Source: Minisyncoccota bacterium
GTDB taxonomy: Bacteria > Patescibacteriota > Minisyncoccia > Minisyncoccales > CG1-02-41-26
NCBI GenBank assembly: GCA_028712605.1
Contig: JAQTPV010000002.1
Span: 1-38,057 of the forward strand
Direction of reading: 5' to 3'
DNA: 38,057 nt
This document shows, piece after piece, positions 1-38,057 of this stretch. Positions within the stretch are counted from its first letter, which is position 1; every line of letters begins with the position of its first letter. A program made the position numbers and the translations under genes. Below the pieces are notes generated by a model that saw nothing but the letters and a program-made list of their open reading frames with translations, was not told the origin of the DNA and made no database searches.

Positions 1-923
1 ATTTTCTCATCCAGATCCACCTCTTTTTCTTGGCATTTGGTTTTTAAAATGGCCAGCCTGGTTTCCACGTCCGGGTTGCTGATATCAGCAATCATACCAC
101 CTTCAAACCGAGACCTTAGCCTTTCTTCAAGGGCTGGGATTGCATTGGGCGGTCTGTCTGATGATAGAATAATTTGTTTTTGTTGTTGGTAAAGGGTATT
201 GAAAATATGGAAAAATTCTTCTTGGGTTTTTTCTTTGCCGGCGAAGAATTGGACGTCGTCAATGATTAAAATATCAATTTTGCCCAATTTCTTTTTTAAA
301 TCCTCTATCTCTTGGTTGCGAATCGCATCAACGATTTTTGCGATAAAGCGCTCGGAAGAGGTATACTTCACTCTTTTTTCGGGAAAGGCCTTAACGATGT
401 GGTTGCCAGTTGCTTGTAATAAGTGAGTTTTGCCCAAACCAACCCCGCCATAAATAAATAAGGGGTTATAGGTGGCACCCGGTTTCTCGGACACTGAAGT
501 TGAGGCAGCGTGGGCCAGTTCATTAAAACCACCAACAATAAAATTATTAAAAGTATATTTTGGGTTAAGGTTAGTTTTTTGGTCCACCTGGAATTCTGGG
601 AATTGCAATTGCGATTCAAAGCTTAGGGCTTGAGACTCTTCCTTGGGCGCTTGGGGCATTCTGGGTGTGGCGGGGGGCGGTATCTTAACTTGGAACTCCA
701 CGGTTCTTAGGTTAGGGTCTAAAGATCTTAAAATTTTTAAAATCAGCGACTGGTATTTATTTTCCAGCCATTCTTTAGCAAATAGGTTTGGTACGCATAT
801 CATGATTTCACCGCTTTGGTTTTGGGTAATCTTGGTGTTGCGGAACCAGGTAGCAAAATTAGCTCGGGAAACACTAAACTGAATTTGAGCCAAAACAGTT
901 TGCCATAATTCTTCGTTGCTCAT
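1..923 (-). CDS. dnaA: Chromosomal replication initiator DnaA, first ~307 codons; the 3' part runs off the left edge
   Basis: Absent from the ORF track because it is open at the window edge. My reverse-complement translation from ATG (923..921) reads MSNEELWQTVLAQIQFSVSRANFATWFRNTKI... It contains AAA+ Walker A LFIYGGVGLGKTHLLQA, Walker B ILIIDDVQF and SSDRPP, all typical of DnaA. Confidence 0.93.
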   Translation of the reverse strand, partial: MSNEELWQTVLAQIQFSVSRANFATWFRNTKITQNQSGEIMICVPNLFAKEWLENKYQSLILKILRSLDPNLRTVEFQVKIPPPATPRMPQAPKEESQALSFESQLQFPEFQVDQKTNLNPKYTFNNFIVGGFNELAHAASTSVSEKPGATYNPLFIYGGVGLGKTHLLQATGNHIVKAFPEKRVKYTSSERFIAKIVDAIRNQEIEDLKKKLGKIDILIIDDVQFFAGKEKTQEEFFHIFNTLYQQQKQIILSSDRPPNAIPALEERLRSRFEGGMIADISNPDVETRLAILKTKCQEKEVDLDEK

Positions 924-1085
924 AACTTTAAGGGTTAAGACGATAGTCTATTGTCGCTTATTTTTAAAATACTGCAAATGCCCTATAAAATCAATGGAAA
1001 CCAGATGGCTGTTAAAAAGCTGGGGATAACCTGTGTAATAAAAGCGCGAAAGCAGCTCCAGGGCAGGTTTCGCCTAGTTCCTTGG

Positions 1086-1114
1086 TTGACGAAAGGCTTT
1101 TTTAAGACTATGAT
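1086..1114 (+). promoter_or_regulatory. Candidate sigma70-type promoter for rpmH operon
   Basis: TTGACG (1086-1091), 17-nt spacer, TATGAT (1109-1114), 26 nt upstream of the rpmH ATG. Confidence 0.4.
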
Positions 1115-1140
1115 TGTAATAATTATTAATCATTTTTATT

Positions 1141-1275
1141 ATGAGCGTAACCTATCAACCCAAAAAGAAAAAAAGAAGGAACACCCATGGTTTTTTGAAA
1201 AGAATGGGCACTAAGGCCGGCCAAAGGGTGGTGGCGAGAAGGCGGGCCAAGGGTAGAGCAAGATTAGCTGTTTGA
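1141..1275 (+). CDS. rpmH: 50S ribosomal protein L34
   Basis: Not listed in the track; it is hidden by the spurious 951..1214 ORF in another frame. Translation is [44 protein letters not shown], 44 aa with a TGA stop, a classic L34. It has the canonical position between dnaA and rnpA. Confidence 0.93.
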
Positions 1276-1298
1276 GGTTTTATTGTAATCGTCTGTCC

Positions 1299-1640
1299 AT
1301 GTTGCCAAAGCCGTACCGTTTAACAAAGAATAACGACTTTCAAAACGTTTTCCAGAACGGTCGGGTGGCCGGCGGTTCTTTTTTAGCCATTAAAGCCGCG
1401 CCCAACACATTAACTCACTGCCGCATTGGTTTTGTAGTTAGTAAGAAAGTTTCCAATAAGGCTACGGACCGGAATCGAGTGAAAAGAAGATTACGAGAGG
1501 CAATGAGGGGTTTTTTGCCCCAGTTCAATAATCATTTTGATATGGTGCTTTTGACCAAAAAAGAAATTAAAGATAAAGAGTTTGGGCAGATCAAAGAAGA
1601 AATGGGGGCGCTTTTAAAAAGGGCGCGGTTAATTAAGTAG
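1299..1640 (+). CDS. rnpA: RNase P protein component
   Basis: Track ORF 1272..1640 starts at a TTG that overlaps the rpmH stop. The in-frame ATG at 1299 gives [22 protein letters not shown]..., a typical RnpA N-terminus, followed by a basic RNR-like stretch NRVKRRLRE. Synteny after rpmH supports it. Confidence 0.85.
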
Positions 1641-1648
1641 TCGGCGAT

Positions 1649-1858
1649 ATGAGAAAAAATATTTTTCAAGGGCTAATTAAAATATATCAACAATTTGTTT
1701 CCCCTTACTTAGGCGGGCACTGTCGGTTTTATCCTTCTTGCTCTGAATACACCTATCAAGCCATAGAGAAACACGGTTCAGCCCGGGGGCTCATAAAGGG
1801 TATCGGGCGCTTATTGCGATGCCATCCGTTAAACAGGGGAGGGATAGATTGCCCTTAA
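1649..1858 (+). CDS. yidD: Membrane protein insertion efficiency factor YidD
   Basis: 69 aa with [31 protein letters not shown]...[12 protein letters not shown], the conserved YidD Cys pattern. Synteny between rnpA and yidC supports it. Confidence 0.9.
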
Positions 1859-1865
1859 TTTAACT

Positions 1866-2600
1866 ATGAATTTTTTTATTCAATTTTTTTACACCATTCT
1901 ATACCAGCCCTTATTGAATATTTTGGTCTGGCTGTACAATGTAATACCGGGGCACGACCTGGGTTTGGCTTTGGTAATTTTAACCTTAGGCATTCGGTTT
2001 GTTTTGCACCCGCTATCAGTCAAGAGCATCACCTCTCAAAAAGACCTTCAGGACCTTCAGCCTAAAATTACCAAAATTCAGGAACAGCTTAAGGACAACA
2101 AAGAAGCTCAAGCCAAGGCTATGCTGGACCTCTATCAAAAAGAAAGAATTAATCCGTTTTCTGGTTGTTTTATCGTTTTATTGCAACTTCCTTTTTTGGT
2201 GACCCTTTATTACGTGGCCATTAATTCAGTTAAGCCGACATTAGTGCAGCAAGCCCTTTATGGTTTTGTATCAAATCCCGGCGCTTTAACCACTACGCTT
2301 TTTTGGATTTTTGATTTAAATAACCAAATCGTTTTAGGGGGCTTGGCCTTAATAGCCGGAGCCTTACAGTTCTGGCAGGCTCGGACTTCAATCCAAAAAC
2401 AAGCGGCCTCAAATCCCCCTGGTGCTCAAGGCGATATTGCTAAGATGATGCAAAAGCAAATGGTTTATATCTTTCCGGTTATTTCTGTGATTTTGGTATG
2501 GCAGCTGAAGGGGATAGTCGGTGTTTATTGGGCCTTAAGTTCGCTTTTTGCCTTAGTGGAGCAAAAAATAATTTATCAAAAGAAGAAAAGCGTGAGGTAA
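1866..2600 (+). CDS. yidC: YidC/Oxa1-family membrane insertase (short form)
   Basis: 244 aa, multi-TM. It has the coiled polar loop KITKIQEQLKDNKEAQAKAMLDLYQKERINPFSGC characteristic of YidC/SpoIIIJ, and the expected synteny. Confidence 0.85.
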   Translation: MNFFIQFFYTILYQPLLNILVWLYNVIPGHDLGLALVILTLGIRFVLHPLSVKSITSQKDLQDLQPKITKIQEQLKDNKEAQAKAMLDLYQKERINPFSGCFIVLLQLPFLVTLYYVAINSVKPTLVQQALYGFVSNPGALTTTLFWIFDLNNQIVLGGLALIAGALQFWQARTSIQKQAASNPPGAQGDIAKMMQKQMVYIFPVISVILVWQLKGIVGVYWALSSLFALVEQKIIYQKKKSVR

Positions 2601-2680
2601 AGAATGCAATCGTTGGGTTCGGCTTGTTGCTACAACAAGGGTTGCTACTTCTATTATCTTTCGTTTTCTGTCTTTACTAT

Positions 2681-3157
2681 ATGGCGGATCAAGACATTAT
2701 TAAAACAGCTGAAAAGCTTATCCAAGATTTTTTTAACAAGATGACTTTCTCGGTCGAGACGAACCTATCCTTGGGTGATGACAAAACATTAATTCTGGAA
2801 GCCAATACCCCAGAGGCTAGAGTTTTAATTGGCGAAAGGGGGCAGACTTTGGTTGAAATCCAGCAACTCTTGAACCGCATTATTAAAAAGCAATTAGAGG
2901 AGGCTGTTTATTTAGATTTAGATATTAACCGCTATAAAGCCAATAAGGTTAAATATTTAATGGATATAGCCCATACTGCCGCTGATGAGGTGGCCCTCAT
3001 CGGCCGAGAAAAGGTGTTAGACCCAATGTCGGCTTTTGAGAGGAGGGTCGTCCATTTAGAACTCTCTAGAAGGCCCGACATTCAAACTGAAAGCATGGGC
3101 GAAGAGCCCGAAAGAAGAATTGTTATTAGGCCTATTTCTTTCAGCGAAAGGGTCTAG
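2681..3157 (+). CDS. jag: Jag-like KH/R3H RNA-binding protein
   Basis: I take the in-frame ATG at 2681 (MADQDIIKTAEKL...); the track start at 2498 would overlap yidC. KH-like LIGERGQTLVEIQQLL and R3H-like ERRVVHLELSRRPDIQTESMGEEPERRIVIRP are present. Position after yidC is canonical. Confidence 0.85.
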   Translation: MADQDIIKTAEKLIQDFFNKMTFSVETNLSLGDDKTLILEANTPEARVLIGERGQTLVEIQQLLNRIIKKQLEEAVYLDLDINRYKANKVKYLMDIAHTAADEVALIGREKVLDPMSAFERRVVHLELSRRPDIQTESMGEEPERRIVIRPISFSERV

Positions 3158-3238
3158 CTTACACAGCTGGAACTCTTTTTTGGATATGTTAAAATTGAGT
3201 AATCAAAAGCGCTTTAAGGCTTCAGCAATTTAACTAAA

Positions 3239-3787
3239 TTGCCAAGGTTAAACTGCAAAGCAGTAAGCGTTCTAAATGTTATTCAATTTAAAGTCCCTCA
3301 ATTTTTAGAACGGGAATCAAATATCGCCTGGGGCCTATCGTTTAAAAATTTGGTAGTGGCCGTAGTTTTGGGATTTTCTCTATTCGGTCTTTTTTATGTT
3401 TTCCAGAGCCTTAAAATATTGTGGGCTTGGTTTATCCTTTTAGTGATAGTGATCGGCGCTTTTATAGTTTTTAATTTTGTAAAGATCGAAGGGCAAAGCG
3501 CCTTTGAGGTTTTTACCAACGCCGCCACCTTCGTTTTTTCCCGAAGGCTTTATATGTGGCAGCGGAAAGAAGGCGTAGCTCCGATTAGGCTGGCTCAAAG
3601 GTCCCGGCCAAAGAAAAAGGCCAAGGAGGCTGCGTTAAAGTTTGCGCCCAAGAGTCGTTTAGGGCTTTTGGGCTCCAAGATTGATATTAGTAGTATTATT
3701 GATCGTGAAGAATTTTGGGAGGATGTCACCTCTGAAGATGTTGCTTCTACTGATGAGGGGGAAGGGGCGTTAGGGGGAGAGGAGTAA
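3239..3787 (+). CDS. PrgI/VirB3-like small membrane protein of the T4SS-like block, with an acidic C-terminal tail
   Basis: FKVPQFLERESNIAWGLSFKNLVVAVVLG, then two TM helices and FVFSRRLYMW, matches my memory of the PrgI-family layout. It sits directly upstream of VirB4, as prgI-prgJ do. The start is uncertain: TTG at 3239, with no ATG nearby. Confidence 0.5.
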   Translation: MPRLNCKAVSVLNVIQFKVPQFLERESNIAWGLSFKNLVVAVVLGFSLFGLFYVFQSLKILWAWFILLVIVIGAFIVFNFVKIEGQSAFEVFTNAATFVFSRRLYMWQRKEGVAPIRLAQRSRPKKKAKEAALKFAPKSRLGLLGSKIDISSIIDREEFWEDVTSEDVASTDEGEGALGGEE

Positions 3788-3820
3788 GTTGAGGACACCC
3801 TAAGGTAATTTTATTTTTTT

Positions 3821-4450
3821 ATGGCCTTGCCGAGTCAAAATTTTTTGGAGTTTAAACAAATTAAAGAGGGCGTGATTACTTTAAAGAATAAAGCCCTTAG
3901 AGGTATTTTGTTGGTTTCTTCTATTAATTTTGATCTTAAATCTGAAGAAGAACAGAATGCTATTATTTTTCAGTTTCAGAATTTTCTAAACTCCTTAGAT
4001 TTTTCTACGCAGATCATTATGCAGTCAAGAAGGCTCAATATCACCGGTTACTTTGAAAAGCTTAAGGAGTTTGAAAGTAAACAGAGCAACGAGCTTTTAA
4101 AAATTCAAACCGCTGAATACCGCAAATTTGTAGAGAGCCTAGTGGGTCGCGGCACCATTATGACTAAGCAGTTTTTTGTGGTGGTGCCCTATACCATCAC
4201 GGAAATGGATGCTATGACTGGGGCCATTGGCTTGCGTCAGAAGGCGGGCGTTGAAGAGGAAATCTTTCAAAGATGCCGCGATCAACTTTACCAAAGGATG
4301 GAATTTGTGGCCATTGGACTAAGAAGATGTAGTTTAAGTGTGATCCCCTTAACCACCCCAGAAGTTATTGAGCTTTTCTGGAGCTGGCATCATCCCAAGG
4401 AGGCTGAAATCGGTTATTACCCTGAAATCCTGCCAGAGCTTAGTAAATAA
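3821..4450 (+). CDS. VirB4-family ATPase, detached N-terminal domain (209 aa)
   Basis: FKQIKEGVITLKNKALRGILLVSSINFDLKSEEEQNAIIFQFQNFLNSLDFSTQIIMQSRR resembles the N-terminal module of Gram-positive/Tn916-Orf16-type VirB4 proteins. It is in the same frame as the next ORF and separated from it only by TAA plus two codons. Confidence 0.6.
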   Translation: MALPSQNFLEFKQIKEGVITLKNKALRGILLVSSINFDLKSEEEQNAIIFQFQNFLNSLDFSTQIIMQSRRLNITGYFEKLKEFESKQSNELLKIQTAEYRKFVESLVGRGTIMTKQFFVVVPYTITEMDAMTGAIGLRQKAGVEEEIFQRCRDQLYQRMEFVAIGLRRCSLSVIPLTTPEVIELFWSWHHPKEAEIGYYPEILPELSK

Positions 4451-4456
4451 TTTATT

Positions 4457-6268
4457 TTGTTTATGCCCTTTAACTTGCCCTTTGAGCTTCCTTTTTTAAA
4501 AAAGCGATCCAATATTGAGGAGCTTTTGCTTAAGCCAACTGAAATTAAGGCTGAAGATATTATCGCCCCCTCTTTAATTGAGATTCGGTCAAACTATATT
4601 AAATTAGGCGAGCGTTTTTCTCGCTCCTTTTTTGTGTTTTCTTACCCGCGTTATCTCGCGGCTGGCTGGCTGTCGCCGGTGATTAATTTGAATTACCCGA
4701 TTGACATGTCTTTGCATATCCATCCGGTTAATTCGGGAGACATTCTACGTCAATTGAGGAAAAAAGTCACAGAGGTTCAGGCGGAAATTCAAGAGAATGA
4801 AGAGAAGGGTAAAATCAGAGACCCGGTGCTGGAAACTGCATACGAGGACATCGAACAATTAAGAGATGAATTACAAACTGCCAGAGAAAGGGTGTTTCGG
4901 TTGGGTCTTTATTTAAATATTTACGGTGACTCTGAACAAGAGTTGCGGCAGGGGGAAACCTTATTAAGGTCTATTTTTGAGGCGCGCTTAATTTATATTA
5001 AGCCCAATCTGATGAAAGAAAAGCAAGGCTTTATTTCCGCAGCCCCCTATGGTTTAGACCAAATTTTAGTGCATACCCCCATGAACACTGCGCCTCTTTC
5101 CAGTATCTTTCCTTTTGTTTCTCCGGACCTTTCGGCCAACGAAGGCATTCTTTACGGCATTAACCGCCACAATAACTCCTTGGTTTTGTTTGATCGTTTT
5201 ACCTTAGAAAATGCTAATTTGGTGGTGTTCGCTAAATCTGGCTCCGGTAAAAGCTATTTCTGTAAGCTGGAAATTTTACGTTATTTAATGCAGGGCATTG
5301 ATGTGATTATTATTGATCCGGAAAACGAATACGAGTTTTTGGTTGACGGTGTGGGCGGTTCTTTTTTCAAGATTTCTTTAACCTCTGATCACCATATTAA
5401 TCCTTTTGAACTACCGCCTATGGTTGACCAAGATCCCAGAGATGTTTTAAGGTCTAACGTGATTAACTTAGTGGGCCTGTTAAGAATTATGTTAGGGGGC
5501 TTGTCGCCCGAGGAGGACGCTATTGTTGATCGGGCCATTGCTGAAACTTATGCGGCCAAAGACATTACCCCAGAAACCGATCCAACTGAATGGAGGGATA
5601 GGACCCCCCTATTGTCTGATCTTGAAAAGGTTTTAGCTGGCATGGAGGGCGCTCATTCGCTATTGGAGAGACTGCAGAAGTTTACTCAGGGTAGCTACGC
5701 CCAGTTCTTTAATAGTCCCTCTAACGTTTCTTTAGAAAAAGGCCTAATAGTTTTTGGCATTAGAGATGTGGAAGATGAATTGCGGCCTATGGCTATGTTT
5801 GTAATCTTAAGATATATTTGGGCTCAAATCAGAGCTTCTTTAAAGAAACGCATTCTGTTAGTGGATGAGGCGTGGTGGATTATGCAATATGAAGATGGCG
5901 CTTCCTTTCTATATGGTCTCTGTAAAAGAGCTAGAAAATATTGGTTAGGCGTTTCTACCATTACCCAGGACGTCTCTGACTTTATGAAATCTAATTATGG
6001 CAAGCCCATTATTACCAATTCGTCCCTGCAGTTTTTAATGAAGCAAAGCCCGGCAACAATTGGTTTAGTACAAAAAACTTTTAATTTAACCGAAGGCGAA
6101 AAAAATACATTATTAGAAAGCTCGGTTGGTGAAGGCGTGTTTATTGCTGGTCAAAAGCGTATTGCTATTAAGGTTGTAGCTTCTTATGTAGAAGATCAGA
6201 TTATTACCTCTGCCCCAGAAGAAGTAAAAAAGTTAAGAGCGGCCAAAAAGAGAATGACACAACTGTAG
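4457..6268 (+). CDS. VirB4/TraE-type conjugal-transfer-like ATPase (middle and AAA domains)
   Basis: IAPSLIEIRSNYIKLGERFSRSFFVFSYPRYLAAGWL is the VirB4 middle module. Walker A is VVFAKSGSGKSYF and Walker B is RILLVDEAWW, followed by TQDVSDF. The start is TTG 4457 or ATG 4463. Confidence 0.85.
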   Translation: MFMPFNLPFELPFLKKRSNIEELLLKPTEIKAEDIIAPSLIEIRSNYIKLGERFSRSFFVFSYPRYLAAGWLSPVINLNYPIDMSLHIHPVNSGDILRQLRKKVTEVQAEIQENEEKGKIRDPVLETAYEDIEQLRDELQTARERVFRLGLYLNIYGDSEQELRQGETLLRSIFEARLIYIKPNLMKEKQGFISAAPYGLDQILVHTPMNTAPLSSIFPFVSPDLSANEGILYGINRHNNSLVLFDRFTLENANLVVFAKSGSGKSYFCKLEILRYLMQGIDVIIIDPENEYEFLVDGVGGSFFKISLTSDHHINPFELPPMVDQDPRDVLRSNVINLVGLLRIMLGGLSPEEDAIVDRAIAETYAAKDITPETDPTEWRDRTPLLSDLEKVLAGMEGAHSLLERLQKFTQGSYAQFFNSPSNVSLEKGLIVFGIRDVEDELRPMAMFVILRYIWAQIRASLKKRILLVDEAWWIMQYEDGASFLYGLCKRARKYWLGVSTITQDVSDFMKSNYGKPIITNSSLQFLMKQSPATIGLVQKTFNLTEGEKNTLLESSVGEGVFIAGQKRIAIKVVASYVEDQIITSAPEEVKKLRAAKKRMTQL

Positions 6269-6298
6269 CAATAACCATTTATCGCCACAATTTTATCT

Positions 6299-6673
6299 AT
6301 GAGTTCAGGCGGCGTATTTACCCCAGAAGGTTTTATCATGCTGGCAATAGCCGGATTTTTGGATTTCATAATGATGATTTGCATTGTGCTGACAGCGGCT
6401 TTTGGCGTGGGCCTTGTGGCCGGTAAAATTGTTTATGTTATTGGATTGACCATCATTACGCCATGGCAAATGTCTAAGTACGGATTTTTTAAGGGCTTGG
6501 GGGCTCGAAAGTCCGGCAATAAAAAATCAGCTTGGCAGGAAGCTAGAATGAAGAAGTTAAAGCAAAAATTCATAAGTAAACAGTTGCGCCGGTTAGCCTT
6601 TAAAATTGTGCCCATTCTTGGTGATTTTTATCCCTGGACTTATATTGTCTATGATACCTTGCAAAGCCCCTAA
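6299..6673 (+). CDS. Small integral membrane protein with a basic loop, function unknown, inside the T4SS-like operon
   Basis: 124 aa with hydrophobic helices (FIMLAIAGFLDFIMMICIVLTAAFGVGLVAG, IVYVIGLTIITPW). A Lys/Arg-rich segment follows, then a final hydrophobic stretch. Tight spacing with flanking genes. I recognise no family. Confidence 0.5.
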   Translation: MSSGGVFTPEGFIMLAIAGFLDFIMMICIVLTAAFGVGLVAGKIVYVIGLTIITPWQMSKYGFFKGLGARKSGNKKSAWQEARMKKLKQKFISKQLRRLAFKIVPILGDFYPWTYIVYDTLQSP

Positions 6674-6690
6674 TTATTAAAGGATATCCA

Positions 6691-9600
6691 ATGTATAGGC
6701 ATATTAAAAAAGTATTTTGGGGGACGATTCTAATCGTCGTTTTTTTACTTTGGGCGGCACCAATTTTAGCAGCATCAACCAATGAGATTCAGCCGTCGCC
6801 CTTAGAGCTGCAGTATCCCAAAATACCAGGCTTAGATGAGCTCCAAGCAGGGCAGCCTTTAATTTTTTACGTTAAATATTTTTTAAACTTATTTTATATC
6901 ATAGCCGCTGGCATAGCGGCTGGCGCTTTGATCTGGGGCGGTTTGATGTATTTAACCAGTAGCCAGTGGCCCAATAACCTCATTAAGGCTCGCGCCATCA
7001 TTAATAGATCACTTTTGGGTTTAGCTATTTTGCTGTGCTCTTACTTATTTTTAATTATTATTAACCCGGGCCTTCTGGTGTTTGATATAAAGGTTCCTCC
7101 AGCCCGACTTACGCCCACCGCACCAGCCTCTGCCTATAAATGCCAAGTGACCTTTACTTATGCGGCCGGCTTGAGTGTAGCTGAAAATGTTTTAAACGAA
7201 TTAACTCAGCAGGCCACGGAGCTTGACGATAAAGGGGAAAAGCAGTCTCGGTTTTTAGTAGACGAAAAAGGCGATATTAAAAGAGACAAAGACGGCGAAT
7301 TGATACCAATATTGGCTGCCGAAGAACCATTCTATGACACTTATCGTTTTTTGGTTGAGGCCCAGCAAATCAGTGAGGAATTGCAGAAGGCTATGAAGAA
7401 ATGCTCTTGCGGCAATACTCTTTTTCACATTGACGCTTTAACAGGTGATTGTCTGCCTGGGATGGAGAAAAAAGAGGCCGAAGCATTTATTAAACAAAAC
7501 CAGAATAAATATAAGGATAACCCGGGACAGGTAGAATGTTTAACTCGTTGTAGTGATTGTTTGCAGAAGGGCTGCGATTTCAAGAAATTAAAAGAGTTGA
7601 GAGATAAGCTTCAAGCCTTATTGGGAGAGGAGATAAAGCTCACTACGGCGGAGCAGCAGCAAGCCCAAGTCAATAATCTGCAAACAGGGCAACAGACGAA
7701 AACGTTACGTTCTCAAACAGCCAAGTTTGCCTTAACGCGATTGGATTATTTAAGAAAAACCCTAGAGGATAATGCCAATGAGTTTTACATCAACAATGCG
7801 GAAGGGTTCTTTGAAACAGATTTTAGGCTCCAGCAGCAGGATTTAATAGCTCAAGGGTGTGATGTGAAGGTCCAAACACCGGAGGTTTTGCAGTCAGCCA
7901 CAGCCAAGAGGCAAATTCCCCTTGAGGCCAGCAACGATCAAATAAATACAAAAGTTGTTTCAGCAAGCAAGTGGACTACTTATTTTAAAGGCTTTTTGGA
8001 TTTAGTGCTTGGCAAGAGCCAGGAGGTTAAAGCCCAAAAGCCAGCTATCTATTTTGACCCTACTGGTTTTTATGGCTGGTTTGATGCTCCTAGCTGGATT
8101 ATGCCTCCTGAAATTATAAACCATAACAGGCAAGTTGAATTGGATGCCAGCCGAGCGAACTTTACAGCGGTTATATTACAAATGTCGTTAGAAGATTTAG
8201 AAAAAATATTCCAGCAATGCCTATCGTCGGCCTTCCAATCGGGAGGATTTAAAATAACTTATCAGGAAATGGAGACGATAGTTAAGATGGCCATGAAGGA
8301 GATTGACAGCAACATCATTGATACTTTAATGGGCAAGAAAGAGGCTCTAGCTGCGTTAGTTGGTAAAACAATCAAAGACGAAAATAAAAATTCTTATGGG
8401 GCCAATTGGGTCAGCTCCGTTGATGCTTGCCAGAAAAAATGTATTGAGGCTTACTTGGGTACTGGCAAGCCAAATACAGCCGATGAAGAAGTCAGAAAAT
8501 ACACCGATAAGTGCAAGGAGCAGTGCTGGGTTTTGCCTCCTAACTTTTTTTCCAACTTGATTACAAGTTTTTTAGCCAGCAATCTTGAAAGCCATTTGCC
8601 AGATACCATACAAAATTTTCTAAACAGCACTTTTAGGGAGTGGGCCTTTAAAGATGATTTGAACAGTAAGTTAGATGCTGAAGCTATAGATTTAATTGGC
8701 AGGACCGCCAATAAAGCCTTAACAGAGAGCTTTGCTAAGCAAATCCCAGTTATTCAAAAAACCTTAGACCAAAAATTACGCGATACAAAATACCTAAGCA
8801 CAGTCATAAAAGCCTTAGATAAGATAGACAAGTTCGTGGCTTCCAGTACCGCTGGTATGCTTGAGAATTTAAATGTTCTGGAAAAGGGTACGGCTGGAGC
8901 TATTGCTGGGTATATCGGGAACAAGGCAGGCCAGCCATTGGACAAGCTCGTTGAAGGATACAAAAGCGATCACCCGGAATACTTTTCCGAATATAATTTG
9001 AAGGATTGCGATAAGATTTTAACCACAGGGCAAACTTTAAAAAGCGCCAAAAGTAACAAAAACATTTGCGACCTTAGCAGTCCCTTAACAGAAACACAGG
9101 TGGCTAATGAGCAAATTAGATGCTTAAAATTGTCTCCCCAAGAAATCACTGGTTTAAGGGGCTACCTTGGTGTTGGGGACATAAATGTATCAAGGAATGG
9201 GAATGAATACGGGCCCGATGTTGGCGAGGGCATGATAACTTGGGGGGTGTGCAGGTCCGCTAAAGAGGAACGAGAGAATATTTGTAGGGCCGCTGGCTAT
9301 TGCTGGCAGCCAAGCGGGGAAGATTCAAAAACTTACGAATGCCAAGGGTGCAAGTATAAATATGTCTTTGACGGGGACAATTATAAAATTAGTTCTCAAG
9401 ATGTTAAAAAGGCCGTGATATCTGGCACGGTAAACTTTATGGGTGGGCTTTTTTCGGCCTTTTTGCAAACGATTACGTACGCCGCCGTGAAGTATGCTGA
9501 AGTGTGGGTGCAAGACGAAGTGCTGACCCCCTTAAGGCCGTTTATAAGTCAGCTCCAGGTTTGGCAGAAAGAATTTAATCAATTTTTGCAGGAGGGGACA

Positions 9601-12600
9601 ATTAGCGATATCTTGCCCACCTTTGTTACTAACACCTTGCAAAGCAGTGCCGACACAGCGTTAAAGAATATTTGCAATGCCTATCAAAACAAACAATCTA
9701 TACAGGTTGTAAAGCCGTTTAATTTTGGTGATGTGGTTAAGTGGGGCGAGGATGAAAAAGAAGTGAGCTCTAAAGGTTTGGTTTTAGATTATGAAACCTG
9801 GAATTTTGGAAACCCCAATGACCAAAGCAAGTGGAGTATTGGCTCTTCTTCCTGCAATATTTACAATACCTTGCATACAACGCCCATGGGCCAGTTAGAT
9901 AAAATTAAGCACTGCAAGAAAAAAGCTGATGGAACCCAAGAGTGCAAAACCTTAGCTGAATTTTTAAATACCGACATTGAAGATTTAATAAACTCTCTTG
10001 ATACTCACTGTAATGATGATCTAAGGGCGGGCAAGGAGTGCCGAACTTTTAAAAGCTACCTTGAGGATCCTATTGAGCAATGGGTTTTTGGAGGGAAAAT
10101 ATCAAAGTTTCTTAAGGGCAATATAAAACAGATGGTTTGCGGAGAGCTATTAGATAGGGATTTTGGAATTGCCCTTGATACAAAAAAAGAAACCTTAGAT
10201 AAGTTTTGCGATGGTGTCAGGCTTGCTCCCTCTGGAATAGTTGCTACTGCAGCAAACATAAGAAGCATGAAGGATAAAACGAGAAGCCAGAAAGCTCAAG
10301 AATTAAGGGGTAAGGGCCTTGGCTTTTTCCCTCTTATTGATAAGGAAAAAGCCCAAGGCATCACTGATGCTCAAAGAATTTCCTGTTATATAAATTATTA
10401 TGCTTGCCATAATCCATTACAGTCTTTCCAAAGGCAAATTGGCAATACCCTATCGCAAATGCTGGCCTTGAGCTGCAATATAGTTGATACAAGGGTTAAG
10501 ATGGGGGGGTTGGATTGCAAGAATTGGGACAGCCCAGATTTTATCAAAACTAATTTAGGGAAGGATTGGCAGCCCTACTGTGAGATTTGCGATTTGATGG
10601 AAAATAAAAATGGCTCTTATCTTATCATAAGGGCTGTTGTTGAATCTTACTTTGGGGATAAACCAAAAGACGCCCAAAAGAGAAAAGAAGAAATAAATAC
10701 TTATGAGTGGGTTTGCTCAATGGCTCCCGATTGGTGTAATGAGGCCAAGGAGGTGGCTAAAGAAAGAGGCATAAGCGCCAACGAAATTATACTTTATACG
10801 GACATAGCCAGTCTTCCGCAGGACGTTGAGGCAGCCGGTAAAATCTTTATTGCTAACTTAACAGATCAGGGCCAAACCATAAATCAATTTTTAGTTAAAA
10901 TTCCAGATGGGATCATAAAATCTTTGGGTATTGATAAAGACACAAATAAAGGGGAGGCTACCTTGTTGAAAGGGAAAGGAGAGGGATCGGATAAAAACTT
11001 TTTAAGCCGAACGCCTTATCAATTTTTGCACGATGATGTTTGCGCAAAAATTGAAAAAGATTACAAAGAAAATCATAAGCAGTATACTTTTGAGGCCTTA
11101 AGGACAGGCGAGCTTAAAAAGCTTCCCAAAAATGCTTTGCCATATTCAGTGGAGGGCTTAGCTGAAGTTACAACCGCTGACGTTTTTAAGGCTTTAAGCG
11201 ACCTGGATGTTGATGTGGTTGGGATTGACCCCGAGGAATTAATCGCCTATTCAACCTGCTTGTCTTTGGATTATTCTCCAGCAGAAATAATGGGCTTGTC
11301 TTCCACTATGGAGCACTATGTTAATCCTCCAGAATATAGAATACTGTTTAGGCTGGTTCGCGACAATTTGTCTGATGACGAAATGCCCAAGGCCTTATCG
11401 CAGCTTTTAGACTTTATGCTTAATCAAACGCCAACCGGCGTTATGAAAAGCCTGGGCTTTTATTTAACCAACAACAATACCATTGGCATATTTTCCATAG
11501 ACTTTCAAAAATGGGCAATCAACACCGATAACACTGCCAGAAAAACGGAGATTCAGGGGAGTTTAAGCTCTGGCAGAATCAGCAGCAGCTTGAAACCTAT
11601 TTTGGAGGTTCAGAAAGTTATTCCTTTTGAGGATGAAAATCCCAATATAACTTTAGTGAAGATAGATAAAACAACCTTTCCTGGCTTGGCTGATTTAACA
11701 GTAGAAGAAAAATCAGGGTTACAAAATATCTGGCAAGTTAACGTCAATGGTCAAGACACAAAGTATAAAATATTTCAAAAAACGAGCTCTGTGGATGTTT
11801 ATTTTTATCCAGATGTTAATGGGCAGACAATTATTGCAGCAGCTGACTTTTTAGACACTAAAATAGGTTCTTTAATATCGCAGCAAACCAATAAGACTTT
11901 AGTTGAGCTTCTGATGGGAGAAAACGGCAAGAAGAAATTGTGCTCTGATTTGAAGTGCGAGGAGTGGGCGATGATTCAAAAACTTTTTGATAAAAGCCTG
12001 TTGGCTATGATTTCAGAGAACATAAAAAATCCGCTGTTTAGCGATGAATTATTGAAAAAACTAATGAGCCCCAACTTTTCAGTTATGAATTATTTGGCTG
12101 AAAAATATCCAATACTGAAAAAGCCATATTTTGACGTACTGTTTAACAAGTTGCCAAAAGAATGGCAGACTGATTTTGCGGCCAGCTATTACGGAGCAAG
12201 TAAAAGGAAAGAGGCCTTTGACAATTCGGTGGATAAGGCGGTTTCGGCTGTGCAAAAAACAGTCCAAGAGGGTTTTGATACAGCCTTAATAGAGGCCCCG
12301 AATTGGCTTTGGGATAAAATCGCTGGACTTTGGAATAAAAAGATGGGTGAAAATTTCAGCAATAATGTGAGCGGCACTTGCCGAGAGGTTAATACTGACT
12401 CTGTTTGCGATAAGGATAATTTAAAAGAAGTTTATAGGGAAACAATACAACCGGACGGCTCCCTTAAAAAGGAATGTTGTTCAACTGGCCAGCCCTTAGT
12501 ATGTGATCCAAGGTGCAGGGTTAAGCCAGGGCAAGGAACTTGTGCTTTTGAAAAAGGTGAGGTTTTGGAAAAAGGAGCTTTAGTTGGTGGTCAAAAAGTT

Positions 12601-12918
12601 GATGCCTGCTGTTTTAAGGGATGTCAGCAATGCAGAATGGCTAATGCCAGAGAGGTTGTGAATGGCAAGTGCCCTACGGCAGGGGAAGAATTAAAAGAAG
12701 CCAAAGATGCCAATGGAGAAACGATAAAACTTTGCTGTTCCAAAAGAACCCAGCGGGACTCTTACGAAAAAGGCGTCAAGATCGGAGAGAAATGTTGTTT
12801 ATCTGTGACCGACTGCATTACTAATCAGTTCGCGGACGGACTTTCCATTTTAGCTGAAATGATTGCTAAGAATGCGATACCAGTCAGTTCGTTAAGAGAT
12901 TTGCCTTTGAATAAATAA
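6691..12918 (+). CDS. Giant (2075 aa) surface protein: N-terminal VirB2/TrbC-like T4SS pilin hairpin fused to a ~1940-aa Cys-containing ectodomain
   Basis: An uninterrupted 6.2 kb ORF. Signal peptide VFLLWAAPILAAS is followed by two hydrophobic helices around a short basic loop (IIAAGIAAGALIWGGLMYLTSSQWPNNLIKARAIINRSLLGLAILLCSYLFLIIINP). The remainder is hydrophilic with many Cys motifs and no enzymatic motif I recognise. Confidence 0.75.
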   Translation: MYRHIKKVFWGTILIVVFLLWAAPILAASTNEIQPSPLELQYPKIPGLDELQAGQPLIFYVKYFLNLFYIIAAGIAAGALIWGGLMYLTSSQWPNNLIKARAIINRSLLGLAILLCSYLFLIIINPGLLVFDIKVPPARLTPTAPASAYKCQVTFTYAAGLSVAENVLNELTQQATELDDKGEKQSRFLVDEKGDIKRDKDGELIPILAAEEPFYDTYRFLVEAQQISEELQKAMKKCSCGNTLFHIDALTGDCLPGMEKKEAEAFIKQNQNKYKDNPGQVECLTRCSDCLQKGCDFKKLKELRDKLQALLGEEIKLTTAEQQQAQVNNLQTGQQTKTLRSQTAKFALTRLDYLRKTLEDNANEFYINNAEGFFETDFRLQQQDLIAQGCDVKVQTPEVLQSATAKRQIPLEASNDQINTKVVSASKWTTYFKGFLDLVLGKSQEVKAQKPAIYFDPTGFYGWFDAPSWIMPPEIINHNRQVELDASRANFTAVILQMSLEDLEKIFQQCLSSAFQSGGFKITYQEMETIVKMAMKEIDSNIIDTLMGKKEALAALVGKTIKDENKNSYGANWVSSVDACQKKCIEAYLGTGKPNTADEEVRKYTDKCKEQCWVLPPNFFSNLITSFLASNLESHLPDTIQNFLNSTFREWAFKDDLNSKLDAEAIDLIGRTANKALTESFAKQIPVIQKTLDQKLRDTKYLSTVIKALDKIDKFVASSTAGMLENLNVLEKGTAGAIAGYIGNKAGQPLDKLVEGYKSDHPEYFSEYNLKDCDKILTTGQTLKSAKSNKNICDLSSPLTETQVANEQIRCLKLSPQEITGLRGYLGVGDINVSRNGNEYGPDVGEGMITWGVCRSAKEERENICRAAGYCWQPSGEDSKTYECQGCKYKYVFDGDNYKISSQDVKKAVISGTVNFMGGLFSAFLQTITYAAVKYAEVWVQDEVLTPLRPFISQLQVWQKEFNQFLQEGTISDILPTFVTNTLQSSADTALKNICNAYQNKQSIQVVKPFNFGDVVKWGEDEKEVSSKGLVLDYETWNFGNPNDQSKWSIGSSSCNIYNTLHTTPMGQLDKIKHCKKKADGTQECKTLAEFLNTDIEDLINSLDTHCNDDLRAGKECRTFKSYLEDPIEQWVFGGKISKFLKGNIKQMVCGELLDRDFGIALDTKKETLDKFCDGVRLAPSGIVATAANIRSMKDKTRSQKAQELRGKGLGFFPLIDKEKAQGITDAQRISCYINYYACHNPLQSFQRQIGNTLSQMLALSCNIVDTRVKMGGLDCKNWDSPDFIKTNLGKDWQPYCEICDLMENKNGSYLIIRAVVESYFGDKPKDAQKRKEEINTYEWVCSMAPDWCNEAKEVAKERGISANEIILYTDIASLPQDVEAAGKIFIANLTDQGQTINQFLVKIPDGIIKSLGIDKDTNKGEATLLKGKGEGSDKNFLSRTPYQFLHDDVCAKIEKDYKENHKQYTFEALRTGELKKLPKNALPYSVEGLAEVTTADVFKALSDLDVDVVGIDPEELIAYSTCLSLDYSPAEIMGLSSTMEHYVNPPEYRILFRLVRDNLSDDEMPKALSQLLDFMLNQTPTGVMKSLGFYLTNNNTIGIFSIDFQKWAINTDNTARKTEIQGSLSSGRISSSLKPILEVQKVIPFEDENPNITLVKIDKTTFPGLADLTVEEKSGLQNIWQVNVNGQDTKYKIFQKTSSVDVYFYPDVNGQTIIAAADFLDTKIGSLISQQTNKTLVELLMGENGKKKLCSDLKCEEWAMIQKLFDKSLLAMISENIKNPLFSDELLKKLMSPNFSVMNYLAEKYPILKKPYFDVLFNKLPKEWQTDFAASYYGASKRKEAFDNSVDKAVSAVQKTVQEGFDTALIEAPNWLWDKIAGLWNKKMGENFSNNVSGTCREVNTDSVCDKDNLKEVYRETIQPDGSLKKECCSTGQPLVCDPRCRVKPGQGTCAFEKGEVLEKGALVGGQKVDACCFKGCQQCRMANAREVVNGKCPTAGEELKEAKDANGETIKLCCSKRTQRDSYEKGVKIGEKCCLSVTDCITNQFADGLSILAEMIAKNAIPVSSLRDLPLNK

Positions 12919-12920
12919 CC

Positions 12921-15900
12921 ATGATAGGCTTTAAAAGACAAAAATTAAAAAAGGTTATCAGCTTAGTTGTGGGGCTTTCGGTTTTGTTGGAAATTCTTTT
13001 GCCATTGCAGGAAGCAAGGGCCGGTTGGTTTGAAGATTTGATGGGCAAATTCACCAAGGCCTTGCCTCTGCCGGATAATTTGGACTATGAAAATAATGGC
13101 AATATTACGTTCGGGACTTGGTTTAAATTTTGTCCTTTCACTACTTCTGCTGCATGTAACGACCCTGATTGTGTGAAAGCGGATAAGTGTGAAAATGATA
13201 ATGGTTGCAAAAATCAGATAACTTGCAAAAATTCCGAAATAAGATTTTGCAGCAAGGGGGGGGTGTGTGCTTGCGCCGGTTGTAATGATGAAGAAAATTT
13301 TGAAGTTAAACTAAATGGGACATCTGAAATTGACGGACAAAAAGTTTCCAATTATATTTGTAAGAATAAAAAAAAGCCGAGTGAAACAGCTTGCCCAATT
13401 ATTAATGAATCACTTGAATGCGCTAAGAGGAATAAATTTCCTCCAGTTACCTTGCCTAATGGGCAAGCGGATACGGAGTGCTATAAATGCTCCAATGTTT
13501 TGAATGCAATCCAAACAAGTGATAGTTCCCACAAAACAGTTATTTTTGATGAAACGACCCAAAGCTACAAATTGCCCAACTATATCTTGCCCGCAGAATG
13601 CGAATTGAAAATGCTTGCGGGTCCAACGGGCGAAACCGAAAGCAAAAAAGAGGAAAGATTGGCTAAGGCCAGATCTTGTTTGGAGCTTGAGCAGCTGCAA
13701 AGGGAGGCAGGCCAGGCTGTTTTTTCTGCCAAAAAGCTTTACAATGCCACCGACCCGTTTTCTTCCTGCCAGTTTTTAGGCACTTGCAAAACCTCTTGTT
13801 TTTTAAAGTTTGGAGAAATGTCTTATACCATCACTTTAGTTGATGTTTTAAAAAGTATAACGCCCACCGGCTATCTTTTGTGGGCGCAAAGGATTTACAG
13901 TATCGTTAAGGTGATTCAAAAAGCTAAGTCCCTGGTGGACACAGCCAAATCTTTTTATAAGGCGGTTGACACGTTGGTCAACAAATTAGAAGAACTTGTT
14001 TATAACACCAAGGCCCTTTACGATTCTTTTAAAAAAATTGGGCTTAAATGGTCAGATCCTGGTAGCGGACTGGTTGGTATCATAGATGATTTTGCTTCGG
14101 GCTTGGAAAACTTTGGGATTGCCAAGTCCGAGTCCCTGTCAACCATTGATGTTATTGGCCAGAACTTAAGGAATAATATAAAGGCTGATTTGATGACGAA
14201 AGATAGCGTGAGCTTTCTTTTCAGCGACAACCAAAACAGGGCGAAATTAAATGAGGCCTTAACTCCTTTGTTTTTATCTTTAAAAAGTACAAATACTATA
14301 CTGGATGAAGTTATCAAAAATACTTTAACCGTGCCCTCACGGCAATATAAACAACAAGAATGCTCCGGCAACCCGCCTGGCCCAATGAACCTAGGAGACC
14401 AATGCCTTAATTGTTTTACTTGTCGTACCTACGATGCCTATCAGCTTCAGCCTAGCACGGGTTATGCTCTTTACAGTGATAGATGCAAGAATCTGCATAG
14501 CGAATATCCGCACTTTTGTCCTGTGGTTAAGCGCTCTATTAATGATTATGCCGGTTGGGACTATATTTGTAATCCTTTGTTTAACCCGAATACAGAAGAG
14601 GACATAAAGAGCCGATACGAAGCTTATTTTCAGGCTGGGAATGTTGTAAAGTTGCAAAATTTGACCGACGAAGGTAAGGAATTAGTTTTAGAGCGCCATG
14701 CTGGCGAGCCAGACCCCGACTATCAAAGCGAAGTTGTCCCAATCAAGGTACCGTATAATTATCAAATTAACCCACCGCAGGATGAAGTGTTTTGTTCCAT
14801 ACCAAGTCGCATTAAGCCTAGGTTCCAAACAACAGGGCCAGCCCAGGCGGGAGATACCAGGAATTGGTTTGAAATTTACCAAACAGCGGCCGGCAAAATA
14901 ATGCGGCTTAAGAACGGCTTAGCTAACATCGTAAGTGACATTAAAGACTATAATAGCGGTCCTTTCAGGTTTACCGGCAGCCTCGCAGTTATTAATAACA
15001 ATATATATTCATCTCAAAAATTAATTTACGACATTAAAAATGAAATTCGTGTTTTAGATTTAACTAACCTAAAGTTAAAGGGTGATTTTGATAATAGATG
15101 CAAGAATAAAACTAAAGATTGTGCTAAATACCCCTGCAGTATAGAAGAGCAAGCATGCTTCGGCACTCCATACTGGCAAGAGTACGGTTGGTATGAGGCA
15201 ACCTTTCCAAGCGGGAATCCAATTCCCAAGGATGCTTGTTTGAATAGTTGGCAAGCCGTATACGGGCCTGACGCTAAAAAAAATGGCTATCAGTCAGATT
15301 TAATGCAGGTTGACTGGGAGACCCAAATAGAAAATTTATCTGCCTCTGTCATTAACTTGGAACAGATGATGAATGGCCTCCCGAGTTGTTTAAGTGCCCC
15401 CTGCTTATCCCCCAATGATGCGGCTATTATATTCTGGCTTAATGGGGCTAAAAATAATGTTGGCAGTTTGACTAACACATTTATCTCTGGCCTTAAAAAA
15501 GAAATTTGTCCTGCCGGGGCCTATAACGATTGCCTGGATTATTGCAATGGCGATAATTATAAGAAGACTTATTCAAGCTGCAGGACGGCTTGTTCAGGGT
15601 TTAGTCCAGCCTCGGGGGCTGTGAATGCCTGCAGGGATTACTGCAAGGACAGGTGCGACGGGAGCAGTTCTTGCTCGGTGTCTAGATGTAAAACCGCCTG
15701 CGGTAGGGGCGATGATGCATGCCCTCAAGACCCCTTTGCGAAGTATAACCTTGAGGCTAATTTGAAAAGTTTTCTGGATAGTATCGCAGCCATTAGCGAT
15801 CGTTTTTTGACGATTCAGAACGTTTGGAATCAGCAATCGCCAGGCTCCCCTCCACAGCCAGACGGAAGGCCGAGAGCAGAGCTTGATGTGGCTGAAACAT

Positions 15901-18206
15901 ATACTTGGAGAGTAAAAAGGACCATTGAATTGTCAAAAGAGATAATTGGGTTTTTGTCGGCCGCCAAGAGCTCTTGGGAACAATTAAGAAGCGCCTATTA
16001 TGATTTGAAAGGTAATGCTTCAATTAAAAATTTAACAAATGCGTGGGGTGTTTTGTTTGAGGGGGACAACAAAATGGATATTATTGAGAGAGTGGAAAAG
16101 ACAGTTGGTAAAGGATATGTATGCAATGCAGGGGCGGAGGGATTTTTGCCGAAAATTAAGTGTTTTGAGGAGAAAATCGGCAAAAAGTTTGGCCAGGAAA
16201 GCAATGGCGATCCCGATGGGCTTTACGAATTTTTTGTGAAAATATCTAAAATTGAAGACATGTTGTTTAATTTGGACGGGCCCACAGTTACGATTAAAGA
16301 TAAGGTTTATACTTCAATTAAAAATTTAGTTTACGGTTTAGAACCAATGATTGATATGGATAAAAAAACAAACGACAGCGATTATCTAAGTAAACTAGCC
16401 GACAATCCGATTTCTTACTTGGACGAATCTTTTACGAAAATTGATTCTCAAGTCAAGCAAAATGAGGGTTGGCTTGGAGATGCTATGCAAGGATTAAATA
16501 GCTTCTTTCACGATGCTTACCAGGAGTCGGTTAAACTGGTTGGGGAGCAGACAGCCACCTTAAACCGCTTGGTGTTTGGAGAGGATAATTTAAGGCAGGC
16601 CTGTAATGGTTTAGATGTTGTGCTTCAGCAGAACCCCGAGGATTTTAAAGCAGCTTGCTTAGCTGTTAAAACAAATTTAACAAGCGACAGCAAGTTAAAT
16701 GGGCTATGCACTAACTTCTCTGTATTTGGGGCCAGCCTCGGCAGTAAAACTGAATTGGTTAACGAGATCAGCAAATTAAATAAACAATGGAATAGCCCGC
16801 CAGAATCCGATCCTAAGAAGAAGCCCTGTAAGGACGTAGACGGTAGCGATGCCAGATGGCCTGGATGTCAAATAGTTAAGATGAAGAGAGATAATTTAGA
16901 GAGTATAAAATGTTTAAAATGTCAGTGTTCGGACAATGGTTGCGAATGCTCTAACTCCGAAACCAATTGCAAGAATCTAAGTGATGAGGAGTATGCTAAT
17001 TTTGGCAGGCAATGCAGTTATCTGCAAAATCAGAAAGAAACGGAGAAAGCTTGTGGGCAATTTGGAATTTTGTCAGCCGCCCTGCAGAACAAATGTTCTG
17101 ATATCAACACCCTCTTTAGCAGTTTTTGTGCTGACCAGGCTTGCTCTGACAACGAAGGCTGCATTAAATACTGTAAAGATAAAATAAAGGTGGGCGATCA
17201 AGAAATTAACGGTTCCGGAAGATGCAATAATTTAAAAGATAGCATTGATAAGATTTGCGATAAGGGCTATCAGGCTGGTTGCCCCGACTCGGGCCTGCCT
17301 AATTTATTGCAAGACGACCAGGCTGTTTTGAGGGACAAATTAAAAAATGTTTGTTCAACCAAAATCACAGACGTCAAAAGCAATTTGGATAAGGTCATGC
17401 GGGCCTTCTCCATCGTTATTGGCATTAAGTCTTTTACGGCCATAGCCCAGCCGGATATAAAGCTTTCGTGGAAAAAAGGGGTTGAGTTTAACGGCTTTCA
17501 GGGGCCCAAAGACTTATGGGCTGACACTAAGAAAACTATTGAGGAGGCCTATAATTTAAAAGACTCTCTTTTAAATATTAAAAAAGACCTCAAGAATGCT
17601 TACAGCTCAAAAATGCCAGATGACGCCTTGGATGCTAAGGGGGGATTTAAATTTGACCCTCCCACTTGCGAAAAAGAGCCGGCCAATAGCTATTCAGCCA
17701 TAACCAAGGTCACTAAAACGGGGCCGAACGGAGGGCCTGTTTGTCCGGATGCTGACGAATACTTCCAGCTTTTGGATGCTCATTTTTCGCAAATTAGACA
17801 GCACCTCTATCAGATTGATTTAGAGCAAAAAAATATGAGGCGGTTAAAGTTGGGGCCTTTAAGTTTGGACATTATCAGAACAGCCCCCAATGTTTTTCCT
17901 TCGGTGAGCGAAGTATATAATACAGCCTCGGACTTAAAACAAAAGGCTCAATTGCTTTGGGCTATGGGGAACGCTGTTGATTTTGCTCAAAAAAATTGCA
18001 CTTGCGGGCAAAGTGTTTGTGATATCTGCCTTTATGAGAAAGACAACGGTGCCGGGAAGAAGGTTTGTTGGGCCCCCTTATGTGTTTCTGGGGTGCCATT
18101 GACGCCAACTCCCTTCACACAGCCCTTTTGTTATGTGGCCTATATAATGAGGGAGCCGATGAAATCAATGGCCGAATCTTTGGAAAATCAATTGCTTGGT
18201 AAATGA
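12921..18206 (+). CDS. Giant (1761 aa) secreted cysteine-rich protein, unknown function
   Basis: The ORF starts 2 nt after the previous stop. Signal peptide is KKVISLVVGLSVLLEILLPLQEARAG. I hand-counted about 80 Cys, in ladders and CX3C pairs. No recognisable catalytic motif. Confidence 0.75.
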   Translation: MIGFKRQKLKKVISLVVGLSVLLEILLPLQEARAGWFEDLMGKFTKALPLPDNLDYENNGNITFGTWFKFCPFTTSAACNDPDCVKADKCENDNGCKNQITCKNSEIRFCSKGGVCACAGCNDEENFEVKLNGTSEIDGQKVSNYICKNKKKPSETACPIINESLECAKRNKFPPVTLPNGQADTECYKCSNVLNAIQTSDSSHKTVIFDETTQSYKLPNYILPAECELKMLAGPTGETESKKEERLAKARSCLELEQLQREAGQAVFSAKKLYNATDPFSSCQFLGTCKTSCFLKFGEMSYTITLVDVLKSITPTGYLLWAQRIYSIVKVIQKAKSLVDTAKSFYKAVDTLVNKLEELVYNTKALYDSFKKIGLKWSDPGSGLVGIIDDFASGLENFGIAKSESLSTIDVIGQNLRNNIKADLMTKDSVSFLFSDNQNRAKLNEALTPLFLSLKSTNTILDEVIKNTLTVPSRQYKQQECSGNPPGPMNLGDQCLNCFTCRTYDAYQLQPSTGYALYSDRCKNLHSEYPHFCPVVKRSINDYAGWDYICNPLFNPNTEEDIKSRYEAYFQAGNVVKLQNLTDEGKELVLERHAGEPDPDYQSEVVPIKVPYNYQINPPQDEVFCSIPSRIKPRFQTTGPAQAGDTRNWFEIYQTAAGKIMRLKNGLANIVSDIKDYNSGPFRFTGSLAVINNNIYSSQKLIYDIKNEIRVLDLTNLKLKGDFDNRCKNKTKDCAKYPCSIEEQACFGTPYWQEYGWYEATFPSGNPIPKDACLNSWQAVYGPDAKKNGYQSDLMQVDWETQIENLSASVINLEQMMNGLPSCLSAPCLSPNDAAIIFWLNGAKNNVGSLTNTFISGLKKEICPAGAYNDCLDYCNGDNYKKTYSSCRTACSGFSPASGAVNACRDYCKDRCDGSSSCSVSRCKTACGRGDDACPQDPFAKYNLEANLKSFLDSIAAISDRFLTIQNVWNQQSPGSPPQPDGRPRAELDVAETYTWRVKRTIELSKEIIGFLSAAKSSWEQLRSAYYDLKGNASIKNLTNAWGVLFEGDNKMDIIERVEKTVGKGYVCNAGAEGFLPKIKCFEEKIGKKFGQESNGDPDGLYEFFVKISKIEDMLFNLDGPTVTIKDKVYTSIKNLVYGLEPMIDMDKKTNDSDYLSKLADNPISYLDESFTKIDSQVKQNEGWLGDAMQGLNSFFHDAYQESVKLVGEQTATLNRLVFGEDNLRQACNGLDVVLQQNPEDFKAACLAVKTNLTSDSKLNGLCTNFSVFGASLGSKTELVNEISKLNKQWNSPPESDPKKKPCKDVDGSDARWPGCQIVKMKRDNLESIKCLKCQCSDNGCECSNSETNCKNLSDEEYANFGRQCSYLQNQKETEKACGQFGILSAALQNKCSDINTLFSSFCADQACSDNEGCIKYCKDKIKVGDQEINGSGRCNNLKDSIDKICDKGYQAGCPDSGLPNLLQDDQAVLRDKLKNVCSTKITDVKSNLDKVMRAFSIVIGIKSFTAIAQPDIKLSWKKGVEFNGFQGPKDLWADTKKTIEEAYNLKDSLLNIKKDLKNAYSSKMPDDALDAKGGFKFDPPTCEKEPANSYSAITKVTKTGPNGGPVCPDADEYFQLLDAHFSQIRQHLYQIDLEQKNMRRLKLGPLSLDIIRTAPNVFPSVSEVYNTASDLKQKAQLLWAMGNAVDFAQKNCTCGQSVCDICLYEKDNGAGKKVCWAPLCVSGVPLTPTPFTQPFCYVAYIMREPMKSMAESLENQLLGK

Positions 18207-18231
18207 TTAAAAAATCAAGTACAATAAACTT

Positions 18232-20127
18232 ATGTTAGGGATAGACTGGAGACAAAATACAACCTTAGTTTTATTCTGTATCGTGGCTGTTTTGGCTGCA
18301 GCTTTAATTTATTTGTTACCGAGATTACCAAGGGAATCAAGGGCTCAAGCCCAAAGCTTTACCGATATTACCCCTGATTTATCTGGGGATATTGTCTGCG
18401 ATGAGGTTATACCTATCGGCAGTGCTTTTGATCACACCAAGGCTCTGATGGACGATATCTACCAAGAATACAAGAACGCTCAATCACAGCTAGACTTATC
18501 TGTGGCTAATCTGACTTCTCAAATTGCTTCCTTAACTTCTCCGAGCGACGCTAAGCAGGTGTGTGACTTTAGTGCTTGTAACCCGCCGGTTGACCCGGTC
18601 ACCAAGCAGGTCAGAAATCCGGGGGCTCCTTTGGCCCTTAATTTTAACAGTATGTTTGCTGGCAATTTTAACCTGCTTAGTTGGACGATACCATCTTGTG
18701 CTCAAACCCAATGCGTGGGTAGTCCGTGTGCTGATCTAACCTTACGGATTGAGGAGCTTAAGAATTTAAAAGAAACATTCCAGAAGATGCAGGAAAGGGT
18801 GCACAGCGCCCTTTATGAGAAAGTTGAACCAATTGGCTATGACTATTTGAGCTCCAATGGCAGAGAAAAGGCCACGGATAAAATCACAAGGCCCGATAAG
18901 ATAGAAAGAGAAATTGAACTTGCCAGGGGCTGGCTAACTCCAGCCATCGGGCAAAGAAGGTCGTGCGCCATGACCGCGATTGATCAAAAAAGAGCTGATG
19001 ATGGGGAAGGAGGAATGTGGGGGCCTGCCTTGTGCAGAGAGGCTCGAGAGAGCAATATGTACTGGCCAAGGCCTTGGTCTGAAAAGTGTGATCAAAAGTG
19101 CACTGACGACGCTAATCCAAGCAAGGAGTGTAAGGACTGCCTGGCTGACAGCCAGAGCAAGGGCGGAACTTTTAGTGGTATACCTAATTTAGATTTTTTC
19201 AAGGGCTCCATGTCATTTTTGGCCACTATCAACTACCAGATTTATGGGATGTGTCCTAATGTATGTAAAAATGAGCTTGATGAAAAATGTGTTGATTGCT
19301 TGTGCAAAGTCGGAACCCGCAAAAATGATTATACCCAAGAGGAATGCTTAGCTTGGCTTTGCGGAGGGAGCGCTGATAACTGGGTTTGTTGTCGTGAAAC
19401 TGGTGTTTCCAGATGGCAGACCCCTAATGATTTTGCGAATATGGAGTTCTATTTTCCAACCTTAACTGGTACGATGAGAGAAAGGGCGAGAGATGTTTAT
19501 AAAATAATAAATGAAATTAAAGCCGCGAACCCAACCGTCAGCATTGTTAATTTGGATGCAGCCTTTACTTTAGGGATTATCGCGAAGGAAACAAGGATAT
19601 CAGAGTATCTCGGGGTCACCTTGTCTGAAGTGAAAAGCATAAAAAATAAGGACCGAGAAGCGCTCACAACTATCACGAAAGAACTTAATTTGGATATGGA
19701 CAAAGTTTTAATATCCAGAGGTACCGACACGCAAAGCGGGGGAGCAATGGGCCCCATGCAGATAATGCCAAGCACCTGGCTGGATGTCAGGCAGCAAGCC
19801 AGTGATGCTAAGCTCACCGTTTTGAATCCCTGGGTTTTAAAGGATTCGTTAATGGGGGCTATGCTATACTTAGTAAAGCCATGTGGCGCTCTTGATAATG
19901 AAGAAACAGCAGCTAAAAAATACTTTAAGGGGCCGTATAGTAAGGACTTAGACGCCGCCGATGCTAAAGAGTATGGCGGGTCTGTGATGGCCTACCGAAA
20001 ATGTTTTGCTAAAATTATTGATTTAGGATGTTTTGAAGATGAAGATAAGCAAAATGCTGATACAAAGAAAATATGCAACGACGCTTCTTTGAAAGAAATT
20101 GATGAGTGTAAGGGTATAGTTAAATAG
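18232..20127 (+). CDS. Membrane-anchored Cys-rich protein with C-terminal SLT-like lytic transglycosylase domain (VirB1 analogue)
   Basis: N-terminal TM is TTLVLFCIVAVLAAALIYLL. The Cys-rich middle contains KCDQKCTDDANPSKECKDC and MCPNVCKNELDEKCVDCLC. The C-terminus has GIIAKETRISE (catalytic Glu context) and GGAMGPMQIMPSTW, resembling the GH23/SLT E-S ... GLMQ ... motifs. Confidence 0.6.
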   Translation: MLGIDWRQNTTLVLFCIVAVLAAALIYLLPRLPRESRAQAQSFTDITPDLSGDIVCDEVIPIGSAFDHTKALMDDIYQEYKNAQSQLDLSVANLTSQIASLTSPSDAKQVCDFSACNPPVDPVTKQVRNPGAPLALNFNSMFAGNFNLLSWTIPSCAQTQCVGSPCADLTLRIEELKNLKETFQKMQERVHSALYEKVEPIGYDYLSSNGREKATDKITRPDKIEREIELARGWLTPAIGQRRSCAMTAIDQKRADDGEGGMWGPALCREARESNMYWPRPWSEKCDQKCTDDANPSKECKDCLADSQSKGGTFSGIPNLDFFKGSMSFLATINYQIYGMCPNVCKNELDEKCVDCLCKVGTRKNDYTQEECLAWLCGGSADNWVCCRETGVSRWQTPNDFANMEFYFPTLTGTMRERARDVYKIINEIKAANPTVSIVNLDAAFTLGIIAKETRISEYLGVTLSEVKSIKNKDREALTTITKELNLDMDKVLISRGTDTQSGGAMGPMQIMPSTWLDVRQQASDAKLTVLNPWVLKDSLMGAMLYLVKPCGALDNEETAAKKYFKGPYSKDLDAADAKEYGGSVMAYRKCFAKIIDLGCFEDEDKQNADTKKICNDASLKEIDECKGIVK

Positions 20128-20139
20128 TATCTAAAAAAT

Positions 20140-22302
20140 ATGAAATTTAAAAAAAATGATTATCAAAAAGGGTTGTTCTTACTATTCTTTTTACTTTTCA
20201 TTCCCACCCTATCTTTTGGTCAGTTAAATGTTGAGGGTAATTATCCTGATGTGTTGAATATCTCTATCACTAAGGCCAGCCCTCTGGGCGAGGTGGTTAA
20301 ATATATAATTGGTTGGGCACTTATCGCTGCTGGCGTAGTGGTTTTATTATCTTTAATTGGAGCAGGAGTGCTATATCTAACTTCAGCCGGCGATACAGGC
20401 AGAATGGGCATGGCTAGACAGCGCATTGTTAGTTCAGCTCTTGGCCTGGTTATTCTCTTTAGTTCCTATGTGGTATTTAAAATTGTAGATCCCAAAATCA
20501 ATATTGTGGATATTGAAACCAAGCCAGTGGCCTCGGGGATATTTCTCTTCAAGGATGATGGCGACCAGAGTTTTCAGAAGTTTTTAGACGGGAAAATAAA
20601 TATTAGCGCGATGGTTAAATTAGGTAAGGCCTATTATATTACCAATGATATCCCAGATATGAATAAGGAATTTGGCGATTTCTTAGTGGCAGAAGGTGAA
20701 ACAAAACCAGACCCTTCTGACTCGTCCAAGGTGATTATTTCTGATCCAGCTAAAGCCAGGCTAAATTTTAAGGATTTTTCTATAGTTGGTATTGGTTTTT
20801 GGGGCGACTATGGCCAAAGGATGAAGGTAGTTACCTATGACTTATCTAACTTCAGTTATAGCAACAATAATAAGAAGGAATATACTTATACCTCTGCTAG
20901 CAAGAATGTCGGCGATATCAAAATCGTTGATCTAAGGGAGAACGGTTTTAAAGATAATTTTTTCAATACCGAAGTTTCGCCCAACAGAGAGGTCAAGTGT
21001 TATAATAGTGACGAAAAGAGGGTTAGCAATTGTTCCGGTATCGGAAAGGTAGTTTTGCATCCGCCATTATCGTTATCCTTAAACGGTAATGGCCCCGGTG
21101 TTTATCTGTATTCAGCTAGAAAGGAAGGCGATAGCAACCTGCCGGATCGGGAAAAATACTTCTTTTCTTCAGCTGAAGACTTTACGGCGAGCAATATTGA
21201 TTTTGACGATAAGGCACAATTTATTGCTATTAAAAACAAAAAAGACACTGATGCCACTGATACCAATGATTACTTGGCTATTTTGCATGAAGATAAAGAC
21301 TACACTGGCCAATTAAAAATCTTTTTTGATGGAAGAAAATCAAGAACAAGGCTCGCTTGTAATAAGGAGTGTCAAGAATCTCTTAATAAACTTGATAGCA
21401 AAAATACTAAGGAAATAGACCAGAAGCCCGTATCGGTTGCTGGCATGACATTCCCATTTGAATTTAAACAACCGCAGCCTTTTAATCTTTGGAGCGCTAT
21501 GGCTGCAAAAAATATAGGTACGGCGCAAGAACGATATAAAGCAAGCTCGCTTACATCGCATCCTTTATATAATATTTTAGGGAGAGTTGAACAGCCCTCA
21601 TCATTGCAGGTTTTTGAATTATCATCCGAAGAAGGTGTTTGCAAAAAGGTTAGACTTTGCACAGAAAAAAATTTCTTAGGCGGCTGTGTTGAATATACAT
21701 ATGATAATCAACATACTGCTGGCGTGGCCGAAAACGTGCAAGAGAAATGGCTACCTATTTATAAGCCGGAAAATTTAATTGAGAAAATTCCAGTGGAGAT
21801 TTCACAAGGCAATGATAAATCAACGAAAGAACTTAAGATAGATAATAATATCAGATCTATGCAAATAGATGGTGATTGTGCAGTGGTGCTTTTTGAAAAT
21901 CCGATAGTAGATGATAAGGGCAAAAGACAAGTGGTGTCTTTAGGAACAATAGCAGCTGCCAGCGCAGCAGGGGTTCTTATAGGAGGCGCAGTAGGAGCCT
22001 TGTATACTTTTGACGCTTTAGTTGTATCTATGGCAGTGGATGAATGGAAATTGGCTCTTGGCAAAGGAGATCCAGAAGATCAAGCTGAATATGATCAAAA
22101 CCTGGGCAATGTTAAATTAGCAAACAATTGGGATTTTCAAGGCAAAAGCCCCGGTTCTCATTCAGAAGTGTTTACTGCAAGCGACAGCGACTTAACTGAT
22201 AATGAAATTGGAAAATGCGGGGTTTTGGAAAGAATAGGATTTAAAACAGCCGTATCTTGTGCTTCTGCTATTGCTATCTATCCCATTAAGGTCTTAAGGT
22301 AA
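20140..22302 (+). CDS. 720-aa protein: second VirB2/TrbC-like pilin hairpin fused to a beta-rich ectodomain with a C-proximal hydrophobic segment
   Basis: Signal peptide LFLLFFLLFIPTLSFGQ, then IIGWALIAAGVVVLLSLIGAGVLYLTSAGDTGRMGMARQRIVSSALGLVILFSSYVVFKIVDP, which is paralogous to the N-terminus of the 2075-aa protein. There is a Gly/Ala-rich hydrophobic stretch, LGTIAAASAAGVLIGGAVGALYTF, near residue 600. Confidence 0.7.
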   Translation: MKFKKNDYQKGLFLLFFLLFIPTLSFGQLNVEGNYPDVLNISITKASPLGEVVKYIIGWALIAAGVVVLLSLIGAGVLYLTSAGDTGRMGMARQRIVSSALGLVILFSSYVVFKIVDPKINIVDIETKPVASGIFLFKDDGDQSFQKFLDGKINISAMVKLGKAYYITNDIPDMNKEFGDFLVAEGETKPDPSDSSKVIISDPAKARLNFKDFSIVGIGFWGDYGQRMKVVTYDLSNFSYSNNNKKEYTYTSASKNVGDIKIVDLRENGFKDNFFNTEVSPNREVKCYNSDEKRVSNCSGIGKVVLHPPLSLSLNGNGPGVYLYSARKEGDSNLPDREKYFFSSAEDFTASNIDFDDKAQFIAIKNKKDTDATDTNDYLAILHEDKDYTGQLKIFFDGRKSRTRLACNKECQESLNKLDSKNTKEIDQKPVSVAGMTFPFEFKQPQPFNLWSAMAAKNIGTAQERYKASSLTSHPLYNILGRVEQPSSLQVFELSSEEGVCKKVRLCTEKNFLGGCVEYTYDNQHTAGVAENVQEKWLPIYKPENLIEKIPVEISQGNDKSTKELKIDNNIRSMQIDGDCAVVLFENPIVDDKGKRQVVSLGTIAAASAAGVLIGGAVGALYTFDALVVSMAVDEWKLALGKGDPEDQAEYDQNLGNVKLANNWDFQGKSPGSHSEVFTASDSDLTDNEIGKCGVLERIGFKTAVSCASAIAIYPIKVLR

Positions 22303-22323
22303 TTTGGAATTGTTTTCTAATCT

Positions 22324-22353
22324 AAAAACCTCGCTAAGCTTAGCGAGGTTTTT
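22324..22353. terminator. Bidirectional rho-independent terminator closing the T4SS-like block
   Basis: AAAAA-CCTCGCTAAGCTTAGCGAGG-TTTTT is a perfect 20-nt palindrome flanked by an A5 and a T5 run. It lies between convergent genes ending at 22302 and 22381. Confidence 0.85.
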
Positions 22354-22380
22354 AGATGAAATCATTGATAGTTAACAAGC

Positions 22381-22854
22381 TTATTTTACTGGCTCGCGGT
22401 AGGTATCACCACTAGAGGCTGACGGCATTGCGGTTGTTGTTACGCCTTGTCCTGCAGTAGATGGCATGATTGCCTCTCGCGGTTGATTAGTTATGGCTCG
22501 TTTCATGATTTTAGCATCAGGCGTGAATTGGATATTTGGATAAAGGGGAGAAAGATATTCTTTGAGTGGGTGAAAAAAATTTACTATAAGCTCTTGAGCT
22601 AAGGCTTCAGCCTTTTCTTGGCTTATTGTTGCCTCTTGCGTTAAGTCGTAGGCTAAAGTATCAGGGGATAACACGCCTATTAAAACATAGCCCACTAAAC
22701 TAGCTAAAGTTGGGTAATCTGTTTCGTCTAACTCATATTTGGCTGCCAAGTCTGCTATCATCTTACTTGTTTTTTCTGACACAATTACTGTTTTTAACTC
22801 CTGTGGTAAAGCCTCAAATAAATCCAATAATTCTTTTTGATTGTAGTCGTCCAT
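22381..22854 (-). CDS. Hypothetical protein (157 aa), helical N-terminal domain and low-complexity tail
   Basis: ORF with its own near-consensus promoter and a terminator. No recognisable motif. Confidence 0.55.
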   Translation of the reverse strand: MDDYNQKELLDLFEALPQELKTVIVSEKTSKMIADLAAKYELDETDYPTLASLVGYVLIGVLSPDTLAYDLTQEATISQEKAEALAQELIVNFFHPLKEYLSPLYPNIQFTPDAKIMKRAITNQPREAIMPSTAGQGVTTTAMPSASSGDTYREPVK

Positions 22855-22875
22855 ATTTATTAGAAGTTCACCTTT

Positions 22876-22903
22876 ATTGTATCAATTTGTAGAGTAGTGT
22901 CAA
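22876..22903 (-). promoter_or_regulatory. Near-consensus sigma70-type promoter for the 157-aa gene
   Basis: On the minus strand: TTGACA (22903-22898), 16-nt spacer, TACAAT (22881-22876), 21 nt upstream of the ATG at 22854. Confidence 0.55.
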
Positions 22904-22906
22904 AGG

Positions 22907-22935
22907 TTGACAGGCTACGTCAGATATGCTATAAT
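22907..22935 (+). promoter_or_regulatory. Perfect-consensus sigma70-type promoter facing the SPFH-like gene
   Basis: TTGACA (22907-22912), exact 17-nt spacer, TATAAT (22930-22935). The predicted leader to the ATG at 23074 is about 130 nt. Confidence 0.6.
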
Positions 22936-23073
22936 ATAGGTATTAAGAATCGTATTCTCGGACACTATTTTTTAAGGTTCGGGAGCGGTTCCCGAACCTT
23001 AAAAGTTTAGAAAATTGTTTTTATTTTTTTGTTTCTAAGGCACATATTGGGCACTGCGCCCGGGAGGTTTCTG

Positions 23074-24150
23074 ATGAAAGCTGAAGTAACTGTATGGATT
23101 CTTTTGTGTCTAGCGATGCTTATTATTGGGCTTGTTATTGGTTCCCCAATCGCCAAGGTCGTATTAATTGTTCTTTCCGGGGCGTTTCTGCTTACCTTGT
23201 TTATCTGGTTTTTGTCGTCAATAAAGACGATCAAAAAACCAGATGAAGTCATAATCACTAAGTTTGGTAGGCAGCATGGCCGCAAGAAGCCGGGCCTCCG
23301 TATCATTTGGAAATGGGTGATGAGGGTGGCCAAAGAGATTAACCTACAAGTCCATGCCCTAAGCATTTTTGCTGACAAGCCGGAGATTGATTTTGCGGAC
23401 GGCATTTCTGCTAAAATTCAGAATTGTCAAATTCATGTGAAGGTCAAAGAGGATCGCGTTGAAGAGTCTTTCTATGAATATGAAGACTATGAGACGCAAT
23501 TAAAGGCTTTTGCGCAGAATCAGTTGCGCGGCGCTTTCGGGGATAAAAAGGCTCAAGAAGTGAAAAGCAACAAAAAATCTTGGGCAACTTGGATGGCCGA
23601 TGCCCTAGATGAGATTAGGAGGGCATTCCCTTTTTTGGAGATTTTGTACGTTACTATTGAGGACTTTGAATGGCCTCGAGACTTTATACAGAAGCTCCAG
23701 CAAGTAATGGCCGCTGGGATAGATATTGACGTAAAAAAACTAGGGCTGGAGATTGCTAAGTTGGATGCAAAGATTCTCCAGGAGTCCTCTGGTGACATCA
23801 TTGATGCTATGATAGAAAAATATAAGCAAAGAGGTCTCAAATTGGAGGATGCAGCCCTATTGGCTTACCAGGCTTGGGAGCATGCCACGTCGCTGAAGGC
23901 TGGCGTGCTAAATCACCAGAAGTTTGACTTCCGGGGGGGATCGTTTGATGCTGCAGCGGCATCGTATGCTTTGAACGCTTTAAGCGGTCTTGGGAGTAAA
24001 ATTGCTGCAGGGGCTACGGGTAGCGGCCCAAGCCAACAACCAACCCAACCCCCGCAGGTCCCTACTAGCGGCGCTGTTGCTACTCCCCAGCAACAGGCTA
24101 ACATAGACCGAGCTCTACGCCTAGCGAGGCAACGAGCTGGTAGAACATAG
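23074..24150 (+). CDS. SPFH/band-7-like membrane protein with Q/P-rich C-terminus
   Basis: I take ATG 23074, preceded by GGGAGG 6 nt upstream, rather than the track start at 23029. N-terminal TMs are followed by DEVIITKFGRQHGRKKPGLRIIWKWVMRVAKEINLQVHALSI, resembling the SPFH core start (rfGr...pGl.f..P). The rest is divergent. Confidence 0.55.
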   Translation: MKAEVTVWILLCLAMLIIGLVIGSPIAKVVLIVLSGAFLLTLFIWFLSSIKTIKKPDEVIITKFGRQHGRKKPGLRIIWKWVMRVAKEINLQVHALSIFADKPEIDFADGISAKIQNCQIHVKVKEDRVEESFYEYEDYETQLKAFAQNQLRGAFGDKKAQEVKSNKKSWATWMADALDEIRRAFPFLEILYVTIEDFEWPRDFIQKLQQVMAAGIDIDVKKLGLEIAKLDAKILQESSGDIIDAMIEKYKQRGLKLEDAALLAYQAWEHATSLKAGVLNHQKFDFRGGSFDAAAASYALNALSGLGSKIAAGATGSGPSQQPTQPPQVPTSGAVATPQQQANIDRALRLARQRAGRT

Positions 24151-24163
24151 GCGCTAAAAGCGC

Positions 24164-24196
24164 AATACTGGTGCATCAAATTGATGCACCAGTATT
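24164..24196. terminator. Bidirectional hairpin terminator between convergent genes
   Basis: AATACTGGTGCATCAA-A-TTGATGCACCAGTATT has perfect 16-nt arms. It is followed by TTCATTATTC on the plus strand and sits between the stops at 24150 and 24226. Confidence 0.7.
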
Positions 24197-24225
24197 TCAT
24201 TATTCTTGGGGATGTAGTGTAGAAA

Positions 24226-27144
24226 TTAGGCCCTTCTTAATGCTGCTTCAATCGCTTCTACTACATTAGCTAGCCTCTCGGCGCTATCAGGATCGCCGGT
24301 GTTATTAAGCCGCTCTATCTGTTCTATAAAAGCATTGACGTTGTCGCTATAAGTTCTTTTGATGGCTTCTTTCTGTTCATCAGTGCCATTATTGATAATG
24401 TCATTAACCTGATTGACATTCATATTGAAAACAATATTCATATCCCTGATGTCATCTTCTGTAAATTCAGTGCCCCTTCTTTCCGCTGGTTGCTGGGGCT
24501 GTTGTTGGGTTTGCTGTTGGCCAGTAGTTTGTCTAGTAGCTTGAGGTTGGCTCCGTTTGATTTCTAAATCAGCCTTGGCTTTGGCTAATTTCTTTTCTGC
24601 TTCAGCCTTTTCTGTTTCTAACCGCTCCTTTTCTTTTTTGGAGAGATGGCCGGTATTTAAATTTTGGTTTATCTCCAGTAAGCGCTTTTCCCATCTTTCA
24701 ATTGCCCTGGTTAACTGCCTTTCTGTTTTGGTGGAGGCTCCTTCCCAGCTCAATCCTAAATTACGGGCGGGTGAGTTATTCATATAATTGTAAAGCTGTC
24801 TATTATTTTTTTCATACCATTCGCTGATTCTCCTGGGGTCGGTGGAGCCAGCCATTTTAGGCATGGCACTCTGGAAAACCTCTATAAATTTACGGCCAAA
24901 AAGTTCAGCGCCTTTGGCGATTTGGGCTCCGGTCCAGAAACGTTGAGCTGCCTCACTTTGAGCAGCTTCCAGCCCTGCCTCTTTGCTTAAATTAGCCATT
25001 TTGGATGGGCTCATGGTGCCCACCTCTTTGCTGTAAGCGGTGCTGGCGATCACTGTTTCTTCGTTGCCATTAGCGTCTTTTTGAACCCTGGTCATCCCAC
25101 CATAGGTTTCTTTATCGTCTTCACTGTAATATATGCCTAAACGTTTTTGTTGCTGTTCGGTTATATTCAACTCGCCGATCTCCATGTCTTTTATCGCACC
25201 TTTTTCTTTTTGGCTAATAGATTGCTCTTTTTCAGCGATTTGAGTATTTAAGGTCTCCTTGTCTTGTTGGGCCTTTTGGTATTCATCGCTATCTCTGTAG
25301 TATTTGAATTGACTTAGAGGATTATTTAGAATTGCCTCTGCTGCCTTCATTTGATTTCTAAGATTTTCCACTTCTGTTTTTTCGGCGGCCACTTCTGTTT
25401 TAATTTGTGCTATTTCCCCTGGGCTTTTACCAGCTGATTGGTCGGGGTTTTTTTGCATTTCCCTTAAAACTGCTTCGTACAATTTTGGATCGGCGGTTTT
25501 TACCACCCCCACGCTATCGGCTGCTCCCATATTAATGGCGGTTTTCATAATATCTTTTAATAAATAGTCGGGTAGCTGGCTCCTGATGTCTCCTAAGCTT
25601 CCGCCTTGGATGGCCTTAACTAAGGCGGCTATTCTTTGTTTATCACCAAGCATGCCCGGCCCGGCATTTTTAATGGCTGCGATTAGCTCTTCTGGCGTTT
25701 CTCCAATTTTTCCTGCCCTTTCTTTAATTTTAGATTCGGTGCGGACTTGAGCTTTAGCGTCAAGCGTTCTAGCGGCCCGACGACCCAATCCAGCTGCTAG
25801 CTGGGCCCCGCCTAGCGTGGATATATTGAGCAGGCCCCTGCCTAAAGTCCGGGCCACTCTTTTGCCGCCAGTGCTCCACTCCGCTTTTTCTTTGTCGGTT
25901 TCACCACCGAATAAAAATCGCCCCGCCTTACCAGTTTTGGCCCTAAATTGGTGTCCTCTGGCCCAGTCTTCATAACCTTCTTGTCCGGGCTTTAAGGCTG
26001 TGCCAGCCTTCCTTTTCCATAAATTGCGGGCTCCAACTCCAGCCGCCAGTGCTCCAGCAGCAGCTCCAGCAGCAGCATATTTGACGGGTGCCTTCGCCGC
26101 TTTTTTAGCGTAACCCTTGGCTCTACTGCTAACATTTTTAGCTGCACCCATGATGCCACCAGTTCCCATGGCGTTGATTTTAAGGGCCATGATTAGGCCG
26201 AAAATCAAAAAGATAATGGCGGCAAAAAATGGCGCGATGTTGTTGAACACTCCAGCAGTTGGTTCTTGCCCCAAGGATTCATTTTTGAGCATTGTTTTAG
26301 ACATCAAAACAGCGTGTTGGGCTAAATATATGAAAAAGCTTGCTGGCACCACAATAAAAGCCCATTGTAGGAATTGGCTCCACCACATATCAAAGTATTT
26401 TTTCCACCTATCAAATACCCAAAAGAAAAACATTATAGGAGACAAGATTACTAGAATCCATAAAGCCGGTGCCCTGACAAAAAATAAGGCGCCAAACAAT
26501 ATTAAAATTCCAGCCGAAGCTACGCCGAAGAAAATCAACATTAAAACTTGCAATAGCATTGAACCGCTGCCAATGATGTCTAATTTGTTCTCCCACAAGA
26601 GGCTCCTTTGGGTCTTAAAGAGGTCGGCAATGGTAGAGAAGTCAATACTTTGTAAAAAGAAGCTGGCTAGGATATTGGCCACATCAACAATGGCGCCGCA
26701 GATCACCGGGCTAAAGTTGATAAATAAAGCCACAACTAAAAGCTTAGCAAAGGTTTTTTGAGTATTGAAGCTAGTTAGGTTAAGGGCCGTGGACAGGCCG
26801 ATATAGGCTAACCCCACAATGAACATTATATTGGTCATATCCCGCAGCAAGGTCCAGCCGATACTAATAACTTCGTTGTTGGCGGGGTTTGTTAGAGAAA
26901 CATTAAAAAGGCCTTGAGCCGCTTTTTGTAAAAACCAATTGCCAAAAGAAATGGCAAACTCCGAGATGGCCAAGATTATCTGCAATAAAGTGGAAACCAA
27001 GAGAGAGGGCAAGGCCATCAAGGCTTGGCTCCAAAAACCAGCTTTGGCAAATTGCAAAGGAATAAAAATTATAGCTAAAACAATCAGGCCCAATAAAAAA
27101 ATGGTCCGTTTTTTGTTTCGTTGCCAAAAAGGAAGAGAAAACAT
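24226..27144 (-). CDS. VirB6/TrbL-like polytopic membrane protein with ~640-aa hydrophilic C-terminal extension
   Basis: 972 aa. A signal-like N-terminus is followed by at least 6 hydrophobic helices with Trp-rich loops over the first ~330 aa (e.g. FFVRAPALWILVILSPIMFFFWVFDRWKKYFDMWWSQFLQWAFIVV), the layout of TrbL/VirB6-type channel subunits. The long remainder is Lys/Ala/Glu-rich with coiled-coil-like and Q-rich tracts. Confidence 0.6.
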   Translation of the reverse strand: MFSLPFWQRNKKRTIFLLGLIVLAIIFIPLQFAKAGFWSQALMALPSLLVSTLLQIILAISEFAISFGNWFLQKAAQGLFNVSLTNPANNEVISIGWTLLRDMTNIMFIVGLAYIGLSTALNLTSFNTQKTFAKLLVVALFINFSPVICGAIVDVANILASFFLQSIDFSTIADLFKTQRSLLWENKLDIIGSGSMLLQVLMLIFFGVASAGILILFGALFFVRAPALWILVILSPIMFFFWVFDRWKKYFDMWWSQFLQWAFIVVPASFFIYLAQHAVLMSKTMLKNESLGQEPTAGVFNNIAPFFAAIIFLIFGLIMALKINAMGTGGIMGAAKNVSSRAKGYAKKAAKAPVKYAAAGAAAGALAAGVGARNLWKRKAGTALKPGQEGYEDWARGHQFRAKTGKAGRFLFGGETDKEKAEWSTGGKRVARTLGRGLLNISTLGGAQLAAGLGRRAARTLDAKAQVRTESKIKERAGKIGETPEELIAAIKNAGPGMLGDKQRIAALVKAIQGGSLGDIRSQLPDYLLKDIMKTAINMGAADSVGVVKTADPKLYEAVLREMQKNPDQSAGKSPGEIAQIKTEVAAEKTEVENLRNQMKAAEAILNNPLSQFKYYRDSDEYQKAQQDKETLNTQIAEKEQSISQKEKGAIKDMEIGELNITEQQQKRLGIYYSEDDKETYGGMTRVQKDANGNEETVIASTAYSKEVGTMSPSKMANLSKEAGLEAAQSEAAQRFWTGAQIAKGAELFGRKFIEVFQSAMPKMAGSTDPRRISEWYEKNNRQLYNYMNNSPARNLGLSWEGASTKTERQLTRAIERWEKRLLEINQNLNTGHLSKKEKERLETEKAEAEKKLAKAKADLEIKRSQPQATRQTTGQQQTQQQPQQPAERRGTEFTEDDIRDMNIVFNMNVNQVNDIINNGTDEQKEAIKRTYSDNVNAFIEQIERLNNTGDPDSAERLANVVEAIEAALRRA

Positions 27145-27162
27145 TTTTGAAGCTATTGAAAC

Positions 27163-27171
27163 ATTATAACA
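27163..27171 (-). promoter_or_regulatory. Candidate extended -10 promoter for the VirB6-like gene
   Basis: The minus strand reads TGTTATAAT (TGn + TATAAT), 18 nt upstream of the ATG. The TTGACT upstream is only 13 nt away and so is unlikely to act as a -35. Confidence 0.35.
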
Positions 27172-27202
27172 GAAAAAGAGAAGTCAAGAAATGTTGATAA
27201 AT

Positions 27203-28021
27203 CTAATTTCCAAAAGAGTTGCTTAGCCTTATCCAGTCATTCAATGAGAGGTTTTCGGCTCTTTGGGTCGGGGAGATATGATTGGCCATTAGCCACTTTT
27301 GCGTTTGTTCTTTGGTGAATTTAAGGGCCCTGGAAAAATTATTAAGCACTTGTTTTCTGGGCTGGCTAAAGCCAGCAGTAACAATTTTAGAGAAGATGTC
27401 TTGATCCACCTGTTTTTTATATTTATCACTGGGCACAATTTTAATGATTGCTGAATCCACTTTCGGGGCAGGCCAAAAACTATTTTTGGAAACATACGAA
27501 ATAATTTTGGGTTGGCAAAAAAACTGGGTAAAGATAGCCAGCTTGTTGGATTGGGGTGGTGTAGCGCAAATCCTTTGAGCTACTTCTTTTTGTATCATCA
27601 AAATCATGGATTCCGGTGGCTGTTGAGCCGCCAAAAACATCATTATAACCGGCTTAGTAATATAGTAGGGCAGATTAGCCACTATCTTGTATTGTTGGGG
27701 ACAATTAGAAGGTTGGAAATCCAATATATCAGAGCCCATTAATTGGACATTGTTTATTTTCTCATTAACTAATTTTACTTGGAGGTGCTTGATTAAGCCC
27801 CGGTCCTTTTCCACGGCAATTACCTTTTTAACTTTTTTAGCCAGGGCCAACGTTAAAGCACCCAAACCCGGGCCAATCTCTATAACCGTGTCGTCGGGTA
27901 TTAGTTCAGCAGCTGAAATCATTTTTTCAATGATGCCCTTGTTAACCAAAAAATTTTGGCCCAATCTTTTGTTCGGCTTTAACTCTCTCCCGTTTTTCAA
28001 TTGACATTTTTGGTTAATCAT
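27203..28021 (-). CDS. rsmA: 16S rRNA (adenine1518/1519-N6) dimethyltransferase
   Basis: LGQNFLVNKGIIEKMISAA...VIEIGPGLGALTLALAKK...VIAVEKD...ANLPYYITKPVIM are the KsgA/RsmA signature motifs. Confidence 0.9.
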   Translation of the reverse strand: MINQKCQLKNGRELKPNKRLGQNFLVNKGIIEKMISAAELIPDDTVIEIGPGLGALTLALAKKVKKVIAVEKDRGLIKHLQVKLVNEKINNVQLMGSDILDFQPSNCPQQYKIVANLPYYITKPVIMMFLAAQQPPESMILMIQKEVAQRICATPPQSNKLAIFTQFFCQPKIISYVSKNSFWPAPKVDSAIIKIVPSDKYKKQVDQDIFSKIVTAGFSQPRKQVLNNFSRALKFTKEQTQKWLMANHISPTQRAENLSLNDWIRLSNSFGN

Positions 28022-28040
28022 TTTTTTCTATACTTGTCTC

Positions 28041-28070
28041 TTGACTTAGCTCATAAAAGCAAGCTAAAAT
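28041..28070 (+). promoter_or_regulatory. Candidate promoter for the LysM-M23 peptidase gene
   Basis: TTGACT (28041-28046), 18-nt spacer, TAAAAT (28065-28070). This implies a leader of about 150 nt. Confidence 0.4.
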
Positions 28071-28228
28071 TATCTTAGACAAAGGTATTTAAAAGGTAAT
28101 AATTTATTACTGGAGTCAAACAATTCCTTTCTGAATGGTTTAGCCAAAGCAGAGCCAAACAGAGTCAGGAACAAACAAGTAAGTTAAAAAGGAGAGGGCT
28201 TTCTCCGCTTTTTAGTTTAGGGATAGCC

Positions 28229-29215
28229 ATGCTGGTTTTATTAATTTTAGCCACCCTATCTCTATCCTTTTTGGGGCAGAACAAAACAGCCAGTGTCCAT
28301 CGCGATGTTTTTGGAGTAGAGCATTATCTTTTTGCTAATGCCGTTCCTGCCAGCCAAGCTCCTGATTTAAGTATTATTGAAAATGCTGTTTTAGCTCCAC
28401 AAGCACCCGCCTTTTTAGTTAAGGGTAAAACCCTCGCTTCTTTGGACGGACAGGAGTCTTTAGGGTCTGGAGCGAAGAACGAGCCCGATGAATATATCGT
28501 TGAGAAGGGTGATACTTTAAAATCTTTAGCTGAAAAATTCGGTATTTCTGTGGAAACAATCGCTTGGGCCAATGATTTAAGCACCAAGGCTACCTTAAAG
28601 TCTGGTCAAAAGTTAATTATTTTGCCCGTTTCCGGCATTTTGCATTTAGTTAAAAAGGGCGACACGATTAGCGAGATAGCCCAGCTTTATAAGGCCGATG
28701 TTCAGGATATTATTAACTTTAATGGTTTGGATGGAGCTGACATTTGCATTGGTGATTTATTAATTATCCCGGGTGGCAACAAGCCAAAAGTTGCTCAACC
28801 CCGCTATACTACCGTACCTTTATCGCAAAGTTATTTCATCGTTCCTATGCCTTTGCCGTGTAAAATTACTCAAGGAGCCCATTGGTTTAATGCTGTTGAT
28901 TTTGCCAACGGTAATTGTGGCGACCCAGTGTTTGCAGCAGCTGGAGGTGAAGTGCAAAAGGTTAGTTATGGTAATAATTCTGGTAATTATGTTAAAATTG
29001 TCCACCCCAACGGCGCCATCACTACTTATGGCCATTTAGCTAAGGCCCAAGTGATAGCGGGTGAAAAAGTTTCGCAGGGTCAGATTATCGGACAAATTGG
29101 CTATACTGGTTATACAATCCCCAAGGGGCCTGAAGGTTGCCATCTGCACTTTGATGTGATGTTTGCTGAAAATCCCTTTACCCGTTTAGCGGTCGGCTCT
29201 ACGATTGCTAAGTAG
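28229..29215 (+). CDS. Secreted peptidoglycan hydrolase: two LysM domains plus M23 metallopeptidase
   Basis: LysM-like YIVEKGDTLKSLAEKFGISVETIAWANDL and HLVKKGDTISEIAQLYKADVQDIINFNGL. M23-like HWFNAVDF...GNYVKIVHPNGAITTYGHLAKAQVIAGEKVSQGQIIGQIGYTG...CHLHFDV. Confidence 0.85.
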   Translation: MLVLLILATLSLSFLGQNKTASVHRDVFGVEHYLFANAVPASQAPDLSIIENAVLAPQAPAFLVKGKTLASLDGQESLGSGAKNEPDEYIVEKGDTLKSLAEKFGISVETIAWANDLSTKATLKSGQKLIILPVSGILHLVKKGDTISEIAQLYKADVQDIINFNGLDGADICIGDLLIIPGGNKPKVAQPRYTTVPLSQSYFIVPMPLPCKITQGAHWFNAVDFANGNCGDPVFAAAGGEVQKVSYGNNSGNYVKIVHPNGAITTYGHLAKAQVIAGEKVSQGQIIGQIGYTGYTIPKGPEGCHLHFDVMFAENPFTRLAVGSTIAK

Positions 29216-29239
29216 CGAACCGGATATGTGGCCAGAGAG

Positions 29240-29260
29240 AACCTCTAAAAGAGGTTTTTT
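29240..29260 (+). terminator. Rho-independent terminator of the LysM-M23 gene
   Basis: AACCTC-TAAAA-GAGGTT followed by TTTT. It overlaps the stop codon of the convergent comM. Confidence 0.6.
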
Positions 29261-30806
29261 AGTTGCTGTCGCGTTTTCTGTACATTAAGGCTTCGTTAAG
29301 ATTGTCAAAGGTGATTCTATCATTTTTTTCTAAGTCGGCAATAGTTCTAGCCACTTTTAAAACTCGGTGGTAGCCTCGAGCCGACAAATGCCCGCTTTCC
29401 ACATATTTTTTCAATAGATTTTCTGTCTTTGGTTCAAGTTGGCAGTATTGTTTAATCTGGGGTATGTTCATTTCCGCATTAGTTAAAATTTTTGTTTCTT
29501 GGAATCTTTGGCCTTGAAGATTTCGGGCTCTTTGAATCTTTTCTTTAATTTGGCCACTGGTTGCCTGGCCTTCATTATTTTTTAACTCTTCATATTTCAC
29601 GCTGTTGACCCAGCAGAAAATATCCATTCTATCCATTAAGGGTCCTGATAACTTTCTTCGGTACGAGGCCACTTGCGAGCCAGTGCAGGAGCATTCTTTT
29701 TCTGGGTGGTTGTGAAAACCGCATGGGCAAGGATTAGCTGAAGCGATTAAAATAAAATTGGCCGGATAAGAAATATTGTGTCTAGCCCTTAGAATGCTGA
29801 TTTCTCCCTGTTCTAACGGTTGCCGTAAGGATTCTAAAACATCGCGATGAAACTCCGGGAATTCATCTAAAAACAAAACACCCCGATGGGCCAAGGTAAT
29901 TTCACCGGGTTTGATTGGGGAGCCTCCTCCCACCAAGGCGCTTTCTGAAGCAGTATGGTGTGGGGCCCTGAACGGCCGCTGGTTAACAAAGGGCTTATCC
30001 GATTTTAATAATCCAACTAAGCTGTAAATTTTAGTTAACTCCAGCATCTCTTGGGGTTCTAGGTTTGGCAAAATGGAAACGACCGCTTTAGCCAATAAAG
30101 TTTTACCAGTGCCGGGCGGCCCTTCTAAAAAAATATTATGTCCGCCGGCAGCTGCAATTTCCAAGCCTCTTTTGGTATGGGTTTGCCCGCTAATAAAAGC
30201 AAAATCAATGTCCCAATCCTGGATATTGTTTACTAAGCTATCTTTATCTAAAACAGCTGATTCAATTTGAACTCGTCCCTCTATATAATCAAGCACTTCT
30301 TTAATATGGCCAGCCCCGATAATCTTTAAGGTATTTTGATTATCTAATAAATTAGCTAAGCAGGCTTCTTTAGAATTATCCTTTGGCAAAATGATTTCCG
30401 AAAATCCTTGCTCTTTAGCTAATAAAGCTAAAGCTAAAGCGCCGGGCACTGCTTTTAATCTGCCATCTAAGGCTAGTTCGCCGATTAACAATCTTTTCTC
30501 TGGCTGAAACTTGGTCTGCTGGGTGGCCAATAAATAACCCAAGGCAATCGGCAAGTCATAAAGGCTACCCTCTTTTTTTAAGTCAGCTGGCGCTAAATTA
30601 ACAATTATTCTTTGGGTTTGAGAATGTGGTGGGGCTAAATTTATGCTTTTAATAGCTGAATTCACTCTTTCTTTGGCTTCCTCAATGGCCTTATCAGCTA
30701 AGCCAACAATGCCAAAAGACCGTAAGCCCCTGTTGGCGGCTACTTCTATTTCAATCAGCTGGCCGCTTAACCCGCGAAGTACCGCTGAATAAACCCTTGA
30801 AACCAT
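29259..30806 (-). CDS. comM: YifB/ComM-family Mg-chelatase-like AAA+ ATPase
   Basis: MVSRVYSAVLRGLSGQLIEIEVAANRGLRSFGIVGLADKAIEEAKERV (Lon-like N-terminal domain). Walker A is GPPGTGKT and Walker B is VLFLDEFPEF. The Cys cluster CPCGFHNHPEKECSC is present, and the 515-aa length is typical. Confidence 0.9.
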   Translation of the reverse strand: MVSRVYSAVLRGLSGQLIEIEVAANRGLRSFGIVGLADKAIEEAKERVNSAIKSINLAPPHSQTQRIIVNLAPADLKKEGSLYDLPIALGYLLATQQTKFQPEKRLLIGELALDGRLKAVPGALALALLAKEQGFSEIILPKDNSKEACLANLLDNQNTLKIIGAGHIKEVLDYIEGRVQIESAVLDKDSLVNNIQDWDIDFAFISGQTHTKRGLEIAAAGGHNIFLEGPPGTGKTLLAKAVVSILPNLEPQEMLELTKIYSLVGLLKSDKPFVNQRPFRAPHHTASESALVGGGSPIKPGEITLAHRGVLFLDEFPEFHRDVLESLRQPLEQGEISILRARHNISYPANFILIASANPCPCGFHNHPEKECSCTGSQVASYRRKLSGPLMDRMDIFCWVNSVKYEELKNNEGQATSGQIKEKIQRARNLQGQRFQETKILTNAEMNIPQIKQYCQLEPKTENLLKKYVESGHLSARGYHRVLKVARTIADLEKNDRITFDNLNEALMYRKRDSN

Positions 30807-30992
30807 AATTGATCAATAATTATTCTATTCTATCACAGATTATGTTCATTGATACAGCTTGGTCTATTTGTTAATTCAAAAATAAGGTCGGCCACTTATT
30901 GAGGTTCTTTATGTGGTTATATAACGTACGACTCTTTATAAACCCGTATCGTAGTTATACAAGGAGGACAGTTTTCTGGCCGACACATTTTT

Positions 30993-31001
30993 TGTTACAA
31001 T
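30993..31001 (+). promoter_or_regulatory. Extended -10 element abutting the yraN start (leaderless geometry)
   Basis: TGTTACAAT (TGn + TACAAT) ends 6 nt before the ATG at 31008. No SD lies in between. Confidence 0.4.
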
Positions 31002-31007
31002 TAAGCT

Positions 31008-31379
31008 ATGAATACTAAAATATTAGGAAGCAAGGGTGAAGAAGCTGCGGTGCAGTATCTGAAAAAGAAGGGCTATCGGATTTTGGAAAGGAATTTCAAA
31101 ACTAAGTGGGGTGAGTTGGATATTGTGGTCCAAAAAGACGGCAAGATTATTTTTGTTGAAGTGAAAACTTTGCGGCAAAAGAGCGATTTTGCCCCAGAAG
31201 ATCAAGTTAATTTCAAAAAGAAACAGCAATTGATCAAGATGGCGCAGATTTATCTTTCGTACAAACATTTGTCGTTAGATATTGATTATCAAATCGACAT
31301 TGTGGCCATTGAGGTTGATTGGGCCGTTGAGGTCGTTAACGTTAAACATTTCAAAAACGCTATTGCAGACCATGGATAA
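31008..31379 (+). CDS. yraN: YraN-family (UPF0102) endonuclease-like protein
   Basis: LGSKGEEAAVQYLKKKGYRILERNFKTKWGELDIVVQKDGKIIFVEVKT is the characteristic YraN motif string. Confidence 0.85.
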   Translation: MNTKILGSKGEEAAVQYLKKKGYRILERNFKTKWGELDIVVQKDGKIIFVEVKTLRQKSDFAPEDQVNFKKKQQLIKMAQIYLSYKHLSLDIDYQIDIVAIEVDWAVEVVNVKHFKNAIADHG

Positions 31380-31430
31380 AAGGGGTATCCTAAGAACAGT
31401 CGCTCCTTTTGGAGGCGCGGTTAATTAAGC

Positions 31431-31523
31431 AGAAGACGACAGGAGACAAGGTGCAGGACATTTAAAGCACCTGTTGGAGCCGCCACAGGTTCCCCTCCCC
31501 TGAACTTTGTTCTCCTGTCTTCT
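31431..31523 (+). other. 93-nt structured intergenic element (nested hairpins, C-rich tract) between yraN and the nusA promoter
   Basis: The outer stem pairs AGAAGAC..ACAGGAGA (31431-31446) with TTCTCCTGTCTTCT (31510-31523). Inner stems are GGTGC/GCACC (31450-54/31467-71) or ACCTGT/ACAGGT (31469-74/31485-90). A TCCCCTCCCC tract lies at 31491-31500. Strand and function are unknown. Confidence 0.3.
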
Positions 31524-31527
31524 AAAT

Positions 31528-31556
31528 TTGACAGGTTATTTTTTATTTGCTAAATT
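31528..31556 (+). promoter_or_regulatory. Candidate sigma70-type promoter for nusA
   Basis: TTGACA (31528-31533), 17-nt spacer, TAAATT (31551-31556), about 58 nt upstream of the nusA ATG. Confidence 0.5.
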
Positions 31557-31613
31557 GAAATTGAGCTCGGTTCTGACTTTGAACGCGAGTCTTATTTTTA
31601 CTAAATTTTGAAT

Positions 31614-32882
31614 ATGGACCTTAAATCATTTTCGTCCGCGATTGCGGAAATTGCTGAAGAAAGGGGCATTCCCGAAGATAAAATTTACGATATTATTTCA
31701 GAGGCCATTGCTTCAGCCTATAAAAAAGAATATGGCAAAAAGAAGCAAAAGATTGTGGCTAAACTGGAAAAGAAAACCGGTGAGCTTTTGTTTTGGCAGG
31801 TGAAGCAAGTAGTCATTCCTGAAATGCTATTAAGCGATGAGGAAATTCAAGAGCTGAAAAGCCGCCGGGCCGAGTCTGAACAAAGACCGGTTAGCGATGA
31901 AGAGTTAGAGGTTGGTGAGGGAGAGGAAAGAAAAATTCGTTTTAATCCCGAGAGGCATATTTTATTAGAAGAGGCAGTTAAAATTGAGCCAGATATTAAG
32001 GTGGGCGAGGAGCTAAAAATTCCCCTGGAAACCAAGGAGGATTTTGGCCGCATTGCCGCTCAAACTGCCAAGCAGGTTATTTTGCAAAAGATTAGAGAGG
32101 TGGAAAAAGAAGAGGCCTACAAAGAATTTAGCGACAGAGAGGGTGAGGTGGTGTCAGGCATTGTACAGCGCGTGGAAAAGAGTGCTATCTTTTTAGATAT
32201 TGGTCGAGCTTCGGGCATCTTGCCCCATAAAGAGCAGATTTTTGGTGAAACTTATCGGCCAGGCCAACGCTTAAAATTATTTGTTCTAAAAACAGAAACT
32301 ACTCCCAAGGGCCCATTAGTGGTTTTATCCAGAATTTATCCCAAGTTAATCTCTAAACTTTTTGAATTAGAGGTTCCTGAAATTGGAGCCAAGCAAGTAA
32401 TTGTTAGGGCTATTGCCAGAGAAGCTGGCTCTCGCAGTAAGGTAGCAGTTTCTGCTGAAGAGGAGGGAATTGATCCAATTGGCGCCTTGGTGGGACAGAG
32501 AGGCACTCGTATTAATGCTGTGATTAATGAATTGGGCGGTGAAAAAATAGATGTAATTTTATGGGATGAAAAGCCAGAGAAGTTTTTGGCCAATGCCTTA
32601 TCGCCAGCTAAGGTTTTAGAGGTTAGAGTATTGCCTAAAAATAGAGCTCAAGTGATTATCCCTGACGATCAACTATCTTTAGCGATTGGCAAGGAGGGTC
32701 AGAACGTTAGGCTAGCTGCTAAGCTAACGGGCTGGAAGATTGATGTTCGGTCATTAGCTCAATTTGAAGAAGACAAAAAAGAGGGCCGCGTGCCCTTTGG
32801 TGAGGACGAAGAAGTAGCGAAGGTTGAAACGTCAACGGAGCCAGACGCTGAATCAACAGAGACCGAACCAGAGCCGCAATAA
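31614..32882 (+). CDS. nusA: Transcription termination/antitermination factor NusA
   Basis: I take ATG 31614 (MDLKSFSSAIAEIAEERGI...); the track start at 31608 is a TTG. The S1 domain is GEVVSGIVQRVEKSAIFLDIGRASGILP. The KH domains are IDPIGALVGQRGTRINAVINELGGEKIDVILW and LSLAIGKEGQNVRLAAKLTGWKIDV. The tail is acidic. Confidence 0.92.
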   Translation: MDLKSFSSAIAEIAEERGIPEDKIYDIISEAIASAYKKEYGKKKQKIVAKLEKKTGELLFWQVKQVVIPEMLLSDEEIQELKSRRAESEQRPVSDEELEVGEGEERKIRFNPERHILLEEAVKIEPDIKVGEELKIPLETKEDFGRIAAQTAKQVILQKIREVEKEEAYKEFSDREGEVVSGIVQRVEKSAIFLDIGRASGILPHKEQIFGETYRPGQRLKLFVLKTETTPKGPLVVLSRIYPKLISKLFELEVPEIGAKQVIVRAIAREAGSRSKVAVSAEEEGIDPIGALVGQRGTRINAVINELGGEKIDVILWDEKPEKFLANALSPAKVLEVRVLPKNRAQVIIPDDQLSLAIGKEGQNVRLAAKLTGWKIDVRSLAQFEEDKKEGRVPFGEDEEVAKVETSTEPDAESTETEPEPQ

Positions 32883-32912
32883 TTTTTTAGACTGTTAATA
32901 AAATAGTTATTC

Positions 32913-32939
32913 AAAAACCCCGCTTCAAGCGGGGTTTTT
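32913..32939. terminator. Bidirectional rho-independent terminator after nusA
   Basis: AAAAA-CCCCGC-TTCAA-GCGGGG-TTTTT, between convergent genes ending at 32882 and 32954. Confidence 0.85.
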
Positions 32940-32953
32940 GATGTAGGTCTTTT

Positions 32954-33451
32954 TTATTGACCGGCGCTCTGTTCTTCTCGCCAAGCCTGGTCTTCCAGCC
33001 ACCGTTTATGGGGTCCTTGCCAACCGGGCTTTTTGCTTAGTTTTGCCCCTAAAACCATTTGCAAAACTGGTATAAATTGTTCCTGAACGGTTTTAAGTTG
33101 TATTCGGGCGTTTTCAATAGCCGCATTGGCTTTTTCTGGATCAAAATAATCAATATTGGTAATGGTTTCTCCTGATAATGTAACTTCTCCGCTAATCGGA
33201 ACATCCATGCCTTCTATTTTATTAATAGATACAAGTACTTCTCCGGATTGCGGATTTAAATAAAAGAAAAATGGTTGTTTTCTTTCAACTATTAACTTAA
33301 GCGCAGCTTCGGTGCCTTCTGGCACAACCTTTACAGGGAATTCAGATAGGCGGTTTGGTATATGAAGTTCAATATGTTGTTCTGGTTTCTTATTTTCTTC
33401 AGGCCTCTTTTTGTCTCCACCGCCGAACTTCCAAAAGTTTTCAAAAGCCAT
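32954..33451 (-). CDS. Hypothetical protein (165 aa)
   Basis: A clean ORF 38 nt downstream of the preceding minus-strand gene, ending at the terminator. No motif recognised. Confidence 0.5.
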   Translation of the reverse strand: MAFENFWKFGGGDKKRPEENKKPEQHIELHIPNRLSEFPVKVVPEGTEAALKLIVERKQPFFFYLNPQSGEVLVSINKIEGMDVPISGEVTLSGETITNIDYFDPEKANAAIENARIQLKTVQEQFIPVLQMVLGAKLSKKPGWQGPHKRWLEDQAWREEQSAGQ

Positions 33452-33489
33452 TTTATTTTGTTTAATAATTTTTACTTTTAGACCTTTAT

Positions 33490-34314
33490 TTATTGTTTAA
33501 TAAAATTACAAGTATTCTTATTCCAAATTAAGTCATACAAATGAGTCTCATCGTTTTGAGCGTCAAAGGAGGTCGCTTTAATTTCATCACCTTGGAAATT
33601 AAAGTCAGCCTCTCTCTGTGGCGTTCCTGTTTCTTGGGCTACTGTTTTACTTTGGAAAATGCCATTTTCTATCCATATCAATTCAACGTTACTGGCGCCA
33701 TAGCCCTGCCAGGCCGTTCCTTGCAGCGAGACTATATAAGCTTTGTTTTGGCAGTCATAGAAGTTTAATTCAATTGAGTCAGCGGATAGTTGCTGCACAT
33801 TGCTTATGATTTTTTCCCCATTTGGGTCAATAACGCCCAAAAAGGCGTGTTCTATACCCATAGCATGAGGGCTTGTTGGGTATTGATTGGATTCATCAAA
33901 AAGCATCATATCCTCATTGGGCTTCAGTCCCCCGTTAATTCCGTAACGGATTACAGCAAGTATGTTTTCTGCTGAATTGCCCATGAAGTTTTTCTCTACA
34001 ATATTGCTGACGCAATATATTTCAGCTGATCGCCAAGGGTTTTCTACTTGTTGGAGTTGGGCGGTTGATGGGTCATAAAAACAATCTGGTCTATTCTTTG
34101 TTTGGGTGAGGGCCTTGGTAGGGAAAAACAGTTTGAGTATTTTTGCATTCCCCATTTCTTTTTTTGGCTGACCGTTTTGATTTCTAACTATTGGCTGTAT
34201 GATGATATCGTTGTTGCCAAAATTTTTCCAGAGCAAAAGGCCAACTTCGGTAAGGCTAATAATTACTAAAATGGCCACTAATATTAGAAGCTTATCGTTA
34301 TTTTTACTAGGCAT
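33490..34314 (-). CDS. Hypothetical membrane-anchored protein (274 aa)
   Basis: N-terminal anchor is KLLILVAILVIISLTEVGLLLW. The remainder is hydrophilic with 4 Cys. A promoter directly abuts the ATG. Confidence 0.55.
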   Translation of the reverse strand: MPSKNNDKLLILVAILVIISLTEVGLLLWKNFGNNDIIIQPIVRNQNGQPKKEMGNAKILKLFFPTKALTQTKNRPDCFYDPSTAQLQQVENPWRSAEIYCVSNIVEKNFMGNSAENILAVIRYGINGGLKPNEDMMLFDESNQYPTSPHAMGIEHAFLGVIDPNGEKIISNVQQLSADSIELNFYDCQNKAYIVSLQGTAWQGYGASNVELIWIENGIFQSKTVAQETGTPQREADFNFQGDEIKATSFDAQNDETHLYDLIWNKNTCNFIKQ

Positions 34315-34319
34315 ACTTT

Positions 34320-34348
34320 ATTCTAAGGGTATTTTATTCCAAAATCAA
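34320..34348 (-). promoter_or_regulatory. Promoter abutting the start codon of the 274-aa gene (leaderless geometry)
   Basis: On the minus strand: TTGATT (34348-34343), 17-nt spacer, TAGAAT (34325-34320), then 5 nt, then ATG (34314). Confidence 0.45.
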
Positions 34349-34377
34349 TAAAACCTTTGTGCTATAGGCATTATAAA

Positions 34378-35373
34378 TTAAAATCGGGCGAGCGCATTTA
34401 GGCGCTCCCCGATATTCCTTGGTGGTTGGTTGTTTTGTGCTTTTGTTAGGGTCCTTAGATAGAACCCAAGGTTGAAAAACTTTAGGGCCCACCTATCGTT
34501 CGCCTGGCCCTTTAGTTCTTTTTTGGAGGCATCCCTTAGATAACTAAGAATTGCCCCGTTGAGAGTTAAGGGCCATTTCCAAGTAATGAAACTTGGGAAT
34601 ATGAAATTGGGCACCGAGAAATAATCGTCAAACTCGAACGCCTTACAGGCGCAGAGTTTTTCAATTAGCTCATCTAGGTGGGTTTTATTATTCATTTTGA
34701 TATGGTGTTTGAGACGCGAATGATAAACCATATCAAATAATCCCTCTGGCAGGTCCTGTAAAGAAAACAGATCGGTGTTGCAGATCGCCAACTGGATTTT
34801 AGCGGCCTCTTTAGTTTTTTGGCACAAGATGGTGAGATTTTCGTGGTCAACCTGTTTGATTATTTGAAAATCTACCACACCTCTGCTCGCCAGCCCATTT
34901 AAGTTTTGGGCGGCTTCATCTTCAATTTGTAAAGAGTTATCAATACCAATAATAACCATCGGTATTGATAAATTCCTAATCGTCATCGCCTCTGCTAGCT
35001 GTCTTTCTACTTCCATTGTGCCGCAACCCAAACTTAATAGCAGGGTTGGTTCGTTGCTTGAATAGGGGAGCTCGGTTAATAGGGCTTGTTTAAGTGGCTC
35101 TATAAGCCCAGGGAATTTCAATCTTTCGAGCCGCCCTAGCTGTCTATGGGTTTCTGCCTGCCATTTTAAAAATGGCAAATCCATAAATTCTTGGATCTCT
35201 TGTCGGTTTTTTCTTAATCCCGGTGCCTCAGTTAAAAGCCACCAGACATAAGAAAACCACGAATGAGCGGCCTGAAAAAATTTTTCATTAATTCTAACCG
35301 CCGGGTCGTAGCCGTTTCCCACTATACCATTCAAGTCTTTGATAACCTGATCAAGAAGGTCTTTCCGATTCAT
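34378..35373 (-). CDS. Putative class I SAM-dependent methyltransferase-like protein
   Basis: I prefer ATG 35373 (MNRKDLLDQ...), which is preceded by AAGGAG 6 nt upstream, over the track's GTG at 35397. Motif I-like LLLSLGCGTME, acidic post-I IIGIDNS, and later LFDMVYHSRLKHHI. The assignment rests on motifs only. Confidence 0.45.
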   Translation of the reverse strand: MNRKDLLDQVIKDLNGIVGNGYDPAVRINEKFFQAAHSWFSYVWWLLTEAPGLRKNRQEIQEFMDLPFLKWQAETHRQLGRLERLKFPGLIEPLKQALLTELPYSSNEPTLLLSLGCGTMEVERQLAEAMTIRNLSIPMVIIGIDNSLQIEDEAAQNLNGLASRGVVDFQIIKQVDHENLTILCQKTKEAAKIQLAICNTDLFSLQDLPEGLFDMVYHSRLKHHIKMNNKTHLDELIEKLCACKAFEFDDYFSVPNFIFPSFITWKWPLTLNGAILSYLRDASKKELKGQANDRWALKFFNLGFYLRTLTKAQNNQPPRNIGERLNALARF

Positions 35374-35518
35374 AATATTCTCCTTATCGTTAACCACCTA
35401 CTATTTAAAAACATAGCATAAAACCAGAAAAAGTGCACTATTTTCAAGCCTCAAACGCCGAAATTGAGAACTGCAAAAATGAAACCCTCTGATGAGGTTG
35501 TTGATTTTGAGGAGGGCG

Positions 35519-35731
35519 TTAAGCTTTTTTATCTTCTATTAACTTCAAAATAACCAAGAGGATTAGAAAGCCTAAGGTTAAAAGCCCTAAGGTTGGCAAT
35601 AGCTGGTCGGTTACAGGGCTGAACTCTCCACCAGGAACAAAAGGCGGGATCCTCCAAATCAATAGCAGCATGAACCCAGTGAAAACAACGCCAAGGGTTA
35701 TGGCAATAACGCCGATTAATCTTTTAAACAT
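35519..35731 (-). CDS. Small two-helix membrane protein (70 aa)
   Basis: Two hydrophobic helices, LIGVIAITLGVVFTGFMLLLIW and LLPTLGLLTLGFLILLVIL. It lies 19 nt downstream of the Nudix gene on the same strand. Confidence 0.45.
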   Translation of the reverse strand: MFKRLIGVIAITLGVVFTGFMLLLIWRIPPFVPGGEFSPVTDQLLPTLGLLTLGFLILLVILKLIEDKKA

Positions 35732-35750
35732 ATTTTGTTAATTTAATTTT

Positions 35751-36167
35751 TTAGTTAGACCTTTGATATTTTTTGTTGGATAAAAATTTTATCAACTTTT
35801 TTAGGTGGACAGTCCCGGGTTTCACTTTTAGCAATTCTTTTTTGTTTACCCATTTATATGTTGAGTGCTCGGGACTTAATTTTATTTTCCCACTTAGATA
35901 TATCCCTTGAGCTACAATTTCAATTGACCATTGTGTCTTATGGGGCATGGCCCAGAGCATTAAAACGTTCGTGAGCCTAATCTTAATTCCAGCTTCTTCC
36001 ATTGTCTCTCTTAGGGCGGCCCCTAATGGTTGTTCGTTAAATTCAATGCCGCCCCCGGGTAAATCCCAATGTCCTGGCTCATCTTTATCCGAACCACTTT
36101 TTTTGAGGATTAGATATTTATCCCTTTTTCTGATTAAAACATGGATACCAGCACAAAAATTTTTCAT
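35751..36167 (-). CDS. NUDIX hydrolase
   Basis: The Nudix box GGGIEFNEQPLGAALRETMEEAGI fits GX5EX7REUXEEXGU. Confidence 0.85.
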   Translation of the reverse strand: MKNFCAGIHVLIRKRDKYLILKKSGSDKDEPGHWDLPGGGIEFNEQPLGAALRETMEEAGIKIRLTNVLMLWAMPHKTQWSIEIVAQGIYLSGKIKLSPEHSTYKWVNKKELLKVKPGTVHLKKLIKFLSNKKYQRSN

Positions 36168-36175
36168 AACCTATA

Positions 36176-36246
36176 TGGACTTGGCGAGAATCGGACTCGC
36201 GTCTCCGCAATGCGAGTGCGGCGTATTGCCACTATACTACAAGCCC
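36176..36246 (-). tRNA. tRNA-Ala (anticodon CGC), no encoded CCA
   Basis: The minus strand reads GGGCTTG TA GTAT AGTGGCA ATAC G CCGCA CTCGCAT TGCGG AGAC GCGAG TCCGATT CTCGC CAAGTCC A. All four stems pair, the G3:U70 alanine identity pair is present, and the anticodon loop is CU-CGC-AU. The T-loop reads UCCGAUU (C at position 55). Confidence 0.85.
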
Positions 36247-36255
36247 TTTTGATTT

Positions 36256-36284
36256 ATTCTAAATGCATTTTAGCTGAAAAGCAA
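36256..36284 (-). promoter_or_regulatory. Promoter for tRNA-Ala (and probably the downstream Nudix gene)
   Basis: On the minus strand: TTGCTT (36284-36279), 17-nt spacer, TAGAAT (36261-36256). The tRNA 5' end lies 9 nt downstream. Confidence 0.5.
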
Positions 36285-36294
36285 TGAAAATTCG

Positions 36295-36323
36295 TTGCAT
36301 TTTCAGGCATTTCAGGCTTAAAT
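36295..36323 (+). promoter_or_regulatory. Promoter abutting the queA start codon (leaderless geometry)
   Basis: TTGCAT (36295-36300), 17-nt spacer, TTAAAT (36318-36323), then 6 nt, then ATG (36330). Confidence 0.4.
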
Positions 36324-36329
36324 AGTTTT

Positions 36330-38057
<1,728 letters not shown>

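Follow-up and report, generated by a model that had tools for sequence, protein, structure and literature searches.

A chromosomal type IV secretion locus of a Minisyncoccota bacterium with pilin-like modules fused to very large cysteine-rich proteins

Patescibacteria are ultrasmall episymbiotic bacteria. Their published type IV secretion system (T4SS) is relaxase-less and origin-proximal, adjoins rnpA, ksgA, rpmH and dnaA, and includes TrsD and VirB2-like pilins (PMC12102498). The same system is described by Wang 2023 and Quinonero-Coronel 2025 as VirB4, TrsD, PrgI, VirB6 and VirB2-like pilins without a relaxase, positioned near dnaA, rnpA, ksgA and rpmH, and essential in a cultured Saccharibacterium. 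In Southlakia, epibiotic growth requires the T4SS together with its pilin array (PMC10633639). The patescibacterial T4SS has been reviewed (PMC12857230), and tubular structures reaching the host are proposed as T4SS pili in a 2026 preprint.

Here, we analysed a 38,057-nucleotide contig stretch (the window) of a Minisyncoccota bacterium, a relative of Candidatus Gribaldobacteria. Its layout (Table 1) agrees with the published one of TrsD, PrgI, VirB6 and VirB2-like proteins, without a relaxase, near dnaA, dnaN, rnpA, ksgA and rpmH. The novelty that a sequence-only reading had seen in the system is thus lost to earlier publications (PMC12102498, PMC10633639, PMC12857230), and the locus is an under-described modular-pilin variant of a known system. 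The pilin genes listed for Saccharimonadia are small and stand-alone (126-138 aa), whereas the pilin modules of the window are fused to large ectodomains.

Table 1. Features of the window
Feature	Position	Strand	Basis or description
dnaA, N-terminal 307 codons	1-923	-	Gene extends beyond window edge; origin-cluster marker
rpmH (presumably ribosomal protein L34, 44 aa)	1141-1275	+	Translation
rnpA (RNase P protein)	1272-1640	+	L003 orthologue with PF00825
yidC membrane insertase	1866-2600	+	PF02096 on identical protein
jag/KhpB (KH and R3H domains)	2681-3157	+	Pfam R3H E = 1.6e-14, KH_KhpA-B E = 1.6e-6
PrgI/VirB3-like membrane protein, 2 TM segments	3239-3787	+	Pfam PrgI E = 3.5e-4
TrsD-like protein, 209 aa, free-standing homologue of VirB4 N-terminal domain	3821-4450	+	NCBIfam TrsD E = 3.1e-7
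VirB4 ATPase, 603 aa	4457-6268	+	NCBIfam NF045971 conju_CD1110, Pfam P-loop_TraG E = 2.5e-24
Small 2-TM membrane protein, basic tail, 124 aa	6299-6673	+	TM segments; conserved 3′ partner of VirB4
2075-aa pilin-fused protein	6691-12918	+	Signal peptide, VirB2-like pilin hairpin, ~1940-aa Cys-rich ectodomain
Its pilin hairpin, about residues 30-135	about 6778-7095		
1761-aa secreted protein	12921-18206	+	Signal peptide only, 80 Cys, coiled-coil-like stretches; start 2 nt past preceding stop
631-aa TM-anchored protein	18232-20127	+	Cys-rich domain, residues ~7-400; C-terminal lytic-transglycosylase-like domain
Its lytic-transglycosylase-like domain, residues ~444-567	19561-19932		
720-aa pilin-fused protein	20140-22302	+	Signal peptide, VirB2-like pilin hairpin, ~600-aa ectodomain
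Its pilin hairpin, about residues 30-125	about 20227-20514		
Bidirectional intrinsic terminator	22324-22353		A5-CCTCGCTAAGCTTAGCGAGG-T5; closes operon
157-aa Cys-free protein, no TM-like segment	22381-22854	-	Near-invariant C-terminal D-x-Y-R-E-P motif
SPFH/Band-7 membrane protein	23029-24150	+	Pfam Band_7 E = 2.8e-12; recurrent neighbour within locus
Extended VirB6/TrbL-like protein, 972 aa	24226-27144	-	Pfam TrbL E = 2.4e-3; directly downstream of ksgA, same strand
ksgA/rsmA rRNA dimethylase	27203-28021	-	Pfam RrnaAD E = 9.7e-63; conserved locus boundary gene (synteny)
LysM and M23 peptidoglycan peptidase	28229-29215	+	Pfam LysM E = 1.8e-24, Peptidase_M23 E = 4.6e-21
tRNA-Ala, sole tRNA of window	36176-36246		

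The ORF list and RNA folding confirm a co-directional run from 3239 to 22302, downstream of rpmH, yidC and jag and ending at a hairpin. Its intergenic gaps are, in order, 33, 6, 30, 17, 2, 25 and 12 nt. The hairpin has a folding energy of -27.1 kcal/mol (z = -8.45 against shuffles) that 0 of 200 shuffles equalled; it is a strong bidirectional terminator, as first read. The earlier component list left out the TrsD-like ORF. The VirB6-like gene lies outside the run, on the minus strand in the ksgA transcription unit.

The motor and channel set is PrgI/VirB3, TrsD, VirB4 and an extended VirB6. VirB4 scores 338.5 bits against NF045971 (cutoff 325, E = 8e-101, profile positions 180-734 of 752) and carries the Walker A (GSGKS, residue 262) and Walker B (LLVDEAWW, residue 467) motifs noted before. 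The ATPases most similar to it are those that conjugative elements of Gram-positive bacteria and mycoplasmas encode, the published class MPF-FATA. Its homologues number at least 8000; among the 120 matches listed, identities are 69-92% and the source-named ones are Patescibacteria.

The TrsD-like protein, present in 80 loci and precomputed as PF26593 TraC-like, also matches the N-terminal parts of VirB4 profiles (NF045975 positions 105-211 and NF045971 positions 8-106). The TrsD/VirB4 split is native because the VirB4 homologues are ~595-605 aa everywhere. The 124-aa protein family lies directly 3′ of VirB4 in 42 loci, and this protein has no match in Pfam or NCBIfam. The two TM segments of the PrgI/VirB3-like protein span residues 37-55 and 60-78; its gene start is uncertain, as the homologues begin at the residue aligned to codon 15 (3281, ATT). 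The VirB6-like protein has 7 TM-like segments within the first 330 residues and a ~640-aa hydrophilic tail; its family occurs in 51 loci, mostly adjoining ksgA, and the family profile reaches TrwI in PDB at E = 7 only.

The window proteins' own PrgI, T4SS_pilin, TrbL and SLT scores fall below the Pfam gathering thresholds, so the PrgI, pilin and TrbL assignments are carried by family members. PF12666 (PrgI) matches 71 of 73 homologues (best 2.6e-11), T4SS_pilin 92 of 125 and TrbL 14 of 49 (best 6.3e-9). At the family level, the profile searches of homologues thus support the PrgI/VirB3, VirB4, pilin-module and VirB6 assignments of the sequence-only reading.

The N-termini of the 2075- and 720-aa proteins are homologous pilin modules (34% identity, E = 1e-12). 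T4SS_pilin is the top Pfam hit of the former at E = 0.022 (5e-5 for orthologues), and a pilin-domain HMM matches the protein at E = 4e-35, its source alignment having included the protein itself. The 720-aa protein matches T4SS_pilin at E = 4e-4 and the NCBIfam Mbov_0395 pilin-like family at E = 0.007. Among 72 aligned sequences of its family, PF18895 matches 66 (best 5.9e-22) and beta/gamma-crystallin families weakly match 5.

Contrary to the earlier claim, the giants are not orphans: 3352 cluster representatives match the 720-aa protein at E <= 1e-3, and orthologues of both the 2075-aa and the 1761-aa protein occur in the nearest clades. Those of the 2075-aa protein are P0121 of locus L003, 39% identical over the full length, and others in L013, L014, L011 and L005; by hhalign, it also matches proteins of ~1230 aa in L007-L009 and L016 (E = 1e-45). 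The 1761-aa protein has a single N-terminal hydrophobic segment and no detected Pfam domain; its family occurs in 11 loci, and coiled-coil chains are the only PDB matches of the family profile. No Pfam or PDB entry matched the ectodomains of the large proteins, and the AF2 models, with pLDDT of 42.9 (631-aa protein, unusable) and 35.1, gave no usable structure.

Cysteine makes up 2.9-4.5% of three of the four large proteins against 0-1.6% of the other proteins measured, and it is 78-88% conserved where the overall identity is 31-38%. The values are 78% against 31% for the 2075-aa protein with its 60 Cys (five-sequence family alignment) and 88% against 33% for the 1761-aa family. Also documented is a family, enriched in CPR and often encoded beside VKOR, that has a conserved motif for disulfide-bond formation. 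The ectodomains are 33-44% identical in a genome pair whose VirB4 is 84% identical, and one pilin module bears unrelated ectodomains in different clades. The exoprotein block of the window, 5187 aa, is the largest among all loci compared.

The 631-aa protein had been read as an SLT-like, VirB1-type hydrolase, a reading that is weakly supported. Pfam SLT is its top hit, and its C-terminal domain aligns with P0127 (PF13406 SLT_2) over 142 aa at 32% identity, with the E-S and GGAMGPxQ(F/I)xPSTW motifs lined up, but the SLT match is weak (E = 0.022). Its N-domain family occurs in 21 loci with 5-11% Cys.

Across 80 related species genomes, the virB4 locus is found in 80 of 80. Given enough flank, most loci sit in a common neighbourhood formed by ksgA, VirB6 and the jag-yidC-rnpA/dnaA-dnaN cluster, and G+C is even across the window without anomaly. 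The locus is thus core chromosome rather than an ICE, as had been proposed. Identities to L003 are 84% for VirB4, 82% for TrsD, 68% for YidC and 63% for Jag; the higher conservation of VirB4 and TrsD fits vertical inheritance.

Origin proximity is real by gene content, since the window starts inside dnaA and has rpmH next. The dnaA translation is DnaA-like with the P-loop GGVGLGKTHL, and the rpmH product is read as L34 from its translated sequence. In relatives, two ORFs occupy the matching place and, with ~450 and ~374 aa, are taken as dnaA and dnaN from position and size, and rnpA homologues occur in 52 loci. The run indeed begins 81 nt beyond the jag stop codon (3157), co-directionally, but this layout is not the usual one among relatives. 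The window is one inversion apart from the commonest gene order, and the jag adjacency is most likely the product of a local inversion within one sub-clade.

The 157-aa protein belongs to a family of 56 loci, often immediately 5′ of prgI in the gene maps of relatives; Y152 and E154 never vary, conservation reaches at least 90% at D150 and R153, and no Pfam family matched the protein. The ORF in the equivalent position of L025 is a confirmed Band_7 on the opposite strand, and in L017 a Band_7 ORF adjoins VirB6 in a different arrangement. Relatives have an ORF of ~320-390 aa beside ksgA in the orientation of the LysM/M23 gene, matched by size and position alone. The only tRNA lies beyond the VirB6-like gene, as had been noted.

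The locus is probably not a conjugation system, judging from its gene content. In the 38 kb, the locus proteins and most flanking ORFs, leaving out those at 31008-31379, 35751-36167 and 37379-38057, gave no Pfam/NCBIfam match to a T4CP, relaxase, VirB11, VirB7-10 or integrase, in agreement with the sequence-only reading. Conjugation is unlikely because no relaxase, T4CP or integrase was detected there, although a T4CP or relaxase could be encoded elsewhere in the genome.

The giants had also been suggested to be T4SS-exported cargo. Each of the four large proteins begins with a hydrophobic segment interpreted as either a Sec signal peptide or a signal anchor, and in two of them a VirB2-like hairpin follows. 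Therefore, they would reach the surface via Sec/YidC; a structural or adhesive role fits them better, and the cargo reading is not supported.

We propose that the four large proteins would be exported by Sec/YidC through their predicted signal peptides and their conserved cysteines oxidised extracellularly. Two of them would be held in the membrane by the VirB2-type hairpin, whose two TM helices flank a basic loop on the cytoplasmic side and leave the C-terminus outside. In classical systems, VirB2 extraction is driven by VirB4. By analogy, the VirB4/TrsD/VirB3/VirB6 machine may extract the hairpins from the membrane and build a surface stalk or conduit. Local opening of the wall would fall to the lytic-transglycosylase-like domain. 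A hairpin with 600-1900 extra residues may be incapable of VirB2-like polymerisation. No complete small pilin gene standing on its own turned up within 10 kb of virB4 in any of the 80 loci, which leaves the formation of a pilus uncertain.

The transport may serve effector export or uptake of host macromolecules, both being possible. A host-interface role is favoured by the divergence of the ectodomains beside a well-conserved VirB4, by the unrelated ectodomains on one pilin module, by the requirement for the T4SS in Southlakia and by the proposed T4SS pili of the preprint. The function and essentiality would be those extrapolated from Saccharimonadia. Taken together, the best explanation, which we consider fairly probable, is a patescibacterial chromosomal T4SS with the fused giant pilin proteins as its host-contact surface parts. 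Host-cell contact and host specificity would then be set by the fast-evolving ectodomains. What is unusual in the window is that its two pilin-like modules are joined to surface proteins of very large size that evolve fast and are rich in disulfides.

We class the locus as a variant form of a type IV secretion system (T4SS) already known in Patescibacteria, one in which pilin modules bear giant ectodomains. The sequence-only reading, that of a chromosomal and relaxase-less T4SS-like machine, was correct in its central inference; the observation behind it is confirmed and part of the interpretation is supported, but the system had already been published. In a survey of Patescibacteria, VirB4 forms a monophyletic clade related to MPF-FATA, TrsD, PrgI/VirB3, VirB6 and VirB2-like proteins are widespread, relaxases are nearly absent, T4CPs are seldom linked, and the locus is found preferentially near dnaA, dnaN, rnpA, ksgA and rpmH (PMC12102498). 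The window shares with these systems the VirB4, TrsD, PrgI/VirB3, putative extended VirB6 and PF18895 pilin modules, the high conservation of VirB4, the lack of a relaxase or coupling protein at the locus and the chromosomal position near dnaA/dnaN/rnpA/rpmH/ksgA. In its main text, the survey regards VirB2 as a small protein and reports that adhesins were not detected (PMC12102498).

Features of the T4SS locus and its surroundings, with two genes of related loci in the last rows
Feature	Position	Strand	Remarks
dnaA	cut by window start	-	
dnaA-rpmH spacer	924-1140		
rpmH	1141-1275	+	followed by rnpA, yidC and jag (+)
T4SS operon	3239-22302	+	eight ORFs
prgI, first codons	3239-3290	+	IQFKVPQF at codon 15
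trsD	3821-4450	+	209 aa
virB4	4457-6268	+	603 aa
2075-aa protein gene	6691-12918	+	pilin-fused
1761-aa protein gene	12921-18206	+	Cys-rich
631-aa protein gene	18232-20127	+	putative SLT domain
720-aa protein gene	20140-22302	+	pilin-fused
C-terminus of 720-aa protein (residues ~598–720)	21931-22302	+	matched alone by some database fragments
Hairpin at operon end	22324-22353		perfect palindrome between A5 and T5
h157	22381-22854	-	157 aa
SPFH/Band-7 gene	23029-24150	+	membrane protein
VirB6-like gene	24226-27144	-	directly behind ksgA
Hydrophilic tail of VirB6-like protein	24226-26150	-	~640 residues
Tandem repeat in VirB6-like gene	26051-26076		12 nt, 2.2 copies
ksgA	27203-28021	-	
ComM/YifB gene	29259-30806		
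Three successive ORFs	32954-35397	-	165, 274 and 339 aa
virB4 with intein, L003	5834-9442		1202 aa
LT-pilin fusion, L074	10493-12166		558 aa

The ORFs of the operon are separated by spacers of 2–33 nt, and the first of them starts 81 nt after the jag stop. The GC skew of the operon is positive throughout and the G+C content is even at 0.38–0.46. The palindrome at its end folds with -27.1 kcal/mol and z = -8.45; this hairpin is not among the results of a consensus terminator scan, though it is clear on direct folding. The VirB6-like gene lies at the coordinates first assigned to it, but on the minus strand.

The spacer between dnaA and rpmH has no DnaA-box cluster and contains one box with one mismatch. 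The total of 15 DnaA boxes in the whole window is not above chance, because it is reached by 6 of 100 shuffles. The oriC probably has another location, such as the far side of dnaA. Tandem-repeat and Rfam scans of the window returned nothing relevant except its sole tRNA, located ~9 kb past virB6. The three successive minus-strand ORFs at 32954–35397 have no Pfam match at E ≤ 0.001.

The 603-aa VirB4 matches NF045971 (VirB4-like, CD1110 family) with 338.5 bits, above the curated cutoff of 325, and its Walker A (GSGKS) and Walker B (LLVDEAWW) motifs are both intact. Its homologues among the 120 matches listed are 69–92% identical, and those named by their source are Patescibacteria. The NF045971 alignment begins only at profile position 180. 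The preceding ORF is matched by TrsD (NF041427, E = 3.1e-7) and by several VirB4 profiles through their N-terminal positions. Hence, the VirB4 N-domain is encoded by a separate gene. This split is native, because the VirB4 homologues are ~595–605 aa long and the gene pair is kept in 80 related loci. The first component list was sound at the level of families for PrgI/VirB3, VirB4 and the pilins but omitted this TrsD-like ORF. A pseudogene or an alternative code as the meaning of the stop between the two ORFs was rejected, because the relatives likewise keep two separate genes and a VirB4 of ~600 aa. In the related locus L003, on a JGI contig, VirB4 carries an intein with a LAGLIDADG endonuclease directly behind the Walker A GSGKS, and its parts flanking the intein are 84–88% identical to the window VirB4.

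The PrgI, pilin and TrbL assignments rest on their families, since the Pfam scores of the window proteins themselves are below the gathering thresholds. PrgI matches PF12666 at E = 3.5e-4, under the gathering score, and 71 of its 73 homologues match. The VirB6-like protein, with seven TM-like segments, matches TrbL at E = 2.4e-3, also under threshold, and 14 of 49 homologues match with a best E of 6.3e-9. The VirB6 family profile searched against the PDB reached TrwI at E = 7, which is not significant.

The PrgI homologues begin with MQY.VPQF, aligned to codon 15 of the window ORF. This codon is ATT in frame, so prgI starts either at the TTG upstream, with 14 residues added, or at a non-canonical codon. 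The VirB6-like homologues range from 575 to 1263 aa. The tail of the window protein is hydrophilic and rich in Gln, Glu and Lys, recalling the 'extended VirB6' proteins, and the tandem repeat in its gene corresponds to an Ala/Gly run right after the membrane domain.

[quoted passage not shown] The window VirB4 matches NF045971 and NF045975, TrsD matches NF041427, PrgI matches PF12666, and the pilin module weakly matches the Mbov_0395 pilin-like protein. The window system and MPF-FATA are both of the monoderm type with no VirB7/9/10 outer-membrane core. Unlike in MPF-FATA, no relaxase, T4CP or oriT context was found at the window locus, which is not on a mobile element and has VirB2-like modules, and its surface proteins are without LPXTG-type architecture or PrgB-like domains.

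We compared 80 loci, one genome per species, from Gribaldobacteria, Nealsonbacteria, Staskawiczbacteria and other Parcubacteria/Paceibacterota, some of the records bearing other or evidently wrong organism names. Their VirB4 proteins are 61–85% identical to that of the window. In the commonest order, ksgA, virB6, h157, prgI, trsD, virB4 and the small-TM gene run in one direction, in some with an opposite-strand SPFH gene before h157. They are followed by zero to four pilin-fused or Cys-rich genes in the same direction, by jag, yidC and rnpA in the opposite one, and then by dnaA and dnaN in the first. This conserved synteny means that the locus is core chromosome, as had been proposed from the window and now holds across the 80 species.

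The window differs from the commonest order by one inversion of the block from prgI to the last pilin gene, which puts prgI behind jag, with h157, virB6 and ksgA lying downstream in convergent orientation. The inversion is common to the window and the related loci L003, L005, L011 and L014, and to L004 as far as its short contig shows. The giant genes predate it, because the related locus L013 has them in the common order. The close junction with jag noticed earlier is most likely a derived one.

Two genes of this neighbourhood deserve mention. The h157 protein has neither Cys nor a TM-like segment nor a Pfam match; its family occurs in 56 related loci, often directly upstream of prgI, with a near-invariant C-terminal motif D-x-Y-R-E-P, and it may be an unrecognised T4SS accessory. 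The gene of the SPFH/Band-7 membrane protein lies within the T4SS locus, where it sits between virB6/h157 and the remaining genes. Many relatives have an opposite-strand ORF at its position, confirmed as Band_7 in L025, and in L017 a Band_7 ORF adjoins virB6.

All four large proteins of the operon start with a hydrophobic segment, a Sec-type signal or anchor. Three of the four contain 2.9–4.5% Cys, as against 0–1.6% in the other proteins measured, and the Cys residues are 78–88% conserved at an overall identity of 31–38%. A CPR-enriched family with a conserved disulfide-bond-formation motif, often encoded beside VKOR, is on record. From such features, the large proteins are predicted to be folded, extracellular and Sec-exported, not T4SS cargo. 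Together they comprise 5187 aa and take up 82% of the 19-kb operon, or 72% if the 631-aa protein is left out. No other locus compared has so large a block (range, 0 to 5187 aa). Between the window and L003, the motor proteins are 82–84% identical, YidC 68% and the exoproteins 33–44%.

Three of these proteins had been called orphans, a label that no longer fits, as relatives were found. For the 720-aa protein, a search at E ≤ 1e-3 gave 3352 cluster representatives; 11 loci have the 1761-aa family, and 21 encode the Cys-rich N-domain of the 631-aa protein. The 2075-aa protein has a 39%-identical orthologue in L003. Its ectodomain has full-length orthologues in the nearest clade and is homologous to the ~1230-aa proteins of the next clade over ~1200 columns (hhalign E = 1e-45). 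The 1000–1400-aa Cys-rich proteins of the Staskawiczbacteria-type loci share with it only the pilin module. A word-indexed homologue search with the 2075-aa protein gave one relative, and the synteny-based retrieval was far more informative.

The ectodomains have no match in Pfam, NCBIfam or PDB sequences except for coiled-coil-type matches of the 1761-aa family and a few weak beta/gamma-crystallin ones in the 720-aa family, and no domain recurs in Pfam/NCBIfam scans of them and 40 related exoproteins. In the PDB searches, the 2075-aa family profile matched nothing, the 1761-aa family profile matched coiled coils only, and the 631-aa protein as a single sequence and the 720-aa family as a profile gave nothing meaningful. 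The AF2 models of the 631-aa protein (7-sequence alignment, pLDDT 42.9) and of the 720-aa protein alone (pLDDT 35.1) were unusable. The extreme C-terminus of the 720-aa family (...SCASAIAIYPIK...) is conserved. Residues 598–616 of the 720-aa protein form a Gly/Ala-rich hydrophobic stretch, which may be an insertion because it falls within ~592–664, a part unaligned to the L003 orthologue.

Residues 444–567 of the 631-aa protein are 32% identical to an SLT_2 (PF13406) protein, with the catalytic E-S and the GGAMGPxQ motifs in register. The protein itself matches Pfam SLT only at E = 0.022 and has no NCBIfam or PDB match, so the putative SLT domain, of a VirB1-type lytic transglycosylase (LT), is the weakest of the component calls. 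In the related locus L074, an LT-like domain (cf. residues 425–584 of the 631-aa protein) is apparently fused to a pilin-module protein, labelled as such by a first phmmer pass only. The fusion suggests that the exoproteins have shuffled domains.

The 2075- and 720-aa proteins both begin with a hydrophobic N-terminus followed by a two-helix hairpin with a basic loop, as seen from sequence and hydropathy. The two hairpin modules are mutually 34% identical (E = 1e-12) and match PF18895 at E = 0.022 and 4e-4, respectively. PF18895 is matched by 92 of 125 related N-termini, with a best E of 2.3e-10, and TrbC by a few members of the family. The consensus reads ...YL.S.G.P....AK..I....LGL.IL..SYLIL.TINP.L, and its profile recovered no pilin from the PDB. 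The signal peptide, the two hydrophobic helices and the short basic loop are those of VirB2/TrbC/TraA pilins. The classical ones are ~70–130 residues when mature and polymerise, whereas the window proteins have 600–1940 extra C-terminal residues. If the loop is cytoplasmic, the C-terminal mass of the hairpin proteins would be extracellular.

The locus combines a conserved set of VirB3, TrsD, VirB4 and VirB6-like proteins with Sec-targeted proteins, three of which are Cys-rich and two hairpin-anchored. VirB4 extracts VirB2 in classical systems. By analogy, the VirB4 machine here would extract and assemble the pilin hairpins, the LT-like domain would open the cell wall and the variable ectodomains would bind the host, with the function extrapolated from another Patescibacteria class. 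Tentatively, we propose that the T4SS of this clade, which is apparently the class Paceibacteria, may do without a free small pilin. Modular, conserved VirB2 hairpins would dock into VirB4/VirB6 and carry interchangeable, disulfide-rich and hypervariable ectodomains of up to ~2200 aa. The translationally coupled 2075- and 1761-aa pair could then make a long host-recognising, perhaps envelope-breaching fibre, and these genes could be the primary host-range determinants.

Another possible reading, to be taken with reserve, treats the fused proteins as minor or tip pilins that serve as adhesins of a thin pilus of the canonical type. This pilus would consist of small VirB2-like pilins, as in Saccharimonadia, with genes of their own in another part of the genome. 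The T4SS of Southlakia epibionticum (SEML1_0006-0019), including its pilin array, is essential for epibiotic growth by Tn-seq (PMC10633639), and its pilin genes with listed lengths encode stand-alone proteins of 126–138 aa beside the T4SS (PMC10633639). In the window, both pilin modules are instead fused to ectodomains of ~600 and ~1940 aa and interleaved with the secreted 1761-aa Cys-rich protein and the Cys-rich LT-domain protein. VirB2-like pilins being encoded elsewhere would agree with their presence in 1,948 virB4-carrying assemblies and near virB4 in only 1,135 (PMC12102498).

The gene content around virB4 speaks against such minor pilins: within 10 kb of this gene, none of the 80 loci has a complete pilin ORF of ≤200 aa. 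The 129 pilin-domain ORFs of these loci have a median length of 476 aa, with 118 of them above 300 aa. Short matches (≤200 aa) comprise five convincing ones, all cut by contig or locus ends, and a marginal sixth (E = 0.009). With 2075 and 720 aa, the window proteins are not small hairpin-only mature pilins either. In favour of this reading, a precedent exists in another pilus family: the modular type IV pilins, for example of Streptococcus sanguinis, join a pilin module to an adhesive module. The likeness, of a conserved pilin module with a variable functional ectodomain, is a functional analogy only, since the type IV pilus and the type IV secretion system are related neither in pilin fold nor in assembly machine.

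The machine might also serve chiefly to take up host DNA, RNA or nucleotides, in the manner of ComB or archaeal Ced, with the large proteins merely keeping the host close. This is a doubtful but live alternative. Published discussion prefers host-macromolecule import, and a 2026 preprint connects a VirB4-bearing parasite with host RNA feeding. The same preprint describes tubular structures, possibly T4SS pili, and a FEMS review of 2025 offers a pilus conduit as speculation. A ComM/YifB gene is near the locus, and VirB4 weakly matches the DNA-import ATPase CedB (NCBIfam, E = 2.6e-12), although far under the family cutoff. The window carries nothing on transport direction. In Southlakia, the comEC-dependent transformation is dispensable but the T4SS is not, so ComEC competence uptake cannot explain the T4SS essentiality, whereas T4SS-mediated uptake is still allowed.

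Less probable, and in our view unlikely, is that the VirB2-like hairpin is only a membrane anchor of T4SS-independent proteins and that the co-location comes from the high expression common to genes close to the origin. Ectodomains of different clades are unrelated to one another, and in ~10 loci the pilin-fused genes lie upstream of virB6, not after virB4, which would suit such a plain anchor. In 72 loci, however, the pilin-domain genes stay within the T4SS locus in any arrangement. Moreover, PF18895 is a T4SS pilin family and the Southlakia pilin array is essential along with the motor.

That the giant Cys-rich proteins are cargo passing through the VirB4/VirB6 channel, as the first reading allowed in speaking of export, is quite improbable. 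Their genes are tightly coupled to virB4 in a single operon. The Sec-type N-terminal segments of all four and the membrane hairpins of two nevertheless argue against it, and no coupling protein for substrate recruitment was found in the scanned ORFs. Folded proteins of 1700–2000 aa also exceed by far the sizes of the T4SS substrates known to us.

Over the 38 kb, Pfam/NCBIfam scans of the locus proteins and most flanking ORFs, all but three near the right end, found no T4CP, relaxase, VirB11, VirB7-10 or integrase, so the earlier statement of these absences holds for the ORFs scanned. Neither the relaxase and coupling protein nor the integrase or att sites of a conjugative element were found in this stretch. 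Four related loci were sampled for their 650–750-aa ORFs close to dnaN, and these are class A PBPs rather than coupling proteins. That the block is an ICE remnant, a conjugative element inserted beside the origin and since decayed or domesticated, is hardly credible. Its VirB4 is related to the conjugative ATPases of Clostridioides and Mycoplasma elements, and an ancient transfer with monoderm bacteria as donors is suggested by the published phylogeny (PMC12102498). Against this, the scanned ORFs include no integrase, relaxase or T4CP, no tRNA is nearby, the composition is uniform, all 80 species keep the synteny and YidC is less conserved than the motor. Any acquisition is older than the class.

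The T4SS is already considered a likely key to the life of ultrasmall Patescibacteria on their hosts, and in the sole genetic test so far it was essential. The locus gives a concrete lead to the host-facing parts. In this large environmental clade, the pilin-like modules serve as anchors of large Cys-stabilised proteins instead of being small pilus subunits themselves, and the anchored proteins evolve far faster than the motor. A VirB2-type module with a 2000-residue passenger would, if true, be an unusual T4SS architecture. If the large proteins set the host recognition, they would be candidates for predicting host range from metagenomes and, in those few relatives that can be cultivated, targets with which to label the contact site.

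Follow-up and report, generated by a model that had tools for sequence, protein, structure and literature searches.

The DNA analysed here is a window of 38,057 nucleotides from a Minisyncoccota bacterium, an organism that is related to Candidatus Gribaldobacteria. It contains a cassette of four genes, called A, B, C and D in this work, with prgI, trsD and virB4 genes upstream, a virB6-like gene downstream and the origin-proximal rnpA-yidC region close by. The following features were found:

3239..3787, plus strand: PrgI/VirB3-like membrane protein (PF12666 PrgI, E 3.5e-4; orthologue L001_132)
3821..4450, plus strand: TraC-like/TrsD-like protein, similar to the VirB4 N-terminal domain (PF26593 on the identical L012 protein and on the L001 orthologue)
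4457..6268, plus strand: VirB4-type ATPase (PF19044 P-loop_TraG, E 2.5e-24; AAA_10; DUF87)
6299..6673, plus strand: membrane protein of 124 aa, basic in its C-terminal half, without a match to pilin profiles
6691..12918, plus strand: gene A, 2075 aa (ORF and translation), with an N-terminal T4SS-pilin module and a Cys-rich orphan ectodomain
6691..6774, plus strand: gene A signal peptide, aa 1-28, with predicted cleavage between ...PILA and AS
6859..7080, plus strand: gene A pilin hairpin, aa 57-130, made of TM1, the loop SSQWPNNLIKARAIINR and TM2 ending in INPGL
7081..12915, plus strand: gene A ectodomain, aa 131-2075, with repeated CC/CxxC motifs in the C-terminal ~180 aa (Cys counted per 200-aa bin)
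12921..18206, plus strand: gene B, a giant exported protein of 1761 aa, rich in Cys (4.5%), that has a signal peptide but no pilin module
18232..20127, plus strand: gene C, a Cys-rich protein of 631 aa that starts with an anchor or signal and has a weak lytic-transglycosylase match at its C-terminal end
20140..22302, plus strand: gene D, 720 aa, in which an N-terminal T4SS-pilin module is followed by a beta-rich ectodomain with predicted Greek-key domains resembling beta-gamma-crystallins
20284..20493, plus strand: gene D pilin hairpin, aa 49-118, made of TM1, the loop YLTSAGDTGRMGMARQR and TM2 ending in VDPKI
21916..22122, plus strand: gene D insertion, aa 593-661, hydrophobic and Gly/Ala-rich, with a glycine zipper (G610xxxG614xxxG618)
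24226..27144, minus strand: polytopic VirB6-like protein of 972 aa whose C-terminal half is long and hydrophilic (PF04610 TrbL/VirB6, E 0.0024, below threshold)

The true start of the prgI-like gene probably lies downstream of the TTG. The VirB6-like protein has several TM segments in aa 10-329 and an orthologue at the same position (L003_809, 36% identical), and the position of the 124-aa protein is taken in L001 by a 173-aa gene. The order A, B, C, D is conserved in L001, L003, L004, L005 and L013. Gene B orthologues stand at the same position in all of them (1676 aa in L001, 2168 in L003, 1366 in L004, 1307 in L013 and three ORFs in L005), and gene C corresponds to L001_630, L005_655, L004_346, L003_364 and L013_360, the shorter of which are without the C-terminal part. 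Save for a weak SLT match in C (PF01464, E 0.1, below threshold), no Pfam or NCBIfam domain was detected in A, B or C, and PDB sequence searches with these proteins returned nothing meaningful. Furthermore, A and D are linked to virB4 and virB6-like genes at every locus examined, and the VirB4, PrgI-like, TraC-like/TrsD and weak TrbL/VirB6-like proteins are all encoded within 20 kb, in the window as well as in the syntenic loci. TrsD has been described as the most abundant component of CPR T4SS, and the published genomic context of these systems, with RnpA and KsgA near the origin, agrees with the present locus (PMC12102498).

Genes A and D both start with the layout of VirB2/TrbC-type pilins, namely a leader, whose cleavage is predicted, followed by two hydrophobic helices and a short basic loop. 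In A, the signal peptide coincides with a hydrophobic segment at residues 7-33 in the hydropathy profile and with a helix at 2-30 in the AF2 model, and the leader aligns with its counterparts in free-standing pilins, including a conserved small residue at -1. Hydropathy analysis revealed, in addition to the signal peptide, two TM segments and no others across the 2075 aa. These two segments were modelled by AF2 as helices at 57-89 and 94-124 separated by a 4-residue turn, with pLDDT above 90 for the hairpin, and the loop contains the basic residues K99, R101 and R106. In D, the modelled helices span residues 49-81 and 86-115 and the loop carries three Arg. A previous sequence-only reading had pointed out these two ORFs with a start of signal peptide, helix, basic loop and helix, and its coordinates, lengths and quoted peptides were all found in the translations. 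The tails beyond the module, estimated there at about 1940 and about 590 aa, measured 1936 aa in A and 588 aa in D, and both proteins are far above the 70-130 aa of mature VirB2/TrbC pilins. The paralogy that it had proposed for the two modules was borne out by BLASTP between the N-terminal 200 aa of each protein (34% identity over 100 aa, E 3e-12). When each module was used as a query against all six-frame ORFs of at least 40 aa in the window (n=347; phmmer --max), it found the other alone, with E values of 2e-10 and 3e-9, the next best match being at 0.2 or worse. The likeness between the modules is therefore specific, and the window contains no third copy.

The HMM alignment suggested in the earlier reading came out positive for both proteins with a profile built exclusively from seven free-standing short PF18895 pilins of 113-136 aa (E 3.6e-12 for A and 5e-18 for D), but direct PF18895 scores, 13.5 bits for A (E 0.081) and 22.2 bits for D (E 1.5e-4), stayed below the gathering score of 26.6. 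Neither A nor D matched PF04956 (TrbC) in the Pfam search. The comparison of the gene A module with the short pilins by hhalign gave a probability of 98.3% (E 2.6e-14), and all eight matches of a two-module profile searched against 5.8 billion proteins were free-standing PF18895 pilins of 113-198 aa. Among the aligned relatives of the module, 16 of 18 matched PF18895 and the remaining two TrbC PF04956; moreover, the poly-pilins P0029 and P0077 contain above-threshold modules of both families within one chain. Most of the gene D family (P0010-P0017) is annotated as PF18895, with precomputed matches in P0011-P0014, P0016 and P0017. The alignment also showed that fused modules and free-standing pilins have the motifs of the pilin family in common, namely GG..YLTSAGD, the loop A[KR] and LGL..L..SY. 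Weak matches to the D-type module were seen for the Mbov_0395 family of NCBIfam (NF045849; E 0.007 and 6e-4, 16-19 bits with a cut-off of 40). A Foldseek search of the PDB with the 140-aa hairpin model gave a best E of 0.64 and matched no pilin, a result regarded as uninformative and not as negative, because a bare helical hairpin plus leader gives little discrimination. A PDB sequence search with the module profile yielded nothing meaningful, and tblastn of the gene D module against 72,556 plasmids gave no match. As judged from these sequence comparisons, A and D form a subclass with fused domains within the CPR T4SS_pilin family PF18895 (VirB2/TrbC-like), and the short-pilin HMM and hhalign results support the central proposal of the earlier reading, a VirB2/TrbC-type hairpin acting as the N-terminal module of huge exported proteins.

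Metagenome frameshifts call for general caution, as illustrated by gene B, which is split into three ORFs in L005, and an assembly or sequencing error could in principle have joined a small pilin gene to a large downstream gene. However, an identical 2075-aa ORF is present in a second, independent Logan assembly, and orthologues of gene A are found within the corresponding cassette of four other assemblies, at 51% (L005, a Lac Pavin Gribaldobacteria MAG, JAPLWD01), 39% (P0009/L001), 26% (L013, GCA_975960135.1) and 24% identity (L004), the first of these being represented by its C-terminal 988 aa only. The module was seen, in frame, in all three orthologues whose N-terminus is covered (L001, L013 and L004): it is complete in L013 (E 2e-15), L001 and L013 are collinear with A at full length, and the L004 sequence begins within TM1 with the module still visible. 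In addition, the gene D family comprises dozens of members of 300-850 aa. A fusion by error, one of the outcomes that the earlier reading had considered, thus has practically no chance of being correct and is excluded by these conserved orthologues in independent assemblies. An alternative genetic code was likewise ruled out, since the ORFs have no internal stops under table 11 and are conserved in several assemblies. The hairpin of A is 68% identical to that of an orthologue compared with 40% in the tail, and a further comparison gave 45% versus 24%; in D, identity to relatives is 39-76% in the hairpin and 25-52% in the tail. Judging by these identities, conservation in both proteins is highest in the hairpin, and the patterns picked as most conserved for genome scans also fall inside the module. 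A GTDB genome scan with a 6-sequence alignment of gene D recovered a Gribaldobacteria MAG, and the scan with the gene A alignment gave 599 pattern matches, none of which was confirmed.

The gene A protein contains 60 Cys (2.9%), D has 1.4%, the exported B and C reach 4.3-4.5% and the VirB6-like protein has 0.1%. No Pfam, NCBIfam or PDB sequence match was found for the tail of A, which starts (~100 aa) with a helix/Cys-knot/helix motif whose weak likeness to the P0018/P0019 fused-pilin family is only suggestive (hhalign 78%, E 1.7e-5). A domain shared between this region and protein C was also considered but found no support (hhalign 0.1%). The AF2 model of gene D has a mean pLDDT of 69, with values above 85 over aa 130-320, and with a model of that overall quality Foldseek matched the ectodomain to gamma-crystallins (E 1.6e-4, probability 1.00, target TM 0.54-0.56) and to microbial single beta-gamma-crystallin domains (3hzb, rmsd 2.4 A over 76 columns); Pfam (Crystall) gave no match. 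Related fused tails carry Peptidase_M23, C39-like, lamin-tail and beta-gamma-crystallin-like domains, and relatives with tandem head-to-tail modules need both hairpin ends on the same side. A cytoplasmic location of the A and D tails is unlikely because of the signal peptide, predicted to be cleavable, the even number of TM segments, the Cys-rich tails and the extracellular domain types of the relatives; the extracellular tails predicted in the sequence-only reading are consistent with these features.

A search of the window and of L001-L005 with the short-pilin HMM, together with the L005 ORFs, detected no free-standing short pilin in about 130 kb of syntenic sequence; for the window, where the earlier reading had seen no such gene, the phmmer search of the 347 ORFs agreed. 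Beyond this contig, the same sample contributed just short Logan fragments, which did not lengthen the stretch searched for a major pilin. By comparison, each of the loci from Moranbacteria, Taylorbacteria, Saccharibacteria and Paceibacterota yielded 3-7 short pilin genes with the A2 profile. One N-terminal module with a tail of at least 200 aa was present in 42 of the best 150 matches from 102,431 representatives. Fused pilin modules are less unusual than the earlier reading had implied: they are common in public data, and an orthologue, the gene D relative P0012, is already named 'pilin' at NCBI. The published accounts of Patescibacteria T4SS pilins that were consulted make no mention of fused or large pilins, and the supplementary files of PMC12102498 that were consulted do not name Gribaldobacteria or T4SS_pilin. 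The fused-pilin layout is conserved yet, as far as these accounts go, undescribed.

Our preferred reading, to which we assign a probability of about 0.5, is that A and D are docked on the T4SS as tip or stalk subunits and expose domains for host contact. Both proteins would be inserted by Sec and lose their leader to signal peptidase. The hairpin would then sit in the membrane as in VirB2 propilins, with both ends outside and the short K/R loop in the cytoplasm, and the 590- and 1,940-aa tails would be extracellular because both hairpin ends are outside. Docking could take place on the VirB6-like/VirB3-VirB4 platform in the fashion of VirB2, and the hairpin would then become part of a short stalk or of the tip of a tube resembling a pilus. 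The ectodomains, that is, the disulfide-rich giant A, probably the exported B and C, and the beta-gamma-crystallin-like D, would be projected towards the host. A and D may thereby fill the role of the VirB5-type tip adhesins or minor pilins of other systems and, in the present lineage, may replace the tandem short-pilin arrays that occur in other CPR classes, Saccharimonadia among them. It is implausible on steric grounds that the giant forms a homopolymer, and therefore few copies per machine are expected. To our knowledge, there is no precedent for a 1,940-aa appendage on a VirB2-type subunit.

The same module is found fused to unrelated enzymes, which fits equally well with a generic N-out/C-out membrane anchor that tethers adhesins or hydrolases without polymerisation and without handling by the T4SS. 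We consider this doubtful, in spite of the variety of unrelated cargo behind one module (beta-gamma-crystallin-like, Peptidase_M23, C39-like, lamin-tail and Cys-rich orphan), the frequency of the fusion (the 42 among the best 150 mentioned above), the lack of a major pilin at the locus and the steric difficulty of polymerising a 2075-aa subunit. A plain anchor would not need the motifs of free-standing pilins that are kept here, and the conservation of the hairpin above that of the ectodomains and the linkage of A and D to virB4 and virB6-like genes in all loci examined also argue against it. A bolder and unlikely possibility is that the VirB2-like hairpin is a portable module for T4SS handling, through which hairpin-tagged ectodomains reach the host surface and the conventional major pilin is wholly replaced. 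In these monoderm epibionts, tagged proteins would be pulled out of the membrane by the VirB4/VirB6 machine and either attached to a pilus-like stalk or driven outwards along it, so that any ectodomain behind the exit motif SSYLILxTINPQL could be delivered to the host cell surface. Among the known cargoes are adhesin-like Cys-rich giants, arrays of beta-gamma-crystallin domains and hydrolases of the M23 and C39-like types. If true, such a portable hairpin would be a new route for protein display or delivery based on pilin fusion.

That same motif at the end of TM2 could instead mark a cleavage region in processed precursors, each giving a secreted ectodomain and a free VirB2-like pilin, which would be the major pilin that the locus otherwise lacks. 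In nearly all fused modules, whatever the cargo, [NDS]P[QKEGS][LFI] occurs exactly 38 residues past YLTS, and most free-standing pilins end ahead of this position; in addition, about 130 kb of syntenic loci is without a short pilin gene. C-terminal processing is established for diderm T4SS pilins (RP4 TrbC and VirB2), and the trimming of these propilins would be an analogous case. Nevertheless, we find this quite improbable: the cassette offers no protease candidate, an N-P at a helix end can be a plain membrane-exit or helix-breaking motif, and its conservation among the best matches is partly circular since the query profile contained it. The resemblance of NPQL to the sortase B signal NPQTN was also considered, and a sortase-type signal was rejected because the motif is not C-terminal and a whole ectodomain follows it. 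A heavily decorated pilus, in which A or D would serve as the major pilin and every subunit of the filament or channel would carry the giant domain, is regarded as very improbable. The earlier reading had offered a decorated filament and a tip or minor pilin as two possible functions. The locus does lack a free-standing pilin, and in solved pili the C-termini of conjugative pilins point outwards. However, pilins of ~7 kDa pack closely in VirB2-type filaments, which would probably leave no room for a 200-kDa domain on each, and the presence of two different fused pilins and two further giant exported proteins per cassette suggests a hetero-oligomeric cap and not a homopolymer.

The tip or stalk subunits proposed here resemble several known systems. 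The VirB2-like arrays of Patescibacteria (Southlakia epibionticum ML1 and TM7x) belong to the same family as A and D, with signal peptide, hairpin and basic loop, and their T4SS are, like the present locus, chromosomal, origin-proximal, relaxase-less and of monoderm type, with PrgI, TrsD, VirB4 and VirB6 (Wang 2023, PMC10633639; Quinonero-Coronel 2025, PMC12102498). The array is essential in S. epibionticum ML1, the one Patescibacterium tested genetically, in which T4SS genes are needed for epibiotic growth (PMC10633639). The published pilins are small and free-standing, in tandem arrays of 2-11 genes, whereas the present locus has no short genes and shows two modules fused to 590- and 1,940-aa ectodomains, with the exported Cys-rich B and C alongside. 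The diderm pilins VirB2/TrbC/TraA (PF04956) share with A and D the leader, the two helices and the short positive loop, and have both ends outside, as is predicted for A and D; their genes adjoin VirB3, VirB4 and VirB6 as in the present locus, and some relatives of the module match PF04956. In contrast to the 2075 and 720 aa of the monoderm A and D, they have roughly 70-130 aa and are often trimmed or cyclised. Diderm conjugative pilins polymerise with phospholipid into long pili via an outer-membrane complex. The tip adhesins VirB5/TraC/CagL have the same proposed role, contact with the target cell by a small number of copies at the far end of the T4SS stalk or pilus, but the analogy is functional only: VirB5 proteins are soluble, helical and without a pilin hairpin, and no sequence or fold relationship to A or D was found. 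Minor pilins of type IV pili and T2SS (GspK, CofB/TcpB) follow the same principle of a pilin module plus a bulky capping domain, although they form an unrelated class, which has just one N-terminal helix, depends on a prepilin peptidase and uses another assembly ATPase. In extended VirB6 proteins, a core T4SS membrane subunit is enlarged by very large hydrophilic domains, as is also the case for the present 972-aa VirB6-like protein, but this is a polytopic subunit family and not a two-helix pilin (PMC12857230). Mbov_0395, from Mycoplasma ICEs, is a short pilin-like hairpin of a monoderm MPF-FATA-type system that stands alone with 80 residues, unlike the fused A and D. The CPR 'Pam' pilus, with Ig-like pilins and donor-strand exchange, is unrelated (bioRxiv 10.64898/2026.03.03.709456).

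The reviews consulted treat VirB2-family pilins as small subunits. The fused subclass would physically tie the pilin hairpin to candidate host-contact and host-envelope-attacking domains. Its members are tangible candidates for what stands at the distal end of the T4SS in CPR bacteria, and their layout may show how these ultrasmall bacteria contact their hosts. It also points to the hairpin as a possible assembly or delivery signal. With respect to annotation, the label PF18895 'pilin' can sit on a 2,000-aa protein and, conversely, giants with a pilin module can escape the HMM threshold, as does the 2075-aa protein at 13.5 bits.

Within the ectodomain of gene D, a hydrophobic Gly/Ala-rich stretch at aa 597-631, absent from the earlier reading, is predicted to be helical with low pLDDT. 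The insertion that surrounds it is lacking in P0014-P0017 and present in P0010 and P0011.

The window comes from the chromosome of a member of the Patescibacteria (CPR). It opens with rnpA, yidD, yidC and jag and continues with a T4SS block, directly after which four genes (A, B, C and D) are closely packed:

3239-3787, + strand, PrgI/VirB3-like gene
3821-4450, + strand, TraC-like/TrsD-like gene
4457-6268, + strand, VirB4 (PF19044, E 2.5e-24)
6299-6673, + strand, 124-aa membrane protein
6691-12918, + strand, gene A (2075 aa)
12921-18206, + strand, gene B (1761 aa)
18232-20127, + strand, gene C (631 aa)
20140-22302, + strand, gene D (720 aa)
24226-27144, - strand, polytopic VirB6-like protein (972 aa; weak TrbL/VirB6 match)

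KsgA and a LysM-M23 peptidase come after the VirB6-like gene, and the arrangement agrees with what has been published on CPR T4SS loci, which lie near the replication origin and have RnpA and KsgA close by (PMC12102498). Among named genomes the nearest is a Candidatus Gribaldobacteria MAG from Lac Pavin, whose D orthologue is 50% identical. The layout of the VirB6-like protein is that of an 'extended VirB6', about 330 aa of TM segments being followed by a hydrophilic, charged, Gln-rich C-terminal half of about 640 aa.

The sequence-only reading had placed related pilin-like hairpins at the N-termini of A and D, and translations, BLASTP and AlphaFold2 models located both modules there. In each protein a hydrophobic leader is followed by an acidic segment (about 25-30 aa) with E..YP, a long hydrophobic helix running to GG..YLTS, a short K/R-bearing loop and a second hydrophobic helix. 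The modules share 34% identity across 100 aa (BLASTP, E 3e-12), and each matches only the other among the 347 six-frame ORFs of the window. AlphaFold2 modelled A residues 1-140 as helices 57-89 and 94-124 joined by a four-residue turn (pLDDT above 90), and the D helices at 49-81 and 86-115.

Homology of this module to T4SS pilins, which had also been proposed, is supported by several profile comparisons. A two-module profile searched against 5.8 billion proteins retrieved eight, all of them free-standing PF18895 (T4SS_pilin) pilins of 113-198 aa, one of which also bears TrbC PF04956. In hhalign, the A-type module (A and its orthologue) matched seven short pilins from the retrieved set with 98.3% probability (E 2.6e-14, 126 columns). 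Furthermore, an HMM scored A at E 3.6e-12, D at 5e-18 and all orthologues tested, evidence that is not circular because this HMM was made from short pilins alone. PF18895 matches were found in 16 of 18 aligned relatives and TrbC matches in two. Scored directly with PF18895, by which VirB2-like pilins in CPR are called in the literature (PMC12102498), A reached 13.5 bits and D 22.2 bits, under the gathering score of 26.6 bits and therefore outside strict membership of this HMM. Foldseek comparison of the hairpin with solved pilins did not confirm a structural match, the bare hairpin being an uninformative query. At the level of sequence, the profile evidence argues strongly that the module is a T4SS pilin. 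In two relatives, P0029 and P0077, the first module hits TrbC PF04956 above threshold and the remaining modules hit PF18895.

Five points agree in suggesting that both ends of the hairpin lie outside and its loop in the cytoplasm. The leader can be aligned with the leaders of free-standing pilins, and its last residue is small; beyond it A has exactly two TM segments; related proteins (e.g. P0002) carry 2-14 modules head to tail, so that each module must begin and finish on one membrane side; the tails, or ectodomains after the module, have a Cys content of 2.9% in A and 1.4% in D, as against 4.5% and 4.3% in the exported B and C and 0.1% in the polytopic VirB6-like protein; and the tails of related fusions carry domain types that act outside the cell.

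A and D are thus fusion proteins of the pilin family, and both are conserved in a cassette linked to T4SS genes. The identical 2075-aa ORF was found in an independent Logan assembly, and the A orthologue P0009, of 2037 aa and 39% identical at full coverage, belongs to a locus, L001, with the order of the window (rnpA, yidC, jag, PrgI-like, TraC-like, VirB4, small membrane protein, A, B, C, D). A-B-C-D also occurs in three further loci, namely L004, L013 and L003, the last of which has D twice in tandem, and in the Gribaldobacteria MAG L005 the 3' part of A is followed by B, C and D. The A protein of L013 (1651 aa; 26% identity full-length, E 6e-126) carries the whole module (E 2e-15 with the short-pilin HMM), and in that of L004 (24%) the second half of the module is visible at the sequence edge. 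In both proteins conservation is highest in the hairpin, hairpin versus tail identity being 68% versus 40% for A orthologues, 45% versus 24% for the distant A and 39-76% versus 25-52% for D relatives. A fused-gene artefact for A was rejected on the identical independent ORF and the collinear orthologues that keep the module, and for A and D alike we regard an artefactual fusion as having a negligible chance.

When the module profile was run with HMMER against all 1.84 billion representatives, 102,431 proteins scored at E <= 1e-3. Among the best 150, a ranking biased towards the query type, 42 have a single N-terminal module and a tail of at least 200 aa (25 of the 42 being 500 aa or longer), so the fused architecture is widespread; about 100 of these 150 carry 2-14 tandem modules. 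Such poly-pilins are single ORFs, e.g. P0029 (1775 aa), P0043, P0061 and P0148. By clustering, the tails fall into a D-type family, which is large (40 members), a second, Cys-rich family, in which some of the 10 members have C39-like or M23 peptidase domains, and several singletons, among them one with a lamin-tail domain; the metagenomic P0018, P0147 and P0150 fuse the module to Peptidase_C39-like, Peptidase_M23 and lamin-tail domains. The two fused proteins of about 2,000 aa are the largest found.

The 1936-aa tail of A has no relative in Pfam, NCBIfam or PDB and clusters with its orthologues' tails as a separate family. Its first ~100 aa share a helix/Cys-knot/helix motif with another fused-pilin family (hhalign 78%), a sequence likeness only suggestive of relationship. 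The D tail is beta-rich, and its AF2 model (mean pLDDT 69, above 85 for aa 130-320) matches gamma-crystallins (E 1.6e-4, probability 1.00) and microbial beta-gamma-crystallin domains. Within its last beta-rich domain lies a hydrophobic Gly/Ala-rich insertion of low pLDDT (aa 593-661; 21916-22122) with a glycine zipper, G610xxxG614xxxG618. Only the closest relatives, P0010 and P0011, share this insertion, which P0014-P0017 lack; it could serve as a host-directed loop that inserts into membranes. B (80 Cys, 4.5%) and C (27 Cys, 4.3%) are co-encoded, exported and Cys-rich to a degree unusual for a CPR genome, and no relatives of known function were detected for either. A, B and C amount to about 4,300 exported residues from three adjacent genes. 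Weak SLT (lytic transglycosylase) similarity in C is confined to a C-terminal extension of about 230 aa (19400-20127), found in the window, L001 and L005 orthologues and absent from the C proteins of L003, L004 and L013 (346-364 aa).

The sequence-only reading had seen no free-standing short pilin gene in the window, and indeed neither pilin profile finds one there or in L001-L005 (~130 kb in total; L005 via six large ORFs). The A2 profile provided a positive control: loci of Moranbacteria, Taylorbacteria, Saccharibacteria and Paceibacterota each gave 3-7 short pilin genes, the arrays known from the literature. We give a probability of roughly one half to the hairpin being used as VirB2 is: it would dock on the VirB6/VirB3-VirB4 platform and be incorporated into a short stalk or tip, and the A and D ectodomains with B and C would make up the host-contact end. 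A filament with an ectodomain on every subunit seems very improbable, and a hairpin serving as a plain membrane anchor is unlikely though deserving of some weight.

The end of TM2 bears on a further possibility. SSYLILxTINPQL closes TM2 in nearly all fused modules, exactly 38 residues past YLTS, and is common to those of every cargo type (relatives P0014-P0160); the window versions are IINPGL (7054-7080) and IVDPKI (20470-20493). Most free-standing short pilins end ahead of this motif, which may be an exit or processing motif. That A and D are precursors cut at the NPQL junction, releasing free pilin, appears to us distinctly unlikely.

It is already known that CPR T4SS have VirB2-like pilins, and that these are essential in one species; the same reports (PMC10633639, PMC12102498, PMC12857230) mention neither pilins with a large ectodomain fused to them, nor the A-B-C-D cassette, nor the NPQL subclass. 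Fused pilins are already in databases, at least one (the Gribaldobacteria D orthologue) named simply 'pilin' by NCBI.

Lastly, gene B of L005 (2997-8029, JAPLWD010000045.1) is broken up into three ORFs, consecutive or overlapping, of 631, 780 and 336 aa, a sign that the record contains frameshifts or assembly errors; the C-terminal end of its D protein (P0012) is also divergent. The VirB4 orthologue of L001, a syntenic JGI contig (5834-9442), has 1202 aa and an intein (Intein_splicing and LAGLIDADG_3), and the 603-aa VirB4 of the window is intein-free. Just downstream of the cassette, between a 157-aa gene (-) and an SPFH/Band-7 gene (+), lies a back-to-back pair of near-perfect sigma-70-type promoters (22876-22935; 12/12 on +, 11/12 on -, TG extension in both).
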